A stretch of 64,000 nt of DNA from a virus (lineage: Duplodnaviria; Heunggongvirae; Uroviricota; Caudoviricetes), in the IMG/VR virus record IMGVR_UViG_3300025015_000015. One strand, given 5' to 3'. This document shows positions 1-64,000 of the stretch, one piece after another. The translations under genes were made by a program, and so were the position numbers. Within the stretch, counting starts at the first letter, position 1; the number at the start of each line of letters is the position of its first letter. The notes beneath the pieces are model-generated. The model saw nothing but the letters and a program-made list of their open reading frames with translations. It was not told the origin of the DNA and did not search any database.

Positions 1-107
1 CTTTAGAAGGAGCACCACAAGAAGTTGGTGGTAGTTTTTACTGTTCTCATAATTCTGTTCCATGTGAAAAATTAATGAAAACTGTTAAAAGAAGTTATTT
101 AAAATAA
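1..107 (+). CDS. 3' end of an upstream gene (partial, ...LEGAPQEVGGSFYCSHNSVPCEKLMKTVKRSYLK*)
   Basis: Open frame running in from the window edge to TAA at 105-107, followed by an AAAGGAA RBS for the next gene. Confidence 0.3.
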   Translation, partial: LEGAPQEVGGSFYCSHNSVPCEKLMKTVKRSYLK

Positions 108-121
108 AGGAATATAATTTA

Positions 122-1900
122 ATGGATTATCCTGGTCATAAAACAAAAAAGTTATTTATTAAAGATATTGGTGTTGACAAGAATTCAATAAAGTTTCTGG
201 AAGCTATGTCACACAAATTAGAAAGGGATTATTTATCTTTATTTAATAAATTAATTTTTGAATACAAAAAAGGAGAAATAAAGAAGGAAAGTCAAAAAGC
301 TTCTGATCTTGTTTTAGCAACAATATTAATCATTGATAGAATAATAAAATTGGGGATTGTTTCTAAAGATGATGAAAAACTTATAATATCAAACATAGAA
401 TTAATAAATGAATATAAGAAGTTGTTAATTAATTCGGCGTCAAAAACAATATCCTTTAGAAAACGTCTCAAACGTATTGAAGGAGAAATTGGAATTTCAA
501 TTGATGATCTTACAATATCTAAGTCAATAGCCAAGAAGATTGTGGAAAAGGCAAAAGGTGGTATTGGTGTCTCTAGATTTGTTGCTAAGAAAGCCACTAG
601 ATATGCTGAAGAAAAGGCTTTAGATATATCCCAATCTATTACTACCAGTCTTTTTGGGCCTTTTGGTTTTATGATGGAGGATGTTTTCAAAGGTCTTAAG
701 GATGTTTTAAAATACTCAAGAATGCGTGGTAAAAAGAAGAAGGAAGAAAAACTTCTTTCGTCAATGAAAGAACGTTCTTCAGGTAGAGAAATGTTGTCCA
801 AACCAGACATTCTTGGACACGCAATGGATCAGTCCAAAAGGCGTAAGAAGGCTACTTCGTCTGTTTTTCCATACTTCAGAATCAAACCAAAGCGAAGGGA
901 CCATGGTGTTGGTTTGATGCCAACGGAGGGCAAGAAAAGGCCATTCCTGAATGCCCAGGAGGTAGGATTTGCTCATGAGAAATTAACCGTTAAATGTGGA
1001 TTATTTCAGTTTTTTAATAAGGATGCATATAGGGCTAAATGGACTCGTGAACTTCTCAAGGCCGTGAAGGGGGAGCACGCAGGAGGTGTTGGTGGGATTG
1101 GGTCTAATCTTTTTGGACTCCTTGGAAAGGCTGGACAATTAGCTGCGTTAGCTGCTTCCATAGGTCTTACTGTAGATCAGCTTATTAAACTGAAAAATGC
1201 ATTTAGTGATCTTGAAAAATCAAAACAACTTGAAAACAAAGCTGCTGACCAGTTAATTGCTGCTACCAAACAAAAGATAAATAAGATTAAAGAAGTTGGT
1301 GGAATAGAGGCATATGGAGAAAAAGTTGGTAAGACACCGAGGCAAGTTGCACTTGACCTAGCATCCGCAAGGCAAAGAACTTTGCTTGATAAGGTTCATG
1401 CAAGACCGTGGTGGTTAAGGTCATTGGAAAGCCTTCCTTTCATGAAATTAACCGGTGCTGGTAAGATATTTAATCCATTGAGAAGAGAGAAACCGTTTTA
1501 TGAACAAGTATCTGAATTTGAAAAAGGTCTTTCTAGGAAACAGGTCATTGATGTTCCTGCAACACAATCAGTTGATGAATTAATGAGGAATAGGGCTGAA
1601 AGAGAGGTTAGATTGAGTAGTAAGAAAACTGGTACTATGGTTCCAAGTACCAGAAGGAATGAAGATCTTAAGAAAGACATAAGGATTATCGATTTGTCCA
1701 AGATTCATAAAAATGAAGATCATACTAAGGAAGTTGTTACTGAAGTTAAAAAATTAAATAAAAATTTGGAAGATTGGCAAAGGAGATCAGGAAGTAATAG
1801 GTCAACTATTGATGCTGGAAGAATAAGAGATCCAAATGATTCTAGTGATGCTTTATTAAGAGGACTTAATGGTGTTGATGGATTACGCGTTGGAGATTAA
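122..1900 (+). CDS. tail tape-measure-like protein (Lys-rich, Gly/Ala-rich central segment GGVGGIGSNLFGLLGKAGQLAALAASIGL)
   Basis: 592 aa, compositionally like tape-measure or internal tail proteins; sits immediately upstream of the baseplate genes. Confidence 0.4.
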   Translation: MDYPGHKTKKLFIKDIGVDKNSIKFLEAMSHKLERDYLSLFNKLIFEYKKGEIKKESQKASDLVLATILIIDRIIKLGIVSKDDEKLIISNIELINEYKKLLINSASKTISFRKRLKRIEGEIGISIDDLTISKSIAKKIVEKAKGGIGVSRFVAKKATRYAEEKALDISQSITTSLFGPFGFMMEDVFKGLKDVLKYSRMRGKKKKEEKLLSSMKERSSGREMLSKPDILGHAMDQSKRRKKATSSVFPYFRIKPKRRDHGVGLMPTEGKKRPFLNAQEVGFAHEKLTVKCGLFQFFNKDAYRAKWTRELLKAVKGEHAGGVGGIGSNLFGLLGKAGQLAALAASIGLTVDQLIKLKNAFSDLEKSKQLENKAADQLIAATKQKINKIKEVGGIEAYGEKVGKTPRQVALDLASARQRTLLDKVHARPWWLRSLESLPFMKLTGAGKIFNPLRREKPFYEQVSEFEKGLSRKQVIDVPATQSVDELMRNRAEREVRLSSKKTGTMVPSTRRNEDLKKDIRIIDLSKIHKNEDHTKEVVTEVKKLNKNLEDWQRRSGSNRSTIDAGRIRDPNDSSDALLRGLNGVDGLRVGD

Positions 1901-1903
1901 AAT

Positions 1904-2773
1904 ATGTTTAATGATTATGTTACTAAAACATTAAACGATGACTCAAAAGGGAATCCGGAGTTTCTAAATGTTACATCATTTGAATCAAGGTCTAAATCAA
2001 CGGATATAAAGAATTCATCTGTTGGTTCATATAAGTTTAGTACCTGTGGATTTTCTCAAGATGGAAATAAAATTAGTCCTGCATATCTTGTAAGAATTAA
2101 AGATTATAGACAGCGTATGATTGTTATTGGTGTCCTTCAGGATAACATAACAATGAAGGCTGAATCTTTTTGGGAACCGTATATCCCAACTTCAATATCC
2201 GATATCGCTGATTCATTGGTCCAAGCAGCTTCCGGTGGAGCCAGATCCCTCGTTACTAAGGCTACTCAACGTAGAAAGTGGAAGGGAACAACGCCAATAG
2301 AAATTACTATGAACCTAAAATTTGAATCTGTTAATAATACATATAGAAATGTTGTTCAACCGTGTAATGTTTTACAATCTTTAGCACTTCCTAGCCAGGG
2401 GGCTGCTGCGGAGGAACTTCGCACATGGTCCGATGTGAAACAAGCTCTTCCATTTTTGGCTCCTCCTGGTCCTTCTCCTTTTACATGGGAAGGAGTTTTG
2501 AATATAGCTAGTCCTGAATCTAAAAAGAGAAGGGAAAATGAAATTATTAAAAGTCTTCGTGGGGGGGATCTTATTGTTATTAACATAGGAAGATTTCTTA
2601 CTTTTTATAACGTTATATTAAAGGTTCCCATTGTTGAATTCCATAATAAATTCGATAAGAATTGTGATCCAATAGCTGCTAATGTTAGTCTTACTTTTGA
2701 GACGTATGAAATAAGCACTGTAGAAGATTTAGCACAATCTTATAATAAGACGAATTTGTCGGAAAAGGCATAA
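1904..2773 (+). CDS. hypothetical tail/baseplate assembly protein
   Basis: Lies between the tape-measure-like gene and the LysM tail protein X, by analogy with P2/Mu gene order; no recognisable motif. Confidence 0.3.
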   Translation: MFNDYVTKTLNDDSKGNPEFLNVTSFESRSKSTDIKNSSVGSYKFSTCGFSQDGNKISPAYLVRIKDYRQRMIVIGVLQDNITMKAESFWEPYIPTSISDIADSLVQAASGGARSLVTKATQRRKWKGTTPIEITMNLKFESVNNTYRNVVQPCNVLQSLALPSQGAAAEELRTWSDVKQALPFLAPPGPSPFTWEGVLNIASPESKKRRENEIIKSLRGGDLIVINIGRFLTFYNVILKVPIVEFHNKFDKNCDPIAANVSLTFETYEISTVEDLAQSYNKTNLSEKA

Positions 2774-2774
2774 C

Positions 2775-3086
2775 ATGAAAAGAACTGATTATTACAATAA
2801 ATTGACAGTAGATGGAGTTCAGGAACTTGACTTCTTATGGAATAGTATTTCCGAATTTAAAACAAATTATCCAGTAAAATATTATAGAATAAGGGATGAA
2901 GACGTAATGAGGCCGGATCTTATAAGCCATAAGATGTATGGTAATGTATTTTTTTTCTGGATTATTATGATAGTAAATAATATTGAAAATCCTCTTACTG
3001 ATATTATTCCTGGAATGTTACTAAAAATACCAAGTGTTCTGGACGTTTATGACTTTACCAAAAAATTCAGAGCTAGAAGGAGTTAA
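2775..3086 (+). CDS. tail protein X-like LysM-domain protein
   Basis: The stretch YRIRDEDVMRPDLISHKMYG...PGMLLKIP fits the LysM / Phage_tail_X pattern. Confidence 0.5.
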   Translation: MKRTDYYNKLTVDGVQELDFLWNSISEFKTNYPVKYYRIRDEDVMRPDLISHKMYGNVFFFWIIMIVNNIENPLTDIIPGMLLKIPSVLDVYDFTKKFRARRS

Positions 3087-3182
3087 GGTGTTAGAAGTTA
3101 AGACAAAAATATGTACAAAGTGTAGTTTTGAAAAGCCGATAACAAAAGAATATTTAAGAAACTTTGCTATAGAAGGCATATA
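3087..3182 (+). pseudogene. 31-codon fragment matching the N-terminal zinc-finger motif of the HNH homing endonuclease family (VLEVKTKICTKCSFEKP...)
   Basis: Motif shared with the N-terminus of the intact HNH gene at 48880-49629 (MSNMEEVKTKICTKCHKEKP); GTG start lies 5 nt after an AAGGAG. Confidence 0.35.
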
Positions 3183-4367
3183 ATGAGTCTCATACTTGAG
3201 GTGGTTGGTAACTTCTATTTACGAATTAATTTTGGTGACCAGATAGTACCTATTCAACCTGGAATGATACGAGAAGTTTCTATAACTCAGGACATTAACT
3301 CTTTTCTTCCAACGTTTAGAATTGCTATTCAGGATACTGGTAATTATTTAACTAATATTATTCCATATGATAAAAGTTTAAATACAGTGAATATTGAAAT
3401 TGGAAAGACAATTTTTTCTAATGATTTAAATTTATTTAATTTCAGGGTTCTTAGGAGAACTCCAACTGCTGATGGAATTTATGAAATCTCAGGAATTTTG
3501 GATGTAAGTAAATTATTTTCATATTCAATAAGTCGTGGTTTTAGTGGAACAATAAAGGAAACTTTGACTGAAATTGCTGAAGAAATTGGTATTTCCAATG
3601 TTAATATTGGGGATTCTTTATCTTATAAGAAGAATTTAGTTCAGCCTCAATGGACCAATGCCAAATTACTTAGATATCTTCAGTCTAACGTTATAGGAAA
3701 GAATGGAGAAGCAGGATATTATTGCTTTATTACTAATAAGAAAGGTGTTCAATTGTTTGTATTTAGAAGTATAGATGAAATTTTTACCGATTCAATTCAA
3801 TATAAATTTCTTGTTGGTCAAGGAGCTTATGAAGATTATTATCCTATAGTTGATTATAAAATACACGATAATTCAAGTTTACTTAGTGAATTTGGTTCTA
3901 AAAATCAAATTTATAGTTATTTTGATTATGATACCGGAACTTATGTAGAAAAAACTATTGATGTTACTGAATGTCCATCTTTAACTGAGTTAATCTTAAT
4001 TGATAAGGATGATGATACCAAAAATTCACCATATATAAAATTTGGCTCAAGCAATGATTTCACTTCGGATTTTGATGGTAAAGTAAGAAACAGTTATTAT
4101 GATAGAATAACAAATCTTGTAAATATGTGGTTTACCACTTGGGGTTTAGAAAATTTGGTTCCTGGAGATATTATTAAAATTGTTTTTGCTGAATCTTTAA
4201 GACGTGGGGATGTGTATGTATATCAGCATGAAGGTTATTGGTTGGTGAAACGTGTAGTGCATATGTTTACCACTTCGTTTGTTTCCAATGTTCTTGTTAC
4301 TAGAACAGGTGTGGATACTTCCATTGATAATTCATTAATTGAGGCTACAAATAGGAAGCGAAAATAA
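3183..4367 (+). CDS. baseplate hub protein (gpD / Mu gp44-like) candidate
   Basis: 394 aa ORF placed between the LysM tail protein X and the gpV spike, as in P2/Mu. Confidence 0.35.
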   Translation: MSLILEVVGNFYLRINFGDQIVPIQPGMIREVSITQDINSFLPTFRIAIQDTGNYLTNIIPYDKSLNTVNIEIGKTIFSNDLNLFNFRVLRRTPTADGIYEISGILDVSKLFSYSISRGFSGTIKETLTEIAEEIGISNVNIGDSLSYKKNLVQPQWTNAKLLRYLQSNVIGKNGEAGYYCFITNKKGVQLFVFRSIDEIFTDSIQYKFLVGQGAYEDYYPIVDYKIHDNSSLLSEFGSKNQIYSYFDYDTGTYVEKTIDVTECPSLTELILIDKDDDTKNSPYIKFGSSNDFTSDFDGKVRNSYYDRITNLVNMWFTTWGLENLVPGDIIKIVFAESLRRGDVYVYQHEGYWLVKRVVHMFTTSFVSNVLVTRTGVDTSIDNSLIEATNRKRK

Positions 4368-4960
4368 TGGATATTAAGTCAGACAATTTAAAGCTTAATG
4401 GAATTTATAGAGGTCAAGTTGTAGATAATAATGATCCAAATAAATGGGGTAGAATTAAATTAAATGTTTTTGGACTTTTTGATGGTGTTGACACGGATCA
4501 ATTAATGTGGGCTAAACCGGGTTTACCAATTTTTTCCGGTTCCGGTTCCGGATATGGGTGGTTTGCCGTTCCTGAAATAGGCTCGTATGTTTTTGTTTTT
4601 TTTGAGGCAGGAGATGTTTATCAGCCTGTATATTTTGCCGAGGCTCCCAATGGATTATATGGTCATCCAACAATAGGGGATACTAATTATCCAAATAGAC
4701 GTGGATTTAAAACTAAATCGGGAAATCTTATATATGTTGATGATATAGATGGGACTATCAGAATACAAACATCTTCAGGTGCATATATAAATATAACTGG
4801 TAATAATATAAATATAACTGGTAATAATGTAACATTAACGGGGGCTTTGGTTACTTTGAATGGTGTTGTTAATAATGTTGGTGGATCTTCTGGAACTTTT
4901 CAAAGTAAAGATGATAAAACTGTTGTTGTGCTTAATGGTGTGGTAATGTCAATTACTTAA
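4367..4960 (+). CDS. baseplate spike / assembly protein V (gpV, gp5 OB-fold family) with a C-terminal beta-helical repeat
   Basis: The motif GIYRGQVVDNNDPNKWGRIKLNV matches the gpV/VgrG family signature GxVxDxxDPxxxGRVKV; C-terminus has an INITGNN repeat. Confidence 0.75.
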   Translation: MDIKSDNLKLNGIYRGQVVDNNDPNKWGRIKLNVFGLFDGVDTDQLMWAKPGLPIFSGSGSGYGWFAVPEIGSYVFVFFEAGDVYQPVYFAEAPNGLYGHPTIGDTNYPNRRGFKTKSGNLIYVDDIDGTIRIQTSSGAYINITGNNINITGNNVTLTGALVTLNGVVNNVGGSSGTFQSKDDKTVVVLNGVVMSIT

Positions 4961-5027
4961 TTAATAATGCATAACATTAGTAAAATTTTTTTATTTTGTA
5001 GACATAGCGTATTTATGGAGTTAAATA

Positions 5028-5417
5028 ATGGAAATTTCTATTGGGGAGATCTGGTCTGATTTGGATCATCGTTTAATTTCTGATTCTCTTGGAAAGCTTA
5101 AATTAAACACCAATGTTCAGTCCGTTATGACATCTATTGATAACATTCTAAGAACACATTTTGGAGAAAGGGTTATGTATCCCCAATTTGGCTTTGGGAT
5201 GGATAGTATAATGTTTGAAAGCATGTCAAGTGATGAGTTGGATATGGCTTCTTCTGATATTAAGAGAGTTATAGAAGCAAACGATGATAGACCTGAAATT
5301 ATAGAAATAAGTTTTTACAAATATCCGGATCAAAATTCGGTATTTTTTGGTATTAAATTCAGAATAAGAGGATTTGAAGAAATTCTCAAATTCGAGTTTC
5401 CTATTATGGGTGGATAA
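5028..5417 (+). CDS. baseplate wedge protein gpW / gp25-like (GPW_gp25 family)
   Basis: The motif HFGERVMYPQFGFGMD is the typical GPW/gp25 signature; 129 aa. Confidence 0.75.
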   Translation: MEISIGEIWSDLDHRLISDSLGKLKLNTNVQSVMTSIDNILRTHFGERVMYPQFGFGMDSIMFESMSSDELDMASSDIKRVIEANDDRPEIIEISFYKYPDQNSVFFGIKFRIRGFEEILKFEFPIMGG

Positions 5418-5418
5418 T

Positions 5419-7131
5419 ATGACATTAAATTATGTGAATTATAATTTTGATGATATGGTAACGGTCCTTCAGGATAGACTTAAGAATAAGGATGCATGGA
5501 AGGATATATACAGAAGCAGCACTGGTCAAATGCTGATAGAATTATTAGCATACATTTTGGAACAAGGATTATACTACACTGAACGAAGAGCACAAGAATC
5601 ATATCTTTCCTTAGCTAAGAATAGATCTAGTGTTGTTAATTTAGTTAGTTTGCTTAATTATGTTCCAAAGAGAAAATCTTCTTCTGTTGGTGTTTTAACC
5701 TTTACTATTAGCATTGCAAATTCAAAAAATGTTTACATTCCAAAATATACCGAATGTGAATCAGTTGATGGATATAAATTCCTAACCAATGAATCTGCTG
5801 CAATAGAAAAAGGTCAGACTGCTGTATCAATAAATTCAATTCAGGGATCTTTAATTACGATTAACACTTCTGCTAATGGCACTACAAATCAAGAATATTT
5901 GATTAATGATATACTAGTTGAAAATTCTGCTGATACAACCAATCCAACTTTAAGGGTTGTGGTTGATGGTGTTGAATGGACATTAGTTTCATCGTTTATA
6001 AATAGTGATACTGAAGATACTCATTATAAAATAGTTAATAATATGGAGAGCACCGTTAGTATCATATTTGGTGATGGTGTCAATGGGAAGGTTCCACCAA
6101 ATGGATCTACTGTTGCAATAACATATGTAAGAACTGATGGTCTGGATGGAAATGTTACTTATACTGGAAAGATAACTACACTTAATGACACAATTTATGA
6201 TGAAGATGGTACTGCTGTTACAAATATAACGGTAAATAATAATGGATCTTTTCTTGGTGGAGATGTTGAAGAGGATATAGAAGAGATAAGATATGAAGCT
6301 CCAAGGGTTTTCGCTACTGGTGATAGAGCAGTAAGTAAGACTGACTTTATTTCAATTTTAGAGAATTATTCAGGTGTGGCAAACGTAAATGTTTGGGGGG
6401 AAAATGAAGAAGCTGAAGCTGATGGAGTTGATGCCGATTATGAAATGTTAAACAAAGTAAAAATGAGTATAATACTTCAGGAATGGGAACTTCCTGATAC
6501 CAATTTTAAAACTGTTTTATCCGAATATATATATAATAAGTCAATGTTGACGGTTAAATATGAATTTGTTACTCCGATATTTTTAAATGTTATTCCAACT
6601 TTAAGGGTTGTTGTTTCAACTGGATATTCATTATCACAGGCACAATCTGATATTGATAACGTAGTTGCAGATGAATTTATTCTTGGAGACACAACCAAAC
6701 TTGGTACTATAATTAAATACAGTGAAGTTTTAAGTGCCATTCATGACTTGGCTAGCGTTTCATATGCAACAATGACACTTGAAATTAGGAAGGACTTAAT
6801 TGATACTTATGATTCATTTTTTGATTGGGGTGAAGCACTAGAAGCTATTGATATTAAACCGGAATCGTGCAGACTGTTTATTGATGATGTTTATGTCACA
6901 ACAGATGTAAATGGCGGGGCTGGGGTTGGAACGTTTTCAAACGTTGGTATATATACAATAAATGGTACTGTTAACTATACTACTGGTGTTGTTCTTTTAG
7001 ATATATCTCCAGTAGCGTCATTTGTTTGCATTCGTTATCAACAGAACAAGTATGGAAACATTGAACCCACTTTTAAGCAGATTGCAAAGTTGTACGATGT
7101 GGATGTTGAAAATATTGAGATGGAGAGTTAA
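5419..7131 (+). CDS. baseplate J / gp6-like wedge protein
   Basis: Roughly 570 aa ORF directly after the gp25-like gene; start chosen at 5419 (GGTGGA RBS, TAATATG) rather than the 5374 track start. Confidence 0.6.
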   Translation: MTLNYVNYNFDDMVTVLQDRLKNKDAWKDIYRSSTGQMLIELLAYILEQGLYYTERRAQESYLSLAKNRSSVVNLVSLLNYVPKRKSSSVGVLTFTISIANSKNVYIPKYTECESVDGYKFLTNESAAIEKGQTAVSINSIQGSLITINTSANGTTNQEYLINDILVENSADTTNPTLRVVVDGVEWTLVSSFINSDTEDTHYKIVNNMESTVSIIFGDGVNGKVPPNGSTVAITYVRTDGLDGNVTYTGKITTLNDTIYDEDGTAVTNITVNNNGSFLGGDVEEDIEEIRYEAPRVFATGDRAVSKTDFISILENYSGVANVNVWGENEEAEADGVDADYEMLNKVKMSIILQEWELPDTNFKTVLSEYIYNKSMLTVKYEFVTPIFLNVIPTLRVVVSTGYSLSQAQSDIDNVVADEFILGDTTKLGTIIKYSEVLSAIHDLASVSYATMTLEIRKDLIDTYDSFFDWGEALEAIDIKPESCRLFIDDVYVTTDVNGGAGVGTFSNVGIYTINGTVNYTTGVVLLDISPVASFVCIRYQQNKYGNIEPTFKQIAKLYDVDVENIEMES

Positions 7132-7133
7132 AA

Positions 7134-7640
7134 ATGATAGAGAACATTTGGAATAGTATTTGGGAAGCTAAATTTATTGATAAAAATGGAAAATTAAAAT
7201 ATTCATTCAAAGGTCCGAACGCTGCTGCTGACGAAGGGAAAAAAGCCGTAGTCGATTCGTTTTTGATAAATGATAGTTCGGCTTACTTCCTTGAGACTAC
7301 ATTCTTTGTTGGTTTGTATTATGGTGCATTTTCCAGAACTTTAACATTATCAACTATCCCAGGTGAACCCAGTGGAAATGGATATGCAAGACAGGCTTTG
7401 GAACATTCTATTGTTGGTTGGCCAACCATAGAACAGGATGATCTTGGAAATTGGCGTAGGATTTCCAGAGAGGTAACGTTTACATCTTCCGGTGGGGACA
7501 TTGGTCCGTTGTCGGGGGCATTCCTTTGTACGTCTGCCGCTGCCACTGGAATATTAGTTTGTAATTATGCCTTTCCAGTTACTAGGACTGTTCTTTCCGG
7601 TGAATCAATAGCATTTACTGTTAAAGTTAAAATTAAATAG
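7134..7640 (+). CDS. baseplate/tail protein (gpI-like position)
   Basis: Synteny only. Confidence 0.3.
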   Translation: MIENIWNSIWEAKFIDKNGKLKYSFKGPNAAADEGKKAVVDSFLINDSSAYFLETTFFVGLYYGAFSRTLTLSTIPGEPSGNGYARQALEHSIVGWPTIEQDDLGNWRRISREVTFTSSGGDIGPLSGAFLCTSAAATGILVCNYAFPVTRTVLSGESIAFTVKVKIK

Positions 7641-7649
7641 GATTTATTA

Positions 7650-10211
7650 ATGTCGTCTAGATTTATTTATTTAGGTACATCTTTAGATACATTTACACCA
7701 GAATTGCTTTGGCTCTTGGATGACGGGACCGATATCACTATTATGGGGTCAGTTGATATAGGAACCAGGATCTCTTCTATCGCTGTGGGTTCTGCAGATG
7801 GTGCTGTATATGTTTCTTACGGTTCTACTGTGGCAAAGTACATTATCTCCGGAGATGTTTTGGTTCTTGATACTACTTGGGCATCATCGGGACTCATAGC
7901 TATTGGAGCTACAGTAAATGAAATTGCAGTAGATGGGAGTAGTTATTTGGCGGTAGCTCATAATACCGCGTCAACTAAGGAGGCATCACTATATGATGCT
8001 ACGGGGACGTTGGTTTGGAGCGTTTCTTTAGGAAATTTCCATGGAAATTCGGTAGAATTTGATGCCGATGGAAATCTGCTACTTGGTCATCAATCGTCTT
8101 CAAATGGGATTGTTCATGGTAGAAGGGCTAGCAGAGTTAATGGATCAACTTTAACATCATTTCTTTTAGCAGATGCCACTTTACGCGAAGTGTGGGCGTG
8201 CTGTTCCAATGCTTCAACTTCAGTGTATTTTGCACGATCTACCGGAGCAGGTGCAAATAGCACAATTAGAAAATATCCTTATGCGGGTGGTGCTGCTACT
8301 TGGCAACAGGACACTATAGATTCTACAGCCATATCCGATATTAAGTATACTTCGGACGGTGTGTTTGTTTGTGGGAATCGGTATGGAAGTAAATCAGTAT
8401 GGAAGCTATCTGATGTAGATGGAAGTATTGTAACTTCAATTGATTTAGGTGATGATGCATCAAGATTGGATGTTTATCCAACAGGTGAGATCCTTGTAGC
8501 TAGTAATGTAGCCGGTGCAGATGATAACAAGAAATTCTCTTTACGGATTTTAGATCCTGATGATTTATCCACCATTCGCGGATTACTGATGGATACAAAT
8601 ACATCAGGAACAGCAATAGCTACAGGTCCAGTAACGGCAACCACGGTTACCAAGAAATCAATTTTTGTTGGTGGAACAACAGCTACTGTTGCTTTGTGGA
8701 AATTAATTGATAATGGTAGAGCCTTGAGTTGTGTAAACAATTTAAACACTACTGACTTATCCGGAGCCAATGTCAATTCTATACGTGTTTCTTCTTCTCT
8801 TCAACGTTTGTTCGTAGCTACAAATGATCGAATTATTAGATGTTATAATTCCTCCGATCTTACTTTAGATACCACATGGGCAACCCTTGGAGTATTGGAT
8901 TTGAGTTCGGATGTTTCGGCAATATGGCAAATTGCTGTTGATTCCAATGGATATCTGGCAGTAGCTTGTGATGATACTTCAACTCCAAAAGGTTTTGTCT
9001 TTTTATTTGATAATGATGGGATACAGGTCTGGAAGTATCAAGCGGCTTCTCTTGATGGTGGTAGGTCTGTTGATTTTCTTTCAAATGGGGATGTTCTTGC
9101 AGGATTTGATGCGAGTTCCGGATCAATTAATATAGTTCGACAGCTATTACAATTGGATGGAACACTTGTACAGTCCAGCGAAAATTCCATTGGAGTCAGT
9201 GATCGAGTTTTCGGAGTATGTGTTGAAGATGATATTGATGAACATGTTGGATGGGTATGGTCTGATTCTACACAACCATCTATTGTTAGATATGCTGACA
9301 ATACATTAGCTGCTACTTGGACTGCTTCGTTAGGTACAAATTATTTATATTCTATATTGATTCTTGATAATTCGGTTTTTGTAACTGGATATAAGTCAAT
9401 TGATTCTGCTCCATATTATACAGTATGGAAACTTAATAAATCTGATGGGGCCATTTTAGCTTCTTATAGAACATCGGCTACAGTTGATCAATATGGAAGA
9501 ATAATAATTACCGATGGAATTAATATATATGTTGTTGGAACTAATTCATTAAATCAGGATGGATCTACTGTTAGTGTTTCCATTTTTGATACCGATCTTG
9601 TATATCAATATGGTTATTATACCGGATCGGCACTTGCTGCAATTGCTGGTGATTTTGGTACTGCACCAACTATTAGTGATCAATCTACCGATACTACAAT
9701 TCCGGTTGGAAACACATTATCATTGTATGTTACTGCTACGGGGGATGCACCGTTAAGTTATCAATGGTATCAAGATGGAAATCCAGTTGGTACTGATAGT
9801 AGTACTTATACCAAAGCTATAACTGTTGCTTCAGATTATGGAACGTATACATGTACAGTTACTAATGCTATTGGTTCTGATACTTCTGCTGATATCGTTG
9901 TTGTTTTGACTCCAACGATTTCCGCTCAAACCGGTAGTTCAAATGTTTATCTTGGATCTCTAGTTACATTGTCTGTTACTGCAACCGCTGGACCATCTCC
10001 AACTTATCAATGGTATTTAAATGATAATATTATTCCAAGTGCTACTATTTCTACATATGATTATTATGCAATAACTACTGGGACATATATATGTAGAGTA
10101 ACAAATGCTGGAGGATACGTTGATTCTACTCCTATTGTTAAAACTGTTGTTCCAAACCCATATATTAGTATTAATCCATTTGAACTCCAATTTAATATTG
10201 ACAGGACTTAA
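7650..10211 (+). CDS. tail fibre / receptor-binding protein with N-terminal beta-propeller-like repeats and two C-terminal Ig-like (I-set-like) domains
   Basis: Repeated G-x-LVW / W-K-L blade-like motifs; two copies of ...L-x-V-x-A-T-G-x-x-P-x-x-YQWY-x-(D/N)-x-...-GTYTC-x-VTNA-x-G... at aa ~690-840. Confidence 0.5.
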   Translation: MSSRFIYLGTSLDTFTPELLWLLDDGTDITIMGSVDIGTRISSIAVGSADGAVYVSYGSTVAKYIISGDVLVLDTTWASSGLIAIGATVNEIAVDGSSYLAVAHNTASTKEASLYDATGTLVWSVSLGNFHGNSVEFDADGNLLLGHQSSSNGIVHGRRASRVNGSTLTSFLLADATLREVWACCSNASTSVYFARSTGAGANSTIRKYPYAGGAATWQQDTIDSTAISDIKYTSDGVFVCGNRYGSKSVWKLSDVDGSIVTSIDLGDDASRLDVYPTGEILVASNVAGADDNKKFSLRILDPDDLSTIRGLLMDTNTSGTAIATGPVTATTVTKKSIFVGGTTATVALWKLIDNGRALSCVNNLNTTDLSGANVNSIRVSSSLQRLFVATNDRIIRCYNSSDLTLDTTWATLGVLDLSSDVSAIWQIAVDSNGYLAVACDDTSTPKGFVFLFDNDGIQVWKYQAASLDGGRSVDFLSNGDVLAGFDASSGSINIVRQLLQLDGTLVQSSENSIGVSDRVFGVCVEDDIDEHVGWVWSDSTQPSIVRYADNTLAATWTASLGTNYLYSILILDNSVFVTGYKSIDSAPYYTVWKLNKSDGAILASYRTSATVDQYGRIIITDGINIYVVGTNSLNQDGSTVSVSIFDTDLVYQYGYYTGSALAAIAGDFGTAPTISDQSTDTTIPVGNTLSLYVTATGDAPLSYQWYQDGNPVGTDSSTYTKAITVASDYGTYTCTVTNAIGSDTSADIVVVLTPTISAQTGSSNVYLGSLVTLSVTATAGPSPTYQWYLNDNIIPSATISTYDYYAITTGTYICRVTNAGGYVDSTPIVKTVVPNPYISINPFELQFNIDRT

Positions 10212-10214
10212 CAA

Positions 10215-11441
10215 ATGACCTGGCACTATGACGAAGGTTTACACTTTGATGAAAGTTTAGAGCGAACAGAAAGCCCATTTGAGGCTGATGGTGAAATTAT
10301 TACTGGAATTAGTAATACATGGGTTACTGGAGAAGATGAAGGTGTATTTACTTTAGAATGTGAAATGAATGTTATTGGGTCTGTGGCATTAAATTTTCTT
10401 CCACTTATTCCAGAAAAATTTAGATCTTCTCAAATATTAATGGATTTTGTAGATGTTGCAGAATTGGAAGTTGGATCTTGGTTAACATCAATTAGAGATA
10501 TAGTTAAATTAATTGGTCCAAATACTGTTAGTTCAATTGAATATTTAAGATATCTGGGTTCAATTATTGGTGTTAATTTTCCTCCAGAGGATAGTACATC
10601 TGAAGATGAAATGAGAAAAACTCTTACTAGTGCTATAGATTGGTATAAAGTAAAAGGAACATATAATTCCATACAAATTATAGCGTTAATTAATCAACTT
10701 ACAATTAACATTTATGATATGTACACAAATAATTATGTTGATTTTTATATGATAACATCCTGGTTTGTTGGTGAAGAAAATGAAAATCCTTCAGGTTTTG
10801 ATTCCTCCTATTATAAGAGTCCACATTTTTGTGTTGAAGTTTTATTGAACAAGGTTTATACTGGTGATTCTTCAAATTATCTTTGGAATGGAGATAAACT
10901 TGGAAATTTAATAAGCAAGGTCGAAGAAACAAGACCAGTCCACACTGTTCCGCACTACTTTATTGGGTTAAAACCAAAAACGGATGAATTTGGAAATGTA
11001 ATAGAAGTATCTGGCGAAATAAAAACTAAGATAATGTCAAATTGGAATATAACTACTAAATATTTTGATATGACTGATGCCGAAGCTTGGAATTTTGATA
11101 CAGTAGTTAATTTCGACGAATCAACTGAAACTTATATAAAATCGATTAATGTTTGGATGTTGGGAAATGGTACTGATAGTGTGGAAGATTCAGTATTTGA
11201 TATTGATCCAGTTTTAACTGGAAGTATAGATTCCAATAATATTATTATTTATCCTGATAAAATCCTTTTTGAATTTATAGTTCCAAAAGCAACAATTCAA
11301 AATGGTATAACCCAATTAGGACTGTATATACCGGGCTCATCGGATACGCTTGTTTTAGCATCAACTTTTCCTTCAATTGATCTTGATGGTACAATAAGTT
11401 TACGAGTAGTTGTGGAAGTAGCTAGGTTTAGTTTGGTATAA
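10215..11441 (+). CDS. tail fibre-associated structural protein
   Basis: Position between the receptor-binding protein and the paralogous fibre genes. Confidence 0.3.
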   Translation: MTWHYDEGLHFDESLERTESPFEADGEIITGISNTWVTGEDEGVFTLECEMNVIGSVALNFLPLIPEKFRSSQILMDFVDVAELEVGSWLTSIRDIVKLIGPNTVSSIEYLRYLGSIIGVNFPPEDSTSEDEMRKTLTSAIDWYKVKGTYNSIQIIALINQLTINIYDMYTNNYVDFYMITSWFVGEENENPSGFDSSYYKSPHFCVEVLLNKVYTGDSSNYLWNGDKLGNLISKVEETRPVHTVPHYFIGLKPKTDEFGNVIEVSGEIKTKIMSNWNITTKYFDMTDAEAWNFDTVVNFDESTETYIKSINVWMLGNGTDSVEDSVFDIDPVLTGSIDSNNIIIYPDKILFEFIVPKATIQNGITQLGLYIPGSSDTLVLASTFPSIDLDGTISLRVVVEVARFSLV

Positions 11442-11518
11442 TAAATATGAAAAAATGTATAAAATTAAGAAAGAGTAAATACTATATAAATAATAAACAT
11501 ATAAAATAAGGAGTAATT

Positions 11519-12697
11519 ATGGGCCTTGATGTTGGAAGTCAAACTGTTTCAATAATTTATCATGCAGTTGGAAGTAGTTCGGTAGTGAATTACAGAAGTA
11601 AGGGAATTATTAAAACTGGAATATATTCAGGTGGATATTTAACTATAGTAGATTCTGATCATGCTTTAGTTTCTCCATTTGTATGTGAAGTTTGTGATGC
11701 ATCTCATCAAGTAAGAGTGGAGACAACTGTTGCTGTTAATATTGCCGTTTCATCTGCTACTCCCTATATTGTTATTCGATGGTCCTATACTGGATCATCC
11801 ACTAATGACTATGCAGAAATTTTGGCTGTTGCTACACCATCTACTTATGATATTGTTATATGTAAATGTATTTTTACTGGTGGTGGAGCATTAAATGGGT
11901 TTTCCTATTCTGATACTACTTATCCAAGAGTTATTCCAAATGTATTAGACTTATACTTAAAAGTAGAACCTACTGATAATGGTGATCTTAGAGTTAGGAT
12001 TAGAGCAGGATTTATTCACACCACTACTGGGTATATTTTTGTTCCTGAACAAACATCCGATTTGTTTACTGCTCCATCAGCTAATAGTAAAATTTATTTA
12101 GTTTATGTTAATCCTACTACCGGTACTGTTGCTATCGATAGTACAGGATCGGAAGCTGTATCACCCATTGCTCCAGGATATGATGGTAATATAGTTCTTG
12201 CTGAAGTTACTCTTGCCAGCACCGATACTGCTGTAACAATTGATAAGATTAGAGATGTTAGAAATTTCATCTGTAGACCAATTGGAGTTGATGATTCAAC
12301 AATAGAATTCGTTGATGGAAAATTACAAATTAAAGCTGCTGGTGTATCTTATTCTCGTATAAAAGATGTTTATGATAGTGGGTGGTTTGCTACAACAATA
12401 GGTGCATCTTATACTAAAACTCACAGCCTTGGTAGTGTTGCCTTAATAATTGAAGTTCTCTTTGCTCCTGATTCTGGAGGAAGTCCAGATTTAACTAAGG
12501 TAACTAAAATTACAGCATGTGATTTAATGGCTGATTGGGGTAATATGGATGTTGGATGTGTTGTCCAGGAAATTACTACCACACAATTAATAGTTCTTAC
12601 AGGGGGAAGTTATGTAGCATTTAGAGTAGCTATTGGTGGAAATACTACTAAATATACATCTGGACATTATCGTATTCTGGCAACAAGAATAGCATAA
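11519..12697 (+). CDS. tail fibre / receptor-binding protein, paralogue A
   Basis: Shares the blocks SPF-x-x-x-x-x-D-x-x-x-QV-x-V, ATPY-x-V-x-RWSY, LFAPDSGGSPDLTK, YTSGHYRILA with the downstream gene; preceded by a TATAAATA box and an AAGGAG RBS. Confidence 0.45.
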   Translation: MGLDVGSQTVSIIYHAVGSSSVVNYRSKGIIKTGIYSGGYLTIVDSDHALVSPFVCEVCDASHQVRVETTVAVNIAVSSATPYIVIRWSYTGSSTNDYAEILAVATPSTYDIVICKCIFTGGGALNGFSYSDTTYPRVIPNVLDLYLKVEPTDNGDLRVRIRAGFIHTTTGYIFVPEQTSDLFTAPSANSKIYLVYVNPTTGTVAIDSTGSEAVSPIAPGYDGNIVLAEVTLASTDTAVTIDKIRDVRNFICRPIGVDDSTIEFVDGKLQIKAAGVSYSRIKDVYDSGWFATTIGASYTKTHSLGSVALIIEVLFAPDSGGSPDLTKVTKITACDLMADWGNMDVGCVVQEITTTQLIVLTGGSYVAFRVAIGGNTTKYTSGHYRILATRIA

Positions 12698-12709
12698 TTA
12701 GGAGATAAT

Positions 12710-13891
12710 ATGGGCACTACTAATCACGGAACTCAAATTGTAGCAGTTGGTTATTTTATGGATGCACTGTCAGGTAATCAAAACAAAACAACACACAATA
12801 TAATTGTTCGTGGTATATATAATGGTGGATATCTTACAAGAGTAAGTGATTCTGAAGTTACACTTTCCCCATTTACGGTGTCAATTGGTGATTCAACTTA
12901 TCAAGTGTCGGTTACTTCTTCAGCTAATGCCACAGTAAACAATACAACTCTTGATAGTGGTACTATTTCTGCAGCTACTCCATATTTGGTTATGCGTTGG
13001 TCATATGCTGCTGTTGTTAATAATTATGTTGAAATTCATGCTATTGCTAATGTTGCTGCTGCTCTTACTAATGATATCATAATTGGTAAATGTGTCTTCG
13101 CTGGAGCTACTTTAACATCGTTTGATTATAGTAATAGGACTAACCCAGTTGTTGCAAATAAGTTCTTGAAAGTTGAAGCTGAAGATACTCCTTCTATGTA
13201 TGTTAGAATTAAAGGTGGTATCGTTCAAATTGGTAGTGCATATGTTAATGTTGCGGACCAATTACTTGGTCCATTTTCTGCTCCTTCTGCTCCCAATTCA
13301 CGAATTGATTTAATTTATATAAATATTACAGGGGTTTCAAGTATTTTGGCTGGAACTGCTGCTGTAAGTCCAACTGCCCCTAGTTATGCCGGAAAGTTAG
13401 TTGTTGCTGAAATTACCATCGCAAATGGTACAGCTTCTATTACTAATAGCTTAATAAGGGATGTTAGAGCATTTTTATGCTCAAGTGTAATTCCGGATGA
13501 TTTATCACTTCAGTTTAATGCTACAAGCGGAAAGCTTGAAGTTAAAGATCCATTTAATGCTATTAAATATGACAGCGGATGGTTTACAGTAGCGAAAGCT
13601 ACTTCGTATACAAGAACACATAATCTTGGAAGTTATTTATTATCAATAATCGTTCTTTTTGCACCTGATTCAGGTGGAAGTCCGGATCTTACTAAAATAA
13701 CAGAAGTTACAAAAGATCTCATTGCAGATTGGACTAACTTTGATGTTGGTTGTTTAGTTCAGGATGTTAATACTACTCAATTATCAGTTGTTACTGGTTC
13801 TGATTATGTAGCTTTTAGAACAGTAGCTAATGGAACTACTACTAGATATACATCGGGACATTATAGAATTTTGGCTGTTAAAATTGCTTAA
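12710..13891 (+). CDS. tail fibre / receptor-binding protein, paralogue B
   Basis: Tandem paralogue of 11519-12697, same length (393 vs 392 aa) and a conserved C-terminus ...YTSGHYRILAVKIA. Confidence 0.45.
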   Translation: MGTTNHGTQIVAVGYFMDALSGNQNKTTHNIIVRGIYNGGYLTRVSDSEVTLSPFTVSIGDSTYQVSVTSSANATVNNTTLDSGTISAATPYLVMRWSYAAVVNNYVEIHAIANVAAALTNDIIIGKCVFAGATLTSFDYSNRTNPVVANKFLKVEAEDTPSMYVRIKGGIVQIGSAYVNVADQLLGPFSAPSAPNSRIDLIYINITGVSSILAGTAAVSPTAPSYAGKLVVAEITIANGTASITNSLIRDVRAFLCSSVIPDDLSLQFNATSGKLEVKDPFNAIKYDSGWFTVAKATSYTRTHNLGSYLLSIIVLFAPDSGGSPDLTKITEVTKDLIADWTNFDVGCLVQDVNTTQLSVVTGSDYVAFRTVANGTTTRYTSGHYRILAVKIA

Positions 13892-13952
13892 TTAAACACA
13901 AATTTAAATACGGTGTGTATAATAAGTATACAAGTTTAAGATAAAATATTTA

Positions 13953-14996
13953 TTGAAAGGACATTTGATGCAATACGGCAAAATGAACGTACTAATTGGT
14001 AATTCATTTGGAAGCGAAGGTAAAGGAAATGTTGCTGCATATCTTGGAAGGAAACATATAAAAGAATTAACAGTTTGTGCTTATGTTGGTGGTCCTAATT
14101 CCGGTCATCAGTTTATCGATTATAATGGTGAGGTTCAAACTGTTAAGATGTTATCAGTATGTGGAATTTTAGCTAAAAATTCCGTTATTGTATTATCTTC
14201 TGGTTGTATTATTGATGTTGCTCGTCTTGAAGAGGAAATTAAGAAGTTTGATGTTGCTGGTCGTCTTCTTATTTCTCCAACAGCAGTGATTGTTGATCAG
14301 TATTGTAAAGATTATGAAAAGGAACATTTAAGATATATTTCATCCACATTCCAGGGTACGGGTGCTGCGTTGGGTCTTAAAGCAATGAGATCTGAAAAGA
14401 TTAAGTTGGCAAAAGATATTCCATCATTAGCAAAATATATTTGTACTAATATTCCAGAAATTATTATTAGTAATTTAAATGATAATGGTACTGGTTTAAT
14501 GGAAGTTAGTCAGGGTATCCACTTGGGTATAGATTCTTCCTTTTATCCGTATTGTACTTCTAGACCAGTAAATGTTGGTCAAGCTTTTGCCTATCTTGAT
14601 ATTCCTTGTAGTTTGGTTGGAGATGTGATTGGTATAACAAGATCTTATTTTATTAGAGTTGGTAGTGTTGCGGGTGGATCATCTGGACCAATGTATGAGG
14701 ATTCCCAAGAACTTTCTTGGGAGGAAATTTCTAAGAGGATTGGTCGTGATGTTATGGAGCTTACGACTGTTACAAAGCGAGTTCGTCGTGTTTTTGAGTT
14801 TTCTAAGATAGGTTTTGAATTGGGTGTTCGAAGGAACGATATTAATACAGTATTTTTAACTTTTTGTGATTACCTTAGTGATAGCGAGAAGTTAGAAATG
14901 GAAGAATATCTTAAATCCAATAAATTTAACTTTAAGGAAATATTCTTTGTTTCAGGTTTTGGTAAATTTAGTTTAAATATTAAACAAATAAAATAA
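13953..14996 (+). CDS. purZ: adenylosuccinate synthetase family enzyme, truncated PurZ-like form (2-aminoadenylosuccinate synthase candidate)
   Basis: PurA motifs in order: P-loop GNSFGSEGKGN (PurA GTQWGDEGKGK with Asp13 replaced by Ser), GGPNSGH (PurA GGHNAGH), MEVSQGIHLGIDSSFYPYCTS (PurA [21 protein letters not shown]), RSYFIRVGS (PurA KAYSTRVGAG), TTVTKRVRR (PurA TTGRRRR). At 347 aa it lacks the PurA C-terminal region, as PurZ enzymes do. Confidence 0.6.
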   Translation: MKGHLMQYGKMNVLIGNSFGSEGKGNVAAYLGRKHIKELTVCAYVGGPNSGHQFIDYNGEVQTVKMLSVCGILAKNSVIVLSSGCIIDVARLEEEIKKFDVAGRLLISPTAVIVDQYCKDYEKEHLRYISSTFQGTGAALGLKAMRSEKIKLAKDIPSLAKYICTNIPEIIISNLNDNGTGLMEVSQGIHLGIDSSFYPYCTSRPVNVGQAFAYLDIPCSLVGDVIGITRSYFIRVGSVAGGSSGPMYEDSQELSWEEISKRIGRDVMELTTVTKRVRRVFEFSKIGFELGVRRNDINTVFLTFCDYLSDSEKLEMEEYLKSNKFNFKEIFFVSGFGKFSLNIKQIK

Positions 14997-15140
14997 TGAA
15001 AACACAAATTTGTACCAAATGTCATGAGGAAAAACCGGCTACAAATAAATTTTTTCCTATAAGAAGTGATGGAAGAAATGGTGGATTAAAGCGTTGGATT
15101 TATTGGAAGATTATTTATTATCAGCTATTAACTATTTAGA
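14997..15140 (+). pseudogene. 47-codon fragment of the HNH endonuclease N-terminal zinc-finger motif (MKTQICTKCHEEKPATNKFF...)
   Basis: Same K-x-x-ICTKC-x-x-EKP motif as the intact HNH at 48880-49629; no HNH catalytic domain follows. Confidence 0.35.
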
Positions 15141-15156
15141 AAAGATTAAATAGTAT

Positions 15157-15906
15157 ATGGGAATACTAATACCCAACGAAAAATCTTCAAGAATATCCGT
15201 TAGACATAGTATTCCATTAGCAAAGGATGTATCAGAAGTTTTAAATGGGAAACCTTGGGACGGTCATCGTTGTTTGATAATTGGAGGTGGAGCAAGTCTG
15301 GAACAAGTTCCACCTTCTATTGTTTCCGGTGAATTATCAATAGGAATCAATAAAGCATTTCAGAAGTATACCACAAAAATTAACTATTCAATGGATTCTG
15401 TATTCTACGAATTAGTAAGCAAAGTTCCAAGCAGTTACAATTCAGATCCGAATCAATATAAACTTCATGAAGATTGGATGCTTTATAAGGGAATGAAGTT
15501 ATTTTTAAGATTAAATAAGGAATATAAATTTGATCCATCAGTATTTTATATTAATTCATTAACTGACAAAAAGATATCCTACGACCTAAGAAAAGGTATT
15601 TATCCATCAAATAATTCCGGTGGTGGAGCTATTATGCTTGCCGTGGCTCTTGGGGCAAGAAAAATAGGTCTTTTGGGTTTTGATATGACGTTTCTAAGAG
15701 AAACTGGGAAAACTCATTTTCATAATGGGTATAAAAATCAAAACGTTGGTAAATTCCAAGATAAATTGGATAAGTTTAATAAGTTAATATGTGAATTGGC
15801 TCCTTTAATATATGCTGAAGGTGTTGAAGTGTATAATCTTAATTTGAACAGTAATTTAAATTGTTTTAAGAAGATTACTGTGGAAGAATTTTTTAAAATT
15901 TGTTAA
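15157..15906 (+). CDS. DUF115 / MptE-like (motility-accessory-factor-like) putative sugar transferase
   Basis: CLIIGGGASL ... GINKAF ... GGGAIMLAVALGARKIGLLGFDM pattern typical of the DUF115 Rossmann fold. Confidence 0.4.
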   Translation: MGILIPNEKSSRISVRHSIPLAKDVSEVLNGKPWDGHRCLIIGGGASLEQVPPSIVSGELSIGINKAFQKYTTKINYSMDSVFYELVSKVPSSYNSDPNQYKLHEDWMLYKGMKLFLRLNKEYKFDPSVFYINSLTDKKISYDLRKGIYPSNNSGGGAIMLAVALGARKIGLLGFDMTFLRETGKTHFHNGYKNQNVGKFQDKLDKFNKLICELAPLIYAEGVEVYNLNLNSNLNCFKKITVEEFFKIC

Positions 15907-16757
15907 TGGATTTTTCTAAGAATATGCATATACAATTCCCAATCAACAACGGACAACGCTATTACAAAATTCATTATGAGTTTGTACATAGAGTTTTTGA
16001 AGCTGGAAGTGCACAAATAGAATTAAAACAAATTCCAATGGTTAATACGTCTAATTTTAAATGTAAAATTGATGGAAAGGATGTTATTTTTTGTTTTTCA
16101 GATGATAATAACAGTTTTGGAATAAATGATCCCGAATTAAATAATATACCGGTATTTAAATTCCATTATGGACAAGGGAATTTATTTGGAAATAATGTAT
16201 TTCCGTTTTCTCCAATTAGTTTCCATAACTGGAATGAATATTATGAAATGGAAAAGGAAATAAATTATCAATGCTCAGGAGTGATATTAAATAATCAAAG
16301 AGCTTATGGTGGAGCAGTTGATAGAAGAAATAATGTTAGAGGTATTTTATTTAAAGAATTTGGAAGTAGGGTTGATTTCAGTTTAACTGATCAAAAAAGC
16401 TACTGGAGAAAAATAAATTCAGCATTAGTTTCAATACATGTTCCAGGATTTTGTAATAATATGTTGGATCGTGCTCAACTTCAGATGATGGCATTTGGAT
16501 GTTGTACAATATCCCCATATTTGTATGAAATTGTTCCATATGGTGCTGAAGATGGAAGTAAACCAATGTCATTACAACCATGGTTACACTATATTAGATG
16601 TAAAGATGATTATTCTGATCTTGTTGAAAAAATTAAATGGTGTGAATCAAACAAAAATAAATGTGTAGAAATTGGACAAAATGCAAAAAGAGCATTTCTT
16701 CACTTTCTTACTCCGTGGAATTTATGTAGAGACATAAATTCAATAGTTAATATATAA
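15906..16757 (+). CDS. hypothetical protein inside the glycan island
   Basis: ORF with ATG at 15906 overlapping the upstream stop (TAATG); no recognisable motif. Confidence 0.25.
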   Translation: MDFSKNMHIQFPINNGQRYYKIHYEFVHRVFEAGSAQIELKQIPMVNTSNFKCKIDGKDVIFCFSDDNNSFGINDPELNNIPVFKFHYGQGNLFGNNVFPFSPISFHNWNEYYEMEKEINYQCSGVILNNQRAYGGAVDRRNNVRGILFKEFGSRVDFSLTDQKSYWRKINSALVSIHVPGFCNNMLDRAQLQMMAFGCCTISPYLYEIVPYGAEDGSKPMSLQPWLHYIRCKDDYSDLVEKIKWCESNKNKCVEIGQNAKRAFLHFLTPWNLCRDINSIVNI

Positions 16758-16768
16758 AGGAAAATAAA

Positions 16769-17305
16769 TTGAAAAAATTATCCATTTTAATATGTTCTCT
16801 TCGCGAAAGGGAAAAGTCCCTTAACAAATTGTTAGAAGTTATTGAACCACAAAGGACCAGTGAAGTTGAAATTATACTTGATACCGATAATGGAGAAGTG
16901 ACTACAGGATTTAAACGTAATAGACTTCTTAATGCTGCTTTTGGAGAGTACATTTCATTTATTGATGATGATGATTTGGTATCCAATGATTACATAGTAA
17001 AAATTCTTAAAGCTATAGAAACTAGTCCTGACTGTTGTGGTATGGAAGGATTAATAACTTTTCAAAAGAAAAACATTACCCGTAAATTTATTCATACAAT
17101 ACAATGCTCAGAATGGTATGAGAAAGATCACATTTATTATAGATGTCCTAATCATCTGTCACCGGTTAAAAGAATTCATGCTCTTGCCACAAAATTTCCT
17201 GATATAACTGTCGGTGAAGATCATGATTATTCCACTAGGTTATTCCCACTTTTAAAAACAGAAGTTTATATTAATAATCCAATATATTATTATTTAACAA
17301 ATTGA
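16769..17305 (+). CDS. glycosyltransferase family 2 (GT-A fold)
   Basis: N-terminal LSILICSLRE... with a DxD-type motif FIDDDDLV. Confidence 0.55.
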   Translation: MKKLSILICSLREREKSLNKLLEVIEPQRTSEVEIILDTDNGEVTTGFKRNRLLNAAFGEYISFIDDDDLVSNDYIVKILKAIETSPDCCGMEGLITFQKKNITRKFIHTIQCSEWYEKDHIYYRCPNHLSPVKRIHALATKFPDITVGEDHDYSTRLFPLLKTEVYINNPIYYYLTN

Positions 17306-17315
17306 GGAAGGAAAG

Positions 17316-17996
17316 ATGGAAATATTGTTTAAATATCCAACAAGAGGAAGGCCACAATGGTTTAAACGAACATTGGAAATGTACTATTCATTATTAAGTG
17401 GTAAATTTAAGTACAAATTTTTGATAGCAATGGATATAGATGATGAATCAATGAATAATAATGAAATGAGGGAATTTCTTGATTCAAAATCTAATTTAAA
17501 GTATTATTATTCATATCATAAATCAAAAATTGAAGCTGTAAATAGTGGTATGGATATTTTCAGTGATTTTGATATCCTTGTTTTAGTTTCTGATGATATG
17601 ATTCCAATAGTAAAAGGATATGATCAAATAATTGTTGAAAGTATGAAAAAATATTTCCCGGATACTGATGGAGCATTACATTTCAACGATGGATTTCTTG
17701 GTAAAGACAAAACTATAACTCTAAGTATAATGGGAAGAATATTATATCAAAGAATTGGTTACATTTATCATCCTGATTATAAGAGTTTTTGGTGTGATAA
17801 TGAATTTACTGATGTTGTAACACAACTTGGAAAAGTTGTTTATTTTCCTAATGTTGTTATAAAACATGATTGGAAGGGATTTGAAAAAATAAATAAAGAT
17901 AAATTATACGTTAGAAATTCAGCAATGGGTAAAGGTGATGATGTGATATATGCAAAAAGAAGGGATTTAGGATTTCCTAAGGAAAGTATTCTATGA
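17316..17996 (+). CDS. glycosyltransferase-like protein (GT-A-like)
   Basis: Acidic motif LVLVSDDMIP after a Rossmann-like N-terminus; context. Confidence 0.3.
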   Translation: MEILFKYPTRGRPQWFKRTLEMYYSLLSGKFKYKFLIAMDIDDESMNNNEMREFLDSKSNLKYYYSYHKSKIEAVNSGMDIFSDFDILVLVSDDMIPIVKGYDQIIVESMKKYFPDTDGALHFNDGFLGKDKTITLSIMGRILYQRIGYIYHPDYKSFWCDNEFTDVVTQLGKVVYFPNVVIKHDWKGFEKINKDKLYVRNSAMGKGDDVIYAKRRDLGFPKESIL

Positions 17997-18766
17997 TTAA
18001 AAATGAAGTATTCGCAACTTGGTGCATCAGTAATAATATCGGAGATGCACTAAATGTGTGGATGATAAATAAGATATCAGGGTTTGATCCAATATATGTT
18101 GAGAAAAACGAATATTGTAATAAATATATGTGTATTGGATCAATTTTGAATTGGGCCGATAGGAATACTATTGTTTGGGGTGCGGGAATAGCCAATGCTA
18201 ATGATCCTGTTGATCCAAGAGCGGATATAAGAGCAGTTAGAGGTCCCATTAGTAGAAATAGAGCCATAGCCTGTGGAGCACAATGTCCTGAAGTATTTGG
18301 AGATCCATCTATTCTTCTTCCTAAAATGTTCAATCCAGAGGTAAAGAAGAAATATGAATTGGGAATAATACCTCACTATGTTGATCAATTTACCGTTCAT
18401 AATAGTTGGTTATCTAATTGTGGTGATATAAAAATAATAAATGTTTTTGATTCGGTTGAACAGTTTATACTACAAATAAAGTCTTGTAAAAAGATAATAT
18501 CCAGTTCTCTTCATGGATTAATTATATCCGATGCATACGGAATTCCATCAAAATGGTTCCAGGCTACAAACAAAATTGGTGGGGATGACACCAAATTTCA
18601 TGATTACTTTTTATCCGTTGGATATGAAATATACAAACCATTGAAGTTTTATGATTTGATAAATGAAAATGTTGACATTATATGTAAAGAAATAGAAGAA
18701 AGATATATAAAAATTGATCTAAAAGGATTGTTAGATGCGTGTCCTTTAATGAAAGGAATAAAATAA
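17993..18766 (+). CDS. polysaccharide pyruvyl transferase family protein
   Basis: N-terminal NNIGDAL motif (N-x-GD-x-L) typical of the PS_pyruv_trans family. Confidence 0.45.
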   Translation: MIKNEVFATWCISNNIGDALNVWMINKISGFDPIYVEKNEYCNKYMCIGSILNWADRNTIVWGAGIANANDPVDPRADIRAVRGPISRNRAIACGAQCPEVFGDPSILLPKMFNPEVKKKYELGIIPHYVDQFTVHNSWLSNCGDIKIINVFDSVEQFILQIKSCKKIISSSLHGLIISDAYGIPSKWFQATNKIGGDDTKFHDYFLSVGYEIYKPLKFYDLINENVDIICKEIEERYIKIDLKGLLDACPLMKGIK

Positions 18767-18767
18767 T

Positions 18768-19361
18768 ATGTATTCACAAAATGATGAAGAGAAGTGGATT
18801 ATGGATTTTTATGGTAGTTTTGTTGGTAAATTTCTGGATATTGGTGCTCATAATGGAATTGAGCTTAGTAATACTAGACGTCTTGTTGAATTGGGTTGGA
18901 ATGGAGTATGTATAGAACCGTCTCCAACTGTATTTGCACAACTTCTGAGGTTGTATGAACGAACTCCAACGGTAGCTGCTGTAAATTGTGCTATCGATAT
19001 TGAATCAAAGGTTAAGCTTTTTCTTGATAATGATGGAGGATATGTTTCAACTTTACTTAGAGAACATCAGATTAAAATGTCAACCCAACATGGAAGTTGT
19101 TACAGAGGAATGTATTTAAAGACTGCAACTATTAATGACATATTAGATACATTTGGTGTTAATTTTAACTTCATTAACATAGATATTGAAGGAATGGACT
19201 ATGAAATTCTTAAGACCATTCCTATCGGTTCAATGAAATCATTAAATATGATTTGTATGGAACAGTGTAATACTCAACAAGTTTTATTAGATTATGTTAG
19301 TCAATATGGATTTACCAAATTAATTGAAACAAGAGAAAATTTAATTGTTGTTAGGAAATAG
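18768..19361 (+). CDS. FkbM-family SAM methyltransferase
   Basis: FLDIGAHNGIELS motif typical of FkbM / Methyltransf_21. Confidence 0.5.
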   Translation: MYSQNDEEKWIMDFYGSFVGKFLDIGAHNGIELSNTRRLVELGWNGVCIEPSPTVFAQLLRLYERTPTVAAVNCAIDIESKVKLFLDNDGGYVSTLLREHQIKMSTQHGSCYRGMYLKTATINDILDTFGVNFNFINIDIEGMDYEILKTIPIGSMKSLNMICMEQCNTQQVLLDYVSQYGFTKLIETRENLIVVRK

Positions 19362-20193
19362 TATGAATAAAAATTTAATTTCGTATATTTTATTTGGTAG
19401 TGAACCAAGATATTGGAGTAATGTCCCGTATTTATTGGTGACCAATTCAGCAATTTATCAGGATTTTCATATGCGTTTTTATGTTCACAAAGAATCAACC
19501 GTAATTCCATGTTTTAATGTATTACAAGAAGTATCAAAGATTAATTTGAATGTTGAAATAGAAATAGTAGAGGATTCTTATGTTGGGACTAAATTAACAA
19601 CGTGGAGAGTAAAGCCATTGTGGGAAGATGATATTGATGTTCTTTTATGTAGAGATGTTGATTATGCTATAAATCTTCTTGAAAGAAAATCCGTAGAATA
19701 TTTTATTAGACAAAGTGATTGTATAGTTCATGGTATTAGAAGTTATCATTTACATACTGCTCCATATATGGCAGGTCTTTGTGGATTTAAAGTTAAAGAA
19801 GTTGCCAAGATGGTTAAACCTAAAGCATCAACGTTCTATCATTTCCTTAATTGGGGAACTAATAACGTTTCTTATTGTGCTGATTGGAGATGGGGGTGTG
19901 ATCAAGCTTTACTTAGGGACTTTTTGAATGTTGCCGGTCTTTACCCGGCAACAATGGATTGTCCACAGTATACCGCACCATTAAAAATCTATCAATTTAA
20001 TGCTAAAACTATTACTCCTAATTTGTATGATAAAATTTCAATGAGAAATTGTGATGGAAATGCCTTAGTATTTAGTAATTCAATTGCTCCAAGTTTTACC
20101 GGTCAACCTTGGTCATGTGATTCTAATAGTTTAAGGACTTTATGTGGTATGGTTAACAATGCAACTTCGGATATTGTGAAGAAATATATTTAA
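19345..20193 (+). CDS. hypothetical protein (possible nucleotide-sugar transferase)
   Basis: ORF only; sits inside the glycan island. Confidence 0.2.
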   Translation: MLLGNSMNKNLISYILFGSEPRYWSNVPYLLVTNSAIYQDFHMRFYVHKESTVIPCFNVLQEVSKINLNVEIEIVEDSYVGTKLTTWRVKPLWEDDIDVLLCRDVDYAINLLERKSVEYFIRQSDCIVHGIRSYHLHTAPYMAGLCGFKVKEVAKMVKPKASTFYHFLNWGTNNVSYCADWRWGCDQALLRDFLNVAGLYPATMDCPQYTAPLKIYQFNAKTITPNLYDKISMRNCDGNALVFSNSIAPSFTGQPWSCDSNSLRTLCGMVNNATSDIVKKYI

Positions 20194-20206
20194 TTGGAAT
20201 TAAATA

Positions 20207-20803
20207 ATGAATCTTGATATCATAGTTGTAGCAAATCATCATAGAAAAGCCTTAATACTAGATCATTTGAATGGTATTACACATAGGGTTAGTTATACTA
20301 ATGATTATGTGTTGCCGGAATCATTTAAACCTGAAGTTCTTGGTTTGGTTCAACCATGGTGTCATTTAGGTGTATTAAGATGTTTCAAAGGTCATCAAGA
20401 TGCAATTAGAATGTGTGATAAGGATAATGTTTTATTATTTGAAGACGATGCCGTACCAAATAATCCTGATTGGATTAATATAGTTGCTGATTCTATTAGT
20501 TTATTAAATACTTTTGAAATGGTTTCATTTCATGGTAGATGTTATGATCGTTCTTTATATAAGGAATTTAAAGAAATACGGCCAGGAAATAATTTCTTAT
20601 ATATTCCAAATAAACAAGGAAGAATATGTGTACATGGTGCTTTAGCATATATGCTAAATAGGAGAATATTTGAAAAGGTATTATCTTGGAATTATGTTGG
20701 AGACCCAATTGATACTCTATTGGTAAATGCTCTTAATTTTTGTTTGTTAGAAAAAAGTCCTTTCAATCATGATAGATCAGAGGGTTCTTTACTTGACGTC
20801 TAA
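20207..20803 (+). CDS. glycosyltransferase family 25-like (LPS-type beta-glycosyltransferase) candidate
   Basis: Roughly 200 aa with an FEDDAV motif and a GT25-like Cys/His stretch; weak. Confidence 0.3.
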   Translation: MNLDIIVVANHHRKALILDHLNGITHRVSYTNDYVLPESFKPEVLGLVQPWCHLGVLRCFKGHQDAIRMCDKDNVLLFEDDAVPNNPDWINIVADSISLLNTFEMVSFHGRCYDRSLYKEFKEIRPGNNFLYIPNKQGRICVHGALAYMLNRRIFEKVLSWNYVGDPIDTLLVNALNFCLLEKSPFNHDRSEGSLLDV

Positions 20804-21527
20804 AAGAATAATACAATTTACACAATTAGGTAAGTTCGGAAGATTTGGAAATCAGATATTCCAGTATATTTTTGCTCGTGCTTATGCTGAAAAATATAAT
20901 GCAGAACTTGAGTTACCACATTGGATTGGTGAAAAGATATTTAAAAATGTTAGTCATAAACAACCGTCAGTTAAACTTCCTACAACCCAGGTTGATGTTG
21001 TTAAATTTGGTGATGTTAATATAGATCTACTTGGTTATTTCCAGAAGAAGGAATTCATAGATATCCTCTCCAAGAAAAAGATAATGGAATGGCTTCAATT
21101 TCAAGATAGATGGATTGGTCCTGGAAATAATATTACTACTAAAATAGTAGCTCATTTACGAAGAGGGGATTATGTAACTTTATACCCAAATGTCTTTTGT
21201 ATAGTATCAAAAGATTCGTATTTTAAAGCTTGTAATAAATTTAATATTAAAAAAGAAAATATTATTTGGGTATCTGAAGAAAATCAATTGTATTATTCTT
21301 ATCTTGAATCTGATTTGCAATTTATGCCTGATTTTAATTTAATGAAAAATTCTAATATCTTATTAAGATCTAATTCAACATTCGGTTTTTGGGCTGGATT
21401 TTTTAATAAAAATAAAGTTTATAGTCCTGTTGTTGGTGGGTTAAAAGGAATGAATGACGTTGATTTTGTTGAAGGAAATTTTTCTTCAATTGTGGATGTA
21501 AATAGAGATTTTATTTTTAAGGAATAA
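20769..21527 (+). CDS. alpha-1,2-fucosyltransferase-like (GT11) protein
   Basis: N-terminal GRFGNQIFQYIFARAYA matches the GT11 signature (G-x-LGNQ-x-FQYAFA). Confidence 0.55.
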   Translation: MIDQRVLYLTSKRIIQFTQLGKFGRFGNQIFQYIFARAYAEKYNAELELPHWIGEKIFKNVSHKQPSVKLPTTQVDVVKFGDVNIDLLGYFQKKEFIDILSKKKIMEWLQFQDRWIGPGNNITTKIVAHLRRGDYVTLYPNVFCIVSKDSYFKACNKFNIKKENIIWVSEENQLYYSYLESDLQFMPDFNLMKNSNILLRSNSTFGFWAGFFNKNKVYSPVVGGLKGMNDVDFVEGNFSSIVDVNRDFIFKE

Positions 21528-21529
21528 AT

Positions 21530-22336
21530 ATGGCTAGGCATGTTGTTTTGGGTTCAAAAGGATTTATTGGAAGATATTTATCCGATTGGTTGAAGAGCCA
21601 GGGGAAGCAAGTTATTGAATATGATATTAAAAATGGTCCAAGGCAAGATTGCCGTGTTGTTGATTTGACTTTAAATAAAGATGATATAGTTTATTTTCTA
21701 GCATGGGAAGTTGGTGGAGCTAAATATTTATACAATCCTGATACACAATTAGATCAAATTCATAGAAATATTGATTTGATGAATAATGTATTTCGTCAAC
21801 TTGAAGTAAGTAAATGTAAATTTATTTTTATTTCTTCTCAATTATCTGGAACGAATTCTGCTTATGGCTCATTAAAGCATTTTGGAGAAATTTGGACTTC
21901 TCAATTACCAAATGGTAGATGTATTAGACTTTGGAATGTTTATGGAGCTTATGAGACTCTTTCAGAAAAGAGTCATGTTATTTCAGATTTTATCCATCAA
22001 GCACTTACTAATAATAAAATAGAATTATTAACAACCGGAGATGAAAAAAGACAATTTATTCACATAGATGATGTTTGTTCTGCTATTGCAGCATCCTTTT
22101 GTAATACGTATCATGAGACAATATATGATGTTACATCATTTGAATGGATTAAAATTATTGATGTTGCCAGAATAATTCAGAAATATTTAAATTGTGGTAT
22201 CTTTTATGATGATAAAATTGGTACTACTCAGAATGTTCTAATAAAGGGGAAATTACCAAATTGGTATCCGAAAGTTAAGTTGGAACGAGGTATTGGAGAT
22301 ACCATTAGACTTTATAAAGAGAAATTGGAGGTTTAA
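21530..22336 (+). CDS. NAD-dependent sugar epimerase/reductase (short SDR-type; GDP-6-deoxyhexose synthase/reductase candidate)
   Basis: N-terminal VVLGSKGFIGRYL Rossmann GxxGxxG motif. Confidence 0.5.
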   Translation: MARHVVLGSKGFIGRYLSDWLKSQGKQVIEYDIKNGPRQDCRVVDLTLNKDDIVYFLAWEVGGAKYLYNPDTQLDQIHRNIDLMNNVFRQLEVSKCKFIFISSQLSGTNSAYGSLKHFGEIWTSQLPNGRCIRLWNVYGAYETLSEKSHVISDFIHQALTNNKIELLTTGDEKRQFIHIDDVCSAIAASFCNTYHETIYDVTSFEWIKIIDVARIIQKYLNCGIFYDDKIGTTQNVLIKGKLPNWYPKVKLERGIGDTIRLYKEKLEV

Positions 22337-22337
22337 A

Positions 22338-22862
22338 ATGGACTTTAGAACTGACTTATTGAATAAATTTGGGGATGCTTCTTTACAAGTTCCAGAACTT
22401 AGCTTTGTTATATCCAATGAAGCTGAATTTTATAAGATCATGGAAAAGATAGCATATAAACCAAAGGTTGTTCTTGAAACTGGGACTGCTTCGGGGTGTT
22501 CTGCATTGTTGTTGGCACAATATGCGTATGAAATTGTAACATTTGATGTTAAAGAAGTCCAAATGAAATATGATATTTGGTTACATTACGGTGTAAAAGA
22601 TAGAATTACTGCACATGTAATTAAGGATACCTCTGAAATTCCGGCTTTGATGACAAAAGAATTTGATTTTGCATTCATTGATGGAGATCATTCCTACGAA
22701 GGATGTTCAAAAGATATAGATATAGCTGAAAAATGTGGTAGAATTTTATTCCATGATGTTTATCATGAGCCTATTCAAAAGGCATATAAGGAATTAATGG
22801 CAAGAAAGGGTGGAAATTGGATTCAAGTCGGTGGAACTTTTGGGTATTGGAGTAATAAGTAG
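22338..22862 (+). CDS. class I SAM-dependent methyltransferase (O-methyltransferase-like)
   Basis: VVLETGTASGCSALLLA SAM-binding motif and FIDGDHSYEGCSKD; start taken at 22338 after GGAGG. Confidence 0.5.
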   Translation: MDFRTDLLNKFGDASLQVPELSFVISNEAEFYKIMEKIAYKPKVVLETGTASGCSALLLAQYAYEIVTFDVKEVQMKYDIWLHYGVKDRITAHVIKDTSEIPALMTKEFDFAFIDGDHSYEGCSKDIDIAEKCGRILFHDVYHEPIQKAYKELMARKGGNWIQVGGTFGYWSNK

Positions 22863-22863
22863 T

Positions 22864-24135
22864 ATGGATAAGAAATGTATATCATGTGGATCTAAACTTG
22901 AGGATGATATCGTAACCATAGGAAATCAATACCCAAGTGCTATTTTCTCTTCTGAAAGGAATAAAGTTGAAGGTGAAATAGTACCATCAAGCCTTAATGT
23001 TACACGATGTTCAAATGAAACTTGTGGATTGGTTCAGCTTGTAAATAAGTATGATTTGCAATATGTATTTGATCATTATCCATATGAGAGTAATTCAACT
23101 GCAACAATGAAACAAATTTTACAAGATGTAGTTAATAGTACCAAATCTATCGTTTCTTTAACTGAAGAGGATGTAGTTTTGGACATAGGCGGAAATGATG
23201 GAACATTGCTTGAGTTTATAGATCAATTAGTTCGTGCTCGTGTTAACATTGATGCCGCTGCTGGCGTTAATCAGTTAATATCCTCTTCTGATTATCATTA
23301 TGTTCATTCTAAGTTTAAAGCATCGGCATATAAAGATTTAAAATTACCAAATCCAAAATTGATCTTTAGCATAGCCATGTTTTATCATCTTAATGATCCT
23401 GTTACCTTCTGTAAAGAAGTAAAGGAAATAATGTCAGATGATTCAGTTTGGGTTATTCAGCTTACCTATCTTGGAACAATGTTGCGTGATAATATTTTTG
23501 ATAATATTGTTCATGAACATGCAGCTTACTATTCATTAAAATCCTTGGAATCAATGCTATTAAATATCGGACTTTACATTGTAGATGCCAAGATAGTTAA
23601 AAGTTATGGCGGTAGTCTAAGGGTGTTTGTCGTTAAAGATCCAAGCAAATTTTCAAAGGATCAAATATACAAAAACACGGTGGATGTTGTACAATTTGAA
23701 CTTGATAATAAAACTAATACGATTGAAGAATTGAAAGCTTTTAATAGTCGTACACAATCACTTAAACACACAATTAATGATATAATTGACCATATTGTAT
23801 ACGAACATGGTCCTATGTGGGGATTTGGGGCAAGCACTAAAGGAAATATGATTTTACAATTTTTGGGAATTAAAGAAGATAAAATGTCAATCATTCTTGA
23901 TAATAATAGAAAGAAAATGGGTAAATGGACCACAGGATCATCCATTCCTATTGTAATTGAATCGGTATATCTTAGATCTATTATTGGACATAAGTATTTA
24001 TTTGTTTTACCGTATTACTATACGGATGCTTTTGTTAAAATTATTGAGAAATATCTTCATGTTGGAAATAAAGTAAGTCTATTAATTCCATTACCATATC
24101 CGTATTTTATAGAGGTAAAAGGACTTAATGAATAA
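22864..24135 (+). CDS. NDP-sugar C-methyltransferase-like protein with an N-terminal zinc ribbon
   Basis: MDKKCISCGSKL...VTIGNQYPSA resembles the zinc-binding N-terminus of sugar C3-methyltransferases, followed by a class I methyltransferase core (DIGGNDGTLL). Confidence 0.45.
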   Translation: MDKKCISCGSKLEDDIVTIGNQYPSAIFSSERNKVEGEIVPSSLNVTRCSNETCGLVQLVNKYDLQYVFDHYPYESNSTATMKQILQDVVNSTKSIVSLTEEDVVLDIGGNDGTLLEFIDQLVRARVNIDAAAGVNQLISSSDYHYVHSKFKASAYKDLKLPNPKLIFSIAMFYHLNDPVTFCKEVKEIMSDDSVWVIQLTYLGTMLRDNIFDNIVHEHAAYYSLKSLESMLLNIGLYIVDAKIVKSYGGSLRVFVVKDPSKFSKDQIYKNTVDVVQFELDNKTNTIEELKAFNSRTQSLKHTINDIIDHIVYEHGPMWGFGASTKGNMILQFLGIKEDKMSIILDNNRKKMGKWTTGSSIPIVIESVYLRSIIGHKYLFVLPYYYTDAFVKIIEKYLHVGNKVSLLIPLPYPYFIEVKGLNE

Positions 24136-24592
24136 ATTAGGAAATATTGATATTTTAGATGCATCATGTAATATAAGTACAGTTCAAGATGGACGTGGTG
24201 CTATATTTACCTGGTTACCAAGTGAACCAATTGTTGAATTTAATATGCTTTATTTTCATCCTAATAAAATTCGTGGAAATCATTATCATCCGGAATTCAC
24301 TGAATATTTCCTAATAGTGGAAGGATCAGTAGTTATGGTTACTAAAGATCCGGTTACTAAAAAGGAAATTAATATGCATGCAAGTCGTGGAACATGTTTT
24401 AGAACTCCACCGAATACTCCACATGCTATACATGCAATTACTCCATCAATTTGTGTTGCCTGTCTTACTAAACAATGGGATAGATGTAAAAATCCAATTA
24501 TACGTGAAGACTTAATTCCATTTGATAAAGAATATAATGAAAATAAGTTGAAATGTGGTCCTTCAATAACCAGTGGTAAAATAAATGAATAA
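24128..24592 (+). CDS. cupin-fold sugar 3,4-ketoisomerase (FdtA/WxcM-like)
   Basis: RGNHYHPEFTEYFLIVEGS cupin motif typical of the WxcM/FdtA family. Confidence 0.45.
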   Translation: MNKLGNIDILDASCNISTVQDGRGAIFTWLPSEPIVEFNMLYFHPNKIRGNHYHPEFTEYFLIVEGSVVMVTKDPVTKKEINMHASRGTCFRTPPNTPHAIHAITPSICVACLTKQWDRCKNPIIREDLIPFDKEYNENKLKCGPSITSGKINE

Positions 24593-25301
24593 AAAGAATG
24601 TAGCCGTAATCGGTGCTAAAGGGTTTGTTGGTTCAAATATTGCCAATGCAGTAATTAAAAATCCTGAATATAACTTAATTCCAATAACAAGAGATGATCC
24701 TGTAGAAGAAATGATTTCACGTGCAGACATAATTATTCATTCAGCTAATCCTGCCAAACGATGGAAAGCTGAAAGGAATACGATGAATGACTTTCTTGAA
24801 ACTGTAGAAAAGACCGATAGACTGTTTTTGTTGGCTAGGGGAAAACCTTTTGTATTAATTTCAAGCTTATCCTGTCGTACCCAACTTGATACTAATTATG
24901 GTCGTAATCGTAGGGCTTGTGAATCAATAGTTTTGGCAGGCAGAAATTCCCTTGTTGTTAGATTGGGACCTATGTTTGGTGGAAATCGTAAAGAAGATAT
25001 GCTCCATGATATTTTATCCGGTAAAATAGTGCATATTTCAGAAGAAACCAAATATGCATATGCTGATGTTTCCTGGATTGGTTGGAAAATAGTAAGTTTG
25101 TTGAAAACATATTATTTTCCAAGTTCAATAATTGAATTAGGAGCACATAATTATGTTCGTTTAGGTAATATTCGCGATATATTCAAAACTTCAGCAATAT
25201 TTGATGGAAAAGATGAAACGCAAATTCCCGAATGTTGTACTGATGGTCCTGATGCCAACGATGTGTTTGAATATGCTGAAAAGGAGATGGAAAGCTTATG
25301 A
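24585..25301 (+). CDS. NAD(P)-binding 4-keto-sugar reductase/epimerase (RmlD-like)
   Basis: VAVIGAKGFVGSNI Rossmann motif. Confidence 0.45.
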   Translation: MNKKNVAVIGAKGFVGSNIANAVIKNPEYNLIPITRDDPVEEMISRADIIIHSANPAKRWKAERNTMNDFLETVEKTDRLFLLARGKPFVLISSLSCRTQLDTNYGRNRRACESIVLAGRNSLVVRLGPMFGGNRKEDMLHDILSGKIVHISEETKYAYADVSWIGWKIVSLLKTYYFPSSIIELGAHNYVRLGNIRDIFKTSAIFDGKDETQIPECCTDGPDANDVFEYAEKEMESL

Positions 25302-25870
25302 TGAACATGACATTTAATCCTGAATATTGGGATGGTTTAGCTAAAATAAAAAATTGGAATGGTGTGTGTTATGGTTTTCATACTGAAGAAGAGTTTTACG
25401 GTTTTACTGAACCAATCGAAGATTTGAAAGACAATATGGTATTTTTGGATTTTGGTTGTGGTCCAGGTAGGATTGTAAAGACAGTTGCTCCACATGTTAA
25501 AGAATATATTGGTGTTGATGTTTCAGAAGGTCTTATTGAATTAGCAAGAGAACACCATAAGCAATATAAGAATGTTAGATTTGTTAAATGTAGTGGTACT
25601 GATTTATCAGTCGTAGAGGATAATTCGGTTGATTATTTATACGAACGTCTTGTTTTGATTCATGTTTTTAAGGAATGGATTATTAAATATGTAGCTGAAT
25701 TCTTAAGAGTTCTTAAGTCGGATGGAATACTTTGCATTCCGGATTTCCCAAGAGCAGACGTTAGTACAAATGGATTTACACTTGAAGAAATGAATGAAAT
25801 GCTAAAGGATTTTAGAGTTGTTGAAATTGATACCAGCGGAACTACATATAACGTTAAATGTGTAAAATGA
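25298..25870 (+). CDS. class I SAM-dependent methyltransferase
   Basis: VFLDFGCGPGRIV motif I. Confidence 0.55.
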   Translation: MMNMTFNPEYWDGLAKIKNWNGVCYGFHTEEEFYGFTEPIEDLKDNMVFLDFGCGPGRIVKTVAPHVKEYIGVDVSEGLIELAREHHKQYKNVRFVKCSGTDLSVVEDNSVDYLYERLVLIHVFKEWIIKYVAEFLRVLKSDGILCIPDFPRADVSTNGFTLEEMNEMLKDFRVVEIDTSGTTYNVKCVK

Positions 25871-26538
25871 AAACATTAACAATTAAAATTTATTATGGTG
25901 GTCTTGGAGATCATTTGCTACATTCTCATCTACCTAAATTAGCTAAACAGAAATTTGAATATGACAAAGTATTTATATCAAATTATTCCAATTACAACAA
26001 TCCTAATACAAAAAGGTTGGTGTGGGAGTATAATCCATTTATTGACGGATTCAATAATGAAGATCATGATTATCCAAAATTTGGTTCCGTTCCTCCTGGA
26101 GCAAACATTCTTGATGGAGTTTCAATGTTTTATGGACTAGATGATGGAGAACGATATCGTGAACCTGAGATTTATTATAGACCTAGAATAATTCCTGAAA
26201 TGCTTAATGCTGTAGTTTTTGAACCTAATCATTCAAATGCTTATGGTATTCCAACGATAGAACAATATGAAGAATACTTTAAGATGAATAATATTAATAT
26301 AACTCACCAAATGAAGTTATTACATGGATCTACTAAATCAATCAGGACGGAAATAACTCCAAGCGGTTTGGAAGAGCTTTGTGACGTTATTTATTCATGT
26401 AAATTACTATATTGTTTTACGTCTGGTATAGCAACTCTTTCTGCTGCACTTTGTAAACCAACAACTGTGTTATTTGTCGATGGAATAAATCTAATGTTTC
26501 ATCATTCTAAATTGCATACATATATTAAGGTTATTTAA
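25867..26538 (+). CDS. hypothetical protein, GT9 (heptosyltransferase)-like GGLGD motif
   Basis: IYYGGLGDHLL at the N-terminus; weak. Confidence 0.25.
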   Translation: MKTLTIKIYYGGLGDHLLHSHLPKLAKQKFEYDKVFISNYSNYNNPNTKRLVWEYNPFIDGFNNEDHDYPKFGSVPPGANILDGVSMFYGLDDGERYREPEIYYRPRIIPEMLNAVVFEPNHSNAYGIPTIEQYEEYFKMNNINITHQMKLLHGSTKSIRTEITPSGLEELCDVIYSCKLLYCFTSGIATLSAALCKPTTVLFVDGINLMFHHSKLHTYIKVI

Positions 26539-26790
26539 ATGTCCGAAACTATTGGAAATTTATTTGATAAATTAACTATTGTTAATCTTAAAATTTGGAG
26601 ACAAGAAGATATAAAACGATCTTCAAATGATGATCATGAAATTGCCGAAGCTACTAGAAAAACTAATGTATTAAATCAACAAAGAAATGATTTAGTACAG
26701 GAAATCGATGAGCTTATAAATGGATTAATAAATGGAACAAAGAAAATGAAAACTTATAACCAAGGTGGTACTAAGAGTTATGGAAATTAA
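26539..26790 (+). CDS. small coiled-coil protein
   Basis: ORF only. Confidence 0.2.
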   Translation: MSETIGNLFDKLTIVNLKIWRQEDIKRSSNDDHEIAEATRKTNVLNQQRNDLVQEIDELINGLINGTKKMKTYNQGGTKSYGN

Positions 26791-27646
26791 TATGAACGTA
26801 CCAACAATAGGTTGTATGATTTGGGATGGTAATTATTCTGTAATGAATGATACAGATTTTAGGTATGGAAAAAGATTAAAGTATTTTGAATATAATTGGA
26901 TTAAACCGGAACAGGAAAAGATTGTAGTATTTAGTGATTATACTATACCACAAGGAGCAGAACCAAGATTTAAACATATTCCACATAAAGTAGCATGGTT
27001 AATTGAAAGTCCAGCGGTTTTTGCTCGTTTTGGTGGTCATGCTGCTGCTTTAAAATGGCTTCTTGAACATTTGGATACGTTTTCAGTTATTGCTACTTGT
27101 GATGATTCTCTAATTGAAAAATATCCAAATAAAATGGCATTTGTTCCATTTGGTGGTGTAATAGTTCTTCCACATGAAACTCGAATATACCATAAAACAA
27201 AATTATGTTCATTAACGGCTGGTCAACTCTATTCTCCAAGAGATTTAATTTATAACACATATAAAGACAAAGGAATAATTGATTTTCTGGGTAAAATAGT
27301 AAATAGACCATATAACTCTGTTGTTGATGGATTTAAAGATTATATGTACCACATATCAGTTTCAAGTTGTAAGGAAAATAGATATTTTTCATCAAATATA
27401 ACTGATGCTTTTGCCTGTGGTACAGTACCAATTTGGTGGGGATGTTCAAAAATAGGTGAATTTTTTGATATGGATGGAATAATAACATTTAATAATCTTG
27501 ATGAATTAGATTCAATATTAAAGAAAATTGGACCTGAAGATTATAATAGAAGACTTGGTGCAATACAAAACAACACAAAACTTGTTGAAAAATATAGAAC
27601 TCCTGATAATACTTTGTGGGAAAATGTTTTATCAAAATTATATTAA
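26780..27646 (+). CDS. hypothetical protein in the glycan island (start uncertain, 26765/26780/26792)
   Basis: ORF only. Confidence 0.25.
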   Translation: MEINMNVPTIGCMIWDGNYSVMNDTDFRYGKRLKYFEYNWIKPEQEKIVVFSDYTIPQGAEPRFKHIPHKVAWLIESPAVFARFGGHAAALKWLLEHLDTFSVIATCDDSLIEKYPNKMAFVPFGGVIVLPHETRIYHKTKLCSLTAGQLYSPRDLIYNTYKDKGIIDFLGKIVNRPYNSVVDGFKDYMYHISVSSCKENRYFSSNITDAFACGTVPIWWGCSKIGEFFDMDGIITFNNLDELDSILKKIGPEDYNRRLGAIQNNTKLVEKYRTPDNTLWENVLSKLY

Positions 27647-27656
27647 GGATGTAATA

Positions 27657-28337
27657 ATGGGAAAATCGGATTTACTAGATGGTGAAATTAAAGTAATACA
27701 GGAACATATTTATTCTGGAAATATTGTGTTTGATGTTGGGGCTTATGTTGGAGAATGGTCAAATGAAGTATTGAAAAGATTTCCTAATGTTATTATTCAT
27801 CAATTTGAACCATCACCAGAATCATTTAAAAATTTACTTAAAAATTCTCAAAATAATATAAATCCAAAACAAATAATAAGAAATAATATAGTAATTTCTA
27901 ATAAGAATCATCCGGTAACTTTTTATTATTATCAGAATTGTCCGGTTTTATCAACTACTTATAGAAGAAATGAAAAGGTGGAAAAAGAGTTTAATTTGGA
28001 AGTTAGAAATAAAGAAGTAAATTCAACTACCATTGATATATATTGTGGTTATAAAGGGATACAACATATAAATTTTCTTAAAATAGATACTGAAGGATGT
28101 GAATTTGATGTTATTAGAGGTTCAGAAGGATTACTTAGAAATAAATCAATAAATTATATACAATTTGAATACGGTGGATGTTTTATTGATTCCAAAACAA
28201 CACTAAAAGAAGTTTTTGATTACTTAAAATCTTTTGAATATGGTGTATTCAAAATTCTACCGGAAGGATTAACCGAAATAACTAATTTTACTCCTGATTT
28301 GGAAAATTATGAATATAGTAATTTCTTAGCCTATTAA
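27657..28337 (+). CDS. FkbM-family SAM methyltransferase
   Basis: [11 protein letters not shown] motif; start taken at 27657 after AAGGA rather than the overlapping 27528 start. Confidence 0.5.
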
Positions 28338-28348
28338 AAGGATATATT

Positions 28349-29350
28349 ATGAAAACAGCTTTTATTACTGGTGTAACCGGCCAAGACGGATCGTATCTTG
28401 CTGAATTTCTTCTTAAGAAAGGATATATAGTTTACGGCTTAATGCGAAGAAGTTCTTCTTTTAATACAGGAAGGTTAGATAAAATTTACGAGGATCCACA
28501 TAATTCAAGTGATTTTCATCTTGTTTATGGAGATTTGACTGATGGTGGTTGTCTGCATAATATATTGAATGAAATAAAACCTGATGAAGTTTATAATCTT
28601 GCAGCTATGAGCCATGTTAAAGTAAGTTTTGATATTCCTGTTTATACTGTAGATGTTGGCGGTTTGGGAACTTTGAAATTGCTTGAAGCAATAAGAATTC
28701 TTGGAATTCCAGTTAAGTTTTATCAGGCATCCAGTAGCGAAATGTTTGGAAAAGTGGCAGAAATTCCACAAAGCGAAAAAACACCATTTCATCCTAGAAG
28801 TCCTTATGCATGTGCAAAGGTATATAGTTATTGGCAAACAATAAACTATAGAGAAGCATATGATATGTTTGCTTGTAATGGAATACTTTTTAATCATACT
28901 GGACCACGTCGCGGAGAAACATTTGTTTCTAGAAAGATAACCCGTGCCGCCACAAGAATCAAGGAAGGATTACAAAATAAATTATTCCTTGGAAATCTTG
29001 ATGCTAAACGGGATTGGGGTTTTGCGGGTGATTATGTAGAAGCCATGTGGTTAATGCTTCAGCAGAACAAGCCTGATGATTATGTAATTGCAACCGGTGA
29101 AACACATTCAATAAAAGAATTTCTTGACAGAGTTTTTGAATTGTTGGATATGAACTGGCATAAATATGTTGAAATTGATCCAGTTTATTTTAGACCAACA
29201 GAGGTTGATTTATTGCTTGGGGATCCAACTAAAGCTAACACTATTCTTAATTGGAAACCAAAGGTTAATTTCAAAGAATTAGTAAAATTAATGGTGGAAT
29301 CAGATTGGATTTTAGCAAAACGGGAAAAATTAATAAAAGGGATTAAATAA
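28349..29350 (+). CDS. gmd: GDP-mannose 4,6-dehydratase
   Basis: [26 protein letters not shown]...[11 protein letters not shown]... ASSSE...YACAK; canonical GMD N-terminus and SDR catalytic motifs. Confidence 0.85.
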
Positions 29351-29988
29351 TGGATTGGTTGGTAATAGCATATTATACTATAGGAACAATTTACGAAAAT
29401 ATAGTTGATAATCTTTGTAGAACATTAAATCAATTTAATGTTCCAAATAAAATTGTTGCGGTTAATGATTTAGGATCCTGGCAGAAGAATACACAATATA
29501 AACCAAAATTTATAAAACAGATGCTTGAAGAAAATAAAAATTTTAATTTAATTTATGTTGACGCTGATGCAGAATTTTTAGAATATCCTCATTATTTTAA
29601 TAATTTATCACAAGATTCAAGCATTAATATATCAGTTTTAGAATTAGATCATAATAAATTTGGAAGAAAAGCAAGAGGGTTGGAAATTCTTAGTGGAACA
29701 ATTTTTTTAAAAAATAACGAAACAACAATGTCAATTGTTAATGAATGGATAAAAGGTTGTGAATTAAATCCAGACAAATGGGACCAAGTTATATTATCAA
29801 TCGTTCTTAAGAAATACGGATTTCATAATCTTCCGGAAAAATACTGTGTAATATTTGATTATATGGTTTCAGTTCCAAATCCAGTAATAAAACATTTTCA
29901 AGCTTCAAGACAAGTTCGTTTCACAGAAAGACAGAAGAATAAAGTTGTTAACGTTCCGGCTGGTCATATAAGAATCAAACATGTGTAA
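29350..29988 (+). CDS. hypothetical protein (possible nucleotide-diphospho-sugar transferase, DADAEF motif)
   Basis: ORF with a DxD-like motif YVDADAEF. Confidence 0.25.
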   Translation: MDWLVIAYYTIGTIYENIVDNLCRTLNQFNVPNKIVAVNDLGSWQKNTQYKPKFIKQMLEENKNFNLIYVDADAEFLEYPHYFNNLSQDSSINISVLELDHNKFGRKARGLEILSGTIFLKNNETTMSIVNEWIKGCELNPDKWDQVILSIVLKKYGFHNLPEKYCVIFDYMVSVPNPVIKHFQASRQVRFTERQKNKVVNVPAGHIRIKHV

Positions 29989-30002
29989 TTAAGGAAACTT
30001 CC

Positions 30003-31082
30003 ATGAGAAAACGATCAATTGATGATGAAACAAAAGAAGCAATAATGGATGATATTATTGAAGACGAGCTTAGTGTATCCGAAATAGCAGTAAAAAATAA
30101 AGTATCATCAAGAACAATTGAAAGAATAAAGAAAGACGGAGTAAAAGGAAAATGTGAATTACCAATAAATCATCCAATTCCTAATTTTGATGAACGTCCA
30201 TCAAATAAAGTAGATGTTATTAAAACACTTCAAAGTTTAAGTGAAAGAGTAAATCAACACAAAGACGTAGATAAAGATTATGCTAAGATAGTAATTAAGT
30301 CAGATAAGCCAATAGCAGTAATGAAAGCTGCTGATCTTCATCTTGGTGGTCTGGATATTTCATATGATTCTCTTTTAAACCATTATAAATTTTTATTAGA
30401 GGAAGAAAGATTTTACCTACAGTTATTTGGTGATGACATTAACATGATGATTGTTCATAAAACAGTTGGGGCACGTCATGATATCCTTTCTCCGAATGAG
30501 CAATGCAATCTGATCCAATCAATGGTAGATGATTTAATTAGTAAGGGAAAGCTTCTTAGTCTCTGTTGGGGAAATCACAGTGATGAGTTTTCTGAAAGAA
30601 ATATAGGACTTAGTCTAACTAAACTATTATTTAATCATAAAATTCCATACTTCAGAGGAATGGGATATATTGATTTGTTAGTTGGTAAAGAAATATACCC
30701 AATGGCCTTTACCCACAAAACACGATTTCATAGCTTTATGAATGCCGTTCATGGAAACAAGCGAATGGAACAAATGCATAGCGAATTTTTTGGTGTAAAT
30801 AGACCAATTGCTCGTGAATATATTACTGCTCATACTCATTATCCGGCAATAGCAATGGAAGGATGTCTCCCTGAGGATAGAATTTATTATATCAAGACCG
30901 GAACTTTTAAAAATGATTGTTTGTATAGCCAGAGATACTTTGGACAGGGTAGAATTGGCATTCCTTGTGTTGTTTACCACCCAGATCGTTTTGAACATGT
31001 AGCATTTGCAACACCTTTTGAAGCTTATCGTTACATGACAGGAAAAGATGCTCCAGGACTTAAAAACAGTGAGAAAAAATAA
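30003..31082 (+). CDS. HTH (resolvase-like) domain fused to a calcineurin-like metallophosphoesterase
   Basis: N-terminal ELSVSEIAVKNKVSSRTIERI helix-turn-helix; phosphoesterase motifs LFGDDIN and CWGNHSDEF. Confidence 0.45.
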   Translation: MRKRSIDDETKEAIMDDIIEDELSVSEIAVKNKVSSRTIERIKKDGVKGKCELPINHPIPNFDERPSNKVDVIKTLQSLSERVNQHKDVDKDYAKIVIKSDKPIAVMKAADLHLGGLDISYDSLLNHYKFLLEEERFYLQLFGDDINMMIVHKTVGARHDILSPNEQCNLIQSMVDDLISKGKLLSLCWGNHSDEFSERNIGLSLTKLLFNHKIPYFRGMGYIDLLVGKEIYPMAFTHKTRFHSFMNAVHGNKRMEQMHSEFFGVNRPIAREYITAHTHYPAIAMEGCLPEDRIYYIKTGTFKNDCLYSQRYFGQGRIGIPCVVYHPDRFEHVAFATPFEAYRYMTGKDAPGLKNSEKK

Positions 31083-31238
31083 TGAAGGAAGTTAAAACCA
31101 AAATTTGTAGTAGATGTAATACATGGTCATTTGTACTATTGGTTAATATATAACAACTTTCCATCTGACTATCAAGTTTTATGTTTAAATTGTAATTGTG
31201 GTAGAAGTATTAACGGTGGAATTTGTTCACATAAATAA
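31082..31238 (+). pseudogene. decayed HNH homing endonuclease (N-terminal zinc-finger piece plus frameshifted C-terminal HNH tail)
   Basis: MKEVKTKICSRCNTW...* in one frame; YNNFPSDYQVLCLNCNCGRSINGGICSHK* in another frame. This matches ...NNFPDDLQVLCWNCNLGRQFHDGICPHI of the intact HNH at 48880-49629. Confidence 0.5.
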
Positions 31239-31824
31239 AAGGGGGTGTATCATTTTCGACCAATTTCTACTTTTCCTAGATAAGATATTTTTCTTTGTTC
31301 CACGTCCTCACATAGTTCATGTTTATGATGGTGCAGTATTTATGAGGCGTGGAAAACATAAGACAAAATTCTTTTTCAGGCGAAAAAATAAGAATATGAA
31401 ATCTTTAGAACCTGGAATTTATATTTTGCTTCCAATAGTAGATGAAATATTATCTGTATGCAAAGTTGACCAAGCCGTTGATCTAAAGAATCAAAGTTTA
31501 TGGACTAAAGATGGAAGCAACATTGTAATTTCCGGAACACTTAGATATCATATTAATCATCCATACAAAGCACTTCTTGAAGTATGGGATATGGATATAA
31601 CGTTGAGTAGAGTTGCTTTGGGAGTTATTGCTGACTATGTAAACGGCAAAACTCTTATAGAATGTCAGAACTTAGTAGGTCTTAAGAAGGAGCTTAGTCA
31701 GAAGATGAAGGAAATTGCAAAGGATTGGGGAATTGCCATTGATGAAGTTTATATAACTGATGCCGGTGAAGCATTTAATTTAAGAATCCTTTCAAGTTCT
31801 GAGACAAACGGGTTAATTGCTTAA
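31198..31824 (+). CDS. SPFH/band-7 (stomatin/prohibitin-like) domain protein
   Basis: LEPGIYILLP...WTKDGSNIVISGTLRYHINHPYKALLEVWDMDITLSRVALGVIADYV...WGIAIDEVYITD fits the SPFH domain pattern; GTG start overlaps the HNH remnant, so the true start may be 31342 or 31396. Confidence 0.45.
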   Translation: MVEVLTVEFVHINKRGCIIFDQFLLFLDKIFFFVPRPHIVHVYDGAVFMRRGKHKTKFFFRRKNKNMKSLEPGIYILLPIVDEILSVCKVDQAVDLKNQSLWTKDGSNIVISGTLRYHINHPYKALLEVWDMDITLSRVALGVIADYVNGKTLIECQNLVGLKKELSQKMKEIAKDWGIAIDEVYITDAGEAFNLRILSSSETNGLIA

Positions 31825-31984
31825 TTGGTATTTCATACCTATGGAAAGAGTCAAGAGAGGTATTAAGGAAGGTATTTCCCTTGGCTCGGAAAGTATCCAG
31901 AAATATTAGAATGGTATTCTAGTAATATTATCCAAAAATAATCCTTCGAAGAACTAATTCAAACCAGTGTCCTGAAACTTTCAA

Positions 31985-32090
31985 CAGGAATACTAAAGCA
32001 TCATGTTCAGTTTTCCAATGTCCAGGAGCATACCAAGCAGGAATACTAAAGCATCATGTTCAGTTTTCCAATGTCCAGGAGCATACCAAG
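31985..32090. repeat. perfect 53 bp tandem direct duplication (2 x caggaatactaaagcatcatgttcagttttccaatgtccaggagcataccaag)
   Basis: Two identical adjacent copies read directly from the sequence at 31985-32037 and 32038-32090. Confidence 0.85.
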
Positions 32091-32329
32091 AAGGCTTTCC
32101 TAAATAATTACTATATCCTGTACCATAATTCCATGTTCCATTCTTCCATGCGACAATGATAATAAAGAGATCCTGCTGGATATTTGTTCCAATCAGGTTC
32201 AAGACCACCACCTTTAATCCATTTAAAGAGATCCCAACACCATCTATTAGCAATATCATCAACATCTTTAGATTTAACTAAATCATTAATCACAGACAAA
32301 CATTCATTGGGATTCATTTTATCCTCCAA
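31993..32329 (-). pseudogene. frameshifted gene of unknown function (two overlapping minus-strand frames) disrupted again by the 53 bp duplication
   Basis: ORFs 32111-32329 and 31993-32265 overlap in different frames. The 53 bp repeat (not a multiple of 3) makes WYAPGHWKTEHDALVF be followed by out-of-frame LGMLLDIGKLNMML*. Confidence 0.35.
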
Positions 32330-32393
32330 TAATGTGTTAATTACTAATATCTTCTATGTGCCTAAATCCAAGGAATATTGGAAATTTTGGAGG

Positions 32394-32630
32394 CTATTTG
32401 ACGCCGTATGGATGGTACTTGTATTTGACGACCTTCCCAAGATAACTGCTTTGGTTGTCCCAAATCTCCTGCCTAATATATTTATTTGGAATAGGCTTAA
32501 ATGTTCTTGATACTGCATTACCATCAATGACCAAACACCCAATTCCATCGAGTTTAGGAGTAGCAAGGACTGGATATTTAATATTATTCTTGTTGGTACA
32601 TTTTCCTGCTAACATTGGTTTTGTAATCAT
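32394..32630 (-). pseudogene. ATP-dependent DNA ligase remnant (Chlorella-virus-type minimal ligase N-terminus fused to the extreme C-terminus)
   Basis: MITKPMLA...YPVLATPKLDGIG...SRTFKPIPNKYI corresponds to the ligase N-terminus and adenylation motif I (K-x-DG-x-R, with the Arg here Gly). ...SSYLGKVVKYKYHP resembles C-terminal motif VI. Only 78 aa, so the whole nucleotidyltransferase/OB core is missing. Confidence 0.45.
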
Positions 32631-32660
32631 TTAATTTATCCTCATTTTATTATAACCATG

Positions 32661-32684
32661 GGGACGGGATAACCTCACCGTCCC
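32661..32684. terminator. GC-rich 7 bp stem hairpin (gggacgg-N10-ccgtccc), possible terminator or RNA processing element between minus-strand genes
   Basis: Perfect inverted repeat in an otherwise AT-rich region; no clean U-tract on either strand. Confidence 0.25.
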
Positions 32685-32706
32685 GGTGCGTATTAGTTAA
32701 ACTATT

Positions 32707-32823
32707 TTACTTACGGATATCCGTAACAGCCGTAACAAGAGCAGCAACAGCCTTGACTACAGCAGGAACAACAGAAACGCCAAGGTAAACAGCAAAAGTG
32801 GTGATGATCAGATACTCAAACAT
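32707..32823 (-). CDS. 38-aa hydrophobic single-TM peptide (MFEYLIITTFAVYLGVSVVPAVVKAVAALVTAVTDIRK)
   Basis: Small ORF below the track threshold, locally GC-enriched, with an AAGGG RBS-like sequence upstream. Confidence 0.3.
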   Translation of the reverse strand: MFEYLIITTFAVYLGVSVVPAVVKAVAALVTAVTDIRK

Positions 32824-32883
32824 TTCATAACCCTTTCAAAATAAACAATAAAACACAAACATATCCGAACGTATCGGATAACA

Positions 32884-33210
32884 TCACTTACTCATTTCTT
32901 CTATTTCCTTATCAGTCCATTTACAAATTAATTCCAAATTACGTTCAAGACAAATAAATCCCATAAGTCCACTTGACCATGGATCTGCCTGAACCTTCTC
33001 CTTAAATGTTCCACCATTTTTATGTTCAAAAGTTCTAAGGTTAGGACCATCTCCATAAAATTTATCTTCATGCTCAACATTAACAACCTTCAGCTTCGTT
33101 GTTACTGTTGCCATGCAATATGGACATTTAAGATCCGGTTCAGTAACAGCATTGTCCTTAATATACTGTTCAGCTTCAGGAGTCAAGCCAACGTGTTGAT
33201 ACCATCTCAT
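32884..33210 (-). CDS. hypothetical protein
   Basis: ORF only. Confidence 0.3.
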   Translation of the reverse strand: MRWYQHVGLTPEAEQYIKDNAVTEPDLKCPYCMATVTTKLKVVNVEHEDKFYGDGPNLRTFEHKNGGTFKEKVQADPWSSGLMGFICLERNLELICKWTDKEIEEMSK

Positions 33211-33221
33211 ATCAAATACTC

Positions 33222-33401
33222 CTATCTAGACTTACAAATTTCAGCCTTTCCATCACGTCCATGACGATGATGGATTCCCTTCTCATGATTTTCCTTGGTT
33301 CCACGGATCTTGAAACCACAATCCGGACAATACTTCTTGGATGTCTTTCTAGCAGCCAAACTTCGATTTCCATTCTTAACAGCTTTGTAATTACGCAACA
33401 T
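33222..33401 (-). CDS. 59-aa basic zinc-ribbon protein (CPDCG...HHRH)
   Basis: Small ORF with Cys/His spacing. Confidence 0.25.
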   Translation of the reverse strand: MLRNYKAVKNGNRSLAARKTSKKYCPDCGFKIRGTKENHEKGIHHRHGRDGKAEICKSR

Positions 33402-33425
33402 GTTCTATCCTTTCAATATTAAATT

Positions 33426-33614
33426 TTATTTGACACCTGATCCATGGACACTTAACCGGATTAATTCCTTTTCATGTTCAAGCTTCTTATGAGCTTCAAG
33501 AATATCAACAGCATTACATTCAAAAAGAATGGTAGCTGGAGGATATTTACTATTATCAAAATATTTATAATGGTTCATCTGTTTAATTACTTTATTCCGT
33601 TTTTGATTTCCCAA
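33426..33614 (-). CDS. hypothetical small protein
   Basis: ORF only. Confidence 0.2.
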   Translation of the reverse strand: MGNQKRNKVIKQMNHYKYFDNSKYPPATILFECNAVDILEAHKKLEHEKELIRLSVHGSGVK

Positions 33615-33742
33615 TGCCGCTTATACATCCACGGTCTGGATTCACGATCTTGTTGCATTGCCTTTTCATGAAGATAACTGAACGTGATTAATCCAGCAAT
33701 CAAATAACCAATACCAATTAGAATCTTCTTCAGAACGTTCAT
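33587..33742 (-). CDS. 51-aa small membrane protein
   Basis: Hydrophobic stretch ILIGIGYLIAGLITFSYL. Confidence 0.2.
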   Translation of the reverse strand: MNVLKKILIGIGYLIAGLITFSYLHEKAMQQDRESRPWMYKRHWEIKNGIK

Positions 33743-33851
33743 TATTATCTCCTTAGCACAAAGCCATGTAAGACAATATTGTAAGAATTATGATCTTTTT
33801 CCATTCAAATCCTATTTGAATCCAAAACCAATTCTTAGTCATATTATTTCC

Positions 33852-34097
33852 TTAATTTATCGGATCTTCAATTTTCTCATTACCACAAATTTTATAAATT
33901 AAATCATACACATCATTGTTATCAGGCATAAAAGGCTGATCCGAAATAAATGGAATTACTTCATTTCTGTTATATGCAAGATACCTCCACATTCCGCACC
34001 ACTTTTTTGACCTAAAATGTGTAATCTTGTTATTAGTTTCTTTCAACCAATTTTCAATTTCTTTAAGATCGTAACACATATTAAATAGAGTTTTCAT
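33852..34097 (-). CDS. hypothetical protein
   Basis: ORF only. Confidence 0.3.
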   Translation of the reverse strand: MKTLFNMCYDLKEIENWLKETNNKITHFRSKKWCGMWRYLAYNRNEVIPFISDQPFMPDNNDVYDLIYKICGNEKIEDPIN

Positions 34098-34099
34098 AA

Positions 34100-34309
34100 T
34101 TATTTTCCAGAAAATTTTCTAATCTGGTCTTTTGTTGGTCGTATAAGACCAAAGCACATTGGATTAATCTTATTACTCGTACTTAAAAGCCAGAAAAATT
34201 TATTATAATCTTCGATTATGTAAATAAATCTTTCTACATAATAAATGTGCTTTCCATTGAAAAGCCGATTCATCAAATTATCTCTTTGTGTCTGTTCTCT
34301 ACAATCCAT
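34100..34309 (-). CDS. hypothetical protein
   Basis: ORF only. Confidence 0.3.
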   Translation of the reverse strand: MDCREQTQRDNLMNRLFNGKHIYYVERFIYIIEDYNKFFWLLSTSNKINPMCFGLIRPTKDQIRKFSGK

Positions 34310-34471
34310 AAGTACCTTTACAGCAGAATATCAATATGTTTGTTAATCTTTTCCTCAACAGCTTCCTTATTGTAACCATCCTTACAGAAACAATCATGAA
34401 CTGCATTTCCATTGGAAGGCCCAAAAACTCTATTTCCAATTTCCGTGGTCAACTTGCAAAACTCAAAGATC

Positions 34472-34652
34472 ACTTCGTCTTAGGTTTATTTCCTCTATAT
34501 AAAGTATAACATATAAAAAGTACTTTGTCAAGTGCTCTTAATATTTTTTGATATCAAAGAAATATGTAGTTTGTAACGTTTGTATAATTTATAATATCTA
34601 ATATAACTTTCATGGTCATGAAATTTAAATTGAAAGTCCGATAATCTTTGAA
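34472..34652 (-). promoter_or_regulatory. copy A of a ~180 bp repeat carrying a consensus sigma70-type promoter (TTGACA 34526-34531, 17 nt spacer, TATACT 34503-34508, minus strand) plus conserved upstream blocks
   Basis: Shares a 32 nt identical block (ttaggtttatttcctctatataaagtataaca), tttgtcaagt, atatgtagtt..taacgtttgtaa and ttaaagtccgataatc with copy B. Confidence 0.55.
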
Positions 34653-34723
34653 TGGACCCGACTGGATTCGAACCAGTGTTGCACCGTTATAAGCGATGAG
34701 TTCTACCATTGAACTAAAGGTCC
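34653..34723 (-). tRNA. tRNA-Ile (anticodon UAU)
   Basis: Manual fold: acceptor GGACCTT with one mismatch, D-arm GTTC-AATGGTA-GAAC, anticodon stem CATCG/CGGTG with loop CTTATAA, T-arm ACTGG-TTCGAAT-CCAGT; GGATTCGAACC visible on the + strand. Confidence 0.55.
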
Positions 34724-34726
34724 ATA

Positions 34727-34810
34727 TACCAGAAGTGGGACTCGAACCCACAAGCTCTTACGAGCATCAGCTTTTAAGACTGGTATGTCTGCCAATTCCA
34801 TCATTCTGGC
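34727..34810 (-). tRNA. tRNA-Leu (anticodon UAA), long variable arm
   Basis: Manual fold: acceptor GCCAGAA/TTCTGGT, D-loop GAATTGGCAGA, anticodon loop CTTAAAA, variable stem GCTC-GTAA-GAGC, T-arm GTGGG-TTCGAGT-CCCAC. Confidence 0.6.
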
Positions 34811-35250
34811 AAAACTATTTTATATTCTGAAAAGTGTTTAATTGGGTTAATACCACTTTTATAATCCTTCAAAATATTATATGGAATAAGCCAAATATTT
34901 AAATCTAAATCAATAAGCATAAAATAATCACATTCATTACTAGAATATAATTTCCTTCTAGTTCCTTTATTATTTATTCTACACCTTCTTAATGAAAATT
35001 GAAATATTCCATATTTTGATTTACTTGTAGACGTTTTTATCTGGACCTTATTCCATTTACCATTAATTAAAACAACTAAATCATATGAAACATAATATTC
35101 AGGACTTAATACTTCATATCCAAGCATCATAAATACAAATTTTGCATAATATATCGCTGCATATCTAAGATTATTTTTATTAATTTTATCTTCCAAGTAC
35201 AACTCCAACTTTCGAACGGATATCCTCTTCTTGATCTCTTGTAATTCCAA
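34801..35250 (-). CDS. hypothetical protein, possible PD-(D/E)xK-like nuclease
   Basis: SYDLVVLINGKWNKVQIKTS resembles a D...(E/Q)-x-K core; its 3' end abuts or overlaps the tRNA-Leu 5' end. Confidence 0.25.
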   Translation of the reverse strand: MELQEIKKRISVRKLELYLEDKINKNNLRYAAIYYAKFVFMMLGYEVLSPEYYVSYDLVVLINGKWNKVQIKTSTSKSKYGIFQFSLRRCRINNKGTRRKLYSSNECDYFMLIDLDLNIWLIPYNILKDYKSGINPIKHFSEYKIVLPE

Positions 35251-35782
35251 GTCTACTTCTTACGGCTTTCCTAAATAGCATCGGATTTCTTTTTTCAGTA
35301 TCTGTTATGTCAGGAGGAGTATTAACAAAATGTTTGATATATTCTAGATCAATTCCATCAAGTCCTTTCAAGGAATCAATGGTATCAATAATATCCTGAT
35401 CTATTATTCTACTTACTATATCACAATCCTCGTAAGTTAATTCATTGGACACATTTCCTCTGTATATTGAAGTTCCGTCTTTGTGAGTTAATTTGCATTT
35501 GGTATATGGGTCATGTAATTTATATGATCTTTTCATCATATTAATACAATGCCATTTGAAATATCTGAATAAAACTGTCTTAAGAGAAGCTTTTCCTTTT
35601 GGATTGTATTTTCCTTCTGCCACAATTTTTGCTAATACTGCACATCCTTCCTGGAATATGTCATCAATAGTTATTGTTGTTGGCTTTTTTATTTTGGTGA
35701 AATGTATACGAGACATTTTAAGAAGCATATCCTTTACACTATCAAACATTTCTTTAGTAACTATTGGATTTTTATTTTCCAT
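35186..35782 (-). CDS. sigma-70 family sigma factor-like protein
   Basis: IDDIFQEGCAVLAKIVAEGKYNPKGKASLKTVLFRYFKWHCINMMKR matches sigma70 region 2 (DLIQEG...FSTYA..WIR..I.R). Confidence 0.45.
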   Translation of the reverse strand: MENKNPIVTKEMFDSVKDMLLKMSRIHFTKIKKPTTITIDDIFQEGCAVLAKIVAEGKYNPKGKASLKTVLFRYFKWHCINMMKRSYKLHDPYTKCKLTHKDGTSIYRGNVSNELTYEDCDIVSRIIDQDIIDTIDSLKGLDGIDLEYIKHFVNTPPDITDTEKRNPMLFRKAVRSRLGITRDQEEDIRSKVGVVLGR

Positions 35783-36014
35783 CTAGTCCAATCCTCTTAC
35801 AAAATGCAATACTTTCATTCAAAAGTTCTCCAGCGGTAAAATTATCCTCCTTAAAGGATAGTGTGGTTATTGTAATAATATTCCAAACATCTTCATTGGA
35901 TATATCTTCATTAAATGTACCAAGAATATGTTTTATTTCATTGGCTATTGGTAAAACTTTATCAGGAATTACATGTTCATTATCATTCATTTTAGCTTCC
36001 TTTACGTATTGCAT
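35772..36014 (-). CDS. hypothetical protein
   Basis: ORF only. Confidence 0.2.
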   Translation of the reverse strand: MQYVKEAKMNDNEHVIPDKVLPIANEIKHILGTFNEDISNEDVWNIITITTLSFKEDNFTAGELLNESIAFCKRIGLDGK

Positions 36015-36339
36015 GTATGAAGAACTTCAATACTTTGTTGTAATCTCTTACCATCCAATCAATTCTTTTATTTATTTCTATTTTAGGGAATGGCTTAATT
36101 GGTGTACACACACTTGTATAAAAAATGTAAAAATTATCAATCTCACAATGATGGACGCCAAATATATATAAGTCAGTCTCAATAAGCATAAGAAATTCAT
36201 TTGGTATGGTTTCCTTTGGCCAGCCAACATGCCATCGAACCTTTTCTTCGGAAAAATCACTGGTATATAACCTAATTGGAAATCTACCGCATAAGTGATC
36301 CGGATATTCTTTATATATAGTAAGATTTTCAAATTTCAT
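35992..36339 (-). CDS. hypothetical protein (start trimmed to MKFENLTIYKEY...; the track ORF runs into the tRNA)
   Basis: The upstream 29 codons of the track ORF overlap tRNA-Lys. Confidence 0.3.
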   Translation of the reverse strand: MKFENLTIYKEYPDHLCGRFPIRLYTSDFSEEKVRWHVGWPKETIPNEFLMLIETDLYIFGVHHCEIDNFYIFYTSVCTPIKPFPKIEINKRIDWMVRDYNKVLKFFIHAIRKGS

Positions 36340-36341
36340 AA

Positions 36342-36414
36342 TGGGAGTAGTGGGATTCGAACCCACAGCGTTCCGGTTAAAAGCCGGATGCTCGGCCAAT
36401 TGAGCTTTACTCCC
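36342..36414 (-). tRNA. tRNA-Lys (anticodon UUU)
   Basis: Manual fold: acceptor GGGAGTA/TACTCCC, D-arm GCTC-AATTGGCC-GAGC, anticodon stem TCCGG/CCGGA with loop CTTTTAA, T-arm GTGGG-TTCGAAT-CCCAC. Confidence 0.65.
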
Positions 36415-36471
36415 AATATTTACCATTCATAATTAGAAGCTAATATTATATCCTTCAATTCGGTTCCCATT

Positions 36472-36723
36472 TTATCCCTTTAAAAAGGTTTTTATTGATG
36501 CATATGTAAACTTGATACCAAAGTGTTTACAAGTAGTTCTAATTGCAAGAGAATCCTTATTAAAGGATCCATTTTCAAATGCAATTCGCATTTTTAAAGC
36601 TACATTATGAGCCTGTTCAACTGGCCATCCGTACAAATCAGGATGTTCAATAACAGCTTTTACTAAGTTTTCCTCATAAATCTTAATCCATTCATCTAGT
36701 TTACTCATGTTTATCCCCAACAA
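36472..36723 (-). CDS. hypothetical protein
   Basis: ORF only. Confidence 0.3.
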   Translation of the reverse strand: MLGINMSKLDEWIKIYEENLVKAVIEHPDLYGWPVEQAHNVALKMRIAFENGSFNKDSLAIRTTCKHFGIKFTYASIKTFLKG

Positions 36724-36955
36724 CAGTAAATTTTCGACGTCCAGATTTGAGAATTTCAGTCAAGGCATCATTATCCCATTGACCGTTTAACATCAAAGCT
36801 TGATATCTTATCAGCCTTGCAACCTGATCAATAGTTACCACAACCGAGACAAAGCTTGAAATAGCAAATCCGTCAAAAACCGATATATCATGGTTAATTA
36901 AACTACCACTTGATTTGGCAATTTCAAATGCCTGTTGGAATTGTTTTGTTGTCAT
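36701..36955 (-). CDS. hypothetical protein (first gene downstream of promoter repeat copy B; AAAGGA RBS)
   Basis: ORF with a good RBS immediately after the conserved leader of the repeat. Confidence 0.35.
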   Translation of the reverse strand: MTTKQFQQAFEIAKSSGSLINHDISVFDGFAISSFVSVVVTIDQVARLIRYQALMLNGQWDNDALTEILKSGRRKFTVVGDKHE

Positions 36956-36965
36956 TTTAATCCTT

Positions 36966-37146
36966 TCGGTTTAGGTTTATTTCCTCTATATAAAGTATAA
37001 CACATGGAAAGTATTTTGTCAAGTCCAAATTTTACAAAGAAGTGATTTCTTTAATATTCAAGATATGTAGTTCTTAACGTTTGTAACATCTTTAATGTTT
37101 AATATTGTTCCCACGACCTTGAGACGTATATTTAAAGTCCGATAAT
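36966..37146 (-). promoter_or_regulatory. copy B of the promoter-bearing repeat (TTGACA 37017-37022, 17 nt spacer, TATACT 36994-36999, minus strand)
   Basis: See copy A; conserved leader GAGGAAATAAACCTAA precedes the start of gene 36701-36955. Confidence 0.55.
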
Positions 37147-37451
37147 CATTTTAAAAAGTCTTTAAGAAGTGTTTTGATATTACCTTTGTCTATTTTCTTT
37201 TTAATAGCTTCTCTAACTTCATTTGGAACTATTATTTGTTCCTCTTTTTTATCTAAAACTCTTTTTAGAAGATCAAATACATTTTTCCCACTACTTGAAT
37301 TTGGTTTTATATCCTCCTGAAGATCTTTGGAATTAACTGAAACTGGTGGTTGTGGTATCACACATGAGTCAGCCTCTTGTCTTCCGTTGGCCTCAAGAAC
37401 ATTATTTAACATTTCAATAACACTTTTATTTTTCTTCTGTTCTGTTCCCAT
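37146..37451 (-). CDS. hypothetical protein
   Basis: ORF only. Confidence 0.3.
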   Translation of the reverse strand: MGTEQKKNKSVIEMLNNVLEANGRQEADSCVIPQPPVSVNSKDLQEDIKPNSSSGKNVFDLLKRVLDKKEEQIIVPNEVREAIKKKIDKGNIKTLLKDFLK

Positions 37452-37722
37452 TTGTAGTACCTTTATTTTTTATTACATCTTTCATATTAATTATCCAAGT
37501 AATTATATATATTATAACTATTATATACATTATACTTATATTTTCACCATTGTTTTTGACATGGATATAAAAAGCTAACCAAAATCCTTGACTTATTAAA
37601 CCAGATATGCATCCAAGTATTTTTGGTTTATATGTTCTTCTTCCAAGCAGGAAAATTGCTCCAACTCCTGTTATTAATATTAATATCTGAAGTATTATAA
37701 TATTAGTCATTTTTATTTCCAA
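37426..37722 (-). CDS. small membrane protein (2-3 TM helices)
   Basis: Hydrophobic segments IIILQILILITGVGAIFLL and LISQGFWLAFYI. Confidence 0.3.
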   Translation of the reverse strand: MEIKMTNIIILQILILITGVGAIFLLGRRTYKPKILGCISGLISQGFWLAFYIHVKNNGENISIMYIIVIIYIITWIINMKDVIKNKGTTNGNRTEEK

Positions 37723-38116
37723 CTACATCTTTTACGTCCATTATTTCTTTTTTAATTGTACCAATATAAAGTCTATATAATAAATCATCAAGTCTATATG
37801 ATATAAACTCACTTTTTTGACCATTGATATTTCCAGCACCTATTGTAAGTACATGTAACACTTCATGTGCTAAAATTTGATATGGATTTCTGTCGTCTTC
37901 TTTGCATTTTTCAATTGGAATCCATACCTTAGCAAACATATAATTATTATCTACCAATGATACACCTTCAACATCATTAAGTTCCACCCATTCTGGTTTG
38001 TTTCCTGTATCAAGTGATATAGAATAATCACTAATGTTTAATTCATGTTGAAGCCATATTAACATTTTTAATAGGTCTTTATATGTGGCTGGTTGATATT
38101 CTCTAATGTTGATCAT
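37703..38116 (-). CDS. HExxH zinc-metallopeptidase-like protein
   Basis: ILAHEVLHVLT motif. Confidence 0.3.
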   Translation of the reverse strand: MINIREYQPATYKDLLKMLIWLQHELNISDYSISLDTGNKPEWVELNDVEGVSLVDNNYMFAKVWIPIEKCKEDDRNPYQILAHEVLHVLTIGAGNINGQKSEFISYRLDDLLYRLYIGTIKKEIMDVKDVVGNKND

Positions 38117-38139
38117 TTAGAATTCTTTCAATTTTTTCT

Positions 38140-38613
38140 TCACCACATTTTTAACATTTTTTTATGTGTTTTAATTGCAAATTCTACTATTGGACCTATC
38201 TTTTTCCTAATGATATTAATTGATGCTTCTTCAATATTAAATTTTATCACTTGTATTTTTTTATTGAACAAGTAGCCAATACTTTTAGCTTTATTTTCCT
38301 CAACCATGCTTCCATTACTAACATCAAAATTATAAAACATCCATGCATCACAATATGAAAGTATTTCGCAATCAGCTTCAAGAATTTGTTTGGTACATAA
38401 ATTTCCATGTTTTTTAAGTGTTCTGGTTAAAATTTCATTCTCTCCAGGAACATATAATTCTATTTCTGGAAAAATAAATCTAATACGTTTAGCTGCCAAA
38501 TGAGCTTTTCTACAATTATCGTTTTCAGTTTCTATTGTTGATTTTTCACCATATTTTCCACGTATTGGGTGTGAAATATATATAGTTGGGGTTGTTATGT
38601 ACCAATTAATCAT
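38140..38613 (-). CDS. nucleoside 2-deoxyribosyltransferase-like (DUF4406-like) Rossmann protein
   Basis: IYISHPIRG N-terminus; ...EADCEILSYCDAWMFY...SNGSMVEENKAKSIG resembles the NDT-like C-terminal motif. Confidence 0.3.
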   Translation of the reverse strand: MINWYITTPTIYISHPIRGKYGEKSTIETENDNCRKAHLAAKRIRFIFPEIELYVPGENEILTRTLKKHGNLCTKQILEADCEILSYCDAWMFYNFDVSNGSMVEENKAKSIGYLFNKKIQVIKFNIEEASINIIRKKIGPIVEFAIKTHKKMLKMW

Positions 38614-38614
38614 A

Positions 38615-39550
38615 CTAATTATCTCTCATTATTCTAACAATTGCATGTTTTATTTGCTTCGAATTCGGTCCCAAAGATATCTCCGTTCGTGGTTGTGAAA
38701 CACTGTTGATTGACACTATTTCACCTTTAGTATTAAGAATAGGTCCACCACTCATTCCAGGAATTACTTCAAGATGGAACTTCATTGTGTGTTCGTTTTT
38801 AGGTCCAAGTTCATTAGCATCATTCACATCTAGTCCAACTACTACACCAACAGAAGCATACGGAGCTTCTTCAGCATCCAGAGGATAACCAGATGAAATT
38901 ATAAGTTCACCTATTTTAGCAATTTCATAACTTATAGGTACATTTTTGGCCACAAACATACGAGCTTGATTAGGATCAATGAAGATCAATCCAACATCAA
39001 TGAATGAATCCCAGTAAGAGTAAAGAACTGGAACATTAATACATCCTTGTCGTACGTGAAGGACTTCATCTTCACTATGTTTTGCCACGTGGCCAGCGGT
39101 AAGAATAATTCCTCTATCTTTATCAATGAAGAAACCTGAACCATGACCACCATCACTATATATAACTAAGGAGGATGATATTCCAACATTTACGGCAAAT
39201 TGTGGATCAAGTCTTAAAACTTTTCGAACCGTTTTATCTAGAACATTGACAATCTGATCCTGAACATCAGCAAGATGAAAATCCAGTTTGATTGATTTCT
39301 CCTGTACATTATCCAGTTTATTTATAAGCTCTACATCATGTTGAGCTAGAGTAAGTTGTGTTTCATCAATAATGTTCTGTCGTCCTTCAAGAAAATTATT
39401 CTTGTTATATAAATCATAAATTACCGTGGACATTGCTTTATTATCCATCCGGAGACAACGAATAGAATCAAGCTGATCCATAGTAATCCATCCCCAAAGA
39501 AGCATTCCAATTAAAGTAATAACTATGGTTCCTTTCCAAAATTTATTCAT
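38615..39550 (-). CDS. trypsin-like (S1/HtrA-type) serine protease with an N-terminal membrane anchor
   Basis: TM helix IVITLIGMLLWGWI; catalytic triad context LTAGHVAKH ... DVGLIFID ... PGMSGGPILN. Confidence 0.65.
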   Translation of the reverse strand: MNKFWKGTIVITLIGMLLWGWITMDQLDSIRCLRMDNKAMSTVIYDLYNKNNFLEGRQNIIDETQLTLAQHDVELINKLDNVQEKSIKLDFHLADVQDQIVNVLDKTVRKVLRLDPQFAVNVGISSSLVIYSDGGHGSGFFIDKDRGIILTAGHVAKHSEDEVLHVRQGCINVPVLYSYWDSFIDVGLIFIDPNQARMFVAKNVPISYEIAKIGELIISSGYPLDAEEAPYASVGVVVGLDVNDANELGPKNEHTMKFHLEVIPGMSGGPILNTKGEIVSINSVSQPRTEISLGPNSKQIKHAIVRIMRDN

Positions 39551-41244
39551 TTTTTAATCTCCTTATCATTTTTTTCAACAAGCTTACTTTTAACTACTAA
39601 CTCAGTTTCTTCATATTTTCCTTTCCAACTTGATTCTGTATATTCAATAAATATGCTCTTTGCCTCTCTTAACGGTAGGAAAGAAAGTATATCTCTATTT
39701 TCAATGGATCTTTTGTTATCCATAACTTGTGCTGGTTCTTCCGATCTTATAGCTCCTTTTGTAAAATCTTTCATATTAAATCCCTGGAGTTTTAATATCT
39801 TATCATTTAAATAATCAAAAATACCAACCAAATCAGCATCTTTATCAACATCTTTTGCTATATCAATTATACTTCTTACTGTAGTTATTCCACTCTCCAA
39901 GGATTTTCTTACGTGTTCTTCCTCCGCAGTTGATGTTTCAGACATGCAAACTTGAAATAATTTTGGATCAGGATCAAAATTCCTATAGGCTAAATGAATC
40001 TGGCATAATCTAGTAATCCCATTTATTAGGGCTCTTTGGAGTCGTCTTGCACTTCTAGCAAATCTATAATCCAATTGTTCCATTGCTTCACTTCCAAGAG
40101 CACCACTTGCTTCTTTAGTAAATCCACCAAGAAGTGATAATGGACAACGTAATGCACAGGATAATTGATTTCTTAATTCTTCTATATCAACAATCCATCT
40201 AATATCCGCATCTTCACCGAGTTTTTCAATTTGTAAATCACCAACATCCCCCCATACTGGAATAAATAAATCCTCCATTACTGTAAGAGAATTTGCCTTT
40301 TCATCATAATTCAAAGCACTTGGATTTGTATTTAATGCACGTGCCTTCTTTAGAGTTTGGGAGTATAAATCAATAAGCTCATTAACGGCTTCCATGTTGG
40401 TTCCATCAACTTTTAGTTTATAAAGATATTTAATAACTCCCCTGGTAAGACGTGCCATAAGTAAACTATCTTCAGCAAGTTTAAGACGCTTATATGTCGC
40501 TAACCCGTTCAATAATATGGAGCAGCCATATTTAGATGAAATTTGTCGGTTATCAGGATTTAAGATGTAAAGAGATCTAAATTCAGAATTCATCGGATCT
40601 CCGGATAATGGACGTCTACGTTTAACACCCAATAATCTTAAGTGAACATATTCCCATGGAGCTATTAATCTTGCTCTGTCATTAGTTTCACTACTACCGG
40701 TCATAATTCCTGCTGGTGTTTCATAGAATCCAATTAGATCCCCATTATAATCAGCCCTACTTATTTCAAGAGGATTTCTATTATCATCAATTGATATAAC
40801 ACCCAATCCAGGAGCACCATTCACTTTTATAAATAAATCACCAAATGCACCAACATTATAGGCCCAATCGAATATTTTTTCTTCTAATCCAACATCATTA
40901 ATAAATTTGGTAAGAATTTCCACGTATTTAGATTCACCGGTAACCCATACCGTAGCATTATTCATTGGAGAATACGTGGTTGCAAAATCAGCAAAAAGTT
41001 CAGTTGCGGCACTCATCATCCAATGATCAAGAGACTTTGTGACTTCGTAATATAGTTGCCATCTGTCATAACTTACATTTAAATTTAATGCTATTTCATT
41101 GGACAATTTATTAATTGATATACCAAGAGTTTTTAATGTATTTAACGTATCCTTATTTATACTACCGCCTTTTAAATCTGTGGTATCAATGAACTTTGTG
41201 TTATACGATAACTTTTTTAAAACTTCAAATGGATTCGTAGCCAT
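39547..41244 (-). CDS. portal protein, T4 gp20 family
   Basis: DADIRWIVDIEELRNQLSCALRCPLSLL aligns with T4 gp20 [22 protein letters not shown]; size is 565 aa (T4 gp20 is 524 aa). Confidence 0.7.
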   Translation of the reverse strand: MATNPFEVLKKLSYNTKFIDTTDLKGGSINKDTLNTLKTLGISINKLSNEIALNLNVSYDRWQLYYEVTKSLDHWMMSAATELFADFATTYSPMNNATVWVTGESKYVEILTKFINDVGLEEKIFDWAYNVGAFGDLFIKVNGAPGLGVISIDDNRNPLEISRADYNGDLIGFYETPAGIMTGSSETNDRARLIAPWEYVHLRLLGVKRRRPLSGDPMNSEFRSLYILNPDNRQISSKYGCSILLNGLATYKRLKLAEDSLLMARLTRGVIKYLYKLKVDGTNMEAVNELIDLYSQTLKKARALNTNPSALNYDEKANSLTVMEDLFIPVWGDVGDLQIEKLGEDADIRWIVDIEELRNQLSCALRCPLSLLGGFTKEASGALGSEAMEQLDYRFARSARRLQRALINGITRLCQIHLAYRNFDPDPKLFQVCMSETSTAEEEHVRKSLESGITTVRSIIDIAKDVDKDADLVGIFDYLNDKILKLQGFNMKDFTKGAIRSEEPAQVMDNKRSIENRDILSFLPLREAKSIFIEYTESSWKGKYEETELVVKSKLVEKNDKEIKK

Positions 41245-41264
41245 GTAGTGTCTCCAGCCTTTAA

Positions 41265-41864
41265 TTATTTGGATTGAATAGATTTTCTAAATCCATCCAC
41301 AACATTTTTGAACCAACTAATTACGGATTGATTTTTTTCTTTATATTCACTTTTAAGTTCAGATAATTTTAAATCATATTTGACTTTATTAATTATATCC
41401 TTGGTAGTTTGACTTTGTTCATTACTAAGAATTTCTCCAGCAGAAGTTTTAACATCTGGATTTGCTTCTTTTATTTTTTGAATACCAATAATATTTTCTT
41501 TAATAGTTTTTCTTACGTTTAATATTATATATACCAAAAGAACCATACATCCGATGAAACCGGCAATAGCAATTTCTTTATGGAATTGAACAAAAGCTAA
41601 ATAAATACTTATTAATATAAATGCTCCTGCCATTAACTTAATTCCTGATCTATATCCAAGCATAAGTGCAAAAATTCCACCACCAACTCCACCCAAAATC
41701 AACAGTGGAAATATCCAATCTTTTTGAATAATTATTTTCTCAATTATTTTAGTTCCTGGTTTAATATTATCATTAATACTGGTTCCTTGATGATTCTCAC
41801 CAAACATACTGCATCCGGATATTAACAAAGTGCCTAAAATAAGAAAAATTATAAATTTACCCAT
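41265..41864 (-). CDS. lipoprotein / integral membrane protein
   Basis: Signal peptide with lipobox LLISGC, followed by 3-4 hydrophobic helices. Confidence 0.45.
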   Translation of the reverse strand: MGKFIIFLILGTLLISGCSMFGENHQGTSINDNIKPGTKIIEKIIIQKDWIFPLLILGGVGGGIFALMLGYRSGIKLMAGAFILISIYLAFVQFHKEIAIAGFIGCMVLLVYIILNVRKTIKENIIGIQKIKEANPDVKTSAGEILSNEQSQTTKDIINKVKYDLKLSELKSEYKEKNQSVISWFKNVVDGFRKSIQSK

Positions 41865-41882
41865 TAATATTTTCCTTTAATA

Positions 41883-42248
41883 TTATTTTACTCTATCTTT
41901 ATTGCCGGGAAGATCATCAAGATCATGACGGTTATTTTCTTCAAAATGCATTAATGCAAAAGACCAAAAAGCAATAGCTGCTAAATGATCTTCAGTTCTA
42001 TCCCCTTCTAGATGTTCAGACCAATGACGTGCAATTTTATTCATAGCTACTGACATTGGAATACCCTTTTCCCAATTTCTATCACCTTTTTGTATATTTC
42101 CAGCTTCATACCTAAGAGCCAATCTTCGTAGTCCTTTTGTACTAATTAAATGATATGCACCACGACCGGTTTGATCACTACATATTGCACCAGATGGATT
42201 GGTTTGTACAGGTTCTTCTTTAGTTTTATTAATTATTTTATTTGACAT
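41883..42248 (-). CDS. MazG-like all-alpha dNTP pyrophosphohydrolase (dATP/dGTP diphosphohydrolase, MazZ-like) candidate
   Basis: LRRLALRYEAGNIQKGDRNWEKG ... HLEGDRTEDHLAAIAFWSFALMHFE resembles the phage dATP/dGTP diphosphohydrolase N-terminal domain pattern (R-x-A-x-x-YE-x-GA-x-KYG-x-x-NW-x-KG). Confidence 0.35.
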   Translation of the reverse strand: MSNKIINKTKEEPVQTNPSGAICSDQTGRGAYHLISTKGLRRLALRYEAGNIQKGDRNWEKGIPMSVAMNKIARHWSEHLEGDRTEDHLAAIAFWSFALMHFEENNRHDLDDLPGNKDRVK

Positions 42249-42249
42249 A

Positions 42250-42393
42250 TTTAATTATTTCCTCATCTTTTAAATCGGGCTTAACAATTTGATTATTTTC
42301 TGCTTTAGAAGCTTTTAATGCCTCTTTAAGTTCTTTTTCTGCTTGCTCCTGTCGCCATTGTAATGTTCTAAGCATTTTCTTTTCACGGCTCAT
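42250..42393 (-). CDS. small basic ORF (47 aa)
   Basis: AAAGGAG RBS; ORF below the track threshold. Confidence 0.2.
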
Positions 42394-42394
42394 T

Positions 42395-42560
42395 TTATTT
42401 CTCCTTTCCACAATTATGATTTAAACATAAAACTTGAAAACCTGGAGGAAAATTCATTTTTCTTAAATATCTATAAAAATAAGAACTACCACCAATTTCC
42501 TTCTTTTGTATATTTCCTCCCCAATTTATATGATCTATAGAAAGAATTCTTATATCAGTT
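42395..42560 (-). pseudogene. remnant of the HNH endonuclease catalytic domain (IDHINWGGN...NFPPGFQVLCLNHNCGKE)
   Basis: Matches CIDHINNDRY...NNFPPGFQVLCFNCNFKK of the intact copy at 48880-49629; no start codon or N-terminal domain. Confidence 0.45.
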
Positions 42561-42571
42561 TCACCACACTA

Positions 42572-43198
42572 TTATTTATTTAATATATAATCTTCAGCTT
42601 TCATATTTTCTTTAATTATTCTTACGGCTCTACGGTAACGGTGTGATGCCCGATGAATTTTTATTTTTAAGTCCTTTGAAATTTTTGTTAAGGTTTCTTG
42701 ATACGCTAAATATCTTATCATTATATAAACATCAATCTTCTTCAATTTTCCTTGTTCAATTAAATCACCAACACCACTAAAAAATTCCTCAAATATGATA
42801 CCTTTTGTTATTTCACTATCATCAGTACACATTACAGCTAAATTTTCCCACATTTCAATATCTTCTAAACTTTTAAGTTTACTGAATTTGTAAAATGTTT
42901 GTTTAAATCTCCATTTAATATAAGATATAATTTTTGCAATAATTCTATGACCATTATCCCATGGTTTAATTATTTTCATAGCATCATTCAAAGCACATAC
43001 TGCTGTTTGATAGGCATCTTTTTTATCAACATCTTTAAAATAATACCATTTTGATTCATATTTGTATATTTGGTCTATTAAAAGTTTATCAACAGCAGCC
43101 AAAATTTCTTCAAATATTTTTGGATCAAATTTAGATTCTTGATATCTAGTTGTTAAATCCCTGATTCTTTCAAACTTTTCTTCTTTATTTTCTTTCAT
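42572..43198 (-). CDS. sigma-factor-like late transcription regulator candidate
   Basis: C-terminus ETLTKISKDLKIKIHRASHRYRRAVRIIKE resembles the sigma70 region 4.2 HTH; sits immediately downstream of the terminase. Confidence 0.3.
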   Translation of the reverse strand: MKENKEEKFERIRDLTTRYQESKFDPKIFEEILAAVDKLLIDQIYKYESKWYYFKDVDKKDAYQTAVCALNDAMKIIKPWDNGHRIIAKIISYIKWRFKQTFYKFSKLKSLEDIEMWENLAVMCTDDSEITKGIIFEEFFSGVGDLIEQGKLKKIDVYIMIRYLAYQETLTKISKDLKIKIHRASHRYRRAVRIIKENMKAEDYILNK

Positions 43199-45144
43199 TT
43201 TGTTAATCTCCTTAGCATATCCTTCATGATGTTAATCTCCTTGTTTGACATTCCACCATCAGTGAATTGTTCAACTCTTTTATTTTTTGGAGTTTTATCA
43301 AGATCTACCCACCACAAAGGATTATTTTGTGGTGGTGACGATTGATCAGTTAATTTTTTCATTATCTTAGTCATAACTTCTATATCGGGCGGTTCACCGC
43401 AATGATTTACCGCTGAAATTACTGATCCAACAACTCCATCCGATACGTCCTTTGATCCTTTTAAAACCTTTTTTTCAGTGTCACCATCTTTTAAAATTTC
43501 TACCATTTGAACTTTATTAGGATGATCAATTTTACCACTTTCAGGATCTTCCTCAAGATTCACCAATTCAAATCTTAAATATGGATTATTATAACAAACC
43601 CAACGGCATTCTTCGACTAAACCTCTAAATGTTTTATATCCTTCTGGAGTCTTATCAAGCGACAAGTATTCGCACTTAATTCCTCTTTTCGTTAGAATTT
43701 GTTTGGTGTCCTCAGAAAGTAAACTTAGATCAGCAGTAAATAAATCTATATTAAAATGATAAATATCCCTAAGATCAAGAATAAATTTTCTTATAGTATA
43801 AAGAGGAATTTTGTCACCTTCCCTAGCTTTTATTCTTATTGCCAATTCAGTTCTTATAACTGGAGATCTCCTTAGTGTGTACGTTCCATCCGGTTGTTCT
43901 ATATTAACCTTTTTCCATCCACAGGCACAGGACATACCAATACCCATGGCATCACCATCACCAGAATATGAAATATCCTGATGAATATATCTTGGAATAT
44001 GTCGTGGAACTTGTATTTTTGAGAAATCAATGAATTTTGTAAGATCCAGATCGTCATTTATTCCAATATCTATTTGAAGCATTGATAATGGACTTGGAAT
44101 TGAATCATCCATGCAATCATCAACTAATTTTTCCGAATTGAATAATTTGGATCTTCTACTATAGGTAACCGATGTACCCGCAATATCTCTAAGTGCACCA
44201 ATTATATCATCTTCAAATTTTTGTAAGTATTCAATTGGGACTTTTATTATTTCTTTACCTATCTTTACAGCTTTTTCAATATCTTCTTGTGTTCTTAGTA
44301 TTTTTGATTGGATATAAGCATCTCCAATCATTACGTTAAATGTTTCACCACAATATCTAATATCGTTTCCAGCTTCCCATTTTGGTACATCAAAAACAAT
44401 TACATTTGAATTATTACGTTTTTCTTCAATAAATGTACTAAGGAATGAAAGCTGTTCCTGTTTTGACGCAACAAGGAACATTCTTCCAATTGTTTCTCCA
44501 TCAAATACAAACCGTGAATCAAGTCTTCTCTCTGTATCGTTGTAAGCCTGAAGAATTCTTCTTTTTTGACCTTCTGATTCATTTGGACTATCAACTTCGT
44601 CCAGGATTGCTATTATTGGACTTAATCCTTGTTGACCGGATCCTTTTGAATATGGTGATCCAAGACAATATTCAAATATTGAAAAATCTACCCTTGGATT
44701 ATCAATACTACCATTTATAGTTCCATATTTTTTAAACCAATCCGAATTATTAAGATGAGTTTGCATTATATTAAATCCGGCACTACCTCCAAGACTTTTA
44801 GTAAGATTGAAGAAGATAATTTGCATCTTACCACCAGCAGCCTTCCCCATAAATGCCCATGGATCTTTAAGGCATAAGACCCTATGCATGGTATATAATG
44901 CACCATATATAGCACATCTACTTTTACCACCACCAATGCATCCGGTAAGAGCAACTATATATTTTTTATCAGTAACAAATATCTCCTTTAATGCTCTTCT
45001 CCAGATTGGATATACATCAATTCCGTTTCTAGTGGTTTTTCCAAGGTATTGTGGATCATTAAGAAATGAGTCTATATCAACTGGACGCTCTTTATAATCC
45101 ATTTCGTACAAGTGATCCAAGTAGGCTTTTATTCTTTTTGGCAT
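43195..45144 (-). CDS. terminase large subunit (T4 gp17-like ATPase/nuclease)
   Basis: Walker A LTGCIGGGKS, 649 aa, adjacent to portal and candidate small subunit. Confidence 0.7.
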   Translation of the reverse strand: MPKRIKAYLDHLYEMDYKERPVDIDSFLNDPQYLGKTTRNGIDVYPIWRRALKEIFVTDKKYIVALTGCIGGGKSRCAIYGALYTMHRVLCLKDPWAFMGKAAGGKMQIIFFNLTKSLGGSAGFNIMQTHLNNSDWFKKYGTINGSIDNPRVDFSIFEYCLGSPYSKGSGQQGLSPIIAILDEVDSPNESEGQKRRILQAYNDTERRLDSRFVFDGETIGRMFLVASKQEQLSFLSTFIEEKRNNSNVIVFDVPKWEAGNDIRYCGETFNVMIGDAYIQSKILRTQEDIEKAVKIGKEIIKVPIEYLQKFEDDIIGALRDIAGTSVTYSRRSKLFNSEKLVDDCMDDSIPSPLSMLQIDIGINDDLDLTKFIDFSKIQVPRHIPRYIHQDISYSGDGDAMGIGMSCACGWKKVNIEQPDGTYTLRRSPVIRTELAIRIKAREGDKIPLYTIRKFILDLRDIYHFNIDLFTADLSLLSEDTKQILTKRGIKCEYLSLDKTPEGYKTFRGLVEECRWVCYNNPYLRFELVNLEEDPESGKIDHPNKVQMVEILKDGDTEKKVLKGSKDVSDGVVGSVISAVNHCGEPPDIEVMTKIMKKLTDQSSPPQNNPLWWVDLDKTPKNKRVEQFTDGGMSNKEINIMKDMLRRLTK

Positions 45145-45860
45145 TCCGCAGTTCCTTCTTCCATCAATCCTTCCTCAAGCATTCTACTTTCAATACCCTT
45201 TCTAAGACTTTCCCTTGTTTTTGGATCTAGAGATCTTGCTTGTTCTATTAAACTTTGTTCTTCATCGTTTAATACAACGGAATCAACCTGTTTGGCTCCA
45301 GGTTGTCCCAAATGTATATGTTGTGATCCAATAATTTTTCTGTTATCATTTACAGTTGGAGTTATGGAAGATCCATCTTGCTTTGGAACAACAAATCCCA
45401 TTTTTGCAGCAAATTCAGTTAAAAATTCACGTTCTTTTCTAAGTTCAGCTATAATAGCTCTGATTTCTTTATAATTTTTTTGTTTTTCAATAACATTCAT
45501 TATCTCAATATTACATTTAGAACATATATATTTAAATTCATCATCAAAAATATAACGATTCATTCTTACTTTGCAACAGGGGGATACTAAATCTTTATAT
45601 CCAGTTAAATCATTAAGACATTCAATAAGATGTGCTGTTTCCTGTTGATGACCTGACAATACTTCTTCACTTATGGCACAGGCAATATCATAATTAACTT
45701 CATGTTTACGTTTTCTTTGAATTCTTTCTGATATAGTTCTTACATAATCCGGATCAGCACCACATTCAGCTACTACTTTATCAATATTTCCTCTATGTTT
45801 AAATATGAGGGATCCAACCCGTTGCTCCATTCTAAATTTTTCAATATTTCCATTTGGCAT
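45129..45860 (-). CDS. terminase small subunit candidate (HTH plus zinc ribbon)
   Basis: Immediately upstream of the large terminase and overlapping it; CCKVRMN...CSKCN zinc ribbon. Confidence 0.35.
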   Translation of the reverse strand: MPNGNIEKFRMEQRVGSLIFKHRGNIDKVVAECGADPDYVRTISERIQRKRKHEVNYDIACAISEEVLSGHQQETAHLIECLNDLTGYKDLVSPCCKVRMNRYIFDDEFKYICSKCNIEIMNVIEKQKNYKEIRAIIAELRKEREFLTEFAAKMGFVVPKQDGSSITPTVNDNRKIIGSQHIHLGQPGAKQVDSVVLNDEEQSLIEQARSLDPKTRESLRKGIESRMLEEGLMEEGTAECQKE

Positions 45861-45862
45861 AA

Positions 45863-46093
45863 TTACTCCATTAATTCTTTACACAATACTAATGGCATTC
45901 CCCAGTATTTTTTAGGAACACCAGATATTCCTTCTTTTGGAATAAATTTAATAAACGTACCATTACTTAATTTACAAAAATACCTCCCATTACAGTCAGT
46001 ACCAAGTTGATCACAATAAGGATGACAAGCAAAGAAACCCCCACCAATATCTTTAAATTTTACACTAAGTTCAAATTCAAAAACTCTACTCAT
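45863..46093 (-). CDS. hypothetical Cys-rich small protein
   Basis: ORF only. Confidence 0.2.
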   Translation of the reverse strand: MSRVFEFELSVKFKDIGGGFFACHPYCDQLGTDCNGRYFCKLSNGTFIKFIPKEGISGVPKKYWGMPLVLCKELME

Positions 46094-46485
46094 TTAATAA
46101 TTCCTTTAATATCACATTCTCCACACATAACAATAAAAGTATCCTTATCATCAACTTTATCAATAATAAACCAAGGCACTGATTTATCATAAAGTACAAT
46201 AGTTCCTGGAATTAGATCCGGTTGTGTTGAATGATATCTTCCTTTATCATCCTGATAACCAGGACCTATTGCAAGTAAAATTCCATAACTATTTTTATGA
46301 AGCTTTTTGAACTGTTCTGGAATTGATATTACACCAAGAGATCCTAATGTTTCTGGTTTAGGAAATGGCCAAATAAAACAAATATCCCTTAATGGTCTAT
46401 ACCCAAATCCAACATTCCAATCACTAATATATGGACATTGTTTAAAAATTTCCTTTTTATTAATATTAATTTCTAATTTATCCAT
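46090..46485 (-). CDS. GroES/gp31-like co-chaperonin
   Basis: GYRPLRD...SLGVISIPE...NSYGILLAIGPGYQDDKG...IPGTIVLYDK...KDTFIVM...DIKGIIK follows the GroES pattern (RPL-DRV..., ...G-x-VLAVG-x-G..., GD-x-V-x-F..., ...E-x-L-x-M-x-E-x-DIL-x-I). Confidence 0.45.
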   Translation of the reverse strand: MDKLEININKKEIFKQCPYISDWNVGFGYRPLRDICFIWPFPKPETLGSLGVISIPEQFKKLHKNSYGILLAIGPGYQDDKGRYHSTQPDLIPGTIVLYDKSVPWFIIDKVDDKDTFIVMCGECDIKGIIK

Positions 46486-46496
46486 ATTTATACCCT

Positions 46497-46934
46497 TTAA
46501 ATGTTTTTAAGTAATTCAGGATAATCAGCACAACTTAAAATTTCCTTTCTAAGATGTGGCCATTTCTCTACTGCTAGATTATATAATATTTTATAAAGTA
46601 ATATTTGATAAGGAACAAAAATCCAGTTTAGAGGTTTTACAATATAATGTCCAAATTTACAATCGAGATTCCATAACCATTTTGGATATTGAGAAAAACA
46701 AAATCCAGGATGTGTAATTGAATGAATTTGACTAAATCCAAAGCTACAATAAACTCTAACTGTTCCAAACTTCTCCTTCCAATCTATTACATCAACTCTT
46801 CCAAATCTACGAAGATTTTTTCCAATAAATTTTGCAGCTTTATTTATTCCTTCCCAATCAACATCCGGATCTCCCCACATATGCATAACTTGACTCCTAA
46901 AATTTATTTCAATCATTAGTATGTTTTTCAACAT
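46497..46934 (-). CDS. hypothetical protein
   Basis: ORF only. Confidence 0.25.
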   Translation of the reverse strand: MLKNILMIEINFRSQVMHMWGDPDVDWEGINKAAKFIGKNLRRFGRVDVIDWKEKFGTVRVYCSFGFSQIHSITHPGFCFSQYPKWLWNLDCKFGHYIVKPLNWIFVPYQILLYKILYNLAVEKWPHLRKEILSCADYPELLKNI

Positions 46935-47526
46935 AACTTATTTCGTTTGTTTGTTTAACTACAAATACAGTATCGGAAGATTTAGTAATTTCATCTTCAT
47001 GAGTAATTATAATAAATTGAATTCCAAGCATGTTGGAAAGTTTTTTAATCATTTCACCAAAAAATTCCATCTTATCAGCAGATGCATCTTTTAATGGTTC
47101 ATCAAGAATTAATGTATTTCTTGTTTTATTACTGGATATGGCCCAAAGAACAACCCTTAAAACAAAAGCAACAAGAACAGCCACTGTTCCACCAGATTCA
47201 TCTTTAAGAGATCTTCGTTTTCCATTTTTAACTATATAAAGGTATGATTCCGGTTTTCCATGCTTAATTTCATCTTCAATTTTAAATTCATACTCAGGAC
47301 CAAAAACTGATTGCATAGCATTTGTAACAAGATCTTCAATTACAGTCTTAACTTCTTGTTGAGCAAGAATACCAACAGCATTCATTACATCTTTAGCTTT
47401 ATTAAGATCTTCTTTACACTTTTTAATATTTGATAATAATTCTTCGACTTCAGACTTTTTTAGCATTAAAGAGTCCAATTTTGATTGTTTTGAATAATAA
47501 AACTTTTTATATACTTCTAAATTCAT
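46909..47526 (-). CDS. Rad50/SbcC-like ATPase, C-terminal half (signature motif, Walker B, H-loop)
   Basis: ESGGTVAV (ABC signature), LILDEP (Walker B/D-loop), IIITHEDE (H-loop). Confidence 0.6.
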   Translation of the reverse strand: MNLEVYKKFYYSKQSKLDSLMLKKSEVEELLSNIKKCKEDLNKAKDVMNAVGILAQQEVKTVIEDLVTNAMQSVFGPEYEFKIEDEIKHGKPESYLYIVKNGKRRSLKDESGGTVAVLVAFVLRVVLWAISSNKTRNTLILDEPLKDASADKMEFFGEMIKKLSNMLGIQFIIITHEDEITKSSDTVFVVKQTNEISYVEKHTND

Positions 47527-47852
47527 TAAATTCCAATACCATTTCCATTTGCATATTTTTTATTTACTTTGACAAATATTGTTGTACCCTCTGGCCACAT
47601 TTGGGGAGGAATTATCAAATTTGCTCCTGGCTCTAATTCAGAGGGTGTATTATCAGCGTAATAATTCATAGTCCACTTTCTAGCATTAGTATTTGTGTCT
47701 CTTTCTACTGTTATGTATCCTATTTCTACAAGACTATGACTTTTTTTCAGATTTACTAATAATCTCATCCATTTCTGTATTAATTTTTCCAAGGTCAGTT
47801 TCACATTCCTTAAGTTCTGTTTCAGTTTCAAGTAATAACTTTTCAGCTTCAT
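47526..47852 (-). CDS. hypothetical protein
   Basis: ORF only; partly overlaps the coiled-coil ORF in another frame. Confidence 0.2.
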   Translation of the reverse strand: MKLKSYYLKLKQNLRNVKLTLEKLIQKWMRLLVNLKKSHSLVEIGYITVERDTNTNARKWTMNYYADNTPSELEPGANLIIPPQMWPEGTTIFVKVNKKYANGNGIGI

Positions 47853-47985
47853 CTAAATTCTCCACACCAAATTCTGTTTTAAGGGATTGTAATAACTGAT
47901 CACGTTGACCTATTAATTTATCATTTGAAGATTTTAAATCAACTAATTTTCTTTTTTTGTTTTTAATATCACTAATTAGATCCAT
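47734..47985 (-). CDS. coiled-coil protein (possible returning coiled-coil arm of the split Rad50)
   Basis: 83 aa with heptad-like charged/leucine pattern, lying between Mre11 and the Rad50 C-terminal half. Confidence 0.3.
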   Translation of the reverse strand: MDLISDIKNKKRKLVDLKSSNDKLIGQRDQLLQSLKTEFGVENLDEAEKLLLETETELKECETDLGKINTEMDEIISKSEKKS

Positions 47986-48883
47986 GAATTACCTCTTCAA
48001 TACTTTCATCAACTATTCTTCTAACATTTTCATTAGAATTCATTTCATCCATTATTTTACAAAGTAAGGTTTTCCAATTACAACTAGAATTAGATTTTTT
48101 AGTTAAATTAGTAATAAAATCAATCAATTTTTGATTGTCCTGTTTTTCTTCTATACTTAAATCAAAAACTTCATTAACCGGTTCAAATTTTAATTTAATT
48201 GTATTAACATTATTATTTTTAGTATTTATTATCGAAACGCTTGGCTCATGTTTTAATTCAAATTCTGATATATTTTTTCTTATCAATACCCCAGGATTTA
48301 ATATTAATCTTTCTTTATATTCTTCAACAAAAGAGTAATGGTAATCCCCAGAAATTACTAAATTATATTTTGGATTCTTCTTTAAAAATTGTTTTGGCAT
48401 TTCAAGATCTTGTCCTGGAAATAATGGTCTACTGCCGATCATTGCATGAACTAAAAGTACATTATAACTACCATCTATCGGTTCAGGTATTGGTTGCCCA
48501 AAATTAGCACCATAAATTGAAATATTATTTATTTTAAATGGTATTTCATTTAATAAATTTATAACTCCTGAAGATTTTAAAACTGATAAAGGACTATTTG
48601 GTAATGTTAATATTGTTCTACCAGCGACGTCATGATTGCCAAATATGATATTCAATGTTATATCATACTTTTTTAATATATCTATTATTTTTGATATTAC
48701 TATATTTGATACACAAGGATTATCAAATAAATCACCAACTTGTACAATAACTTCACAATTATGTTCTTTAAATATTGTTAAAGATTGTTCAAATTTACAT
48801 ATTTGTGTTTCCCAAAAATTATCAAGACGACGTTCAGGTCGCTTATTATTAAAATGGCAATCTCCCAATGCTCCAATAATCAT
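47972..48883 (-). CDS. Mre11/SbcD-like nuclease (T4 gp47-like calcineurin-fold phosphoesterase)
   Basis: GALGDCHF, VQVGDLFD, IIFGNHDV phosphoesterase motifs; start trimmed to MIIGALGD (ATGA overlap with the HNH stop). Confidence 0.7.
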   Translation of the reverse strand: MIIGALGDCHFNNKRPERRLDNFWETQICKFEQSLTIFKEHNCEVIVQVGDLFDNPCVSNIVISKIIDILKKYDITLNIIFGNHDVAGRTILTLPNSPLSVLKSSGVINLLNEIPFKINNISIYGANFGQPIPEPIDGSYNVLLVHAMIGSRPLFPGQDLEMPKQFLKKNPKYNLVISGDYHYSFVEEYKERLILNPGVLIRKNISEFELKHEPSVSIINTKNNNVNTIKLKFEPVNEVFDLSIEEKQDNQKLIDFITNLTKKSNSSCNWKTLLCKIMDEMNSNENVRRIVDESIEEVIHGSN

Positions 48884-49629
48884 TTTTGTCCTCCAATAAT
48901 ATGGGGACAAATACCATCATGAAATTGTCTTCCAAGATTGCAATTCCAACAAAGAACTTGAAGATCATCAGGAAAATTATTTTTTATTATCCAGTAATAA
49001 AATTTATCCACACAACTAAGTTTTATTTCTTTTCTATGTTCTGCTCCGTTATTATTTATATGATTTATAGTTAGAACATCAATTTCGGATTGTCCACAGC
49101 ATTTACACTTACTGCCATAGTGGGAAAAAATTTTGACTTTCAATTTTGATCTTCTTATTGTATTTCTCTCCGAATATTTAGTGTGTTTATGTTCCTCTTT
49201 TTTATGTTTTAATTCTTTTTTAAAATTACAATTAAAACAAAGAACTTGAAAGCCTGGTGGAAAATTATTTCTAATAAGCCATAAATAAGTTGCTATTCCA
49301 CTATGAATTTTATATTTATACCTATCATTATTAATATGATCAATACATAAAAAATCAAAATTATTTTCTTTACAAACTTTACATTCATGTCCATAATGAT
49401 TAAAAATGCGTGTTTTTATATTATCATAATTTTCTTTATGACGCTTTCTTATTTTACATTTATTTTTAATATAATATGCCTTGGATCGTTTTTTGTCACA
49501 TTTCTTTGAACATTTTTTACATTCTGGTCTTAGTTTATTTCCATTTTTATAGAAATTTTCTGTTGTAGCAGGTTTTTCTTTATGACATTTAGTACAAATT
49601 TTAGTTTTAACTTCTTCCATATTACTCAT
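48880..49629 (-). CDS. HNH homing endonuclease with N-terminal zinc-finger motif and duplicated HNH modules (intact family member)
   Basis: KICTKCHKEKP...CKKCSKK; CIDHINNDRY...VLCFNCNFKK and INHINNNGAEH...VLCWNCNLGRQ. Confidence 0.7.
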   Translation of the reverse strand: MSNMEEVKTKICTKCHKEKPATTENFYKNGNKLRPECKKCSKKCDKKRSKAYYIKNKCKIRKRHKENYDNIKTRIFNHYGHECKVCKENNFDFLCIDHINNDRYKYKIHSGIATYLWLIRNNFPPGFQVLCFNCNFKKELKHKKEEHKHTKYSERNTIRRSKLKVKIFSHYGSKCKCCGQSEIDVLTINHINNNGAEHRKEIKLSCVDKFYYWIIKNNFPDDLQVLCWNCNLGRQFHDGICPHIIGGQK

Positions 49630-50716
49630 TATTTAACAGTTTTTCCTTTGATGTTTCATTAAGATCTTCACCACAGTACGGACATTCAGTTAATTCTTCC
49701 ATTGATGTATTTATTAACTCTTTTTGGGCTTTAACTAGTTGTTCAAATTCTTCAATTCTGCTATCATTAAATTTTATTTTACTAATTAATGATTCAAGAT
49801 TAGTCAATTTTGAATTAATTTTAGTATATTTATTTAATATATCAGTTTTTCTAATTACTTCATCAATTTCGTCTGCTTTAATACATGGTATTGAAATTGT
49901 TTTTATCTGTTTAATAGTTAATTTAATGGAATTAACAGATGATAAAACAAATTCATATTTTTCTAATTCTTTCTCGCTTTGTTTAATAATATCATCAAGA
50001 TTTTCTGGTATTGAAGAAATTCTATTATTAACATTTTTAATATCATTAATTAACTTAGATAAATTTTTAACTAATAATTCTTTATTTAATTTATTATTAA
50101 TTTTTATTTCAGCTTCTTCAATAAGATTCTTTAGTTTAATAAGATCAATATTTTCTAATTCTTTAATTTCAGTATTAATACCATTTAATTCTAATTCAAC
50201 ATTTTCCAATTTTCCATTATTTACTCTAATTTTTGAACCAATATTTGATATAACTTTATCTATTTGATCAAGACCGTATGTTTCTCGTATAATTAATGCT
50301 ATTTGACCGGCAGATTCATACACAAGATAATATGGATTAGTTTGCCACTGTATATTAATTTCATCCATATTAATTAAAGAGGATACTTCCTCCGGGACAT
50401 TATTACCAAAGGCCGTTAAAACCATGTCTTCGGAATTTGAATCAGTATGAATTGTATATGAATTAGTTTTTCCTCTTGTTCTTGTTATTGAAGAATTTAC
50501 TTCATCTGATAACTCCAACTTAACTGAGGCTTCTTCAGTACCAGTTCTTATAAACCCTTCACCAAGAGGTCTGTTTGACCTAACCCAATTTAAAGCTCGA
50601 AGTGAGGATGTTTTTCCAGAATCTCCTGTACCTATAATAACATTAAAACCTTTTGAAAAATCAAAAATAGATTCTTTATGAGATTGAAAGTTTTTTATTA
50701 TTAGTTTTTTAATCAC
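49622..50716 (-). CDS. Rad50/SbcC-like ATPase, N-terminal half ending at the zinc hook
   Basis: Walker A IIGTGDSGKTS; long coiled coil; C-terminal CPYCGEDL (CxxC hook). Confidence 0.6.
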   Translation of the reverse strand: MIKKLIIKNFQSHKESIFDFSKGFNVIIGTGDSGKTSSLRALNWVRSNRPLGEGFIRTGTEEASVKLELSDEVNSSITRTRGKTNSYTIHTDSNSEDMVLTAFGNNVPEEVSSLINMDEINIQWQTNPYYLVYESAGQIALIIRETYGLDQIDKVISNIGSKIRVNNGKLENVELELNGINTEIKELENIDLIKLKNLIEEAEIKINNKLNKELLVKNLSKLINDIKNVNNRISSIPENLDDIIKQSEKELEKYEFVLSSVNSIKLTIKQIKTISIPCIKADEIDEVIRKTDILNKYTKINSKLTNLESLISKIKFNDSRIEEFEQLVKAQKELINTSMEELTECPYCGEDLNETSKEKLLNNE

Positions 50717-50719
50717 AAA

Positions 50720-51028
50720 TTATGCCCAACCTTCAGAACTTTTTTCAACAATAAGTTCTTTAATTATTGAACAATCTTTAAGAAGAGGTTCACCATCACT
50801 TCCAAATCCAATAACCTGTCCAGTTACCTGATACATTTTTCTATCTAAACAACCGGATAAAGTAACACATGAACCACCTTTCATGTTTGGAAGTAAAATA
50901 TTAATTTTACCATTTCTATCTACAGCTTCGTAGACGGAAACGCCCTGTTCCAACTCTCCAGTAAGAAAATTTTTTGATTTTCCATCTGAAGGAGTTTCAC
51001 CAAATCTAACAAAGATAAATTTAATCAT
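50720..51028 (-). CDS. hypothetical protein
   Basis: ORF only. Confidence 0.25.
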   Translation of the reverse strand: MIKFIFVRFGETPSDGKSKNFLTGELEQGVSVYEAVDRNGKINILLPNMKGGSCVTLSGCLDRKMYQVTGQVIGFGSDGEPLLKDCSIIKELIVEKSSEGWA

Positions 51029-51515
51029 TTAATTTTATTTCCTTTTCATATAGATCAGGACGCAATTCTTTTAAAGCTTTCATTACAATATTAGTCTGTT
51101 CTTCCTCAGTAAGTTCATGGATATATTTGGCTTCTTTTGCCATATCGCATATTTTATCTAACCAAAGATCTCCACGTACTCCTACAACTTTAATTCCAAT
51201 AAATAATGGATTATTATGAATAGCTTTAGGCCCAAACTTATGATAAATGGGGGATAATAATATTCCATTAGCTATATTCCACCTACTAGTATAACATCTT
51301 CGGTCAATAATATGATGAGCATTAACTAATTTTATATCTCCTGAAATAAAACATCTTCTACCACCAGCTTCATATACCACCTTTCTCCAAGCAGCATCAA
51401 GTCTAGCTCGATATTTGATAACAAGATGATGTATACCTTTTGGAATTCGTTTCTTTTTTTTAGCCATTACCACACACGTTTCTTCCTTTCTTCGGTATGA
51501 TAAGCTTCTTTCCAC
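51021..51515 (-). CDS. HNH-like nuclease (possible junction-resolving/recombination nuclease)
   Basis: CFISGDIKLVNAHHII...NGILLSPIYH. Confidence 0.3.
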   Translation of the reverse strand: MERSLSYRRKEETCVVMAKKKKRIPKGIHHLVIKYRARLDAAWRKVVYEAGGRRCFISGDIKLVNAHHIIDRRCYTSRWNIANGILLSPIYHKFGPKAIHNNPLFIGIKVVGVRGDLWLDKICDMAKEAKYIHELTEEEQTNIVMKALKELRPDLYEKEIKLND

Positions 51516-52558
51516 ATTCGTTCAACTTCTTCTTTTAATTTATCCTCAAGATTTTCGGATTCTATTTTTTTAATCCAATTTGACATTATCTTCTTTTCAC
51601 CCCAAAGTTCAATTTCTGCACCTTTTGTTTTTGCCTCTTTTTCTCCATTTTGAAATTCTGATATAAAATATAAAGAAGATGCAATATTATCCAAACCATA
51701 ATCAAAGAGCACTCTAAATCTTCCGGATCTCATTGGTGAAGCCACCTTATTCTTTGTTACTTCAAATTTACACCAGAATCCAACTACTTTCTTTGATGTA
51801 TTCTCTATACGACCATCACTCCTTAAATAAATTCTTACTGAACTATAAAATTCAAGTGCTCTTCCACCACTTACAACTTCTGCCCTTCCCATATTAAGAT
51901 TGTCACGGGTTTGATCGATTACAAATAAAGATATATTATTATCAGCAATGGATCTTAAACATTTTCTAAACGCTGTAGATACAATCCTTGGTTTTGTAAG
52001 ACCCATTGTTTTTTCCATTAAATCATCTTTCTTTTCTGCTTCTGATGGTAATGCCGTCCACGAATCAACTGCTACAATCCTTGATCCTGTTGTCTTTTCC
52101 TTAGCCTTATCTTCATTATCCTCCTCATCTGACTCCTTATCCTTTTTAATCTTCTTTTTCTTATAAAGTGATGGAAGATATTTATCAAAAAAGGTTTCGA
52201 CTGTATCAGGAGCTTCGGTATCAATTAACCTAAAGTCCTTATTTGTTGCATCAAGTCCATACATCTTTGCAAAATTAGCATCAAATGTACGTTCTATATC
52301 AACAAAATCAGCTAACATTCCCTGTCTTAAGGCATATCCAAGAATAGTAGTGGCAAGAACAGTCTTACATGTACTAAATCCACCATATACCTGAATAACA
52401 CGGCCAACAGGAATTCCACCAGGAAGTTGATTAGCTATTGCTAAATCAAGTACGGTACAGCCGGTGGAGCACCAATGTTTAATCGCAGGAAGATCTTCAA
52501 CATTACACTTCTTTACAGCTTCACCGGCAGCATCCAAATCCACTGTATCATCATTCAT
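51467..52558 (-). CDS. RecA/UvsX-like recombinase
   Basis: GGIPVGRVIQVYGGFSTCKTVLAT matches RecA [22 protein letters not shown]. Confidence 0.8.
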   Translation of the reverse strand: MNDDTVDLDAAGEAVKKCNVEDLPAIKHWCSTGCTVLDLAIANQLPGGIPVGRVIQVYGGFSTCKTVLATTILGYALRQGMLADFVDIERTFDANFAKMYGLDATNKDFRLIDTEAPDTVETFFDKYLPSLYKKKKIKKDKESDEEDNEDKAKEKTTGSRIVAVDSWTALPSEAEKKDDLMEKTMGLTKPRIVSTAFRKCLRSIADNNISLFVIDQTRDNLNMGRAEVVSGGRALEFYSSVRIYLRSDGRIENTSKKVVGFWCKFEVTKNKVASPMRSGRFRVLFDYGLDNIASSLYFISEFQNGEKEAKTKGAEIELWGEKKIMSNWIKKIESENLEDKLKEEVERMWKEAYHTEERKKRVW

Positions 52559-52911
52559 TACTTATTCTCCTGCTTTGCAATTTCTGTTAACCTATCTTTA
52601 TCTTGTGGCCAGAAATAAACTTTCATATCTTCATTTTCAGCTATACTTTTTTCATTCGTAGCTCCAGTTGATTTTTCCCAATCAGGAATCATTACAACTA
52701 GATCACATCTTTTCATTAACTCAATAACACCATTTAAAAAATTCTCATCTGGAATATCACCATCAAACAATCCTGAATTCTTATGTGGACAAACTACCAC
52801 AAATCCCAATTTCCAAAGTTCCAAAGCCACAGCTTCAGCTTTATTAATATTTTCAACTATTCCACGAATAGTTTTAGCTCGATATGGTCCAGCAACATAT
52901 GCTATCTTCAT
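52558..52911 (-). CDS. DUF4406 / nucleoside 2-deoxyribosyltransferase-like protein
   Basis: MKIAYVAGPYRA...VVVCPH...CDLVVMIPDWEKSTGATNE. Confidence 0.5.
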   Translation of the reverse strand: MKIAYVAGPYRAKTIRGIVENINKAEAVALELWKLGFVVVCPHKNSGLFDGDIPDENFLNGVIELMKRCDLVVMIPDWEKSTGATNEKSIAENEDMKVYFWPQDKDRLTEIAKQENK

Positions 52912-52944
52912 AATTAATTTCCTTTAATATTGATTTTTCTTTTA

Positions 52945-53481
52945 TTAGGATTCATTATCATCCTTTTTACTATCATCATTACGTTCCAAGAATCTCTTTC
53001 TCTTTAATTCTATAATGTCCTGTTGAGTAACACCCTCCAGGGCTTCCTCTTCTTTCTTCATTGGTTGCTTTGAATAATACTCATGAACATAAAGAGAAAC
53101 TGCTTCACGAATTAAAGACTTTCGCTGTTCAACTGCTGCATAAACAACATCAATGGCATCAGATTGCTCATCAAGAACATTAAACTCTTTTAAAGCAGTT
53201 TGATATTCTGGTTCACAAATAATAGCAGCAGCAACAGTTGCTTCGGTAGGCTTGTCAAGGTTAAACTTTCCTGGGTTCCTCTTCATATCAAGAAGCAATT
53301 TAGATTTAATTAACTCAAGCTTATCTTTTGCATCCTTTGCCTGCCTTTTAGCATCCACCTTAACACTACCAACTTCCTCAAGAAGAATAGGCTGATTACA
53401 AGCTTCTATTTCAAGGTTAAATCTATCAATTCCAAGCTTACCACCAAATTCATTTAGTAAATCACGAAATCCTGCGTCCAT
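52945..53481 (-). CDS. hypothetical protein (position of a recombination mediator such as UvsY, unproven)
   Basis: ORF between the recombinase and the SSB. Confidence 0.2.
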   Translation of the reverse strand: MDAGFRDLLNEFGGKLGIDRFNLEIEACNQPILLEEVGSVKVDAKRQAKDAKDKLELIKSKLLLDMKRNPGKFNLDKPTEATVAAAIICEPEYQTALKEFNVLDEQSDAIDVVYAAVEQRKSLIREAVSLYVHEYYSKQPMKKEEEALEGVTQQDIIELKRKRFLERNDDSKKDDNES

Positions 53482-53877
53482 ATTTAACTCCTACAATTAA
53501 CTAATTATTTCATTATATGTTCAATAGGAAGACGAATTTTAATTTTAGTCCATATTGGAATGAAAAAGATATACAATGTGGTTTTAATTATTCCCCATAC
53601 ATCCTTATTAGGGTCAAATTGATTAGATTCAGTTAATAATCCAATAAACATATTAACCTCCTATAATTTCATCAATATCCTCACTTAATGCTTCAATATC
53701 AATATTGTCGTCTTCACCATATTTGCCACTACAAATATTACTAAGTAAACAACTGAATTCTTCTTTTAATGTTTTCTGAATTCCATCCATTTATATCCAT
53801 TTCAAAAATTAAAATAAGAGGAATATCCTATTAACAAAACCAGTAGGATATCCTCTCATGGACATAGAATCTATTAG

Positions 53878-54738
53878 TTACTCCTTACTACGCTCTTTCT
53901 TAAGACGCTCAATACGCTCCTTAATAGTTTCCTTTACTTCCTTAGGCTTTTCTTTTTTAACTTCAGCTTTAGAATTTTCATTCTTAGGAGCATCATCCAC
54001 TACTTCAGCAGGCTCTTCCGAAGATCCTAGACTTTCCTCTTCCGGTTCAATGTTATCATCCATACCAAATAGCTGCTTCTTTAATTCCTCTTCAGTTGGA
54101 ACAAGAAGAACATCCTCAAAATCAGGAACACCATCAAGCCATTCATCCGGAATAACAGAAGATTTTGCCAACTTAAATCCTGAATATTTAGTATTAGTTG
54201 CTTTCATTCCTTCTCTATTAAATTCAATATCGCATCCTTGCTGTTGATCGGAAACATCAATGGTTGCTTTAGTTCTACGATCACGAGAAAGTTTAATAGT
54301 TTCATCCTTAATCTGAGATGGAGAGTCAAACCAATGTAACCCAAGTGCTGCACTCTTATCGTTTGTAACATCATAAATAAAGAATAAATATCGTAAAGAA
54401 GCTCTAAGCTCTTTAATTCTTGGATCATCCTGATTCTTTCTACGAAGACCTTCTACGTATTCACAAATAGGACATTTCTTACCAACAGTCTTAAGACAAA
54501 GATAAGTATTTCCATCAGGTCCAATATTACTATGCTTATGAGCCTCCAAACCATAAAAAGCACCTTTAATAGACTTTGGTGTTGGAATAATACGAATAAA
54601 GTTATCACCTTCCTTAGACTTATACTTCTTAATCCCAAGACGCTCAAGAACGTCAGTATCAACCCACTCAAATCTCCTAGTCTTTCCACGTTCACTAGAC
54701 TTCTTAAATTCATTATCAAGAGCATTCATATCCGCCAT
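53878..54738 (-). CDS. gp32-like single-stranded DNA-binding protein
   Basis: IRIIPTPKS...AFYGLEAHKH...YLCLKTVGKKCPICEY parallels T4 gp32 IRFLPSKND...YIETCSS...VCPVCQY, with an acidic C-terminal tail; start taken at the second ATG after GGAGGAAA. Confidence 0.6.
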   Translation of the reverse strand: MADMNALDNEFKKSSERGKTRRFEWVDTDVLERLGIKKYKSKEGDNFIRIIPTPKSIKGAFYGLEAHKHSNIGPDGNTYLCLKTVGKKCPICEYVEGLRRKNQDDPRIKELRASLRYLFFIYDVTNDKSAALGLHWFDSPSQIKDETIKLSRDRRTKATIDVSDQQQGCDIEFNREGMKATNTKYSGFKLAKSSVIPDEWLDGVPDFEDVLLVPTEEELKKQLFGMDDNIEPEEESLGSSEEPAEVVDDAPKNENSKAEVKKEKPKEVKETIKERIERLKKERSKE

Positions 54739-54756
54739 TACAGTTTCCTCCAATAA

Positions 54757-55731
54757 TTATAAACACGCTTTTGCAACCATCATACATAGTTGCGATTTAC
54801 CACCATAAAAGGTATTAACTGAAAATATTTCCATTAAATTTTTAATATCTCTACAATCATCAATCTTATTTTTAGCAGCAAATGACGACATTTTTCCAGC
54901 TAAAATTGTCATTAAATATTTTCTTATCTTCTCTGAATCTTCATTTACTTTATCAAATGTCTCAATTATTTTACTAAAGCTTTTAATTCTTAACTCCGGT
55001 CCTTGAATTAAAAGTTTACATAAATCTTGAATTGTATTTTCATTATCAGTAGACATTGATAAAATTTCAATTGCTTCTTCAATGGTAAGATCAATTACTT
55101 TTTCAAGTAATACTAGTGCTGTTCTTGGGGATCCATCGGAAACAGAAGCAATACCTGCCATTAAATCTTGTGGTGTTGTTTGAACCCCACCAATAATACC
55201 AGTTGGTAAAACAATTGAATGTGTGATACATACATGATCAAGAAGTGTTTCCAATTGTTTTATCCCGATTTTACATACTTCATATTCAGTACAACGATTT
55301 CTAATAGTAGGAATTAAGGATTTAGGCTCAGTAGTACAGAATATAAAATAATAATCCTCTTTAATATCTTCAAGAACCTTTAATAATGCTTCTTGTGCAG
55401 ACGAAGTTAATTCATGACATTCATCAAAAATAAAACATTTTGGGTCTGTTTCAAATGTTAAATCCTGCATTAAACCGCTAATTTCTCTTGTTGTTTCAAT
55501 TCCACGAGTATTAGCGGCATTTAATTCAAATACATTCTTTCCTTCACATCCAAGTTGATCAGCAAGAATTCTAGCCAATGTAGTTTTCCCACATCCAGTT
55601 GGTCCAGAAAATAAGAAAACGTGTGGTCTATCCTTAGATTTTCTACATAAAACTTTCTTTAATGCTGATACTGTAGTTTTATTACCAACCACATTATCAA
55701 AAATTGTTGGTCTAGCTTCTTGATATAACAT
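54757..55731 (-). CDS. DNA polymerase III gamma/tau (DnaX)-like clamp-loader ATPase
   Basis: ARPTIFDNVVG, FSGPTGCGKTTLARILADQLGC, FDECHELT...ALLKVLE, CTTEPKSLIPTIRNRC, GSPRTALVLLEKVI all parallel DnaX boxes. Confidence 0.7.
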   Translation of the reverse strand: MLYQEARPTIFDNVVGNKTTVSALKKVLCRKSKDRPHVFLFSGPTGCGKTTLARILADQLGCEGKNVFELNAANTRGIETTREISGLMQDLTFETDPKCFIFDECHELTSSAQEALLKVLEDIKEDYYFIFCTTEPKSLIPTIRNRCTEYEVCKIGIKQLETLLDHVCITHSIVLPTGIIGGVQTTPQDLMAGIASVSDGSPRTALVLLEKVIDLTIEEAIEILSMSTDNENTIQDLCKLLIQGPELRIKSFSKIIETFDKVNEDSEKIRKYLMTILAGKMSSFAAKNKIDDCRDIKNLMEIFSVNTFYGGKSQLCMMVAKACL

Positions 55732-55733
55732 CT

Positions 55734-56084
55734 TTATTCCTCATTATTTTCATCTTTCCAGAATTCTTCACTAACTTCATCATTTTTTTCAACTTCTTCA
55801 ATAACTTCTAATTGCTCTTCAATTGAAGGTGCTTTAGCTTCTGGAACTTCAATAGGTTTAACATCCTCAATATGCTTTACAACCCCATTCTTCTTAGCAT
55901 TAACCTTCCTCTTAGCCATACATACAGTAATGTTGGCATACTTCTTAGCAGTACCACCGTCACGACCATCCTCCATATACCTCTTAACTACAGCGGCCTT
56001 TACCGCTTGAATCTCAACACCTTCACTAATAAGCTTTTTTGCCAAATTGAAAACACCCTTTGTAACTCTCTTTTCGTCTGCCAT
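55734..56084 (-). CDS. hypothetical protein with an acidic C-terminus
   Basis: ORF only. Confidence 0.25.
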   Translation of the reverse strand: MADEKRVTKGVFNLAKKLISEGVEIQAVKAAVVKRYMEDGRDGGTAKKYANITVCMAKRKVNAKKNGVVKHIEDVKPIEVPEAKAPSIEEQLEVIEEVEKNDEVSEEFWKDENNEE

Positions 56085-56104
56085 AATAACCTCCGATTAT
56101 AATA

Positions 56105-56515
56105 TTAACCAATTGATATTTTACCATCCTTTTCAATACTGATTTTAAATGGATAAATTTGTTGTAGACTTTCAACTTTGTATAAAACAGGACGAGTTTC
56201 TCCATCCAAAAGAACCATTGTCCAAAATCCATCATCATTAACTTCAATACATGTATGCGGTTCAAGTCTATATCCAACTCTTCCTTCATCATCTCCATCA
56301 ATAATTTTTATTCTACTCTCCTTTCTATCTGTTTTACTTGATAGATTAATAAATTGCAAATCATCAATTCCTTTTATGGCTTCATTAAATAAAGAATCAA
56401 TTACTTTATTTCCATGTTTAGATCTAAATTGTCTTTTTATAAAAAATATAACTTTTTCGTAATACTTTTTAAACATTAATTCTCCTATAATTTTAACGGT
56501 TCTAATGAATACCAA
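56105..56515 (-). CDS. hypothetical protein
   Basis: ORF only. Confidence 0.25.
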   Translation of the reverse strand: MVFIRTVKIIGELMFKKYYEKVIFFIKRQFRSKHGNKVIDSLFNEAIKGIDDLQFINLSSKTDRKESRIKIIDGDDEGRVGYRLEPHTCIEVNDDGFWTMVLLDGETRPVLYKVESLQQIYPFKISIEKDGKISIG

Positions 56516-59500
56516 TCTTTACCAATTTCCCATTCAATATTAGATTTAACACCTTCCTGCCATTTAAATCTATTAGATTTAAAAATTTCATCTGAAAAAC
56601 TAACTAATTCTTCAACTTCATCAGGAACAGCATCAAATGTAGCACTATCATGAATTTCAATACAAAGTCTCGACTTTAATTTACGTTTAATAATTTCTTC
56701 ATCAATTTTACTTAATGCATCAAGAAACAAATGAAAACTAGAATTATGTACAATATATCCATCACACATAAACTTTTGCTCTGGACAATTAATAACATCA
56801 TACATTTCCTCTGTATCATTAAAAACATTAATAGATTTTACGGTTTCTGTATTATATCCTTTCAAATTTTTATATGTTAGTTGTGTTGATACTTTATCCT
56901 GTTTATCTTTATTAATGAATCCAATTTTCTCAAGGAAGGTATAATTATGTCTTCTTCTTATCCATAATTTAGTTAATTTATCATACCTATGAAGTCTTGT
57001 TTGTATACCAAAAAGGATAAATGCCTGTTGTAAATCCTCTGGAACAGTTGAATTTGAATATTTTTTACCAAATGTTATATTTATATTTGATTTCCCATCT
57101 CTTTTATCAACTGATACTCCACCATCACCATCAGTATATCCACTTAGAAATCCTCTTAACAAATCAGAAGAACTAAATATATAATCATCAATTCTATCAC
57201 GAAGACACAATAGTCTAATCTGTTCGGTAAGAGTTTTACTATGTATCGTTAAATTAAACATTGGTTTTCTGTTTTCTTTATCCCTATTAACATGTTTAAT
57301 AATATATTTCCAGCCACATTTATCAAATATTCTAGTTATAATTGGAAGAATAGATTCTTCATGTTCAGCCACAAACCATGTTAATTTGGGTTTGGTTTCT
57401 GGAACATGTCCATCGGAAGCTAATCTACCAAGAATTAATCCACGATCAAACTTACTGTTTATTTGTTCCAGTGAATATAAATGTTTTGCCCTTCTATGGG
57501 TAATACTAGAAACAACTTTAATATTAGGTAATTTTTTATTGGAATCCCACAAATTACACGAATTAGATATAAGAATTCTTTCAACCTTTACAAATTCAGA
57601 AGCTTTCTTCCATTTAGTATTTCCATTAATTGCATTAATTGTCATAAATTTATGATCCGGTGATGTAATAATACTTTGACCGTTCATTAATGTTATAATT
57701 TGCCTCTGTTTTAATCCACTTGAAACTACATCAACCAACACAAAATTATCTCCATTCCAAACATGTCTTTTTCCAACACAGTCTTTTATTGATTTATAAC
57801 CATCTTCCTTAGTTAATATTTTACAATTACCATTTAAACAGCCTTGAATAGGATTATTATACAAATCATAAACACTAAGAATTCCAGGACGTTTAAATCC
57901 GGTTAATCCACGGAAGTATCCATGTTCATTATAAAATTTAACTATATTTTTTTGCCATTTATAAATATCAATATATTCGGCAAAAAATTCATCCTGTGTT
58001 TTTTCTATGTGTTTTTTAGTTATTCCATCATTAATAAAAGATTCATATTTAGCTATTGCATTTGGTTTTGAGCCGTAAATTGAAGCAAACACAAAACCAT
58101 TTTTACCACCATATCTTTGATCTTTTGTTACTTCATCTACTGATATTTGATATAATCTAGCTGTCCATCTTTTATGCGGATCAATTCCTTCATTTAATTG
58201 TCTAATTAATTCTTTATCCCTGGAAGACATGGCATTAATACTAAGTTCCAAACCACTATAATCACCTTCTAGAAATACATTTCCTGGACTTGATTCAACA
58301 ATCCTCCTAAATGTCATCATCTCCTTATCATGTTTAAATACAGCCTGAATTGGAGGATTATCAGCAGAAGATCTATATGTTGGAACTACATTTAAATTAT
58401 AATTAGAATGAATTTTCCCATCAGGAAATCTGCATTTTTCATATAAATCTAATTTTGTAATAATTCCAGATGATCCTGCTATTTTTCTATATCTAAATAC
58501 TTTATCAATAAATTCTTTTGCATCTTTATTTTTAATATGTCCATAAGATTCTTGAAGAGATTCAGCACTAGTTGAATTTTTTCCTCCACCGGTTTTTATA
58601 AAACATGGAACTTTACACTTATCAAATAAAATTGATCCTATTTGTGCTGTTGCATTAATATTAAATATCTTTCCGGAATCAATTTCATATTCTTTTACTA
58701 TTTTTAATTCTGATAATTCTTTAATTATTCTTTCAGCTTCTTCTTTATATTTGATTTTAAGGGAATTCAATTCATTTATATTAATACAAACACCAGTTTG
58801 CTTCATTCTTGCAAGAACAACAGCATTTTTATTCCAAAATTTTGAAAAATCTAATAATTTTTGATCTTCCTTTAAAATTTCCAATTGATTATAATATTGT
58901 GCTAAGGTATATCTTGAATCATAACAAGCATATTCAGAATATTCATTTATATTAAGTTTTCCCATTTTAGACTTATCACCAATATCATATTCATGGCCAT
59001 AAGCCCTATAGACTTGAAATTTAAGTCCAGTAGTCCCCATACTACAATTGATGACATGCTCAGTAATCATTGTATCATGAATAAAATTAACTATCTCTAC
59101 ACCAAATACCCCATGTGTCCAACACCATTCCATATTTAAATTTTGAATAACCTTTGGTGCAGAACTTGTTATAAAATCCGTAAATGCCTTTTTAACTTCT
59201 TCAAGCCTATTACCATATGGACTTTTTTGTGTTATTGGATCAATATAATCAATTGGAATACATGTTCCAAAATTAATATCATTTGATAATTGTGCAGTTA
59301 ATATTCTTGAATCTTTATCATATGGATTTAAATTCTGTGTTTCATAATCAAGTGCAACAGGTTTAATAGATTTAGACATTTCATTAATAAATGTAATAGC
59401 TTCATCAGCATTAAGTATTAATTTATTTCCGGATTTATCAAATGATTTTGGAAGTGGTGAACCATAAACTGACAAAACTCTAGCTAAATCATTGGAAAAT

Positions 59501-60126
59501 ACATTAGTATGATCTACACCATTTCCCTCATTATTATGAAGTATATGAGAAGGATGAAATAAACATCCAACCCAACAATTGTATTCATGACTAGGAAATA
59601 CTAAACCATGAGCTAATGATGCTGAAGGTGAAGGTATGGATTTAGGTTTAAGTATGGCTTGAATTGCCTGTGTTCCAAAACACAATATGAATTCGGGATT
59701 AACTTCCTCAATATCTTTAAGAAGGTTTGATCTGCAGCACATTATTTCTTTTGGGGATGGATCTCTATCATGATGGGTTACTGGATCTTTCCCAGGGTAG
59801 CAGCGGAGCACATTGGTGCGAACACAATCATTATCAAGATCTATTCCAAAGATATCTAATTGATGACGTGCAAAATATCCGGATCCACCAACAAACGGAA
59901 TTCCTCTTTCATCCTCTGTTTTTCCGGGGCATTGACCTATGACTAATATTCTTTTGCGTCCTCTTCCAAATCGCTTCATTTTTGGACTTCTACATTTGTT
60001 ACATAGCCCACAGGTATCACAGTCGTATATCACTGCCTTTTTGGGTGATTGGGTAGATTTCTTCTTTACTATTTCATCAGCAGCAAAGAAAAAAGCTTTC
60101 TGTTGAAATTGTTCAAGTTCACTCAT
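56485..60126 (-). CDS. family A (PolA-type) DNA polymerase with an N-terminal family-4 uracil-DNA-glycosylase-like domain, a 3'-5' exonuclease domain, and a LAGLIDADG intein inserted in the palm
   Basis: UDG4: CDTCGLCNKC plus GQCPGKTEDERGIPFVGGSGYF. Exo: ALDYETQNL, HDTM, YACYDSRY. Polymerase: motif A LEGDYSGLELS, motif B RYGGKNGFVFASIYG, motif C IEIHDSATFD. Extein junction NNPIQG|C...HN|S. Confidence 0.8.
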   Translation of the reverse strand: MSELEQFQQKAFFFAADEIVKKKSTQSPKKAVIYDCDTCGLCNKCRSPKMKRFGRGRKRILVIGQCPGKTEDERGIPFVGGSGYFARHQLDIFGIDLDNDCVRTNVLRCYPGKDPVTHHDRDPSPKEIMCCRSNLLKDIEEVNPEFILCFGTQAIQAILKPKSIPSPSASLAHGLVFPSHEYNCWVGCLFHPSHILHNNEGNGVDHTNVFSNDLARVLSVYGSPLPKSFDKSGNKLILNADEAITFINEMSKSIKPVALDYETQNLNPYDKDSRILTAQLSNDINFGTCIPIDYIDPITQKSPYGNRLEEVKKAFTDFITSSAPKVIQNLNMEWCWTHGVFGVEIVNFIHDTMITEHVINCSMGTTGLKFQVYRAYGHEYDIGDKSKMGKLNINEYSEYACYDSRYTLAQYYNQLEILKEDQKLLDFSKFWNKNAVVLARMKQTGVCININELNSLKIKYKEEAERIIKELSELKIVKEYEIDSGKIFNINATAQIGSILFDKCKVPCFIKTGGGKNSTSAESLQESYGHIKNKDAKEFIDKVFRYRKIAGSSGIITKLDLYEKCRFPDGKIHSNYNLNVVPTYRSSADNPPIQAVFKHDKEMMTFRRIVESSPGNVFLEGDYSGLELSINAMSSRDKELIRQLNEGIDPHKRWTARLYQISVDEVTKDQRYGGKNGFVFASIYGSKPNAIAKYESFINDGITKKHIEKTQDEFFAEYIDIYKWQKNIVKFYNEHGYFRGLTGFKRPGILSVYDLYNNPIQGCLNGNCKILTKEDGYKSIKDCVGKRHVWNGDNFVLVDVVSSGLKQRQIITLMNGQSIITSPDHKFMTINAINGNTKWKKASEFVKVERILISNSCNLWDSNKKLPNIKVVSSITHRRAKHLYSLEQINSKFDRGLILGRLASDGHVPETKPKLTWFVAEHEESILPIITRIFDKCGWKYIIKHVNRDKENRKPMFNLTIHSKTLTEQIRLLCLRDRIDDYIFSSSDLLRGFLSGYTDGDGGVSVDKRDGKSNINITFGKKYSNSTVPEDLQQAFILFGIQTRLHRYDKLTKLWIRRRHNYTFLEKIGFINKDKQDKVSTQLTYKNLKGYNTETVKSINVFNDTEEMYDVINCPEQKFMCDGYIVHNSSFHLFLDALSKIDEEIIKRKLKSRLCIEIHDSATFDAVPDEVEELVSFSDEIFKSNRFKWQEGVKSNIEWEIGKDWYSLEPLKL
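56743..57840 (-). mobile_element. 366-aa intein with LAGLIDADG homing endonuclease (two LAGLIDADG boxes) within the polymerase
   Basis: Starts with Cys after NNPIQG; block B TSPDH; LILGRLASDGHV and FLSGYTDGDGGV; ends ...VHN followed by Ser. Confidence 0.7.
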
Positions 60127-60270
60127 TTATTTTCCACGAATTGTAGATCCATCACGCTTTGAAAACATCTCCAATTTTTATTATATTAAAATATTTATCA
60201 CATTCCATTTTCATAAACTGTTAATGTATTATTTCAGTAATTTGTCCGTTTTGTTCTTGCATTATATCCC

Positions 60271-61353
60271 CTAATTTATTTTACTAATAAGTATTAAACA
60301 CTCTAAATAACCATTAGCTATCTTTATCAATCCATCCTTGGTATAAATTTGGATTCCATTTCCAACTAAATTCAAATTCAAATATGAAGCATCTAAAGCG
60401 AAGAAGAATTCTTCTCCAGTATTTTCTATACTAACATTTTCATCTATTACACATTCATTTGAAAAAATAGTTTTTAAAGTCATATTGCCTTTATTAATAT
60501 TAAAAATGGTTCCTTTAATTTTACCTAGTCCGCTTGTATTTTCAGCATTAGAGGCATCATTTATAGATTTATGACGATTTATTATATCAGAAAGATTTTC
60601 ACATTTAATTATAAAACTTGGTCCATCATTATTGAAATATTTACTTAAATCCTGAATATTCTTATTAATTAATACAGAAGTAAACGTCATTCCGGATTTT
60701 GTCTTTAACTGAATAATACTTCTATCATCATTAGTATAAATTTCTTCAACATCAACTTTATATTTCCATAGTATATCAACAAACTTTACTGGAATTGAAA
60801 ATCCAATTTTCTTATCTTTTGTAATTTCTGAATTTAACTTATGTCTCATTATCCTAAACGTATCGGATGAATAACAATAACCGCCAACAGGATCTACTAT
60901 TACACCACAAATAGATGAAGATGCTCCAACGAATTTATTTTTGATTATTCCAGAACATTCTTTAACAGCAACAATGAACTCGTAATTATTGCCATGATAA
61001 ATATCAACATCACAGGTTAAATCAGCAGTGGACTTATCCCTTTCATCAACAATTAAGAATGTAGCACTTATATCACCAGCTTTAACCTTTACTTTATCTC
61101 TTATAATATCAATATCAATTTCTTCAATATTAACGGAATTAATAAAACTTGCAAATTTATCAAGTTTTATAGCCGCTTTAATGTCCGTATCTAATTTACA
61201 TTCAACTTTCAAGCTACCATTATTTGTGTATACAATATTCTTATTAAATATTACACACTGGGACAAAACACCCGACACAATTGGTCTTGCACTCTTTGTT
61301 GAATACTCAATAGCTTCCAAACATCGTATTAATTTTTCTCTATTTACTTTCAT
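60271..61353 (-). CDS. DnaN-like beta sliding clamp
   Basis: 360 aa (E. coli DnaN is 366); N-terminus MKVNREKLIRCLEAIEYSTKSARPIVSGVLSQCVIF parallels DnaN MKFTVEREHLLKPLQQVSGPLGGRPTLPILGNLLLQV. Confidence 0.5.
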   Translation of the reverse strand: MKVNREKLIRCLEAIEYSTKSARPIVSGVLSQCVIFNKNIVYTNNGSLKVECKLDTDIKAAIKLDKFASFINSVNIEEIDIDIIRDKVKVKAGDISATFLIVDERDKSTADLTCDVDIYHGNNYEFIVAVKECSGIIKNKFVGASSSICGVIVDPVGGYCYSSDTFRIMRHKLNSEITKDKKIGFSIPVKFVDILWKYKVDVEEIYTNDDRSIIQLKTKSGMTFTSVLINKNIQDLSKYFNNDGPSFIIKCENLSDIINRHKSINDASNAENTSGLGKIKGTIFNINKGNMTLKTIFSNECVIDENVSIENTGEEFFFALDASYLNLNLVGNGIQIYTKDGLIKIANGYLECLILISKIN

Positions 61354-61362
61354 ATTTTAACC

Positions 61363-61572
61363 TTAAACAATGGATTGAATTTCATTACCTTTTTGAACTT
61401 TAACTTTTATAACCCTTGATATTTCTTCTGAAGCAACAACAGCCTCATTTAAATCTGGATAAACTAGCAACAAAAGTCCATTTTTACCTAAACCCTTATA
61501 TATTCCCCATTCGCCTGTACTTTCAATTTTCCTTACAAACAGGAAATCAACTCCCAATGGTTTAGTTGCCAT
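61363..61572 (-). CDS. hypothetical small protein
   Basis: ORF only. Confidence 0.2.
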   Translation of the reverse strand: MATKPLGVDFLFVRKIESTGEWGIYKGLGKNGLLLLVYPDLNEAVVASEEISRVIKVKVQKGNEIQSIV

Positions 61573-61728
61573 AATTAATCCTCATTTTCATTGCTTTTTA
61601 GCATATAATTACGTAATTAATCTTTAGTGGATTTTCTAACACGCCTAATTAATTGTGATATAATTTTAGATTTTACTTCAAATGGTTGACCTTCCATATT
61701 TGTAACAATATCCCTTGAACGTTGAATA

Positions 61729-62655
61729 TCAGTTCTTTTCATATAGTATCCTCTTTAATTCATTAGATTCCATTTCATCCGGATCTGCATCAGGAGGAAG
61801 TTTTATAACATCAACAGTTTCAATAAACGGTCTAAAATATTCAGCTTCCCGCTTTGCAAACCAATAAGCATCACTATCCCAACAAAATACAATACGTTTA
61901 AGATTTTTATTTAATATTAACTGTTTTTGATCATCCGTTATACTTGTCCCAAAAGAACATACCGCGTTATCTCCGGCACGCCAAGCATCAAGAACACCTT
62001 CTGTAACTATCATTACATCTTCTATTCCATCATAATTATACAAAAGACTTTTAGTATTTTCTGTTCCGTTTTTATATTTTAAATTCGCTTTTCCGGTTAA
62101 GTCAGCACCCTGGAAGGACACAAATTCACCATTTAAATATATTGGAATAATTAAACGATGCATCCACGGTCCCGCCCCACATACTCCACAGTTTCTTGAT
62201 GTAACAAATCTTCTTGAATATTTTCTACGTAAAAGGTACTTATCAAGAAGAGGATAATCCATTTCTTCGTCAATTAATTCAAAACATCTAGGAAGAGAAA
62301 TTTTACTTATTATTCTTGTTTCTTCTACATCAAATGTATGAAATTTTTTATAAATAAGCTCTTGTGGAGAATCCTTGAATGATACATCATCAACAATCAT
62401 ACTTTCAGCTTCGGATCTAGAAATGCCTAAAAGAACTGTTAAAAGATAAGCGAAATGACCTTTAGTGTGACAAAGCCAACAGGAGAATAGCATGTTAGAT
62501 GTATTAATACCACAATGATTACTATGATCATTACACATTGGACATTTAATACCTATAAAACCAATACTAACATTTTTACCCCTTTCCCAATATGGTATAT
62601 CGTGTTCAGTTAAAATTTTTATTATTAAATCTTTATATTGATAATTTATTTCCAT
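61729..62655 (-). CDS. DnaG-like DNA primase (zinc ribbon plus TOPRIM)
   Basis: CPMCNDHSNHCGIN...FSCWLCHTKGH zinc-binding domain; TOPRIM MIVTEGVLDAWRAGDNAV...FCWDSD. Confidence 0.6.
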   Translation of the reverse strand: MEINYQYKDLIIKILTEHDIPYWERGKNVSIGFIGIKCPMCNDHSNHCGINTSNMLFSCWLCHTKGHFAYLLTVLLGISRSEAESMIVDDVSFKDSPQELIYKKFHTFDVEETRIISKISLPRCFELIDEEMDYPLLDKYLLRRKYSRRFVTSRNCGVCGAGPWMHRLIIPIYLNGEFVSFQGADLTGKANLKYKNGTENTKSLLYNYDGIEDVMIVTEGVLDAWRAGDNAVCSFGTSITDDQKQLILNKNLKRIVFCWDSDAYWFAKREAEYFRPFIETVDVIKLPPDADPDEMESNELKRILYEKN

Positions 62656-62967
62656 TTATTCAATTCCTAATCTATCAATTGCATTTTTATATGATTCAGC
62701 TACTTCTTTCAATCTTTTATTTTCTGTTTCAAGTTCCTTTACTTTTATCTGTAATTTCTTAACCCTTGAAGGCCAAATTTGAAGATTTTCATTCCAACCA
62801 AGAATCTCTTTGAATTTATTTCCAATGTGAGCAGCTTGATCACAATGAATAATTGTGTCACCATATGTAGCAACGTGTTGTTGTTTAGTATCTATTCCAA
62901 ACACAACACAATGGGTTAATCCTAATTTCTGTGCTAATTCTTTAATTTCTTTTATAGGTATTCTCAT
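62656..62967 (-). CDS. hypothetical protein
   Basis: ORF only. Confidence 0.25.
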   Translation of the reverse strand: MRIPIKEIKELAQKLGLTHCVVFGIDTKQQHVATYGDTIIHCDQAAHIGNKFKEILGWNENLQIWPSRVKKLQIKVKELETENKRLKEVAESYKNAIDRLGIE

Positions 62968-64000
62968 ATTTCACCACCGTGTTCTCTTAGGAAATCTTCT
63001 ACATCTTTTACAAATGATTGACGCTTCTCTTTATTACTTAAAACTTTAAAATCTATTGATCCGTTCATAACAAAATAATAAGTTAATGTTTCCATGTCTT
63101 GACCACTTCTATTTATTCTACCAGTACACTGTTCCCTTACTCTTGGACTAGAAATTGGGGACATCATAATTGCTACTTTAGCAATAGTTCCGTCCCAACA
63201 TTCAGAGCATGTACTTATCTGACCAATTAATACTTTACACTTTTCATCTTTTTGGAACTTTTCTATATTTTTATTATTATCTGGTTCTCCACCCCTGACC
63301 AAAACATGTTGTATCTTATTTTTATTTAATGCTTCAGTTATTATATTTCCTTCTTCCGTATATCTAAAAAATACGATAACTTTGCAACTTAAATCTTTAA
63401 GTTTATCAATAAGTGCTTCAATTTTTGGGTTATTTTTTAACCTATGAGCATATCTTTGATTATTAATAGTGTAATAAAAGAAGCCACAGGATATTTGTCT
63501 TAGAACTTCACCTTTAGCTTTTATAGAACTAAGTTTAATTTTTACATTACCATCCTGTATTTCAATAGATCCATTTTTAATTATTGAAGATTGAATTATA
63601 TTAAATTCATCTTCCGGATCAACTACCCAAACAATTTCATCATTTTTGGGAAGATCAAAACATTCTTTTCTATCAAAGTATATAACAACATCTGAAATTC
63701 TGTTTAAAATTTCCTCCTTAGCTCCTGTTTTAAGCTCCCATTCATAACCATGTTTATAAAAATACTTTTCTCTATAAAAGAAGAAATTACCACCCAAACT
63801 TCTTCCAAGATCAATTACTTTCATTATATTAAATAATTCAAGCATTGACCGATCAATCGGAGTTCCTGTTACACCAATAACATAATGTACACGTTTTGAT
63901 AATTCGAAGCATATATTTGATTGAATTGAATTATAATCATTTACTCTATGAACTTCATCAATAACTAGACAATCAAAACTTCTAAATATATCCAACTTTG
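62964..64000 (-). CDS. SF2 (DEAD/DEAH or SNF2-like) helicase, C-terminal part; the gene continues beyond the window end
   Basis: Motif II DCLVIDEVHR and motif III VTGTPI; the open frame runs to the window edge. Confidence 0.55.
   Translation of the reverse strand, partial: KLDIFRSFDCLVIDEVHRVNDYNSIQSNICFELSKRVHYVIGVTGTPIDRSMLELFNIMKVIDLGRSLGGNFFFYREKYFYKHGYEWELKTGAKEEILNRISDVVIYFDRKECFDLPKNDEIVWVVDPEDEFNIIQSSIIKNGSIEIQDGNVKIKLSSIKAKGEVLRQISCGFFYYTINNQRYAHRLKNNPKIEALIDKLKDLSCKVIVFFRYTEEGNIITEALNKNKIQHVLVRGGEPDNNKNIEKFQKDEKCKVLIGQISTCSECWDGTIAKVAIMMSPISSPRVREQCTGRINRSGQDMETLTYYFVMNGSIDFKVLSNKEKRQSFVKDVEDFLREHGGEI

What the first reader, a model, noticed from the sequence alone, without database searches (positions are those of the whole stretch)
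13953..14996. PurZ-like truncated adenylosuccinate synthetase: possible 2-aminoadenine (Z) genome
The 347-aa ORF carries the PurA family motifs in order (GGPNSGH, QGIHLGIDSSFYPYCTS, IRVGS, TTVTKRVRR), but the P-loop reads GSEGKGN rather than GDEGKGK, so the catalytic Asp13 of PurA is replaced by Ser. It also lacks roughly 85 C-terminal residues. Both traits match what I recall as the distinguishing features of PurZ, which makes 2-aminoadenylosuccinate from dGMP. Elsewhere in the window there is a MazG-like dATP/dGTP diphosphohydrolase candidate (41883-42248, MazZ-like) and a proofreading family A polymerase (56485-60126). DpoZ polymerases are also PolA enzymes with a 3'-5' exonuclease. No HD-type dATPase (DatZ) is seen in this window, and purZ lies far from the polymerase, unlike the compact Z clusters described so far.
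Basis: partly seen in the sequence, partly recalled or inferred. Interest (0 to 1): 0.85.

Follow-up and report, generated by a model that had tools for sequence, protein, structure and literature searches.

The report
Divergent PurZ in a contractile-tailed phage
This uncultured groundwater phage carries a divergent version of PurZ, the enzyme other phages use to replace adenine with 2-aminoadenine in their DNA, but it pairs it with an unusual set of helper genes, so it is a credible but unproven new variant of a known system.

Summary
The ORF is real. Its likely start is the ATG at 13968 (342 aa). It is a PurZ-type enzyme, not a canonical PurA.

Its best matches by sequence and by predicted fold are phiVC8 and S-2L PurZ. 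It has Ser in place of PurA Asp13. It also has the published PurZ residues for the dGMP 2-amino pocket (F12, T262) and for ATP (F295, Y298).

It is divergent. It forms a single metagenomic cluster at 50% identity, at most 41% identical to any other cluster. It scores 175.7 bits against the NCBIfam PurZ model, below the cut-off of 300. It also lacks a Pro that every other homolog examined keeps.

The helper set is not the classic one. No DatZ, MazG-type MazZ or Dut was found in the 64 kb window, or within 10 kb of purZ in about eight relatives. The clade instead carries a standalone PF18909/DUF5664 protein, the family of a characterised dATP/dGTP pyrophosphohydrolase. The polymerase is an intein-containing UDG-exonuclease-PolA fusion, not a DpoZ. 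An NDT-fold gene is a possible DmtZ analog.

The virion has a T4-like baseplate. purZ appears to have moved horizontally between two phage lineages.

Z-DNA is inferred, not shown. PurZ-based prediction is already common (over 2,000 viruses). Verdict: new variant of a known kind, moderate interest.

The parts
13968..14996 (+). purZ-like gene, predicted N6-succino-2-amino-2'-deoxyadenylate synthase. The ORF is open from the TTG at 13953; the likely start is the ATG at 13968 (342 aa). The database protein P0001 starts at 13983 (337 aa).
   Evidence: PF00709 8e-34. PHROG 1211 9e-51. PDB best match phiVC8 PurZ 1.6e-39. AlphaFold pLDDT 89 with TM 0.85 to 6FKO. Residues F12, S14, Y244, W252, T262, F295 and Y298 (phiVC8 numbering) are all of PurZ type.
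41883..42248 (-). Standalone PF18909 (DUF5664-type) protein, 121 aa. Predicted dATP/dGTP (and dUTP) pyrophosphohydrolase that would deplete dATP and supply dGMP.
   Evidence: PF18909 at 41.4 bits, cut-off 27; 30% identity over 86 aa to Wayne gp50, pairwise E = 3e-9. Wayne gp50 itself is PF18909 at 110.8 bits; the Wayne enzyme's activity, from PMC12884076; homologs lie near purZ in 8 of 12 clade loci.
42249..42571 (.). 'Empty site' between the sigma-like gene (42572-43198) and the PF18909 gene. The relative L012 carries [122 aa]-purZ-[76 aa] at this position.
   Evidence: Collinear block from window 46.4 to 41.9 kb matches L012 0.1-6.1 kb. Only a 57-aa ORF lies here in the window.
52558..52911 (-). 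NDT-superfamily protein (DUF4406/DUF7768/DUF1937), 117 aa. A candidate nucleotide N-glycosidase or deoxyribosyl transferase, and a possible functional analog of DmtZ. Its link to the Z pathway is speculative.
   Evidence: PF14359 at 45.8 bits. Y5, D70, S81, G83 and E87 are invariant in the family; pLDDT 93, with best folds nucleoside 2'-deoxyribosyltransferase 8PQR, 1T1J (TM 0.77), DNPH1 and BcmB/MilB; no sequence similarity to Wayne DmtZ.
56485..60126 (-). Replicative polymerase: family 4 UDG-like domain, 3'-5' exonuclease and family A polymerase, interrupted by an intein (1213 aa; 847 aa after splicing). It is not a DpoZ.
   Evidence: DpoZ model NF038380 29 bits against a cut-off of 500. Closest to Klenow (27% identity). 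Motif B reads FASIYG, keeping Tyr.
56743..57840 (-). LAGLIDADG intein inside the polymerase gene (aa 763-1128), bounded by Cys at its start and His-Asn/Ser at its end, inserted between motifs B and C.
   Evidence: PF14890 and PF14528; intein N-terminal model; boundaries read directly from the sequence.

Best explanation
The gene encodes a functional but divergent PurZ. It would condense dGMP with aspartate, using ATP or dATP as phosphate donor, to give N6-succino-2-amino-2'-deoxyadenylate. Host PurB and host kinases would then convert that to dZTP.

[quoted passage not shown] This lowers the competing dATP pool and feeds PurZ. It would do the jobs that DatZ and MazZ share in classic PurZ phages.

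The UDG-exo-PolA replicates the genome. Its own preference for Z is not required, as in cyanophage S-2L, whose PrimPol does not discriminate.

The NDT-fold protein may destroy dAMP, as DmtZ does, but that step is speculative.

Shown: homology, residue identities, fold, and gene co-occurrence. Inferred: substrate specificity, the activity of the helper proteins, and above all the presence and extent of 2-aminoadenine in the virion DNA.
For: PurZ identity:
- PDB sequence ranking is phiVC8 PurZ 1.6e-39, then S-2L PurZ 2.7e-28, archaeal short PurA 4e-21, PurZ0 (7VF6) 1e-15 and E. coli PurA 1e-13.
- The fold ranking runs in the same order, with TM 0.85, 0.84, 0.81, 0.78 and then 0.70-0.75.
- The best PHROG and the best NCBIfam family are both PurZ.
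- Residues F12, S14, Y244, W252, T262, F295 and Y298 match PurZ. They differ from PurZ0 (M295, Q/S298) and from E. coli PurA (D14, G262, A295, W298). S14, W252, T262, F295 and Y298 are invariant in all 44 clade members. The roles of these residues come from bioRxiv 10.1101/2025.10.22.683976.
- The clade is monophyletic with bootstrap 100 and falls on the PurZ side of the tree.

Helper genes:
- The PF18909 protein scores above its cut-off and is homologous to the characterised Wayne DUF5664.
- In relatives, purZ sits one gene away from PF18909 (L012), or beside a UDG-PolA with PF18909 6 kb away (L013).
- PF18909 homologs of the window protein occur near purZ in 8 of 12 clade loci and in 0 of 71 loci from other PurZ lineages.

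Selection: PurZ is 54-58% identical between phage lineages whose RecA, PolA and SNF2 proteins are only 21-28% identical. That points to strong constraint together with horizontal transfer of a working gene.

Precedent: S-2L achieves full substitution without a DpoZ (PMC10201439).
Against: - No chemical evidence for Z exists.
- The protein fails the curated NCBIfam PurZ cut-off (175.7 against 300 bits).
- Pro233, invariant in 200 of 200 other homologs, is Phe here and varies within the clade. The P-loop reads GSEGKG rather than GSTGKG.
- Deep tree nodes have bootstrap below 45, and E. coli PurA was the only outgroup.
- DatZ, the enzyme credited with excluding adenine in PurZ phages, was not found.
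- The polymerase has no DpoZ signature.
- The window PF18909 score is modest (41 bits), and PF18909 proteins also occur in phages with canonical DNA.
- Only 64 kb of a genome that is probably about 100 kb was examined.
Confidence: 0.7

Rival explanations
1. PurZ is active, but the genome is only partly substituted, or Z synthesis serves another purpose such as perturbing the nucleotide pool. The reason would be that, without DatZ or a Z-selective polymerase, dATP is not excluded efficiently.
For: - DatZ profile searches find nothing in the window or the clade loci, even at E <= 10.
- The polymerase is not a DpoZ and keeps Tyr in motif B.
- Wayne DUF5664 has a lower catalytic rate than the Dut-type enzymes.
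- In PurZ phages the published model assigns dATP removal to DatZ.
Against: - PurZ0 phages lack DatZ and are treated in the literature as Z-genome phages. They rely on pyrophosphohydrolases, including DUF5664.
- A DatZ or Dut could lie in the unseen part of the genome.
- Strong conservation of PurZ across horizontal transfer suggests a function under heavy selection.
Confidence: 0.2
2. The enzyme belongs to the PurZ lineage but uses a different substrate, for example GMP, dIMP or another 6-oxopurine nucleotide. It would then make a different product or a different DNA or RNA modification.
For: - The clade is a distinct subfamily below the NCBIfam PurZ cut-off.
- It has lost Pro233 near the catalytic site, which is otherwise invariant, and has Ser for Gly256 in all 44 members.
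- It sits next to a large glycan-biosynthesis cluster in the window lineage.
Against: [quoted passage not shown]
- The partner gene belongs to the dATP/dGTP hydrolase family.
- The position next to the glycan cluster is not conserved in the clade.
Confidence: 0.07
3. It is an ordinary auxiliary purA that boosts AMP synthesis from IMP during infection.
For: It matches the PF00709 family. Sources that name it call it 'adenylosuccinate synthase'.
Against: - The catalytic Asp13 is Ser, whereas Asp is 99% conserved in true PurA.
- The GTP-specificity motif TKLD reads TFCD here.
- All NCBIfam PurA equivalog scores are far below their cut-offs, at 105-149 bits against 368-402.
- PurA structures are the weakest matches.
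Confidence: 0.03

Closest known systems
PurZ of Vibrio phage phiVC8 and cyanophage S-2L (PDB 6FKO/6FM1, 7ODX), with the PurZ + DatZ + MazZ (+ DpoZ) Z-cluster
   Same: - Same fold (TM 0.84-0.85).
- Same Ser for Asp13.
- Same residues for the dGMP 2-amino pocket (F12, T262) and for ATP (F295, Y298).
- Similar length, with the same pattern of deletions relative to PurA.
- A dATP/dGTP-hydrolase-family partner gene is present.
   Different: - Only 33-36% identical.
- Below the NCBIfam PurZ cut-off.
- P-loop GSEGKG rather than GSTGKG, Pro233 lost, Gly256 replaced by Ser.
- No DatZ, no MazG-type MazZ, no DUF550 and no DpoZ found.
- purZ is not in a compact cluster in the window.
- The host phage has a T4-like baseplate and portal, whereas a 2021 paper describes the known Z phages as siphoviruses and podoviruses (PMC8599892 abstract).
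PurZ0 systems of Arthrobacter phage Wayne and Gordonia phage Ghobes (PurZ0 + DutZ + DmtZ + DUF5664-1 + DpoZ-1)
   Same: - No DatZ.
- A standalone DUF5664/PF18909 protein. The window protein is detectably similar to Wayne's, but not to the fused Acinetobacter type.
- An NDT-superfamily gene is present in the genome.
- The P-loop has Glu after the Ser.
   Different: - The synthetase has the PurZ-type F295/Y298, not M295/Q298.
- It matches the PurZ0 structure less well (7VF6: E = 1e-15, TM 0.78).
- No Dut homolog was found.
- The NDT-fold protein shows no sequence similarity to DmtZ.
- The polymerase is not Wayne-type DpoZ.
Cyanophage S-2L replication strategy, with a non-selective polymerase and nucleotide-pool control
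   Same: No Z-specific polymerase. Substitution would depend on removing dATP and supplying dZTP.
   Different: S-2L uses a PrimPol and has both DatZ and MazZ-2. This phage has a UDG-exo-PolA and only a PF18909 protein.
UDG-PolA fusions of SPO1, SP-10, SP-15 and N4-like phages (PMC10201439)
   Same: Same architecture: N-terminal family 4 UDG-like domain, then 3'-5' exonuclease, then family A polymerase.
   Different: - At most 26% identical to any isolate's polymerase.
- Contains an intein.
- Associated here, and in a second lineage, with PurZ rather than with a 5-hydroxymethyluracil pathway. No thymidylate-modifying gene was seen in the window.

Membership tests
PurZ (succino-amino-deoxyadenylate synthase; NCBIfam NF038379) | Homology to the adenylosuccinate synthetase superfamily, with PurZ as the closest characterised relative | tested here: met
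   PF00709 8e-34. PDB best matches phiVC8 and S-2L PurZ. Fold TM 0.85 and 0.84. PHROG 1211 9e-51.
PurZ (succino-amino-deoxyadenylate synthase; NCBIfam NF038379) | Ser replaces the catalytic Asp13 of PurA | tested here: met
   FGSEGKG aligns with the FGSTGKG of phiVC8 and the WGDEGKG of E. coli. Ser is present in 44 of 44 clade members.
PurZ (succino-amino-deoxyadenylate synthase; NCBIfam NF038379) | Residues accommodating the dGMP 2-amino group (F12, T262) and stabilising the adenine of ATP (F295, Y298), phiVC8 numbering | tested here: met
   The window has F, T, F and Y. PurZ0 references have M295 and Q/S298. E. coli PurA has G262, A295 and W298.
PurZ (succino-amino-deoxyadenylate synthase; NCBIfam NF038379) | Score at or above the curated NCBIfam cut-off of 300 bits | tested here: not met
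   175.7 bits. This is the best-scoring family but it is below the cut-off.
PurZ (succino-amino-deoxyadenylate synthase; NCBIfam NF038379) | Phylogenetic placement inside the PurZ subgroup rather than PurZ0 or PurA | tested here: inconclusive
   In the neighbour-joining tree the clade has bootstrap 100 and groups with the PurZ references, with the PurZ0 references outside. The deep nodes have bootstrap of 42 or less, and the only outgroup was E. coli PurA.
PurZ (succino-amino-deoxyadenylate synthase; NCBIfam NF038379) | Pro233 near the catalytic site | tested here: not met
   Phe in the window. Variable within the clade (Pro in 16 of 44). Pro in 200 of 200 other homologs.
PurZ (succino-amino-deoxyadenylate synthase; NCBIfam NF038379) | dGMP + Asp + ATP gives dSMP in vitro, and the virion DNA contains dZ | not testable with these tools
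   Requires biochemistry or nucleoside analysis.
PurZ0 | P-loop GSEAKG, M295 and Q/S298, and co-occurrence with DutZ | tested here: not met
   The window has GSEGKG, F295 and Y298. No Dut/NDT-Dut homolog was found in the window or the clade loci. The PurZ0 structure 7VF6 is a weaker match than PurZ.
Canonical PurA | Catalytic Asp13, the GTP-specificity motif (T/N)KxD, and equivalog-level HMM scores | tested here: not met
   Ser at position 13. TFCD in place of TKLD. TIGR00184 scores 105 bits against a cut-off of 395, and NF002223 scores 109 against 402.
Classic Z-cluster (PurZ + DatZ + MazZ + DpoZ) | HD-domain dATPase DatZ encoded nearby | tested here: not met
   Four DatZ queries and a 47-sequence DatZ profile gave no hit in the window or the clade loci at E <= 10, against about 42 of 71 loci from other PurZ lineages. 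The remainder of the genome was not seen.
Classic Z-cluster (PurZ + DatZ + MazZ + DpoZ) | A (d)GTP/(d)ATP pyrophosphohydrolase (MazZ) | tested here: met
   A standalone PF18909 domain at 41.4 bits, cut-off 27. This is the N-terminal domain of the Acinetobacter-type MazZ (PF18909 + PF04447). The MazG-type MazZ-2 and DUF550 are absent.
DpoZ (NF038380, and the Wayne-like clade) | Membership of a DpoZ clade, and Phe at the motif B position equivalent to Klenow Y766 | tested here: not met
   NF038380 scores 29 bits against a cut-off of 500. 7PBK is absent from the top 60 PDB matches. Identity to DpoZs is 20-22%. Motif B reads FASIYG.
DmtZ (NDT-family dAMP hydrolase and dRP transferase) | NDT fold with the Tyr/Asp(Asn)/Glu catalytic triad | tested here: met
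   Best folds are 8PQR, 1T1J, DNPH1 and BcmB/MilB. Y5, D70 and E87 are invariant in the family.
DmtZ (NDT-family dAMP hydrolase and dRP transferase) | Sequence relationship to DmtZ, and conserved linkage to purZ or dutZ | tested here: not met
   No significant BLASTP match to Wayne NDT-Dut. A homolog was found near purZ in only 1 of 12 clade loci, the window itself. The DUF4406 family is widespread.

The most novel reading that the evidence does not exclude
This clade represents a third, independently assembled way of making and replicating Z-DNA. It would consist of a distinct PurZ subfamily that travels horizontally among large low-GC phages, including contractile-tailed ones. dATP exclusion would rest on a standalone DUF5664 pyrophosphohydrolase, possibly with an NDT-fold dAMP-destroying enzyme, in place of DatZ or DutZ. 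UDG-fused family A polymerases would have been recruited as a third DpoZ-like lineage. In support of that last point, 4 of 5 polymerases adjacent to purZ in the sister lineage carry the same motif B Tyr-to-Phe change that is reported as unique to the two known DpoZ families.
Probability: 0.2. Interest if true: 0.7.

Novelty: new variant of a known kind. Interest (0 to 1): 0.5.

Why it matters
If the DNA really contains 2-aminoadenine, four things would follow.

1. Z genomes would extend to phages with T4-like contractile-tail machinery and genomes of roughly 100 kb. Published Z phages are described as siphoviruses and podoviruses.
2. A PurZ-type synthetase would be shown to work without DatZ, relying on a DUF5664-type hydrolase.
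3. There would be a new test case for whether polymerases need any Z preference at all. The sister lineage may also supply a third convergent DpoZ-like polymerase.
4. A compact PurZ plus 121-aa hydrolase pair would be a small toolkit for engineering Z-DNA.

The limits are plain. Over 2,000 viruses have already been predicted to carry Z-DNA from PurZ homology alone. This adds one more prediction, with an unusual context and no chemical proof.

Tried and rejected
- **Nucleotide search of the phage collection.** Megablast of window 5-25 kb found no match. The genome has no close isolate. The portal is at most 27% and the PolA at most 26% identical to any isolate's.
- **First search of the viral contigs.** A single-sequence search for relatives found nothing. 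An alignment-based search was needed.
- **phmmer with reference Z-cluster proteins.** DatZ, MazZ and DpoZ from phiVC8, OH and Bm1 gave no hits against all window ORFs. Profile HMMs for DatZ, OH-type MazZ, DUF6378-type proteins and NDT-Dut also gave no hits in the window or the clade.
- **DpoZ profile discarded.** The DpoZ profile was contaminated by clade polymerases in its seed. I replaced it with pairwise BLAST and motif inspection.
- **The polymerase as a DpoZ.** Considered and rejected.
- **The synthetase as PurZ0.** Considered because of the GSE- P-loop and the VGGPNSGH motif. Rejected on residues 295 and 298, on structure ranking, and on the absence of Dut.
- **The NDT-fold protein as a DmtZ ortholog.** The fold is supported, but there is no sequence similarity and no conserved linkage, so I list it only as a candidate.
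- **The PHROG label 'phosphofructokinase'.** Reference phage genes with this label proved to be DUF6378, not PF18909, so they are not relevant partners here.
- **Promoter and terminator scan around purZ.** It gave fewer promoter-like sites than shuffled sequence and no terminator, so it was uninformative.
- **Literature search.** I found no report of PurZ in contractile-tailed phages or in groundwater phages in the held library. The library is incomplete, and the three 2021 Science papers are not held.
Full report
**1. The observation**

An uninterrupted ORF runs from 13953 to 14996 on the + strand. The clade consensus starts MQxGKxNVL, and an AAGGA element lies a few bases upstream of the ATG at 13968. 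The real start is therefore probably 13968, giving 342 aa. The identical database protein, P0001, was called from 13983 (337 aa).

The protein matches Pfam PF00709 (8e-34). The 'truncation' claim needs correcting. Against E. coli PurA (432 aa), about 39 residues are missing at the C-terminus and about 80 in internal deletions, offset by 24 inserted residues. phiVC8 and S-2L PurZ show the same pattern.

**2. PurZ rather than PurA**

Four independent lines agree.

- *Sequence against solved structures.* phiVC8 PurZ scores 1.6e-39, S-2L PurZ 2.7e-28, the short Pyrococcus PurA 4e-21, PurZ0 (7VF6) 1e-15 and E. coli PurA about 1e-13.
- *Predicted fold.* An AlphaFold model built on a 31-sequence clade alignment has pLDDT 89 and pTM 0.90. 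It gives the same ranking, with TM 0.85, 0.84, 0.81 and 0.78, then 0.70-0.75 for canonical PurAs.
- *Profile libraries.* The best PHROG is family 1211, the PurZ family (9e-51). The best NCBIfam model is NF038379 PurZ (175.7 bits).
[quoted passage not shown] It ranks W252 and Y244 as the most discriminating positions, and notes that S14D abolishes selectivity. In a 256-sequence alignment the window protein has the PurZ residue at all seven positions. PurZ0 references have M295 and Q/S298. E. coli PurA has D14, G262, A295 and W298. The PurA GTP-specificity motif TKLD reads TFCD here.

All 211 phage records matched by tblastn are below 60% identity. Those listed are annotated as adenylosuccinate synthetase, PurA-like or 2-aminooxy adenylosuccinate synthetase, or carry no annotation, and the best ones are PurZ phages.

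**3. How divergent it is**

- The NCBIfam score is below the curated cut-off of 300 bits.
- An exhaustive HMMER search of 1.84 billion cluster representatives shows that the protein's relatives collapse to one full-length 50% cluster (P0011, 64% identical). The next clusters are at 41% or less.
- About 45 clusters at 90% identity make up this clade, at 48-100% identity.
- In a bootstrapped neighbour-joining tree the clade is monophyletic (bootstrap 100). It lies with the PurZ references, and the PurZ0 references fall outside. The deep nodes have bootstrap of 42 or less, and E. coli PurA was the only outgroup, so placement within PurZ is unresolved.
- The P-loop is GSEGKG, against GSTGKG in PurZ and GSEAKG in PurZ0.
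- Gly256 is Ser in 44 of 44 clade members.
- Pro233, near the catalytic site, is invariant in 200 of 200 other homologs. In this clade it varies, and in the window it is Phe. I have no explanation for that.

**4. The genome**

The window is about 31% G+C, with + strand genes up to about 32 kb and − strand genes after that.

The + arm carries three things in order:
- T4-type baseplate proteins: a gp5-like hub, a gp25-type wedge and a gp6-like wedge, together with Ig-domain and paralogous tail-fibre genes.
- purZ.
- A glycan-biosynthesis cluster of about 16 kb.

The − arm carries:
- a T4-like portal and a prohead protease;
- the PF18909 gene;
- an SbcCD-like pair, RecA, the NDT-fold gene and a gp32-like SSB;
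- clamp loader, UDG-exo-PolA and sliding clamp;
- primase and an SNF2 helicase.

No major capsid, sheath or terminase gene was recognised, so the genome is larger than the window. Relatives' contigs reach 98-103 kb. The closest isolates are very distant: portal at most 27% identical, PolA at most 26%. Contigs encoding the identical PurZ come from groundwater metagenomes.

**5. Partners of purZ**

I compared 12 loci of the window's clade with 71 IMG/VR loci from other PurZ lineages, looking within 10 kb of purZ. Because of near-duplicates, the 12 clade loci represent about eight distinct genomes.

| Partner | Other lineages (71) | Window's clade (12) |
|---|---|---|
| DatZ | about 42 | 0 |
| OH-type MazZ | 48 | 0 |
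| phiVC8-type DpoZ | 54 | 2 |
| Homolog of the window PF18909 protein | 0 | 8 |
| Homolog of Wayne DUF5664 | 5 | 6 |
| Homolog of the window UDG-PolA (N-terminal 760 aa) | 11 | 10 |

Profile HMMs built from 47 DatZ, 37 MazZ and 9 NDT-Dut sequences found nothing in the window or the clade loci, even at E <= 10.

The window's 121-aa protein scores 41.4 bits on PF18909 (cut-off 27). It is 30% identical over 86 residues to Wayne gp50, and Wayne gp50 is itself PF18909 at 110.8 bits. That Wayne enzyme hydrolyses dATP, dUTP and dGTP to monophosphates, with kcat for dATP about ten times that for dGTP (PMC12884076). The Acinetobacter-type MazZ is a PF18909 + PF04447 fusion.

So this clade combines a PurZ-type synthetase with the standalone DUF5664 that has so far been described for PurZ0 phages. 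It has no DatZ, no DUF550 and no Dut. That combination is not among those listed in PMC12884076.

**6. Gene order and horizontal transfer**

- L095 (PurZ 79% identical) is a syntenic close relative. It shares the tail-fibre – purZ – glycan-cluster order, and other proteins are 50-90% identical.
- L012 (PurZ 61%) belongs to the same phage family. Its first 6 kb is collinear with window 46.4 to 41.9 kb, except that it has [122 aa]–purZ–[76 aa] between the sigma-like gene and the PF18909 gene. The window has only a 57-aa ORF in that position. Either purZ moved in the window's lineage, or it was inserted in L012.
- L013 and L016–L023 (PurZ 54-58%) are a different phage lineage. They share with the window only RecA, PolA and SNF2, at 21-28% identity, and their purZ lies immediately downstream of a UDG-PolA.

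PurZ is therefore a strong conservation outlier. The simplest reading is horizontal transfer of a constrained, working gene. This fits the published view that Z-pathway genes spread horizontally.

**7. The polymerase**

The gene encodes a family 4 UDG-like domain, a 3'-5' exonuclease and a family A polymerase. A LAGLIDADG intein interrupts it at aa 763-1128.

It is not a DpoZ:
- NF038380 scores 29 bits against a cut-off of 500.
- Its best solved relatives are Klenow fragments, and 7PBK is not in the top 60.
- It is 20-22% identical to DpoZs.

PMC10201439 reports that both DpoZ families uniquely carry Phe at one motif B position (its 'B4'). That paper doubts the residue governs discrimination between A and Z. 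I read B4 as the Klenow Y766 position. That reading is an inference from the paper's description, supported by the fact that all aligned DpoZs have Phe there, apart from the poorly aligned OH sequence. The window polymerase keeps Tyr (FASIYG), and so does L013. Four of the five sister-lineage UDG-PolAs next to purZ have Phe (FGAIFG or FGSIFG). That is an interesting lead for the sister lineage, but it is not evidence about the window.

The exonuclease motifs are intact, apart from Glu at the position of Klenow D424. The UDG domain keeps the HPS motif and a Cys cluster, and reads GQCPG where, from my memory, family 4 UDGs have GE(A/G)PG.

**8. The NDT-fold gene**

ORF 52558-52911 matches DUF4406, DUF7768 and DUF1937. 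A model with pLDDT 93 best matches nucleoside 2'-deoxyribosyltransferases, 1T1J, DNPH1 and the CMP N-glycosidases. Y5, D70, S81, G83 and E87 are invariant in its family.

DmtZ, the dAMP hydrolase and deoxyribose-phosphate transferase of PurZ0 phages, belongs to this superfamily. However, there is no sequence similarity to Wayne DmtZ, no conserved linkage to purZ, and the family is widespread. I list it as a candidate only.

**9. Mechanism, and what is inferred**

The proposed mechanism has four steps. The PF18909 enzyme lowers dATP and supplies dGMP. PurZ converts dGMP, aspartate and ATP to dSMP. Host PurB and kinases complete dZTP synthesis. The UDG-exo-PolA incorporates whatever purine pairs with T, as the non-selective PrimPol does in S-2L.

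Homology, residues, fold and co-occurrence are shown. Every activity is inferred, and so is the presence of Z in the DNA.

**10. Novelty**

PurZ systems are well characterised, and over 2,000 viruses have been predicted to have dZ-DNA from PurZ homology. What is new here:
- a distinct PurZ subfamily;
- an accessory set without DatZ, using a standalone DUF5664, alongside a PurZ-type synthetase;
- association with UDG-PolAs;
- a T4-like contractile-tail chassis, whereas Z phages were described in 2021 as siphoviruses and podoviruses (PMC8599892 abstract).

I rate it a new variant of a known kind, with moderate interest (0.5).

Noticed in passing
window 15157-31082 (+): A glycan-biosynthesis cluster of about 16 kb follows purZ directly. 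It includes MptE-like, GT2, GT11 and GT90-like glycosyltransferases, a polysaccharide pyruvyl transferase, FkbM-type and C-methyltransferases, a GDP-mannose 4,6-dehydratase (473 bits), epimerases, a cupin/FdtA-like protein and a nucleotide-diphospho-sugar transferase. It is conserved in the close relatives L095 and L097. Its target (virion proteins, host surface or DNA) is unknown.
   Followed up: partly
window 11519-12697 and 12710-13891 (+): Two adjacent paralogous tail-fibre-like genes (392 and 393 aa) are 46% identical over 401 aligned positions, with near-identical C-terminal ends. No family in any library matched them.
   Followed up: partly
window 56743-57840 (-): A 366-aa LAGLIDADG intein interrupts the polymerase between motifs B and C. 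Relatives carry inteins in their PolA and in ribonucleotide reductase (L013).
   Followed up: partly
L016, L019, L020 and L023 (UDG-PolA genes immediately upstream of purZ): Four of five sister-lineage UDG-PolAs have Phe at the motif B position I take to be equivalent to Klenow Y766. This change is reported as unique to the two known DpoZ families. The window's own PolA and L013 keep Tyr. It could mark a third convergent DpoZ-like lineage.
   Followed up: partly
window 13968-14996 (+), residues aligned to phiVC8 PurZ P233 and G256: Pro233 is invariant in 200 of 200 other PurZ homologs examined, but it varies in this clade (P, I, Q, W, F and others; Phe in the window). Gly256 is Ser in all 44 clade members. 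This is unexplained.
   Followed up: no
window 42249-42571: Relative L012 has purZ plus two small genes between the sigma-like gene and the PF18909 gene. The window has only a 57-aa ORF there, which indicates relocation or insertion of purZ within this phage family.
   Followed up: yes
window 34652-34811 and 36341-36415 (-): Three tRNA genes are present: Ile (TAT), Leu (TAA) and Lys (TTT). All read A/T-rich codons, which fits the genome's 31% G+C.
   Followed up: no
window about 31800-32900: Genes switch from the + strand to the − strand here and transcription converges. The cumulative GC skew peaks at the same place.
   Followed up: no
window 56485-60126 (-), N-terminal about 230 aa: The UDG-like domain keeps the HPS motif and an N-terminal Cys cluster (CDTCGLCNKC). 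It reads GQCPG where, from memory, family 4 UDGs have GE(A/G)PG. Whether it is catalytically active is unknown.
   Followed up: no
L012 6633-7502 and L013 9181-9990: Relatives encode DNA methyltransferase-like genes close to purZ: N6_N4_Mtase in L012, and a faint D12-class match directly upstream of purZ in L013. An adenine-N6 methylase in a putative Z genome would be worth examining. None was recognised in the window.
   Followed up: no
window 51021-51515 (-) and 31198-31824 (+): A weak HNH-like ORF lies between RecA and the SbcC-like gene. An SPFH/Band 7 protein (55 bits) sits at the end of the + arm.
   Followed up: no

Follow-up and report, generated by a model that had tools for sequence, protein, structure and literature searches.

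The window analysed here, a 64-kb stretch of DNA from an uncultured groundwater tailed phage, carries an island of 14.8 kb in which 21 genes, all on the plus strand, fill positions 15157-29988 with overlaps or with gaps of at most 13 bases at their junctions (Table 1). Gene calling on the window confirmed the extent proposed in the first-pass annotation exactly, the island starting with the first ATG at 15157 and ending with the final stop at 29988. Judged from its baseplate, portal, clamp loader, UvsX-like and polymerase genes, the source of the window is a phage. The island had been placed between the tail-fibre module and an accessory region; it does come after the genes for baseplate and fibres, in the same orientation, but its immediate upstream neighbour is PurZ, a nucleotide-metabolism gene that separates it from the fibre genes. 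The gap from PurZ to the first island gene is 4 bases in the sister phage, and both phages have a -10-like element ahead of PurZ, so that the island may share transcription with this replication-phase gene and not with the late structural genes.

Table 1. Genes of the island in order of position; identity (amino acids) and dN/dS refer to the ortholog in the sister phage
Position	Strand	Product	Length (aa)	Support	Identity (%)	dN/dS
15157..15906	+	MptE-like/DUF115-type putative glycosyltransferase (Maf/GT42 sialyltransferase-like)	249	PHROG 4603 E=3.1e-21	74	0.19
15906..16757	+	Weakly GT90/CAP10-like protein	283	PF05686 E=1.9e-4, 21 bits (below the cut-off of 24 bits), 40-aa stretch only	67	0.27
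16769..17305	+	GT2-family glycosyltransferase, TTG start	178	PF00535 5.6e-7, above cut-off		0.16
17316..17996	+	Putative glycosyltransferase without Pfam family	226	PHROG 14945 glycosyltransferase 2.5e-16		0.18
17993..18766	+	Polysaccharide pyruvyl transferase	257	PF04230 5.1e-14		0.23
18768..19361	+	FkbM-family methyltransferase 1	197	PF05050 9.8e-11; TIGR01444 3.5e-14	89	0.08
19363..20193	+	Conserved protein, no assigned family, possibly GT-A transferase	276	Conservation, CRDxDY motif	69	
20207..20803	+	Conserved protein, no assigned family (noted earlier as GT25-like)	198	Conserved EDDA(V/I)PN motif	88	0.10
20769..21527	+	GT11 (alpha-1,2-fucosyltransferase family) glycosyltransferase	252	PF01531 7.4e-10		0.26
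21530..22336	+	SDR, candidate NDP-4-keto-6-deoxyhexose reductase	268	PF01370 6.5e-20		
22338..22862	+	Class I SAM methyltransferase (Methyltransf_24/O-methyltransferase type)	174	PF13578 1.3e-8; PF01596 1.5e-5	90	0.05
22831..24135	+	NDP-hexose C-methyltransferase, N-terminal zinc ribbon	434	PF08484 8.2e-24; PF13489 6.8e-9; PF08421 8.5e-5		
24128..24592	+	Metal-binding cupin (CapF C-terminal/WbuC/FdtA-like), putative sugar-nucleotide epimerase or isomerase	154	PF14667 2.2e-8; Cupin_1, Cupin_2; FdtA 1.7e-5		
24585..25301	+	CapF-N-terminal-like SDR, putative 4-ketoreductase	238	PF01370 1.8e-5; NF047837 (WbcJ) residues 2-120; PDB Cap5F 6.8e-5		
25298..25870	+	Class I SAM methyltransferase (Methyltransf_11/25)	190	PF08241 1.9e-18		0.13
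25867..26538	+	Compact GT-B protein, GT9-like (heptosyltransferase-like) fold	223	AlphaFold model pLDDT 96.2		
26539..26790	+	DUF4254 protein	83	PF14063 4.2e-13		0.09
26780..27646	+	GT-B protein, GT10-like (alpha-1,3-fucosyltransferase-like) fold	288	Model pLDDT 93.6		
27657..28337	+	FkbM-family methyltransferase 2	226	PF05050 8.9e-20; TIGR01444 1.1e-25	58	0.39
28349..29350	+	GDP-mannose 4,6-dehydratase (GMD)	333	PF16363 E=6.7e-142, profile positions 1-332 of 332	84	0.12
29350..29988	+	Nucleotide-diphospho-sugar transferase, PF03407 (Nucleotid_trans)	212	PF03407 4.4e-8		0.31

Gene content

Profile, structure-database or predicted-fold matches connect 19 of the 21 genes with glycan chemistry—GMD, two SDRs, the cupin, the zinc-ribbon sugar C-methyltransferase, four further methyltransferases, the pyruvyl transferase, the DUF4254 protein and eight glycosyltransferase-like proteins—and chance cannot account for so many such matches among adjacent genes. 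Profile searches run on each open reading frame upheld most of the domains named in the first-pass annotation, i.e. GMD, both SDRs, the C-methyltransferase, two class I and two FkbM methyltransferases, GT2, GT11 and the pyruvyl transferase, while the GT25 assignment failed. The PF03407 transferase, the DUF4254 protein and the GT10-like protein had not been named there.

Concerning the glycosyltransferase-like proteins, the DUF115/Maf-like character of the first one is backed by its PHROG family and by the sister ortholog, which matches Pfam MptE-like over nearly its full length (3.8e-6), whereas the protein of the window reaches only 0.019; jumbo phages and phages of the Yuavirus type have homologs of it. 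The GT2 protein, with a readable DDDD motif, also matches the glycosyltransferase families PHROG 8858/14775 (~1e-29), and the PHROG 14945 protein is ~24-26% identical to annotated glycosyltransferases of Streptomyces phages. The protein described earlier as GT9-like has no match in profile searches, but the top PDB matches of its model are the GT9 entries 3TOV, WaaF, WaaC and TibC (E=5e-6 to 1e-4, TM ~0.6); its family comprises 436 representatives and often occurs as one domain of fusion proteins with GT2 or FkbM. The best folds for the GT10-like model are FUT9 and H. pylori FucT (~1e-7, TM 0.6), the latter being found also by sequence in the PDB (E=0.01), and PF00852, scoring 0.08 here, is carried by two homologs. 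A DADAE motif is readable in the PF03407 protein, the family of which we take to be GT77-like, of the GT-A type.

The two remaining proteins have no assigned family. The 276-aa protein has no match in Pfam, NCBIfam, PHROG or PDB; it is kept with an invariant CRDxDY motif in the sister phage and in a third contig, L113 (50% identity). Profile and structure-database searches with the 198-aa protein were likewise without a match, the GT25 identity appearing only at E=0.083 and in the L113 ortholog alone.

Among the sugar-nucleotide enzymes, GMD, the sole 4,6-dehydratase of the island, is 55-59% identical to GMDs of cyanophages and other records. The 268-aa SDR, with readable GxxGxxG and YxxxK motifs, matches Fcl, RmlB and UXS weakly; in IMG/VR loci, similar SDRs come just before the C-methyltransferase homologs, and L113 has a radical SAM gene in its position. 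The C-methyltransferase, in which all four zinc-ribbon Cys residues are directly readable, matches TylC3 (4RV9) at 2.4e-29 and KijD1 and TcaB9 at ~1e-22 in the PDB. The cupin shows HxH...E and a distal H; its family, which has no name, is a tight one (249 matches, the 120 listed being 68-82% identical). It had been called an FdtA-like ketoisomerase, and both its PF14667 and FdtA scores pass the Pfam cut-offs, but it resembles the CapF C-terminal domain more closely, its apparent partner being the CapF-N-like SDR, which has a YxxxR variant motif (YGxxR kept across nine family members).

With regard to the smaller tailoring genes, DUF4254 is found between the GT9-like and GT10-like genes also in L112 and L113, and directly after C-methyltransferase homologs in two IMG/VR loci (L002, L003). 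A 70% identical copy of the 190-aa methyltransferase comes after the cassette described below in L026. The gene for the 174-aa methyltransferase lacks 27 bp, in frame, in one population variant.

Relatives and selection

The sister phage (L109/L112), with PurZ 80% identical, has the identical gene set and order across the island, and L113 retains the core genes. The window and sister orthologs share 58-90% amino-acid identity, with dS of 0.5-1.2 and dN/dS of 0.05-0.39 in all 21 shared genes, FkbM methyltransferase 2 evolving fastest; this range is comparable to that of most adjoining baseplate and fibre genes (0.11-0.25 for gp6, the fibre genes and PurZ). The island genes are thus under purifying selection and are not relics, an alternative that had been named in the first-pass annotation. 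In more distant relatives (L110, L111), the two flanking genes, PurZ and g30003, have orthologs separated by a ~4-kb stretch of other, unrelated genes, and the island is therefore an accessory block.

Proposed sugar pathway

The biosynthetic explanation, to which a probability of about 0.85 is given, would start with the phage GMD dehydrating host GDP-mannose to GDP-4-keto-6-deoxymannose. In one branch, a cassette presumably acquired from cellular polysaccharide loci—the zinc-ribbon C-methyltransferase, the CapF-C-like cupin as epimerase or isomerase and the CapF-N-like reductase—would yield GDP-3-C-methyl-6-deoxyhexose, while in the other the 268-aa SDR would give a simple GDP-6-deoxyhexose (rhamnose, 6-deoxytalose or fucose type). 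Some 8-10 soluble glycosyltransferases (MptE/DUF115-like, GT90-like, GT2, the phage GT family, GT11, GT9-like, GT10-like, PF03407 and perhaps the two unassigned proteins) would then assemble an oligosaccharide stepwise, to be O-methylated by the two FkbM and two class I methyltransferases and to receive a ketal from the pyruvyl transferase; the position of methylation and the order of steps are presumed. Contrary to the earlier claim, the toolkit is not complete: genes for GDP-mannose synthesis are lacking in the island, and a GDP-fucose synthase (Fcl-like) is absent from the window, whereas the sister phage has one. It should be noted that the window nevertheless retains GT10-like and GT11-like genes, which counts against the proposed explanation.

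The cassette is contiguous in MAG contigs assigned to ~7 phyla (C-methyltransferase 55-66%, cupin 70-84% and 238-aa SDR 48-60% identical), the C-methyltransferase homologs in cellular loci being always followed by cupin and then SDR. It also occurs inside ordinary polysaccharide loci, one of which (L106) has rml genes, an ABC transporter and Bac_transf. Four loci (L028, L034, L036, L045) have GMD immediately before the C-methyltransferase homolog, and two others (L037, L092) have it within ~1 kb upstream; GMD likewise adjoins the C-methyltransferase in the metagenome-assembled cyanophage Synechococcus phage DSL-LC02, which carries GMD-C-methyltransferase-Fcl plus transferases. Since GMD is the only 4,6-dehydratase, and rmlA/rmlB are indeed absent from the island, where no nucleotidyltransferase was found, the GDP-linked 6-deoxyhexose route put forward earlier, including pyruvylation and both C- and O-methylation, appears a reasonable reading, strengthened by the position of GMD in those loci; the cassette supports a putative GDP-linked C-methyl-6-deoxyhexose in particular. 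Such a route has been proposed also for Coxiella virenose (PMC3539893). The GDP carrier is, however, not certain: known TylC3-type enzymes act on dTDP-sugars, and the dehydratase next to the cassette in L113 and in several MAG contigs shares no more than 25-35% identity with GMD.

Acceptor and known systems

All 21 island proteins look soluble and cytoplasmic, no 19-residue window reaching a hydropathy of 1.6 in any of them, or 1.8 in the island proteins of L109, L112 and L113. The island encodes no priming transferase, flippase, polymerase or ligase, and genes for large polytopic proteins are absent from the whole 64-kb window. Soluble enzymes without these lipid-carrier and export functions suggest that the chain would be built on a ready-made acceptor already in the cytoplasm. 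Virion proteins of the phage itself—fibres, the Ig-domain protein or the capsid—are tentatively favoured over a host glycan in this role. The genes for baseplate and fibres precede the island in the same orientation, uncultured tailed phages and giant viruses commonly encode GT9-like, FkbM and Fut-like proteins, and TibC, among the nearest GT9 folds, is a protein-glycosylating enzyme.

The host lipid A-core, or another envelope glycan, is an acceptor only slightly less probable. GT9, GT10, GT11 and GT42/DUF115-like enzymes form the classic set of lipooligosaccharide outer-core synthesis, are soluble or peripheral, and can do without a dedicated flippase or polymerase. The families of the island are thus equally typical of that synthesis, and the missing export genes do not separate a virion from a host target. 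The position of PurZ, with the possible transcription together with a replication-phase gene, also speaks against a virion target, and for comparable cyanophage clusters the published readings favour modification of the host surface (PMC7824862).

Virion-protein glycosylation, the preferred reading, would resemble that of chloroviruses and mimiviruses; chlorovirus glycosyltransferases are also soluble and cytoplasmic, alongside a virus-encoded GMD (PMC5408694). It would also resemble mycobacteriophage work (Freeman et al. 2023, as cited in PMC12619734). The novelty of the island was overrated in the first-pass annotation because cyanophages and jumbo phages are already known to have comparable clusters (PMC7824862), and because the cyanophage DSL-LC02 carries the related gene set; the island is a further example of such phage glycan clusters.

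The island, its carrier phage and its relatives

The genes on both sides of the island are unmistakably those of a tailed phage, with gp25-like and gp6-like baseplate proteins, an Ig-domain protein and fibre-like proteins upstream, and a portal, a protease, UvsX-like and SbcCD-like proteins, a clamp loader, a sliding clamp, a primase and a PolA-type polymerase downstream on the opposite strand. The island itself consists of 21 genes, all of them on the plus strand and joined by overlaps or gaps of at most 13 bases; every reading frame is intact, a Shine-Dalgarno-like motif precedes 15 of the 21 genes, and the G+C content (0.29-0.32) equals that of the remainder of the window. Neither the island nor its cupin-SDR pair has a DNA match in 50,697 phage records (megablast, blastn). 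The gp6 protein is ~25% identical to those of known phages, the polymerase at most 26%, and the core genes at most 26% in comparison with reference phages; judging from these identities, the phage is distant from everything in the reference collections.

Features of the window discussed in the text, with the matches on which their assignments are based
Feature	Coordinates	Strand	Assignment and remarks
Short frame with zinc-ribbon-like peptide	3086-3183	+	
Ig-domain protein	7650-10211	+	853 aa
PurZ-like	13968-14996	+	Best PDB matches Vibrio phage phiVC8 PurZ (2e-39), S-2L PurZ (3e-28), archaeal PurA (4e-21); PHROG 1211
Short frame with zinc-ribbon-like peptide	14996-15139	+	
Island	15157-29988	+	21 genes
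First island gene	15157-15906	+	PHROG 4603 ('sialyltransferase'), 3e-21; MptE-like/DUF115 weak (0.019), sister ortholog 3.8e-6
Second listed island gene	15906-16757	+	Sub-threshold GT90 match, nothing else
Protein without family	19363-20193	+	DxD-like motif
Protein without family (formerly 'GT25-like')	20207-20803	+	DxD-like motif
268-aa SDR	21530-22336	+	
In-frame 27-bp deletion (one variant)	~22356-22382		
C-methyltransferase	22831-24135	+	PF08421, PF13489, PF08484
Cupin	24128-24592	+	Best PF14667 (CapF C-terminal domain); FdtA also above cut-off
238-aa SDR	24585-25301	+	
GT9-like	25867-26538	+	No profile hit; model pLDDT 96.2; predicted fold closest to GT9 heptosyltransferases including protein-glycosylating TibC
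DUF4254	26539-26790	+	83 aa
GT10-like	26780-27646	+	No profile hit; model pLDDT 93.6; predicted fold closest to GT10 fucosyltransferases FUT9 and H. pylori FucT
GDP-mannose 4,6-dehydratase (GMD)	28349-29350	+	PF16363, E=6.7e-142, full length
g30003	30003-31082	+	PHROG 7339 (DNA repair exonuclease); conserved near PurZ in island-less relatives
Short frame with zinc-ribbon-like peptide	31082-~31150	+	
SPFH/Band-7 protein	31198-31824	+	After g30003; retained in sister phage
tRNA genes (three)	34652-34811; 36341-36415	-	Ile-TAT, Leu-TAA, Lys-TTT
199-aa protein	41265-41864	-	Four hydrophobic segments; beside portal and MazZ-like genes
MazZ-like	41880-42146	-	dGTP_diPhyd_N
PolA-type polymerase	56485-60126	-	

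Metagenomes of aquifer groundwater (PRJNA268031 and related samples) contain the same phage on a contig of 104,356 bp and on others as long as 116 kb, and the island accounts for about 13-14% of the genome, the size of which is at least 104-116 kb. Several groundwater samples yielded 16 loci (contig segments), over which the island is 100% identical except for scaffold N-gaps and one 27-bp deletion; being near-identical, these loci carry no within-population information. The deletion, which is the sole sequence difference among them, is found near the 5' end of the Methyltransf_24 gene in the variant L019 (JGI 3300025009). Promoter and terminator scans, as well as a search for the T4 late-promoter motif TATAAATA, gave no enrichment over shuffles; a -10-like element upstream of PurZ is conserved in the window phage and its sister, and the promoter search yielded nothing further. 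The three tRNAs all read A/T-ending codons, consistent with a genome of ~31% G+C.

Concerning the flanking genes, the PurZ-like gene directly precedes the island, its start as called lying five codons after a TTG start. Together with the MazZ-like and PolA-type genes, it suggests that the phage probably replaces adenine with 2-aminoadenine. The PurZ clade has about 45 relatives in metagenomes (48-79% identical), some of them on contigs of about 100 kb, and an IMG/VR scan with PurZ gave no match.

A search for PurZ homologs revealed a sister phage (a 64-kb contig, PurZ 80% identical) that possesses the same island in the same gene order. For the 21 shared island genes, the amino-acid identity is 58-90%, with dN/dS of 0.05-0.39 and dS of 0.5-1.2, the dN/dS of the neighbouring gp6, PurZ and fibre genes being 0.11-0.25. 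Only the Ig-domain protein of the baseplate/fibre block is higher (0.43, at 52% identity), i.e. it is the fastest-evolving protein with regard to the sister, a feature compatible with host recognition. The sister has in addition a 126-aa gene after the first island gene and, directly after GMD, a 314-aa Fcl-like SDR (12602-13546 in locus L112) without a counterpart in the window phage; with this gene in the sister only and the GT10-like and GT11-like genes in both, the two glycans may differ in one sugar. A third related island (L113) keeps the core genes at 43-78% identity, but its dehydratase slot is only 25% identical to GMD, a radical SAM gene replaces the 268-aa SDR, and additional methyltransferases are present.

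The first-pass annotation had called for a comparison with related phages lacking the island, and two such relatives are now available (L110 and L111; PurZ 61% identical, contigs of ~102 kb). In both, the ortholog of g30003, the gene directly after the island (60-61% identical), lies only ~4 kb from PurZ, the interval being filled with MazZ-like, ClpP, N6 methyltransferase and other genes. The glycan block thus occupies a variable slot between two conserved neighbours. The island is thus sporadic and polymorphic—with one or two extra genes in the sister, in a variant form in the third island, and missing between PurZ and g30003 in the two distant relatives.

It should be noted that a zinc-ribbon-like peptide, K(T/I)C(T/S)(K/R)C..(E)KP, starts three short frames of the window, two of them at the PurZ/island and g30003/SPFH junctions. 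Since the fibre genes of the sister include intact HNH endonuclease genes (149 and 216 aa) with the same N-terminus, these frames look like decayed homing endonucleases. Taking the two junction peptides as boundary marks of the island was rejected, because the sister has the island without them and its intact HNH genes elsewhere; they would thus be independent homing-endonuclease remnants.

Gene assignments and the C-methyltransferase cassette

Profile, PHROG and predicted-fold matches bear out most of the gene list of the first-pass annotation, though not its GT25-like protein. Clear profile support was obtained for GT2, GT11, the pyruvyl transferase and DUF4254, and profiles also support two SDRs, two class I methyltransferases (Methyltransf_24 and Methyltransf_11), two FkbM methyltransferases and a nucleotide-sugar transferase of PF03407, while the fourth island gene matches a phage glycosyltransferase PHROG. 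Transferase support extends over eight proteins from six or more families. The putative GT25-like protein gave no PF01755 match at E<=10, its L113 ortholog alone reaching E=0.083 over 30 residues. For this protein and the other one listed without family, as well as for their orthologs, relaxed Pfam searches gave no family, the DxD-like motifs being retained in every ortholog; PDB sequence searches with both and with the first island gene returned only noise. With no match to PfkB (sugar kinase) or NTP_transferase (nucleotidyltransferase) in any island gene, GDP-mannose must be supplied by the host.

The GT9-like protein is predicted to adopt a fold best matching GT9 structures, but it is ~100 residues shorter and has no Pfam hit itself; three of 39 members of its family match PF01075, possibly through other domains. 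Its homologs (P0263, P0265, P0266, P0275 and others) occur as one domain within proteins of 1,000-2,090 aa, and family members elsewhere carry GT2 or FkbM domains, too. In each of the three islands, the small DUF4254 gene is flanked by the GT9-like and GT10-like genes, and in the two IMG/VR viral contigs L002 (3223-3447) and L003 (11269-11448) it immediately follows a homolog of the C-methyltransferase; such a fixed placement suggests a pathway-linked role.

The C-methyltransferase contains all three expected parts, i.e. a zinc ribbon with its four cysteines kept (CxxC...Cx4C), a class I SAM domain and a C-terminal Methyltransf_14 domain, and aligns over nearly the full length with TylC3, KijD1 and TcaB9 (E=2e-29 to 1e-22; PDB 4RV9, 5T64, 3NDI). 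Based on this three-part architecture, it may be assigned to the NDP-hexose 3-C-methyltransferase family, with a putative C-3 methylation of an NDP-4-keto-6-deoxyhexose. Among 185,579 species genomes, nine matches at 55-66% identity were found, all on MAG contigs assigned to Omnitrophota, Thermodesulfovibrionales, Methanoregula, Verrucomicrobia, Alpha- and Gammaproteobacteria, Lentimicrobiaceae and others. Wherever there was enough flanking DNA (seven of seven), the cupin (70-84% identical) comes next, then the 238-aa SDR (48-60%), and in one case (L026) a Methyltransf_11 gene also comes after the trio. On the viral side, homologs of the C-methyltransferase are present in only seven of the 50,697 phage records, and the IMG/VR scan gave relatives at 28-34% identity only.

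The cupin family is tight (249 matches, with 68-82% identity among the 120 listed) and bears only generic automatic labels in the databases searched. The cupin gene precedes and overlaps the SDR gene, the two being separate genes in the same arrangement in every cassette seen, and in all nine aligned members of the SDR family, phage and cellular, Tyr-Gly-x-x-Arg stands in place of Tyr-x3-Lys. Three inspected neighbourhoods are cellular polysaccharide loci; one of them, L106, combines rmlABCD and a GMD-like gene with several transferases, an ABC transporter (ABC_tran) and a priming enzyme (Bac_transf). The idea that the MAG matches are misbinned relatives of the window phage was rejected, their flanks being cellular-looking and sharing no genes with the phage. 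As far as the gene neighbourhoods indicate, the trio is a mobile cassette that recurs in the polysaccharide loci of bacteria and archaea from very different phyla. Whichever the acceptor, it has the look of a route to a branched deoxysugar that has been widely transferred but not yet described.

The proposed route would lead from GDP-mannose through GDP-4-keto-6-deoxymannose to a C-methylated keto-sugar and, finally, to a reduced branched 6-deoxyhexose. GMD is present, Fcl is absent from the window, and the resemblance of the 268-aa SDR to Fcl is weak (NF047922 at 1.7e-9, well short of the cut-off). The GDP route is supported by the adjacency of GMD in MAG loci and in the Synechococcus phage DSL-LC02, as well as by the virenose proposal for Coxiella: GMD immediately precedes a C-methyltransferase homolog at L028, L034, L036 and L045, while at L037 and L092 it lies upstream at a distance of no more than about 1 kb. 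However, L113 and some of the MAG cassettes have a neighbouring dehydratase of just 25-35% identity to GMD, and the characterised TylC3-type enzymes act on dTDP-sugars, a caveat on the GDP carrier.

Candidate acceptors of the glycan

The island as such, as seen in the first-pass annotation, stands, and its interpretation is supported in part. No island protein of the window, nor of the two related islands, has a hydrophobic segment. The window, island included, gave no priming transferase, flippase, polymerase, ligase or ABC transporter, the 199-aa protein being its only polytopic ORF. The chain must therefore be built in the cytoplasm on a pre-existing acceptor. To this acceptor being the phage's own structural proteins we assign a probability of about 0.4; the position after the baseplate/fibre block and the size of the investment lean that way. 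Virus-encoded sugar-nucleotide enzymes and soluble transferases are combined here as in the autonomous glycosylation of chloroviruses and Megavirinae, the glycans in the present case being putative. It is put forward tentatively that a phage with a probable 2-aminoadenine genome may run its own cytoplasmic glycosylation line in a chlorovirus-like manner, placing a heavily O-methylated, C-branched and pyruvylated oligosaccharide on its fibres or capsid by means of the C-methyltransferase-cupin-YxxxR reductase cassette. Homologs of single island transferases in cultured phages do not settle the target, one being located between head genes (Yuavirus) and another among replication genes (Streptomyces phages).

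Remodelling of the host envelope is a real, if doubtful, possibility. The soluble transferases would in that case extend a host acceptor at the inner membrane face—candidates are lipid A-core (a lipooligosaccharide-type outer core) and an undecaprenyl-linked, S-layer or wall-glycan intermediate—and the host machinery (MsbA/Lpt or its own flippase) would export the product, the altered methylated surface blocking superinfection or stopping progeny from adsorbing to infected cells and debris. The GT9-like, GT10-like, GT11, MptE/GT42-like and GT2 families of the island fit well here, GT9-, GT10-, GT11-, DUF115/GT42-like and GT2 proteins being a typical lipooligosaccharide/LPS core set; moreover, the cassette derives from cellular surface-polysaccharide loci and the island may be co-transcribed with PurZ, not with the late genes. 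Yet temperate phages achieve seroconversion with one to three genes, and 21 genes, at about 13-14% of the genome, are a large investment; as no integrase was seen in the 64 kb examined, the gain would have to come within the lytic cycle. The lack of priming and export functions in the window also speaks against it, whereas the published reading of comparable cyanophage and jumbo-phage clusters is in its favour (PMC7824862). An improbable alternative is a different acceptor altogether, such as a free or lipid-linked glycoconjugate, a glycosylated small molecule resembling a secondary metabolite, or a non-structural phage or host protein. Natural-product sugar pathways typically feature C- and O-methylated deoxysugars, FkbM-type methyltransferases and TylC3-like enzymes, a radical SAM enzyme lies inside the L113 island, and a second cyanophage cluster has been read as secondary-metabolite (PMC7824862); genes for making an aglycone, whether polyketide, non-ribosomal peptide or other, are absent, however, eight or more transferases point to an oligosaccharide instead of one or two sugars on an aglycone, and the closest cassettes belong to polysaccharide loci, not to natural-product clusters.

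Glycosylation of hydroxymethylated genome bases, as in T4 and the systems of Pyle et al., is very unlikely. The DNA chemistry of the phage is apparently altered already, with PurZ adjoining the island and the MazZ-like gene elsewhere in the window, phage glycosyltransferases can make di- and trisaccharides on 5hmC (bioRxiv 10.1101/2023.12.21.572611), and a ~1 kDa thymidine adduct has been reported for phage YerA41. The DNA glycan clusters are, nevertheless, defined by a transferase beside a 5mYOX/TET dioxygenase or a ThyS-like hydroxymethylase, often with a C5-cytosine methyltransferase (bioRxiv 10.1101/2023.12.21.572611), and none of these three was found in the island, its flanks and ~40 other window proteins, ~40 kb of the genome lying outside the window; it is the lack of the defining dioxygenase or hydroxymethylase among the proteins scanned that makes this reading unlikely, and the GT9-, GT10-, GT11- and PF03407-like transferases and the pyruvyl transferase are glycoconjugate enzymes. 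As for recently captured cellular DNA with no role in the phage, the close cellular homologs of the cassette and several other genes, together with the HNH remnants at both junctions, might hint at it, but the intact frames, the base composition shared with the remaining phage sequence and the constancy of the island in the 16 loci do not. That the genes could be unexpressed relics, a concern raised in the first-pass annotation, is effectively refuted by purifying selection, the sister at dS of about 1 having the identical content and order with all dN/dS values below 0.4.

Large glycan clusters of lytic phages have been catalogued for twenty years, and none was found with an experimentally assigned acceptor. 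The present island suits such an experiment because it is compact, consists of soluble enzymes only, exists in three diverged versions and lies near the fibre genes as candidate acceptors. Should the target be the virion, a tailed phage with a full pathway from sugar nucleotide to glycan would join the viruses that encode autonomous glycosylation, of which giant viruses and, with a simple version, mycobacteriophages have been the known cases so far. There would be consequences for particle stability, host recognition, and immune or predator evasion. The cassette, whose cupin is conserved at about 70-84% across bacterial and archaeal bins, can be tested with four recombinant enzymes.

Comparison with known glycan systems

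Clusters of SDRs, cupins, methyltransferases and many transferases have already been described in phages (PMC7824862). The cyanophage and jumbo-phage clusters for 'LPS / capsular polysaccharide modification' (P-SSM2 etc.; Iyer et al. 2021, PMC7824862) resemble the island in up to about 15 or more co-directional genes, in 1-4 SDR epimerase/dehydratase paralogs with a cupin (GMD, two SDRs and one cupin in the island), in O-methyltransferases and several glycosyltransferase families, as well as in being sporadic and polymorphic among related phages, and the island GMD is 55-58% identical to cyanophage GMDs. The island carrier is, however, not a cyanophage but a PurZ-encoding groundwater phage; unlike the 'complete' cyanophage clusters (PMC7824862), the function of which is itself putative, the island has no sugar kinase or nucleotidyltransferase, and it carries the C-methyltransferase-cupin-SDR cassette, the pyruvyl transferase and the GT9-, GT10- and PF03407-type transferases. 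In the T4-like DSL-LC02 (OR032571.1), GMD is directly followed by a C-methyltransferase homolog, 31% identical to that of the island, and then by an SDR, FkbM and about eight transferases, all co-directional. After the methyltransferase, DSL-LC02 uses an Fcl/GMER-type epimerase-reductase, as proposed for Coxiella, where the island has the split CapF-like cupin and SDR; it also lacks the pyruvyl transferase and DUF4254, both present in the island. Its metagenome-assembled record carries, at 91.9-102.4 kb, a 12-gene cluster of GMD, C-methyltransferase, GDP-fucose synthase, transferases, FkbM and more transferases, in which the C-methyltransferase is annotated only as 'methyltransferase domain-containing protein', the describing paper mentioning only GMD and Fcl.

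With regard to cellular systems, the route proposed in silico for virenose (6-deoxy-3-C-methyl-gulose) in the O-antigen of Coxiella burnetii follows the same logic, from GDP-mannose through GMD and a TylC3-like C-3 methyltransferase to an epimerase/reductase, but with a GMER-type enzyme and a conventional O-antigen in place of the cupin and YxxxR SDR (PMC3539893). The bifunctional 3-epimerase/4-reductase CapF/WbjC of S. aureus (PDB 2ZKL, 3ST7) resembles the 238-aa SDR in its N-terminal domain, and the C-terminal domain of CapF/WbcJ resembles the cupin (PF14667; NF047837 positions 2-120 for the SDR and 250-337 for the cupin), the similarity being weak (E=7e-5). CapF is one polypeptide with the SDR before the cupin, has the canonical Tyr-x3-Lys and uses a UDP-2-acetamido sugar; the island has two genes with the cupin first, the Lys is replaced by Arg, and the substrate would presumably be a GDP-linked C-methyl keto-sugar. 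Wzx/Wzy- or ABC-transporter-dependent O-antigen and capsule loci possess an initiating transferase, a flippase or transporter, and a polymerase or ligase, for which the island gave no Pfam matches.

The mycobacteriophage systems reportedly rely on a few transferases and host sugar nucleotides, whereas the island has 21 genes, including those for sugar-nucleotide tailoring. In mycobacteriophages, transferases encoded by the phage add glycans to its own capsid and tail-tube proteins (Freeman et al. 2023, as cited in PMC12619734); a glycosylated C-terminal extension was not identified in the window phage. With chlorovirus PBCV-1 and Megavirinae, the island shares a virus-encoded GMD and other sugar-nucleotide enzymes (PMC5408694, PMC9614988, PMC10117803). 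The chlorovirus glycosyltransferases are soluble and cytoplasmic, without membrane anchors (PMC5408694), and the island enzymes are likewise predicted to be soluble; the methyltransferases of these viruses decorate deoxysugars, resembling the putative ones of the island, and uncultured tailed phages and giant viruses alike commonly have fold relatives of the GT9-like protein. Capsid or fibril glycans have, however, been demonstrated in the eukaryotic giant viruses, that of the island being putative; there is no detectable orthology beyond the shared families, and the giant-virus genes are often fused into multidomain proteins, those of the island being separate. Judging from its gene content, the island belongs with the already described phage glycan clusters, its unusual features being the C-methyltransferase, the CapF-like cassette, the pyruvyl transferase, the five methyltransferases and also the carrier, a probable 2-aminoadenine-genome phage.

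What the first reader, a model, noticed from the sequence alone, without database searches (positions are those of the whole stretch)
46909..50716. Rad50/SbcC homologue split at the zinc hook, with an HNH endonuclease gene and mre11 lying between the two halves
The N-terminal ATPase half (49622-50716) ends exactly at a CPYC hook motif. Downstream on the minus strand come an intact HNH endonuclease (48880-49629), then Mre11 (47972-48883), then a short coiled-coil ORF and an unknown ORF. Last comes the C-terminal half with the ABC signature, Walker B and H-loop (46909-47526). This gives an arrangement rad50N-HNH-mre11-cc-rad50C. T4 has a single gene 46 followed by 47. The layout suggests a gene fission, perhaps seeded by homing-endonuclease insertion at the hook, that yields a two-polypeptide Rad50.
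Basis: seen in the sequence. Interest (0 to 1): 0.55.

Follow-up and report, generated by a model that had tools for sequence, protein, structure and literature searches.

The report
Phage Rad50 naturally split at hook
This phage encodes its Mre11-Rad50 DNA-end-processing machine with Rad50 in separate pieces that break just after the zinc hook; the same break recurs across a large, apparently undescribed family of viral Rad50s, and the HNH endonuclease gene is only a recent passenger.

Summary
On the minus strand lie a Rad50 N-half (364 aa; CPYC 16 residues from its end), a tandem-HNH gene, mre11, an 83-aa helical ORF (c1), an 80-aa ORF and a Rad50 C-half (205 aa).

A relative (C-half 88% identical) has the same split and gene order but no HNH, and its N-half stop overlaps the mre11 start.

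The split is family-wide:
- In 80 of 88 related loci an N-half ending in CxxC lies upstream of a stand-alone ~200-aa C-half. These loci include Bacillus phages 0305phi8-36, phBC6A51 and vB_BboS-125.
- At least 1307 clusters (50% identity) of C-half relatives exist. The best 150 are all 151-304 aa.

Both halves match archaeal Rad50 lobes best, and the N-half tail matches the P. furiosus zinc hook. The c1 protein is a conserved fourth component, so Rad50 here probably has three pieces.

The N-half arm consists of ~47-aa repeats whose copy number varies. The c1 and C-half lengths do not follow it, so how the arm is paired is unresolved.

I found no paper describing this. I rate it a new variant of a known kind.

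The parts
49622..50716 (-). Rad50 N-half (364 aa). It holds ATPase lobe I (Walker A GTGDSGKT, Q-loop Q125) and a helical arm at aa ~149-340 built of ~47-aa repeats. The zinc-hook CPYC is at aa 345-348, followed by a 16-aa tail.
   Evidence: ORF. Pfam AAA_23 8.7e-8 and phrog_16465 3.9e-34. Family alignment with invariant CPxC. Profile matches archaeal Rad50 N lobe at 1e-14. AF2 model and Foldseek top hits are Pfu/Mja Rad50 N chains. Tail profile matches the Pfu zinc hook 1L8D at 5e-5. Repeat analysis.
48880..49629 (-). Free-standing HNH endonuclease gene (249 aa) with two tandem HNH domains. It is a lineage-specific insertion between the N-half stop and the mre11 start.
   Evidence: phrog_2255 HNH 1.1e-18, two stretches. 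Internal duplication 44% identity, E=1e-21. Absent at the same junction in L007. Homologues are scattered in unrelated phages.
47972..48883 (-). Mre11/SbcD nuclease (303 aa) with all phosphoesterase motifs.
   Evidence: Metallophos_2 6.7e-9 and phrog_100 SbcD-like 2.9e-15. Family profile top hits are P. furiosus Mre11 at 1.7e-14. Invariant D8, D51, H84, D85, H146, H182; H10 in at least 90%.
47734..47985 (-). c1: a conserved 83-aa helix-loop-helix protein. It is the fourth conserved component of the module and a candidate for part of the return strand of the Rad50 arm.
   Evidence: Member of the c1 family (E=2.4e-14), which was found in nearly every locus that has both halves. No match in Pfam, PHROGs, NCBIfam or PDB.
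47526..47768 (-). 80-aa ORF of unknown function found only in this subclade. It overlaps c1 by 35 nt, and its stop overlaps the C-half ATG.
   Evidence: 76% identical in L007, including the overlapping N-terminus; weak match (28%, E=3e-4) in L004. Called as 80 aa, or as 88 aa from an upstream start, in independent contigs.
46909..47526 (-). Rad50 C-half (205 aa). A single long N-terminal helix (aa 3-75) is followed by ATPase lobe II with SGG, Walker B LILDEP and H-loop ITHE.
   Evidence: phrog_15167 4.1e-25, a profile only 211 long. All 36 close homologues are 131-224 aa. 1307 50%-identity clusters at E<=1e-30, and the best 150 are 151-304 aa. Profile matches Rad50 C lobe 3qkr_B at 8.9e-15. 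AF2 pLDDT 85.6. Foldseek.

Best explanation
The locus encodes a phage Mre11-Rad50 (SbcCD/gp46-47-type) DNA-end-processing complex. Its Rad50 subunit is made as separate polypeptides that assemble without being joined.

The pieces:
- The N-half supplies ATPase lobe I and a helical arm that ends in the zinc hook.
- The C-half supplies a free N-terminal helix of about 50-70 residues and ATPase lobe II.
- The 83-aa c1 protein is a conserved extra piece. Together with the C-half helix it is the likely return strand, or a clamp, for the arm.
- Mre11, encoded between the pieces, is the nuclease.

The complex most likely works with the RecA-like recombinase encoded ~0.75 kb upstream, in recombination-dependent replication and repair, as T4 gp46/47 does with UvsX.

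The break at the hook is an old trait shared by the whole family. The HNH gene is a mobile endonuclease that later landed in the junction between the N-half and mre11. The junctions of this module are general hot spots for inserted genes.

Shown here: the identity of the parts, the break point, family-wide conservation and the late arrival of the HNH. Inferred: the assembly, the role of c1, the arm geometry and the biological role.
For: - Complementary halves: the N-half matches the Rad50 N lobe and the C-half matches the Rad50 C lobe as top PDB hits, by sequence profile and by fold.
- Catalytic residues are invariant or nearly so: GK, Q-loop, GG, DE and H-loop.
- Hook: CPxC is invariant across the 15 aligned family members. 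A CxxC lies 2-21 aa from the C-terminus in 64 of 69 distinct N-halves, and all 64 end in CPxC or CxxC tails.
- The tail profile finds the P. furiosus Rad50 hook as the top two of 177,635 PDB sequences.
- Linkage: in 80 of 88 loci the N-half lies upstream of the C-half on the same strand. The order is N-half, Mre11, c1, C-half.
- Mre11 is fused to the N-half in 0305phi8-36 gp8.
- Stand-alone status: every one of 36 close and 150 best distant C-half relatives is short.
- Translational-coupling overlaps occur at gene junctions.
- The AF2 C-half has an unpaired helix at aa 3-75.
- From established knowledge: active Rad50 catalytic domains were reconstituted from separate N and C chains for crystallography. 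PDB 1F2T, 1II8 and 3QKR A/B chains are among the top hits.
- HNH is secondary: L007 lacks it. Other loci carry unrelated inserts at these junctions, such as HNH/NUMOD3, NAPRTase and epimerase genes.
- Recombination context: RecA lies upstream in the window and in relatives.
Against: - No physical evidence that the pieces bind one another.
- c1 has no detectable similarity to any Rad50 segment.
- Arm length varies from 151 to 302 aa without any matching change in c1 or the C-half. A simple fully paired antiparallel coiled coil therefore cannot hold for most members.
- The ABC signature serine is not conserved across the family; only GG is.
- AF2 of the N-half alone breaks the arm into four helices with low pTM (0.34), so it could fold back on itself.
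Confidence: 0.8

Rival explanations
1. Recent fission caused by the HNH gene. A homing endonuclease inserted at the hook of an intact rad50 and broke it in this lineage, as mobE did to nrdA in phage Aeh1.
For: - An intact HNH gene lies directly after the N-half.
- HNH/NUMOD3 genes recur at this junction in other loci (L021, L053).
- Fragmentation of phage genes by homing endonucleases has precedent (PMC3045599, found).
Against: - L007 has the same split and order without the HNH, and its N-half stop overlaps the mre11 ATG.
- The break point is shared by loci whose C-halves are 21-50% identical to the window's, including Bacillus phages.
- The HNH sits between the N-half and mre11, not between two Rad50 fragments.
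- An ancient seeding event by some other mobile element is not excluded, but it has left no trace.
Confidence: 0.03
2. Fold-back topology. The N-half arm folds back on itself at the conserved central loop (aa ~235-239). The C-terminal CPxC then lies near the ATPase head and acts as a head-proximal zinc clasp, not as an apical hook. c1 and the C-half helix would pack onto this bundle.
For: - AF2 splits the arm into helices 149-188, 192-234, 240-275 and 282-340, whose lengths could pair up/down around a loop at 235-239.
- The central loop aligns across the family.
- AF2 also folds back some unsplit zinc-hook SMC-like proteins (ASRPs; PMC9389158).
Against: - The segment before the loop is constant (84-101 aa, mostly 86-88). 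The segment after it ranges from 67 to 254 aa in steps of ~45, so a symmetric hairpin fits only some members.
- The tail is homologous to the apical Rad50 hook, including the start of the descending helix.
- AF2 of an isolated chain tends to bury helices that lack their partner. The ASRP authors regard the folded-back forms as not native.
Confidence: 0.2
3. Assembly or sequencing artefact, or a decaying pseudogene. The fragments would be a single rad50 broken by frameshifts.
For: - The c1 ORF and the 80-aa ORF overlap by 35 nt in different frames.
- A few near-identical contigs show broken mre11 or altered N-half calls (L090, L093, L094, L095).
Against: - The same ORF boundaries appear in contigs from several independent samples and in ~80 divergent loci.
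- A whole conserved mre11 gene lies between the halves.
- Catalytic residues are conserved.
- In many loci c1 and the C-half are separated by 0.1-2 kb of other genes.
Confidence: 0.01
4. The pieces are rejoined covalently, either by protein trans-splicing (a split intein) or by RNA splicing.
For: - Fractured phage genes with split inteins and embedded endonucleases are known (PMC2677866).
- A terminase-position gene in relative L004 carries a weak intein hit.
Against: - Only 2-21 residues follow the hook in the N-halves, so there is no room for an N-intein.
- The C-half and c1 start directly with family-conserved residues.
- No intein hit was reported for any piece.
- No intron or other RNA family was found in 45500-52700.
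Confidence: 0.01

Closest known systems
Archaeal Mre11-Rad50 (P. furiosus, M. jannaschii)
   Same: - Best sequence and fold matches for the N-half, the C-half, Mre11 and the hook.
- Same ATPase motifs, a CPxC zinc hook and an adjacent mre11 gene.
   Different: - Canonical Rad50 is one chain of ~880 aa whose arm is an intramolecular antiparallel coiled coil.
- Here the chain ends 2-21 aa after the hook, and the rest is supplied by c1 and a 200-aa C-half.
- The arms are short and built of 47-aa repeats.
Phage T4 gp46/gp47 and E. coli SbcCD
   Same: - Same kind of machine: an ABC-ATPase with arm plus a phosphoesterase.
- Same likely role next to a RecA/UvsX-type recombinase (from established knowledge of T4; context).
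   Different: - gp46 and SbcC are single polypeptides.
- The family profiles match E. coli SbcD far more weakly (2e-4) than archaeal Mre11.
- No chain named SbcC reached E<=0.01 with the N-half or C-half profiles.
Two-chain Rad50 catalytic-domain constructs used for crystallography (PDB 1F2T, 1II8, 3QKR)
   Same: Separate N and C polypeptides form a working Rad50 head. These A and B chains are the top hits for the N-half and the C-half respectively.
   Different: Those are laboratory truncations that lack the arm and hook. Here the division is natural, and the arm and hook stay on the N piece.
Archaea-specific SMC-related proteins (ASRP: ClsN/coalescin, Sph1/2)
   Same: - Best NCBIfam hit of the N-half (8.9e-18).
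- Short-armed zinc-hook SMC-like ATPases of ~600 aa, close to the summed length of N-half + c1 + C-half (652 aa) (PMC9389158).
   Different: - The score is far below the curated cut-off (64 vs 300 bits).
- ASRPs are single chains, and the ASRP paper links ClsN to chromosome compartment organisation rather than DNA repair.
- The C-half does not hit the ASRP model.
Aeh1 nrdA split by the mobE homing endonuclease, and 'fractured genes' with embedded endonucleases
   Same: Phage DNA-metabolism genes encoded in pieces, with an endonuclease gene between them (PMC3045599, PMC2677866).
   Different: - In those cases the endonuclease sits at the break and explains it.
- Here the break is ancient and family-wide, the nearest relative lacks the HNH, and a functional partner gene (mre11) lies between the halves.

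Membership tests
Rad50/SbcC (SMC-like ABC ATPase of the Mre11 complex) | N-terminal lobe with Walker A and Q-loop | tested here: met
   GTGDSGKT and Q125 are invariant in the family. The profile's top PDB hits are the Rad50 N lobe at 1e-14. Foldseek top hits are Rad50 N chains.
Rad50/SbcC (SMC-like ABC ATPase of the Mre11 complex) | C-terminal lobe with signature motif, Walker B, D-loop and H-loop | tested here: met
   D142 and E143 are invariant and H176 is present in at least 90%. G113 is invariant in A2 and G112-G113 are at least 90% in A4. The signature serine is present in the window (SGG) but not conserved in the family. Top PDB hit is the Rad50 C lobe at 8.9e-15. Fold match.
Rad50/SbcC (SMC-like ABC ATPase of the Mre11 complex) | CxxC zinc hook at the apex of the arm | tested here: inconclusive
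   The motif and its flanks are homologous to the Pfu hook (1L8D 5e-5), and CPxC is invariant. Pfam Rad50_zn_hook scores only 16.8 bits against a 24.3 cut-off. The apical position and zinc binding could not be tested.
Rad50/SbcC (SMC-like ABC ATPase of the Mre11 complex) | Both lobes on a single polypeptide, joined by an intramolecular antiparallel coiled coil | tested here: not met
   The lobes lie on separate ORFs 2.1 kb apart with mre11 between them. The same holds in 80 of 88 loci. No long relative appears among the best 150 C-half hits.
Rad50/SbcC (SMC-like ABC ATPase of the Mre11 complex) | Genetic and physical partnership with an Mre11/SbcD nuclease | tested here: met
   An Mre11 gene was found in the module in 76 loci by clustering and in 4 of the 5 further loci checked with the profile. 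It is fused to the N-half in 0305phi8-36 gp8. Physical binding was not testable.
Mre11/SbcD phosphoesterase | Conserved phosphoesterase motifs (DxH, GD, GNHD-like, H, GDxH) | tested here: met
   D8, D51, H84, D85, H146 and H182 are invariant and H10 is present in at least 90% of 36 family members. Top PDB hits are Pfu Mre11 at 1.7e-14.
Free-standing HNH homing endonuclease | HNH nuclease domain, sporadic distribution, and presence/absence at one site between close relatives | tested here: met
   phrog_2255 1.1e-18. Homologues are scattered among unrelated phages. Present in the window but absent at the same junction in L007. Cleavage specificity and homing were not testable.
Split intein / fractured gene | N-intein after the N-extein and C-intein before the C-extein | tested here: not met
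   Only 2-21 residues follow the hook. No intein family hit was reported. The C-half and c1 start with family-conserved residues.
ASRP (archaea-specific SMC-related protein, NF045487) | Score above the curated NCBIfam cut-off over the full length | tested here: not met
   64.2 bits against a 300 cut-off, for the N-half only. The C-half has no ASRP hit.
Anti-phage defence ABC ATPases (Lamassu LmuB, Gabija GajA, Septu PtuA, PARIS AriA) | Specific match to a defence-system model, together with that system's partner genes | tested here: not met
   Only weak matches (best E=2.3e-11 for the C-half and 3.8e-9 for the N-half, both to mad3), many confined to the Walker A region. No hits for Mre11, c1 or the 80-aa ORF. 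The context is a phage recombination module.

The most novel reading that the evidence does not exclude
In this viral family the Rad50 arm may not be the canonical two-stranded intramolecular antiparallel coiled coil.

The outgoing strand is a chain of 3 to 7 tandem ~47-aa helical units that ends in a C-terminal zinc hook. The only candidates for a return strand (c1 plus the C-half helix, about 125 residues) have a fixed length. Most of the arm in longer members would then be either a single helix or paired with the arm of a second N-half, for example as a parallel homodimer capped by Zn(Cys)4.

That would be a new way to build an SMC-like arm. It would also show that covalent continuity through the hook is dispensable for Mre11-Rad50 function.
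Probability: 0.3. Interest if true: 0.8.

Novelty: new variant of a known kind. Interest (0 to 1): 0.6.

Why it matters
- Rad50 and SMC proteins are defined by one chain that runs out along a coiled coil, turns at a hook or hinge, and runs back so that its two ends form one ATPase head. A large natural family that cuts the chain at the hook, and again before the C lobe, shows this continuity is not needed.
- The family offers a natural system for asking what the arm and hook do. Arm length varies in quantised steps, the return strand has a fixed length, and the pieces are small and can be expressed separately.
- Cultured Bacillus phages and prophages carry the module (phBC6A51 BC1852-BC1857, vB_BboS-125 gp32-35, 0305phi8-36 gp5-8), so experiments are possible.
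- For annotation, thousands of ~200-aa proteins labelled 'ATPase' or 'chromosome segregation ATPase' and ~350-aa proteins labelled 'AAA_23' or 'exonuclease' in viral metagenomes can be recognised as halves of one Rad50.

Tried and rejected
- DNA-level search of 46500-51000 against 50,697 phage records found no match.
- The scan of genome contigs with the C-half alignment failed because no stretch was conserved enough.
- The c1 profile against PDB gave only generic coiled-coil hits. No similarity of c1 to the post-hook segment of Rad50 could be shown.
- P0137 (295 aa) has an N-terminal extension that looks c1-like by eye, suggesting a c1-C-half fusion. The c1 HMM did not report it at E<=1, so I dropped it.
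- Short-tail N-halves pair with c1 proteins that start 'MTEKELLELK'. This might mean the post-hook motif moved onto c1, but the pattern follows clades and amounts to one evolutionary event, so it is not used as evidence.
- The 47-aa unit HMM hits the C-half N-terminal helix weakly (E=1.4e-5) and c1 only marginally. That is too weak to claim common origin.
- The HNH was compared with 0305phi8-36 gp9 and showed no similarity. HNH genes near the module in different phages are therefore independent.
- A defence-system reading was rejected, as were introns and other RNA elements.
- In Microbacterium phage Magritte the C-half lies at the start of the linear record and the only N-lobe hit is 94 kb away, matching just the first 140 aa. 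I did not resolve this.
- Five literature searches for a described split Rad50/SbcC found nothing. The library lacks most subscription journals, so absence is not proof.

Full report
**1. What is in the window**

The minus strand between 50716 and 46909 carries six tightly packed ORFs:
- a 364-aa ORF with AAA_23/SMC_N-type N-terminal similarity (50716-49622);
- a 249-aa HNH ORF (49629-48880);
- a metallophosphoesterase (ATG at 48883, ending at 47972);
- an 83-aa ORF (47985-47734);
- an ORF best read as 80 aa (47768-47526);
- a 205-aa ORF with SMC_N/SbcC_Walker_B-type C-terminal similarity (47526-46909).

Successive genes overlap by 1-35 nt, the pattern typical of translational coupling. CPYC is at aa 345-348 and 16 residues follow it. 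The HNH protein is a tandem duplicate of one HNH domain.

**2. Are the two ATPase pieces halves of one Rad50?**

Yes.
- A profile of the N-half family finds archaeal Rad50 N-lobe chains first (3aux 1.2e-14).
- A profile of the C-half family finds Rad50 C-lobe chains first (3qkr_B 8.9e-15). SMC proteins come next and ABC transporters are far weaker.
- AF2 models agree. Foldseek places the N-half on Pfu/Mja Rad50 N chains. It places the C-half (pLDDT 85.6) on the separately expressed C chains of Rad50 and SMC heads.
- Walker A and the Q-loop Gln in the N-half, and Walker B Asp-Glu in the C-half, are invariant. The signature GG and the H-loop His are conserved in at least 90% of members.
- The phosphoesterase is a true Mre11/SbcD. 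Its family profile hits P. furiosus Mre11 at 1.7e-14, and the metal-binding motifs are invariant or nearly so.

**3. Is the break at the hook?**

CPxC is invariant in an alignment that reaches as far as Bacillus phages. In 64 of 69 distinct N-halves a CxxC lies 2-21 residues from the C-terminus. Many proteins end 'CPLCGK'.

In the window's subclade the longer tail reads CPxCGxxLxxExKxxLL. A profile of 13 such C-termini finds the P. furiosus Rad50 zinc-hook structures 1L8D (5e-5) and 6ZFF (9e-5) as the best two of 177,635 PDB sequences. The alignment runs onto CPVCGRELTDEHREELL. The single-sequence and Pfam hook matches are weak, so hook homology rests on this profile result and on the invariance of CPxC.

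**4. Is it an artefact?**

No. The identical C-half occurs on 23 contigs from separate groundwater samples (up to 116 kb). Fourteen of these share the same neighbouring genes, and the others shown keep the c1, 80-88-aa ORF and C-half layout. The same architecture recurs in about 80 divergent loci.

**5. How widespread is the split, and did the HNH cause it?**

All 36 close C-half homologues are 131-224 aa. A full HMMER scan of 1.84 billion representatives gives 1307 50%-identity clusters at E<=1e-30. The best 150 are all 151-304 aa, and none is a full-length Rad50. N-half homologues are 231-399 aa. PHROGs already holds the pieces as separate families: phrog_16465 'exonuclease' and phrog_15167 'ATPase', the latter with a profile length of 211.

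A scan of IMG/VR found 173 relatives.

Cultured examples:
- phBC6A51: BC1852, BC1853, BC1854, BC1855, with SbcD (BC1857) downstream.
- vB_BboS-125: gp32 to gp35.
- 0305phi8-36: gp8 to gp5. Its gp8 is a natural Mre11-Rad50N fusion.

The relative L007 (C-half 88% identical, N-half 78%) has N-half, mre11, c1, the 80-aa ORF and C-half with no HNH. Its N-half stop overlaps the mre11 ATG as TAATG. In the window, the HNH ORF fills exactly that junction.

Other loci carry unrelated inserts at the module's junctions: HNH/NUMOD3 endonucleases, PRPP synthetase, NAPRTase and an epimerase. HNH homologues are scattered among unrelated phages. The HNH is therefore a recent mobile passenger in a locus that was already split.

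**6. The fourth component**

Clustering of the intervening ORFs shows two near-universal families between the halves: Mre11 and an ~80-aa protein, c1. The window's 83-aa ORF is a member (E=2.4e-14). Most loci where the greedy gene picker missed c1 also have it.

c1 is a helix-loop-helix of two ~35-aa helices, with a conserved Gly in helix 1 and a 'G-C' turn. It has no match in Pfam, PHROGs, NCBIfam or PDB.

In roughly half of the distinct loci c1 overlaps or directly abuts the C-half start, with overlaps of 1-20 nt in most of these. In the rest, 0.1-2 kb of other genes intervene. This excludes a frameshift fusion as a general mechanism.

The 80-aa ORF is confined to the window's subclade.

**7. 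How it most likely works**

Shown:
- the identities of the parts;
- intact catalytic motifs;
- conserved linkage;
- an unpaired 73-residue N-terminal helix on the C-half;
- an arm with a C-terminal hook on the N-half.

From established knowledge, Rad50 heads reconstitute from separate N and C chains. These are the very PDB chains that top.

Inferred: the C-half helix pairs with the first arm helix of the N-half to rebuild the head-proximal coiled coil where Mre11 binds. c1 extends or clamps this pairing. Two N-halves join through Zn at CPxC. The complex processes DNA ends for the RecA-like recombinase encoded ~0.75 kb upstream, as T4 gp46/47 does for UvsX.

No intein, intron or defence-system signature was found.

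**8. An unexpected property of the arm**

The arm region shows its strongest sequence autocorrelation at an offset of 47 residues. This is stronger than the heptad offset, and there is a harmonic at 94. In 41 of 68 distinct N-halves, 47 is the best offset. The majority-class consensus shows three clear 47-aa copies.

The stretch from the arm start to a conserved central loop is nearly constant at 84-101 aa, mostly 86-88 (sd 2.9). The stretch from the loop to the Cys takes values of 67, ~112, ~155-159, ~198-209 and 254 aa, in steps of about 45. The AF2 helices in the window's N-half have the same spacing.

Arm length (151-302 aa) does not correlate with c1 length or C-half length (rho -0.19 and 0.12). 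In the shortest members, the arm (~150 aa) roughly equals c1 plus the C-half helix (~125-135 aa). That is compatible with a fully paired antiparallel arm cut at the hook and at one discontinuity. In the majority, one or more units have no evident partner.

The arm may therefore be partly single-stranded, partly paired between two N-halves, or folded back. I could not resolve this. The unequal, stepwise length after the central loop and the hook homology argue against a simple fold-back. AF2 also folds back some unsplit zinc-hook ASRPs, which their authors regard as non-native.

**9. Comparison with what is known**

The module works like Mre11-Rad50, SbcCD or gp46/47, and by sequence it is closest to the archaeal type. 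It fails one defining feature of Rad50, the single chain with an intramolecular coiled coil. I therefore file it as a variant, not an ordinary member. No NCBIfam model passes its cut-off; the best is ASRP at 64 of 300 bits, followed by archaeal Rad50.

I found no paper that describes a split Rad50 or SbcC. The searchable library is incomplete, and genome annotations have named the pieces separately without comment.

**10. Verdict**

- The two-or-more-polypeptide reading is supported and extended to three pieces plus Mre11.
- The HNH-seeding idea is not supported.
- This is a widespread and apparently undescribed natural variant of Rad50, with an open structural question about its arm.
- Interest: 0.6.

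Noticed in passing
window 49690-50272 (N-half aa ~149-340) and N-halves of L001-L088: The Rad50 arm is made of tandem ~47-aa repeats. Arm length across the family is quantised in ~45-aa steps: 67, 112, 157, ~200 and 254 aa after a conserved central loop. The c1 and C-half lengths stay fixed.
   Followed up: partly
window 48880-49629 (-): The HNH protein contains two tandem copies of the HNH domain (44% identical, E=1e-21). Most homologues in other phages look like single-domain proteins of about 90-145 aa.
   Followed up: partly
window 47526-47768 (-): An 80-aa ORF of unknown function overlaps the 3' end of c1 by 35 nt in another frame and abuts the C-half start. It is conserved in L007 (76%) and weakly in L004 and L012, and is absent from most of the family.
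   Followed up: partly
L001 3972-6281 (Bacillus phage 0305phi8-36 gp8): gp8 is a natural fusion of Mre11/SbcD (aa 5-288, E=8e-37) with the Rad50 N-half, ending CPTC. Its C-half (gp5) remains a separate gene.
   Followed up: yes
L020-L080, regions between N-half, mre11, c1 and C-half: The gene junctions of the module are insertion hot spots. Inserts include HNH/NUMOD3 endonucleases, PRPP synthetase, NAPRTase, an NAD-dependent epimerase and many small unknown ORFs.
   Followed up: partly
window 51021-51515 (-): A 164-aa ORF with a weak HNH_2 match (E=0.008) lies between the RecA-like gene and the module and overlaps the RecA 3' end by ~49 nt. A 148-149-aa ORF occupies the same position in L007 and in the groundwater contigs.
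   Followed up: no
window 34652-34811 and 36341-36415 (-): Three tRNA genes (Ile-TAT, Leu-TAA, Lys-TTT), all reading A/T-rich codons. This fits a ~30% G+C phage with a genome of at least 116 kb, found in groundwater metagenomes.
   Followed up: no
window 46090-46485 (-): A 131-aa ORF with a weak Cpn10/GroES match (E=0.003), possibly a phage co-chaperonin.
   Followed up: no
L090, L093, L094, L095 (near-identical groundwater contigs): Some contigs that carry the identical C-half show a broken mre11 region (104-aa and 70-176-aa ORF fragments), a shortened N-half call (298 aa), or an N-half merged with the upstream ORF (440 aa). This is either population variation or assembly error.
   Followed up: no
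L004 10692-14081: A 1129-aa gene at the position of the large terminase in a relative carries a weak intein-splicing hit. The window's terminase (43195-45144, 649 aa) has no such insert.
   Followed up: no
L097 284-934 and L098 4001-5053 (Microbacterium phage Magritte): The C-half homologue is gene 2 at the very start of the linear record, preceded by a 96-aa ORF. The only N-lobe match is gene 155, about 94 kb away. The true N-half may lie at the other genome end, or the halves may be unlinked here.
   Followed up: partly
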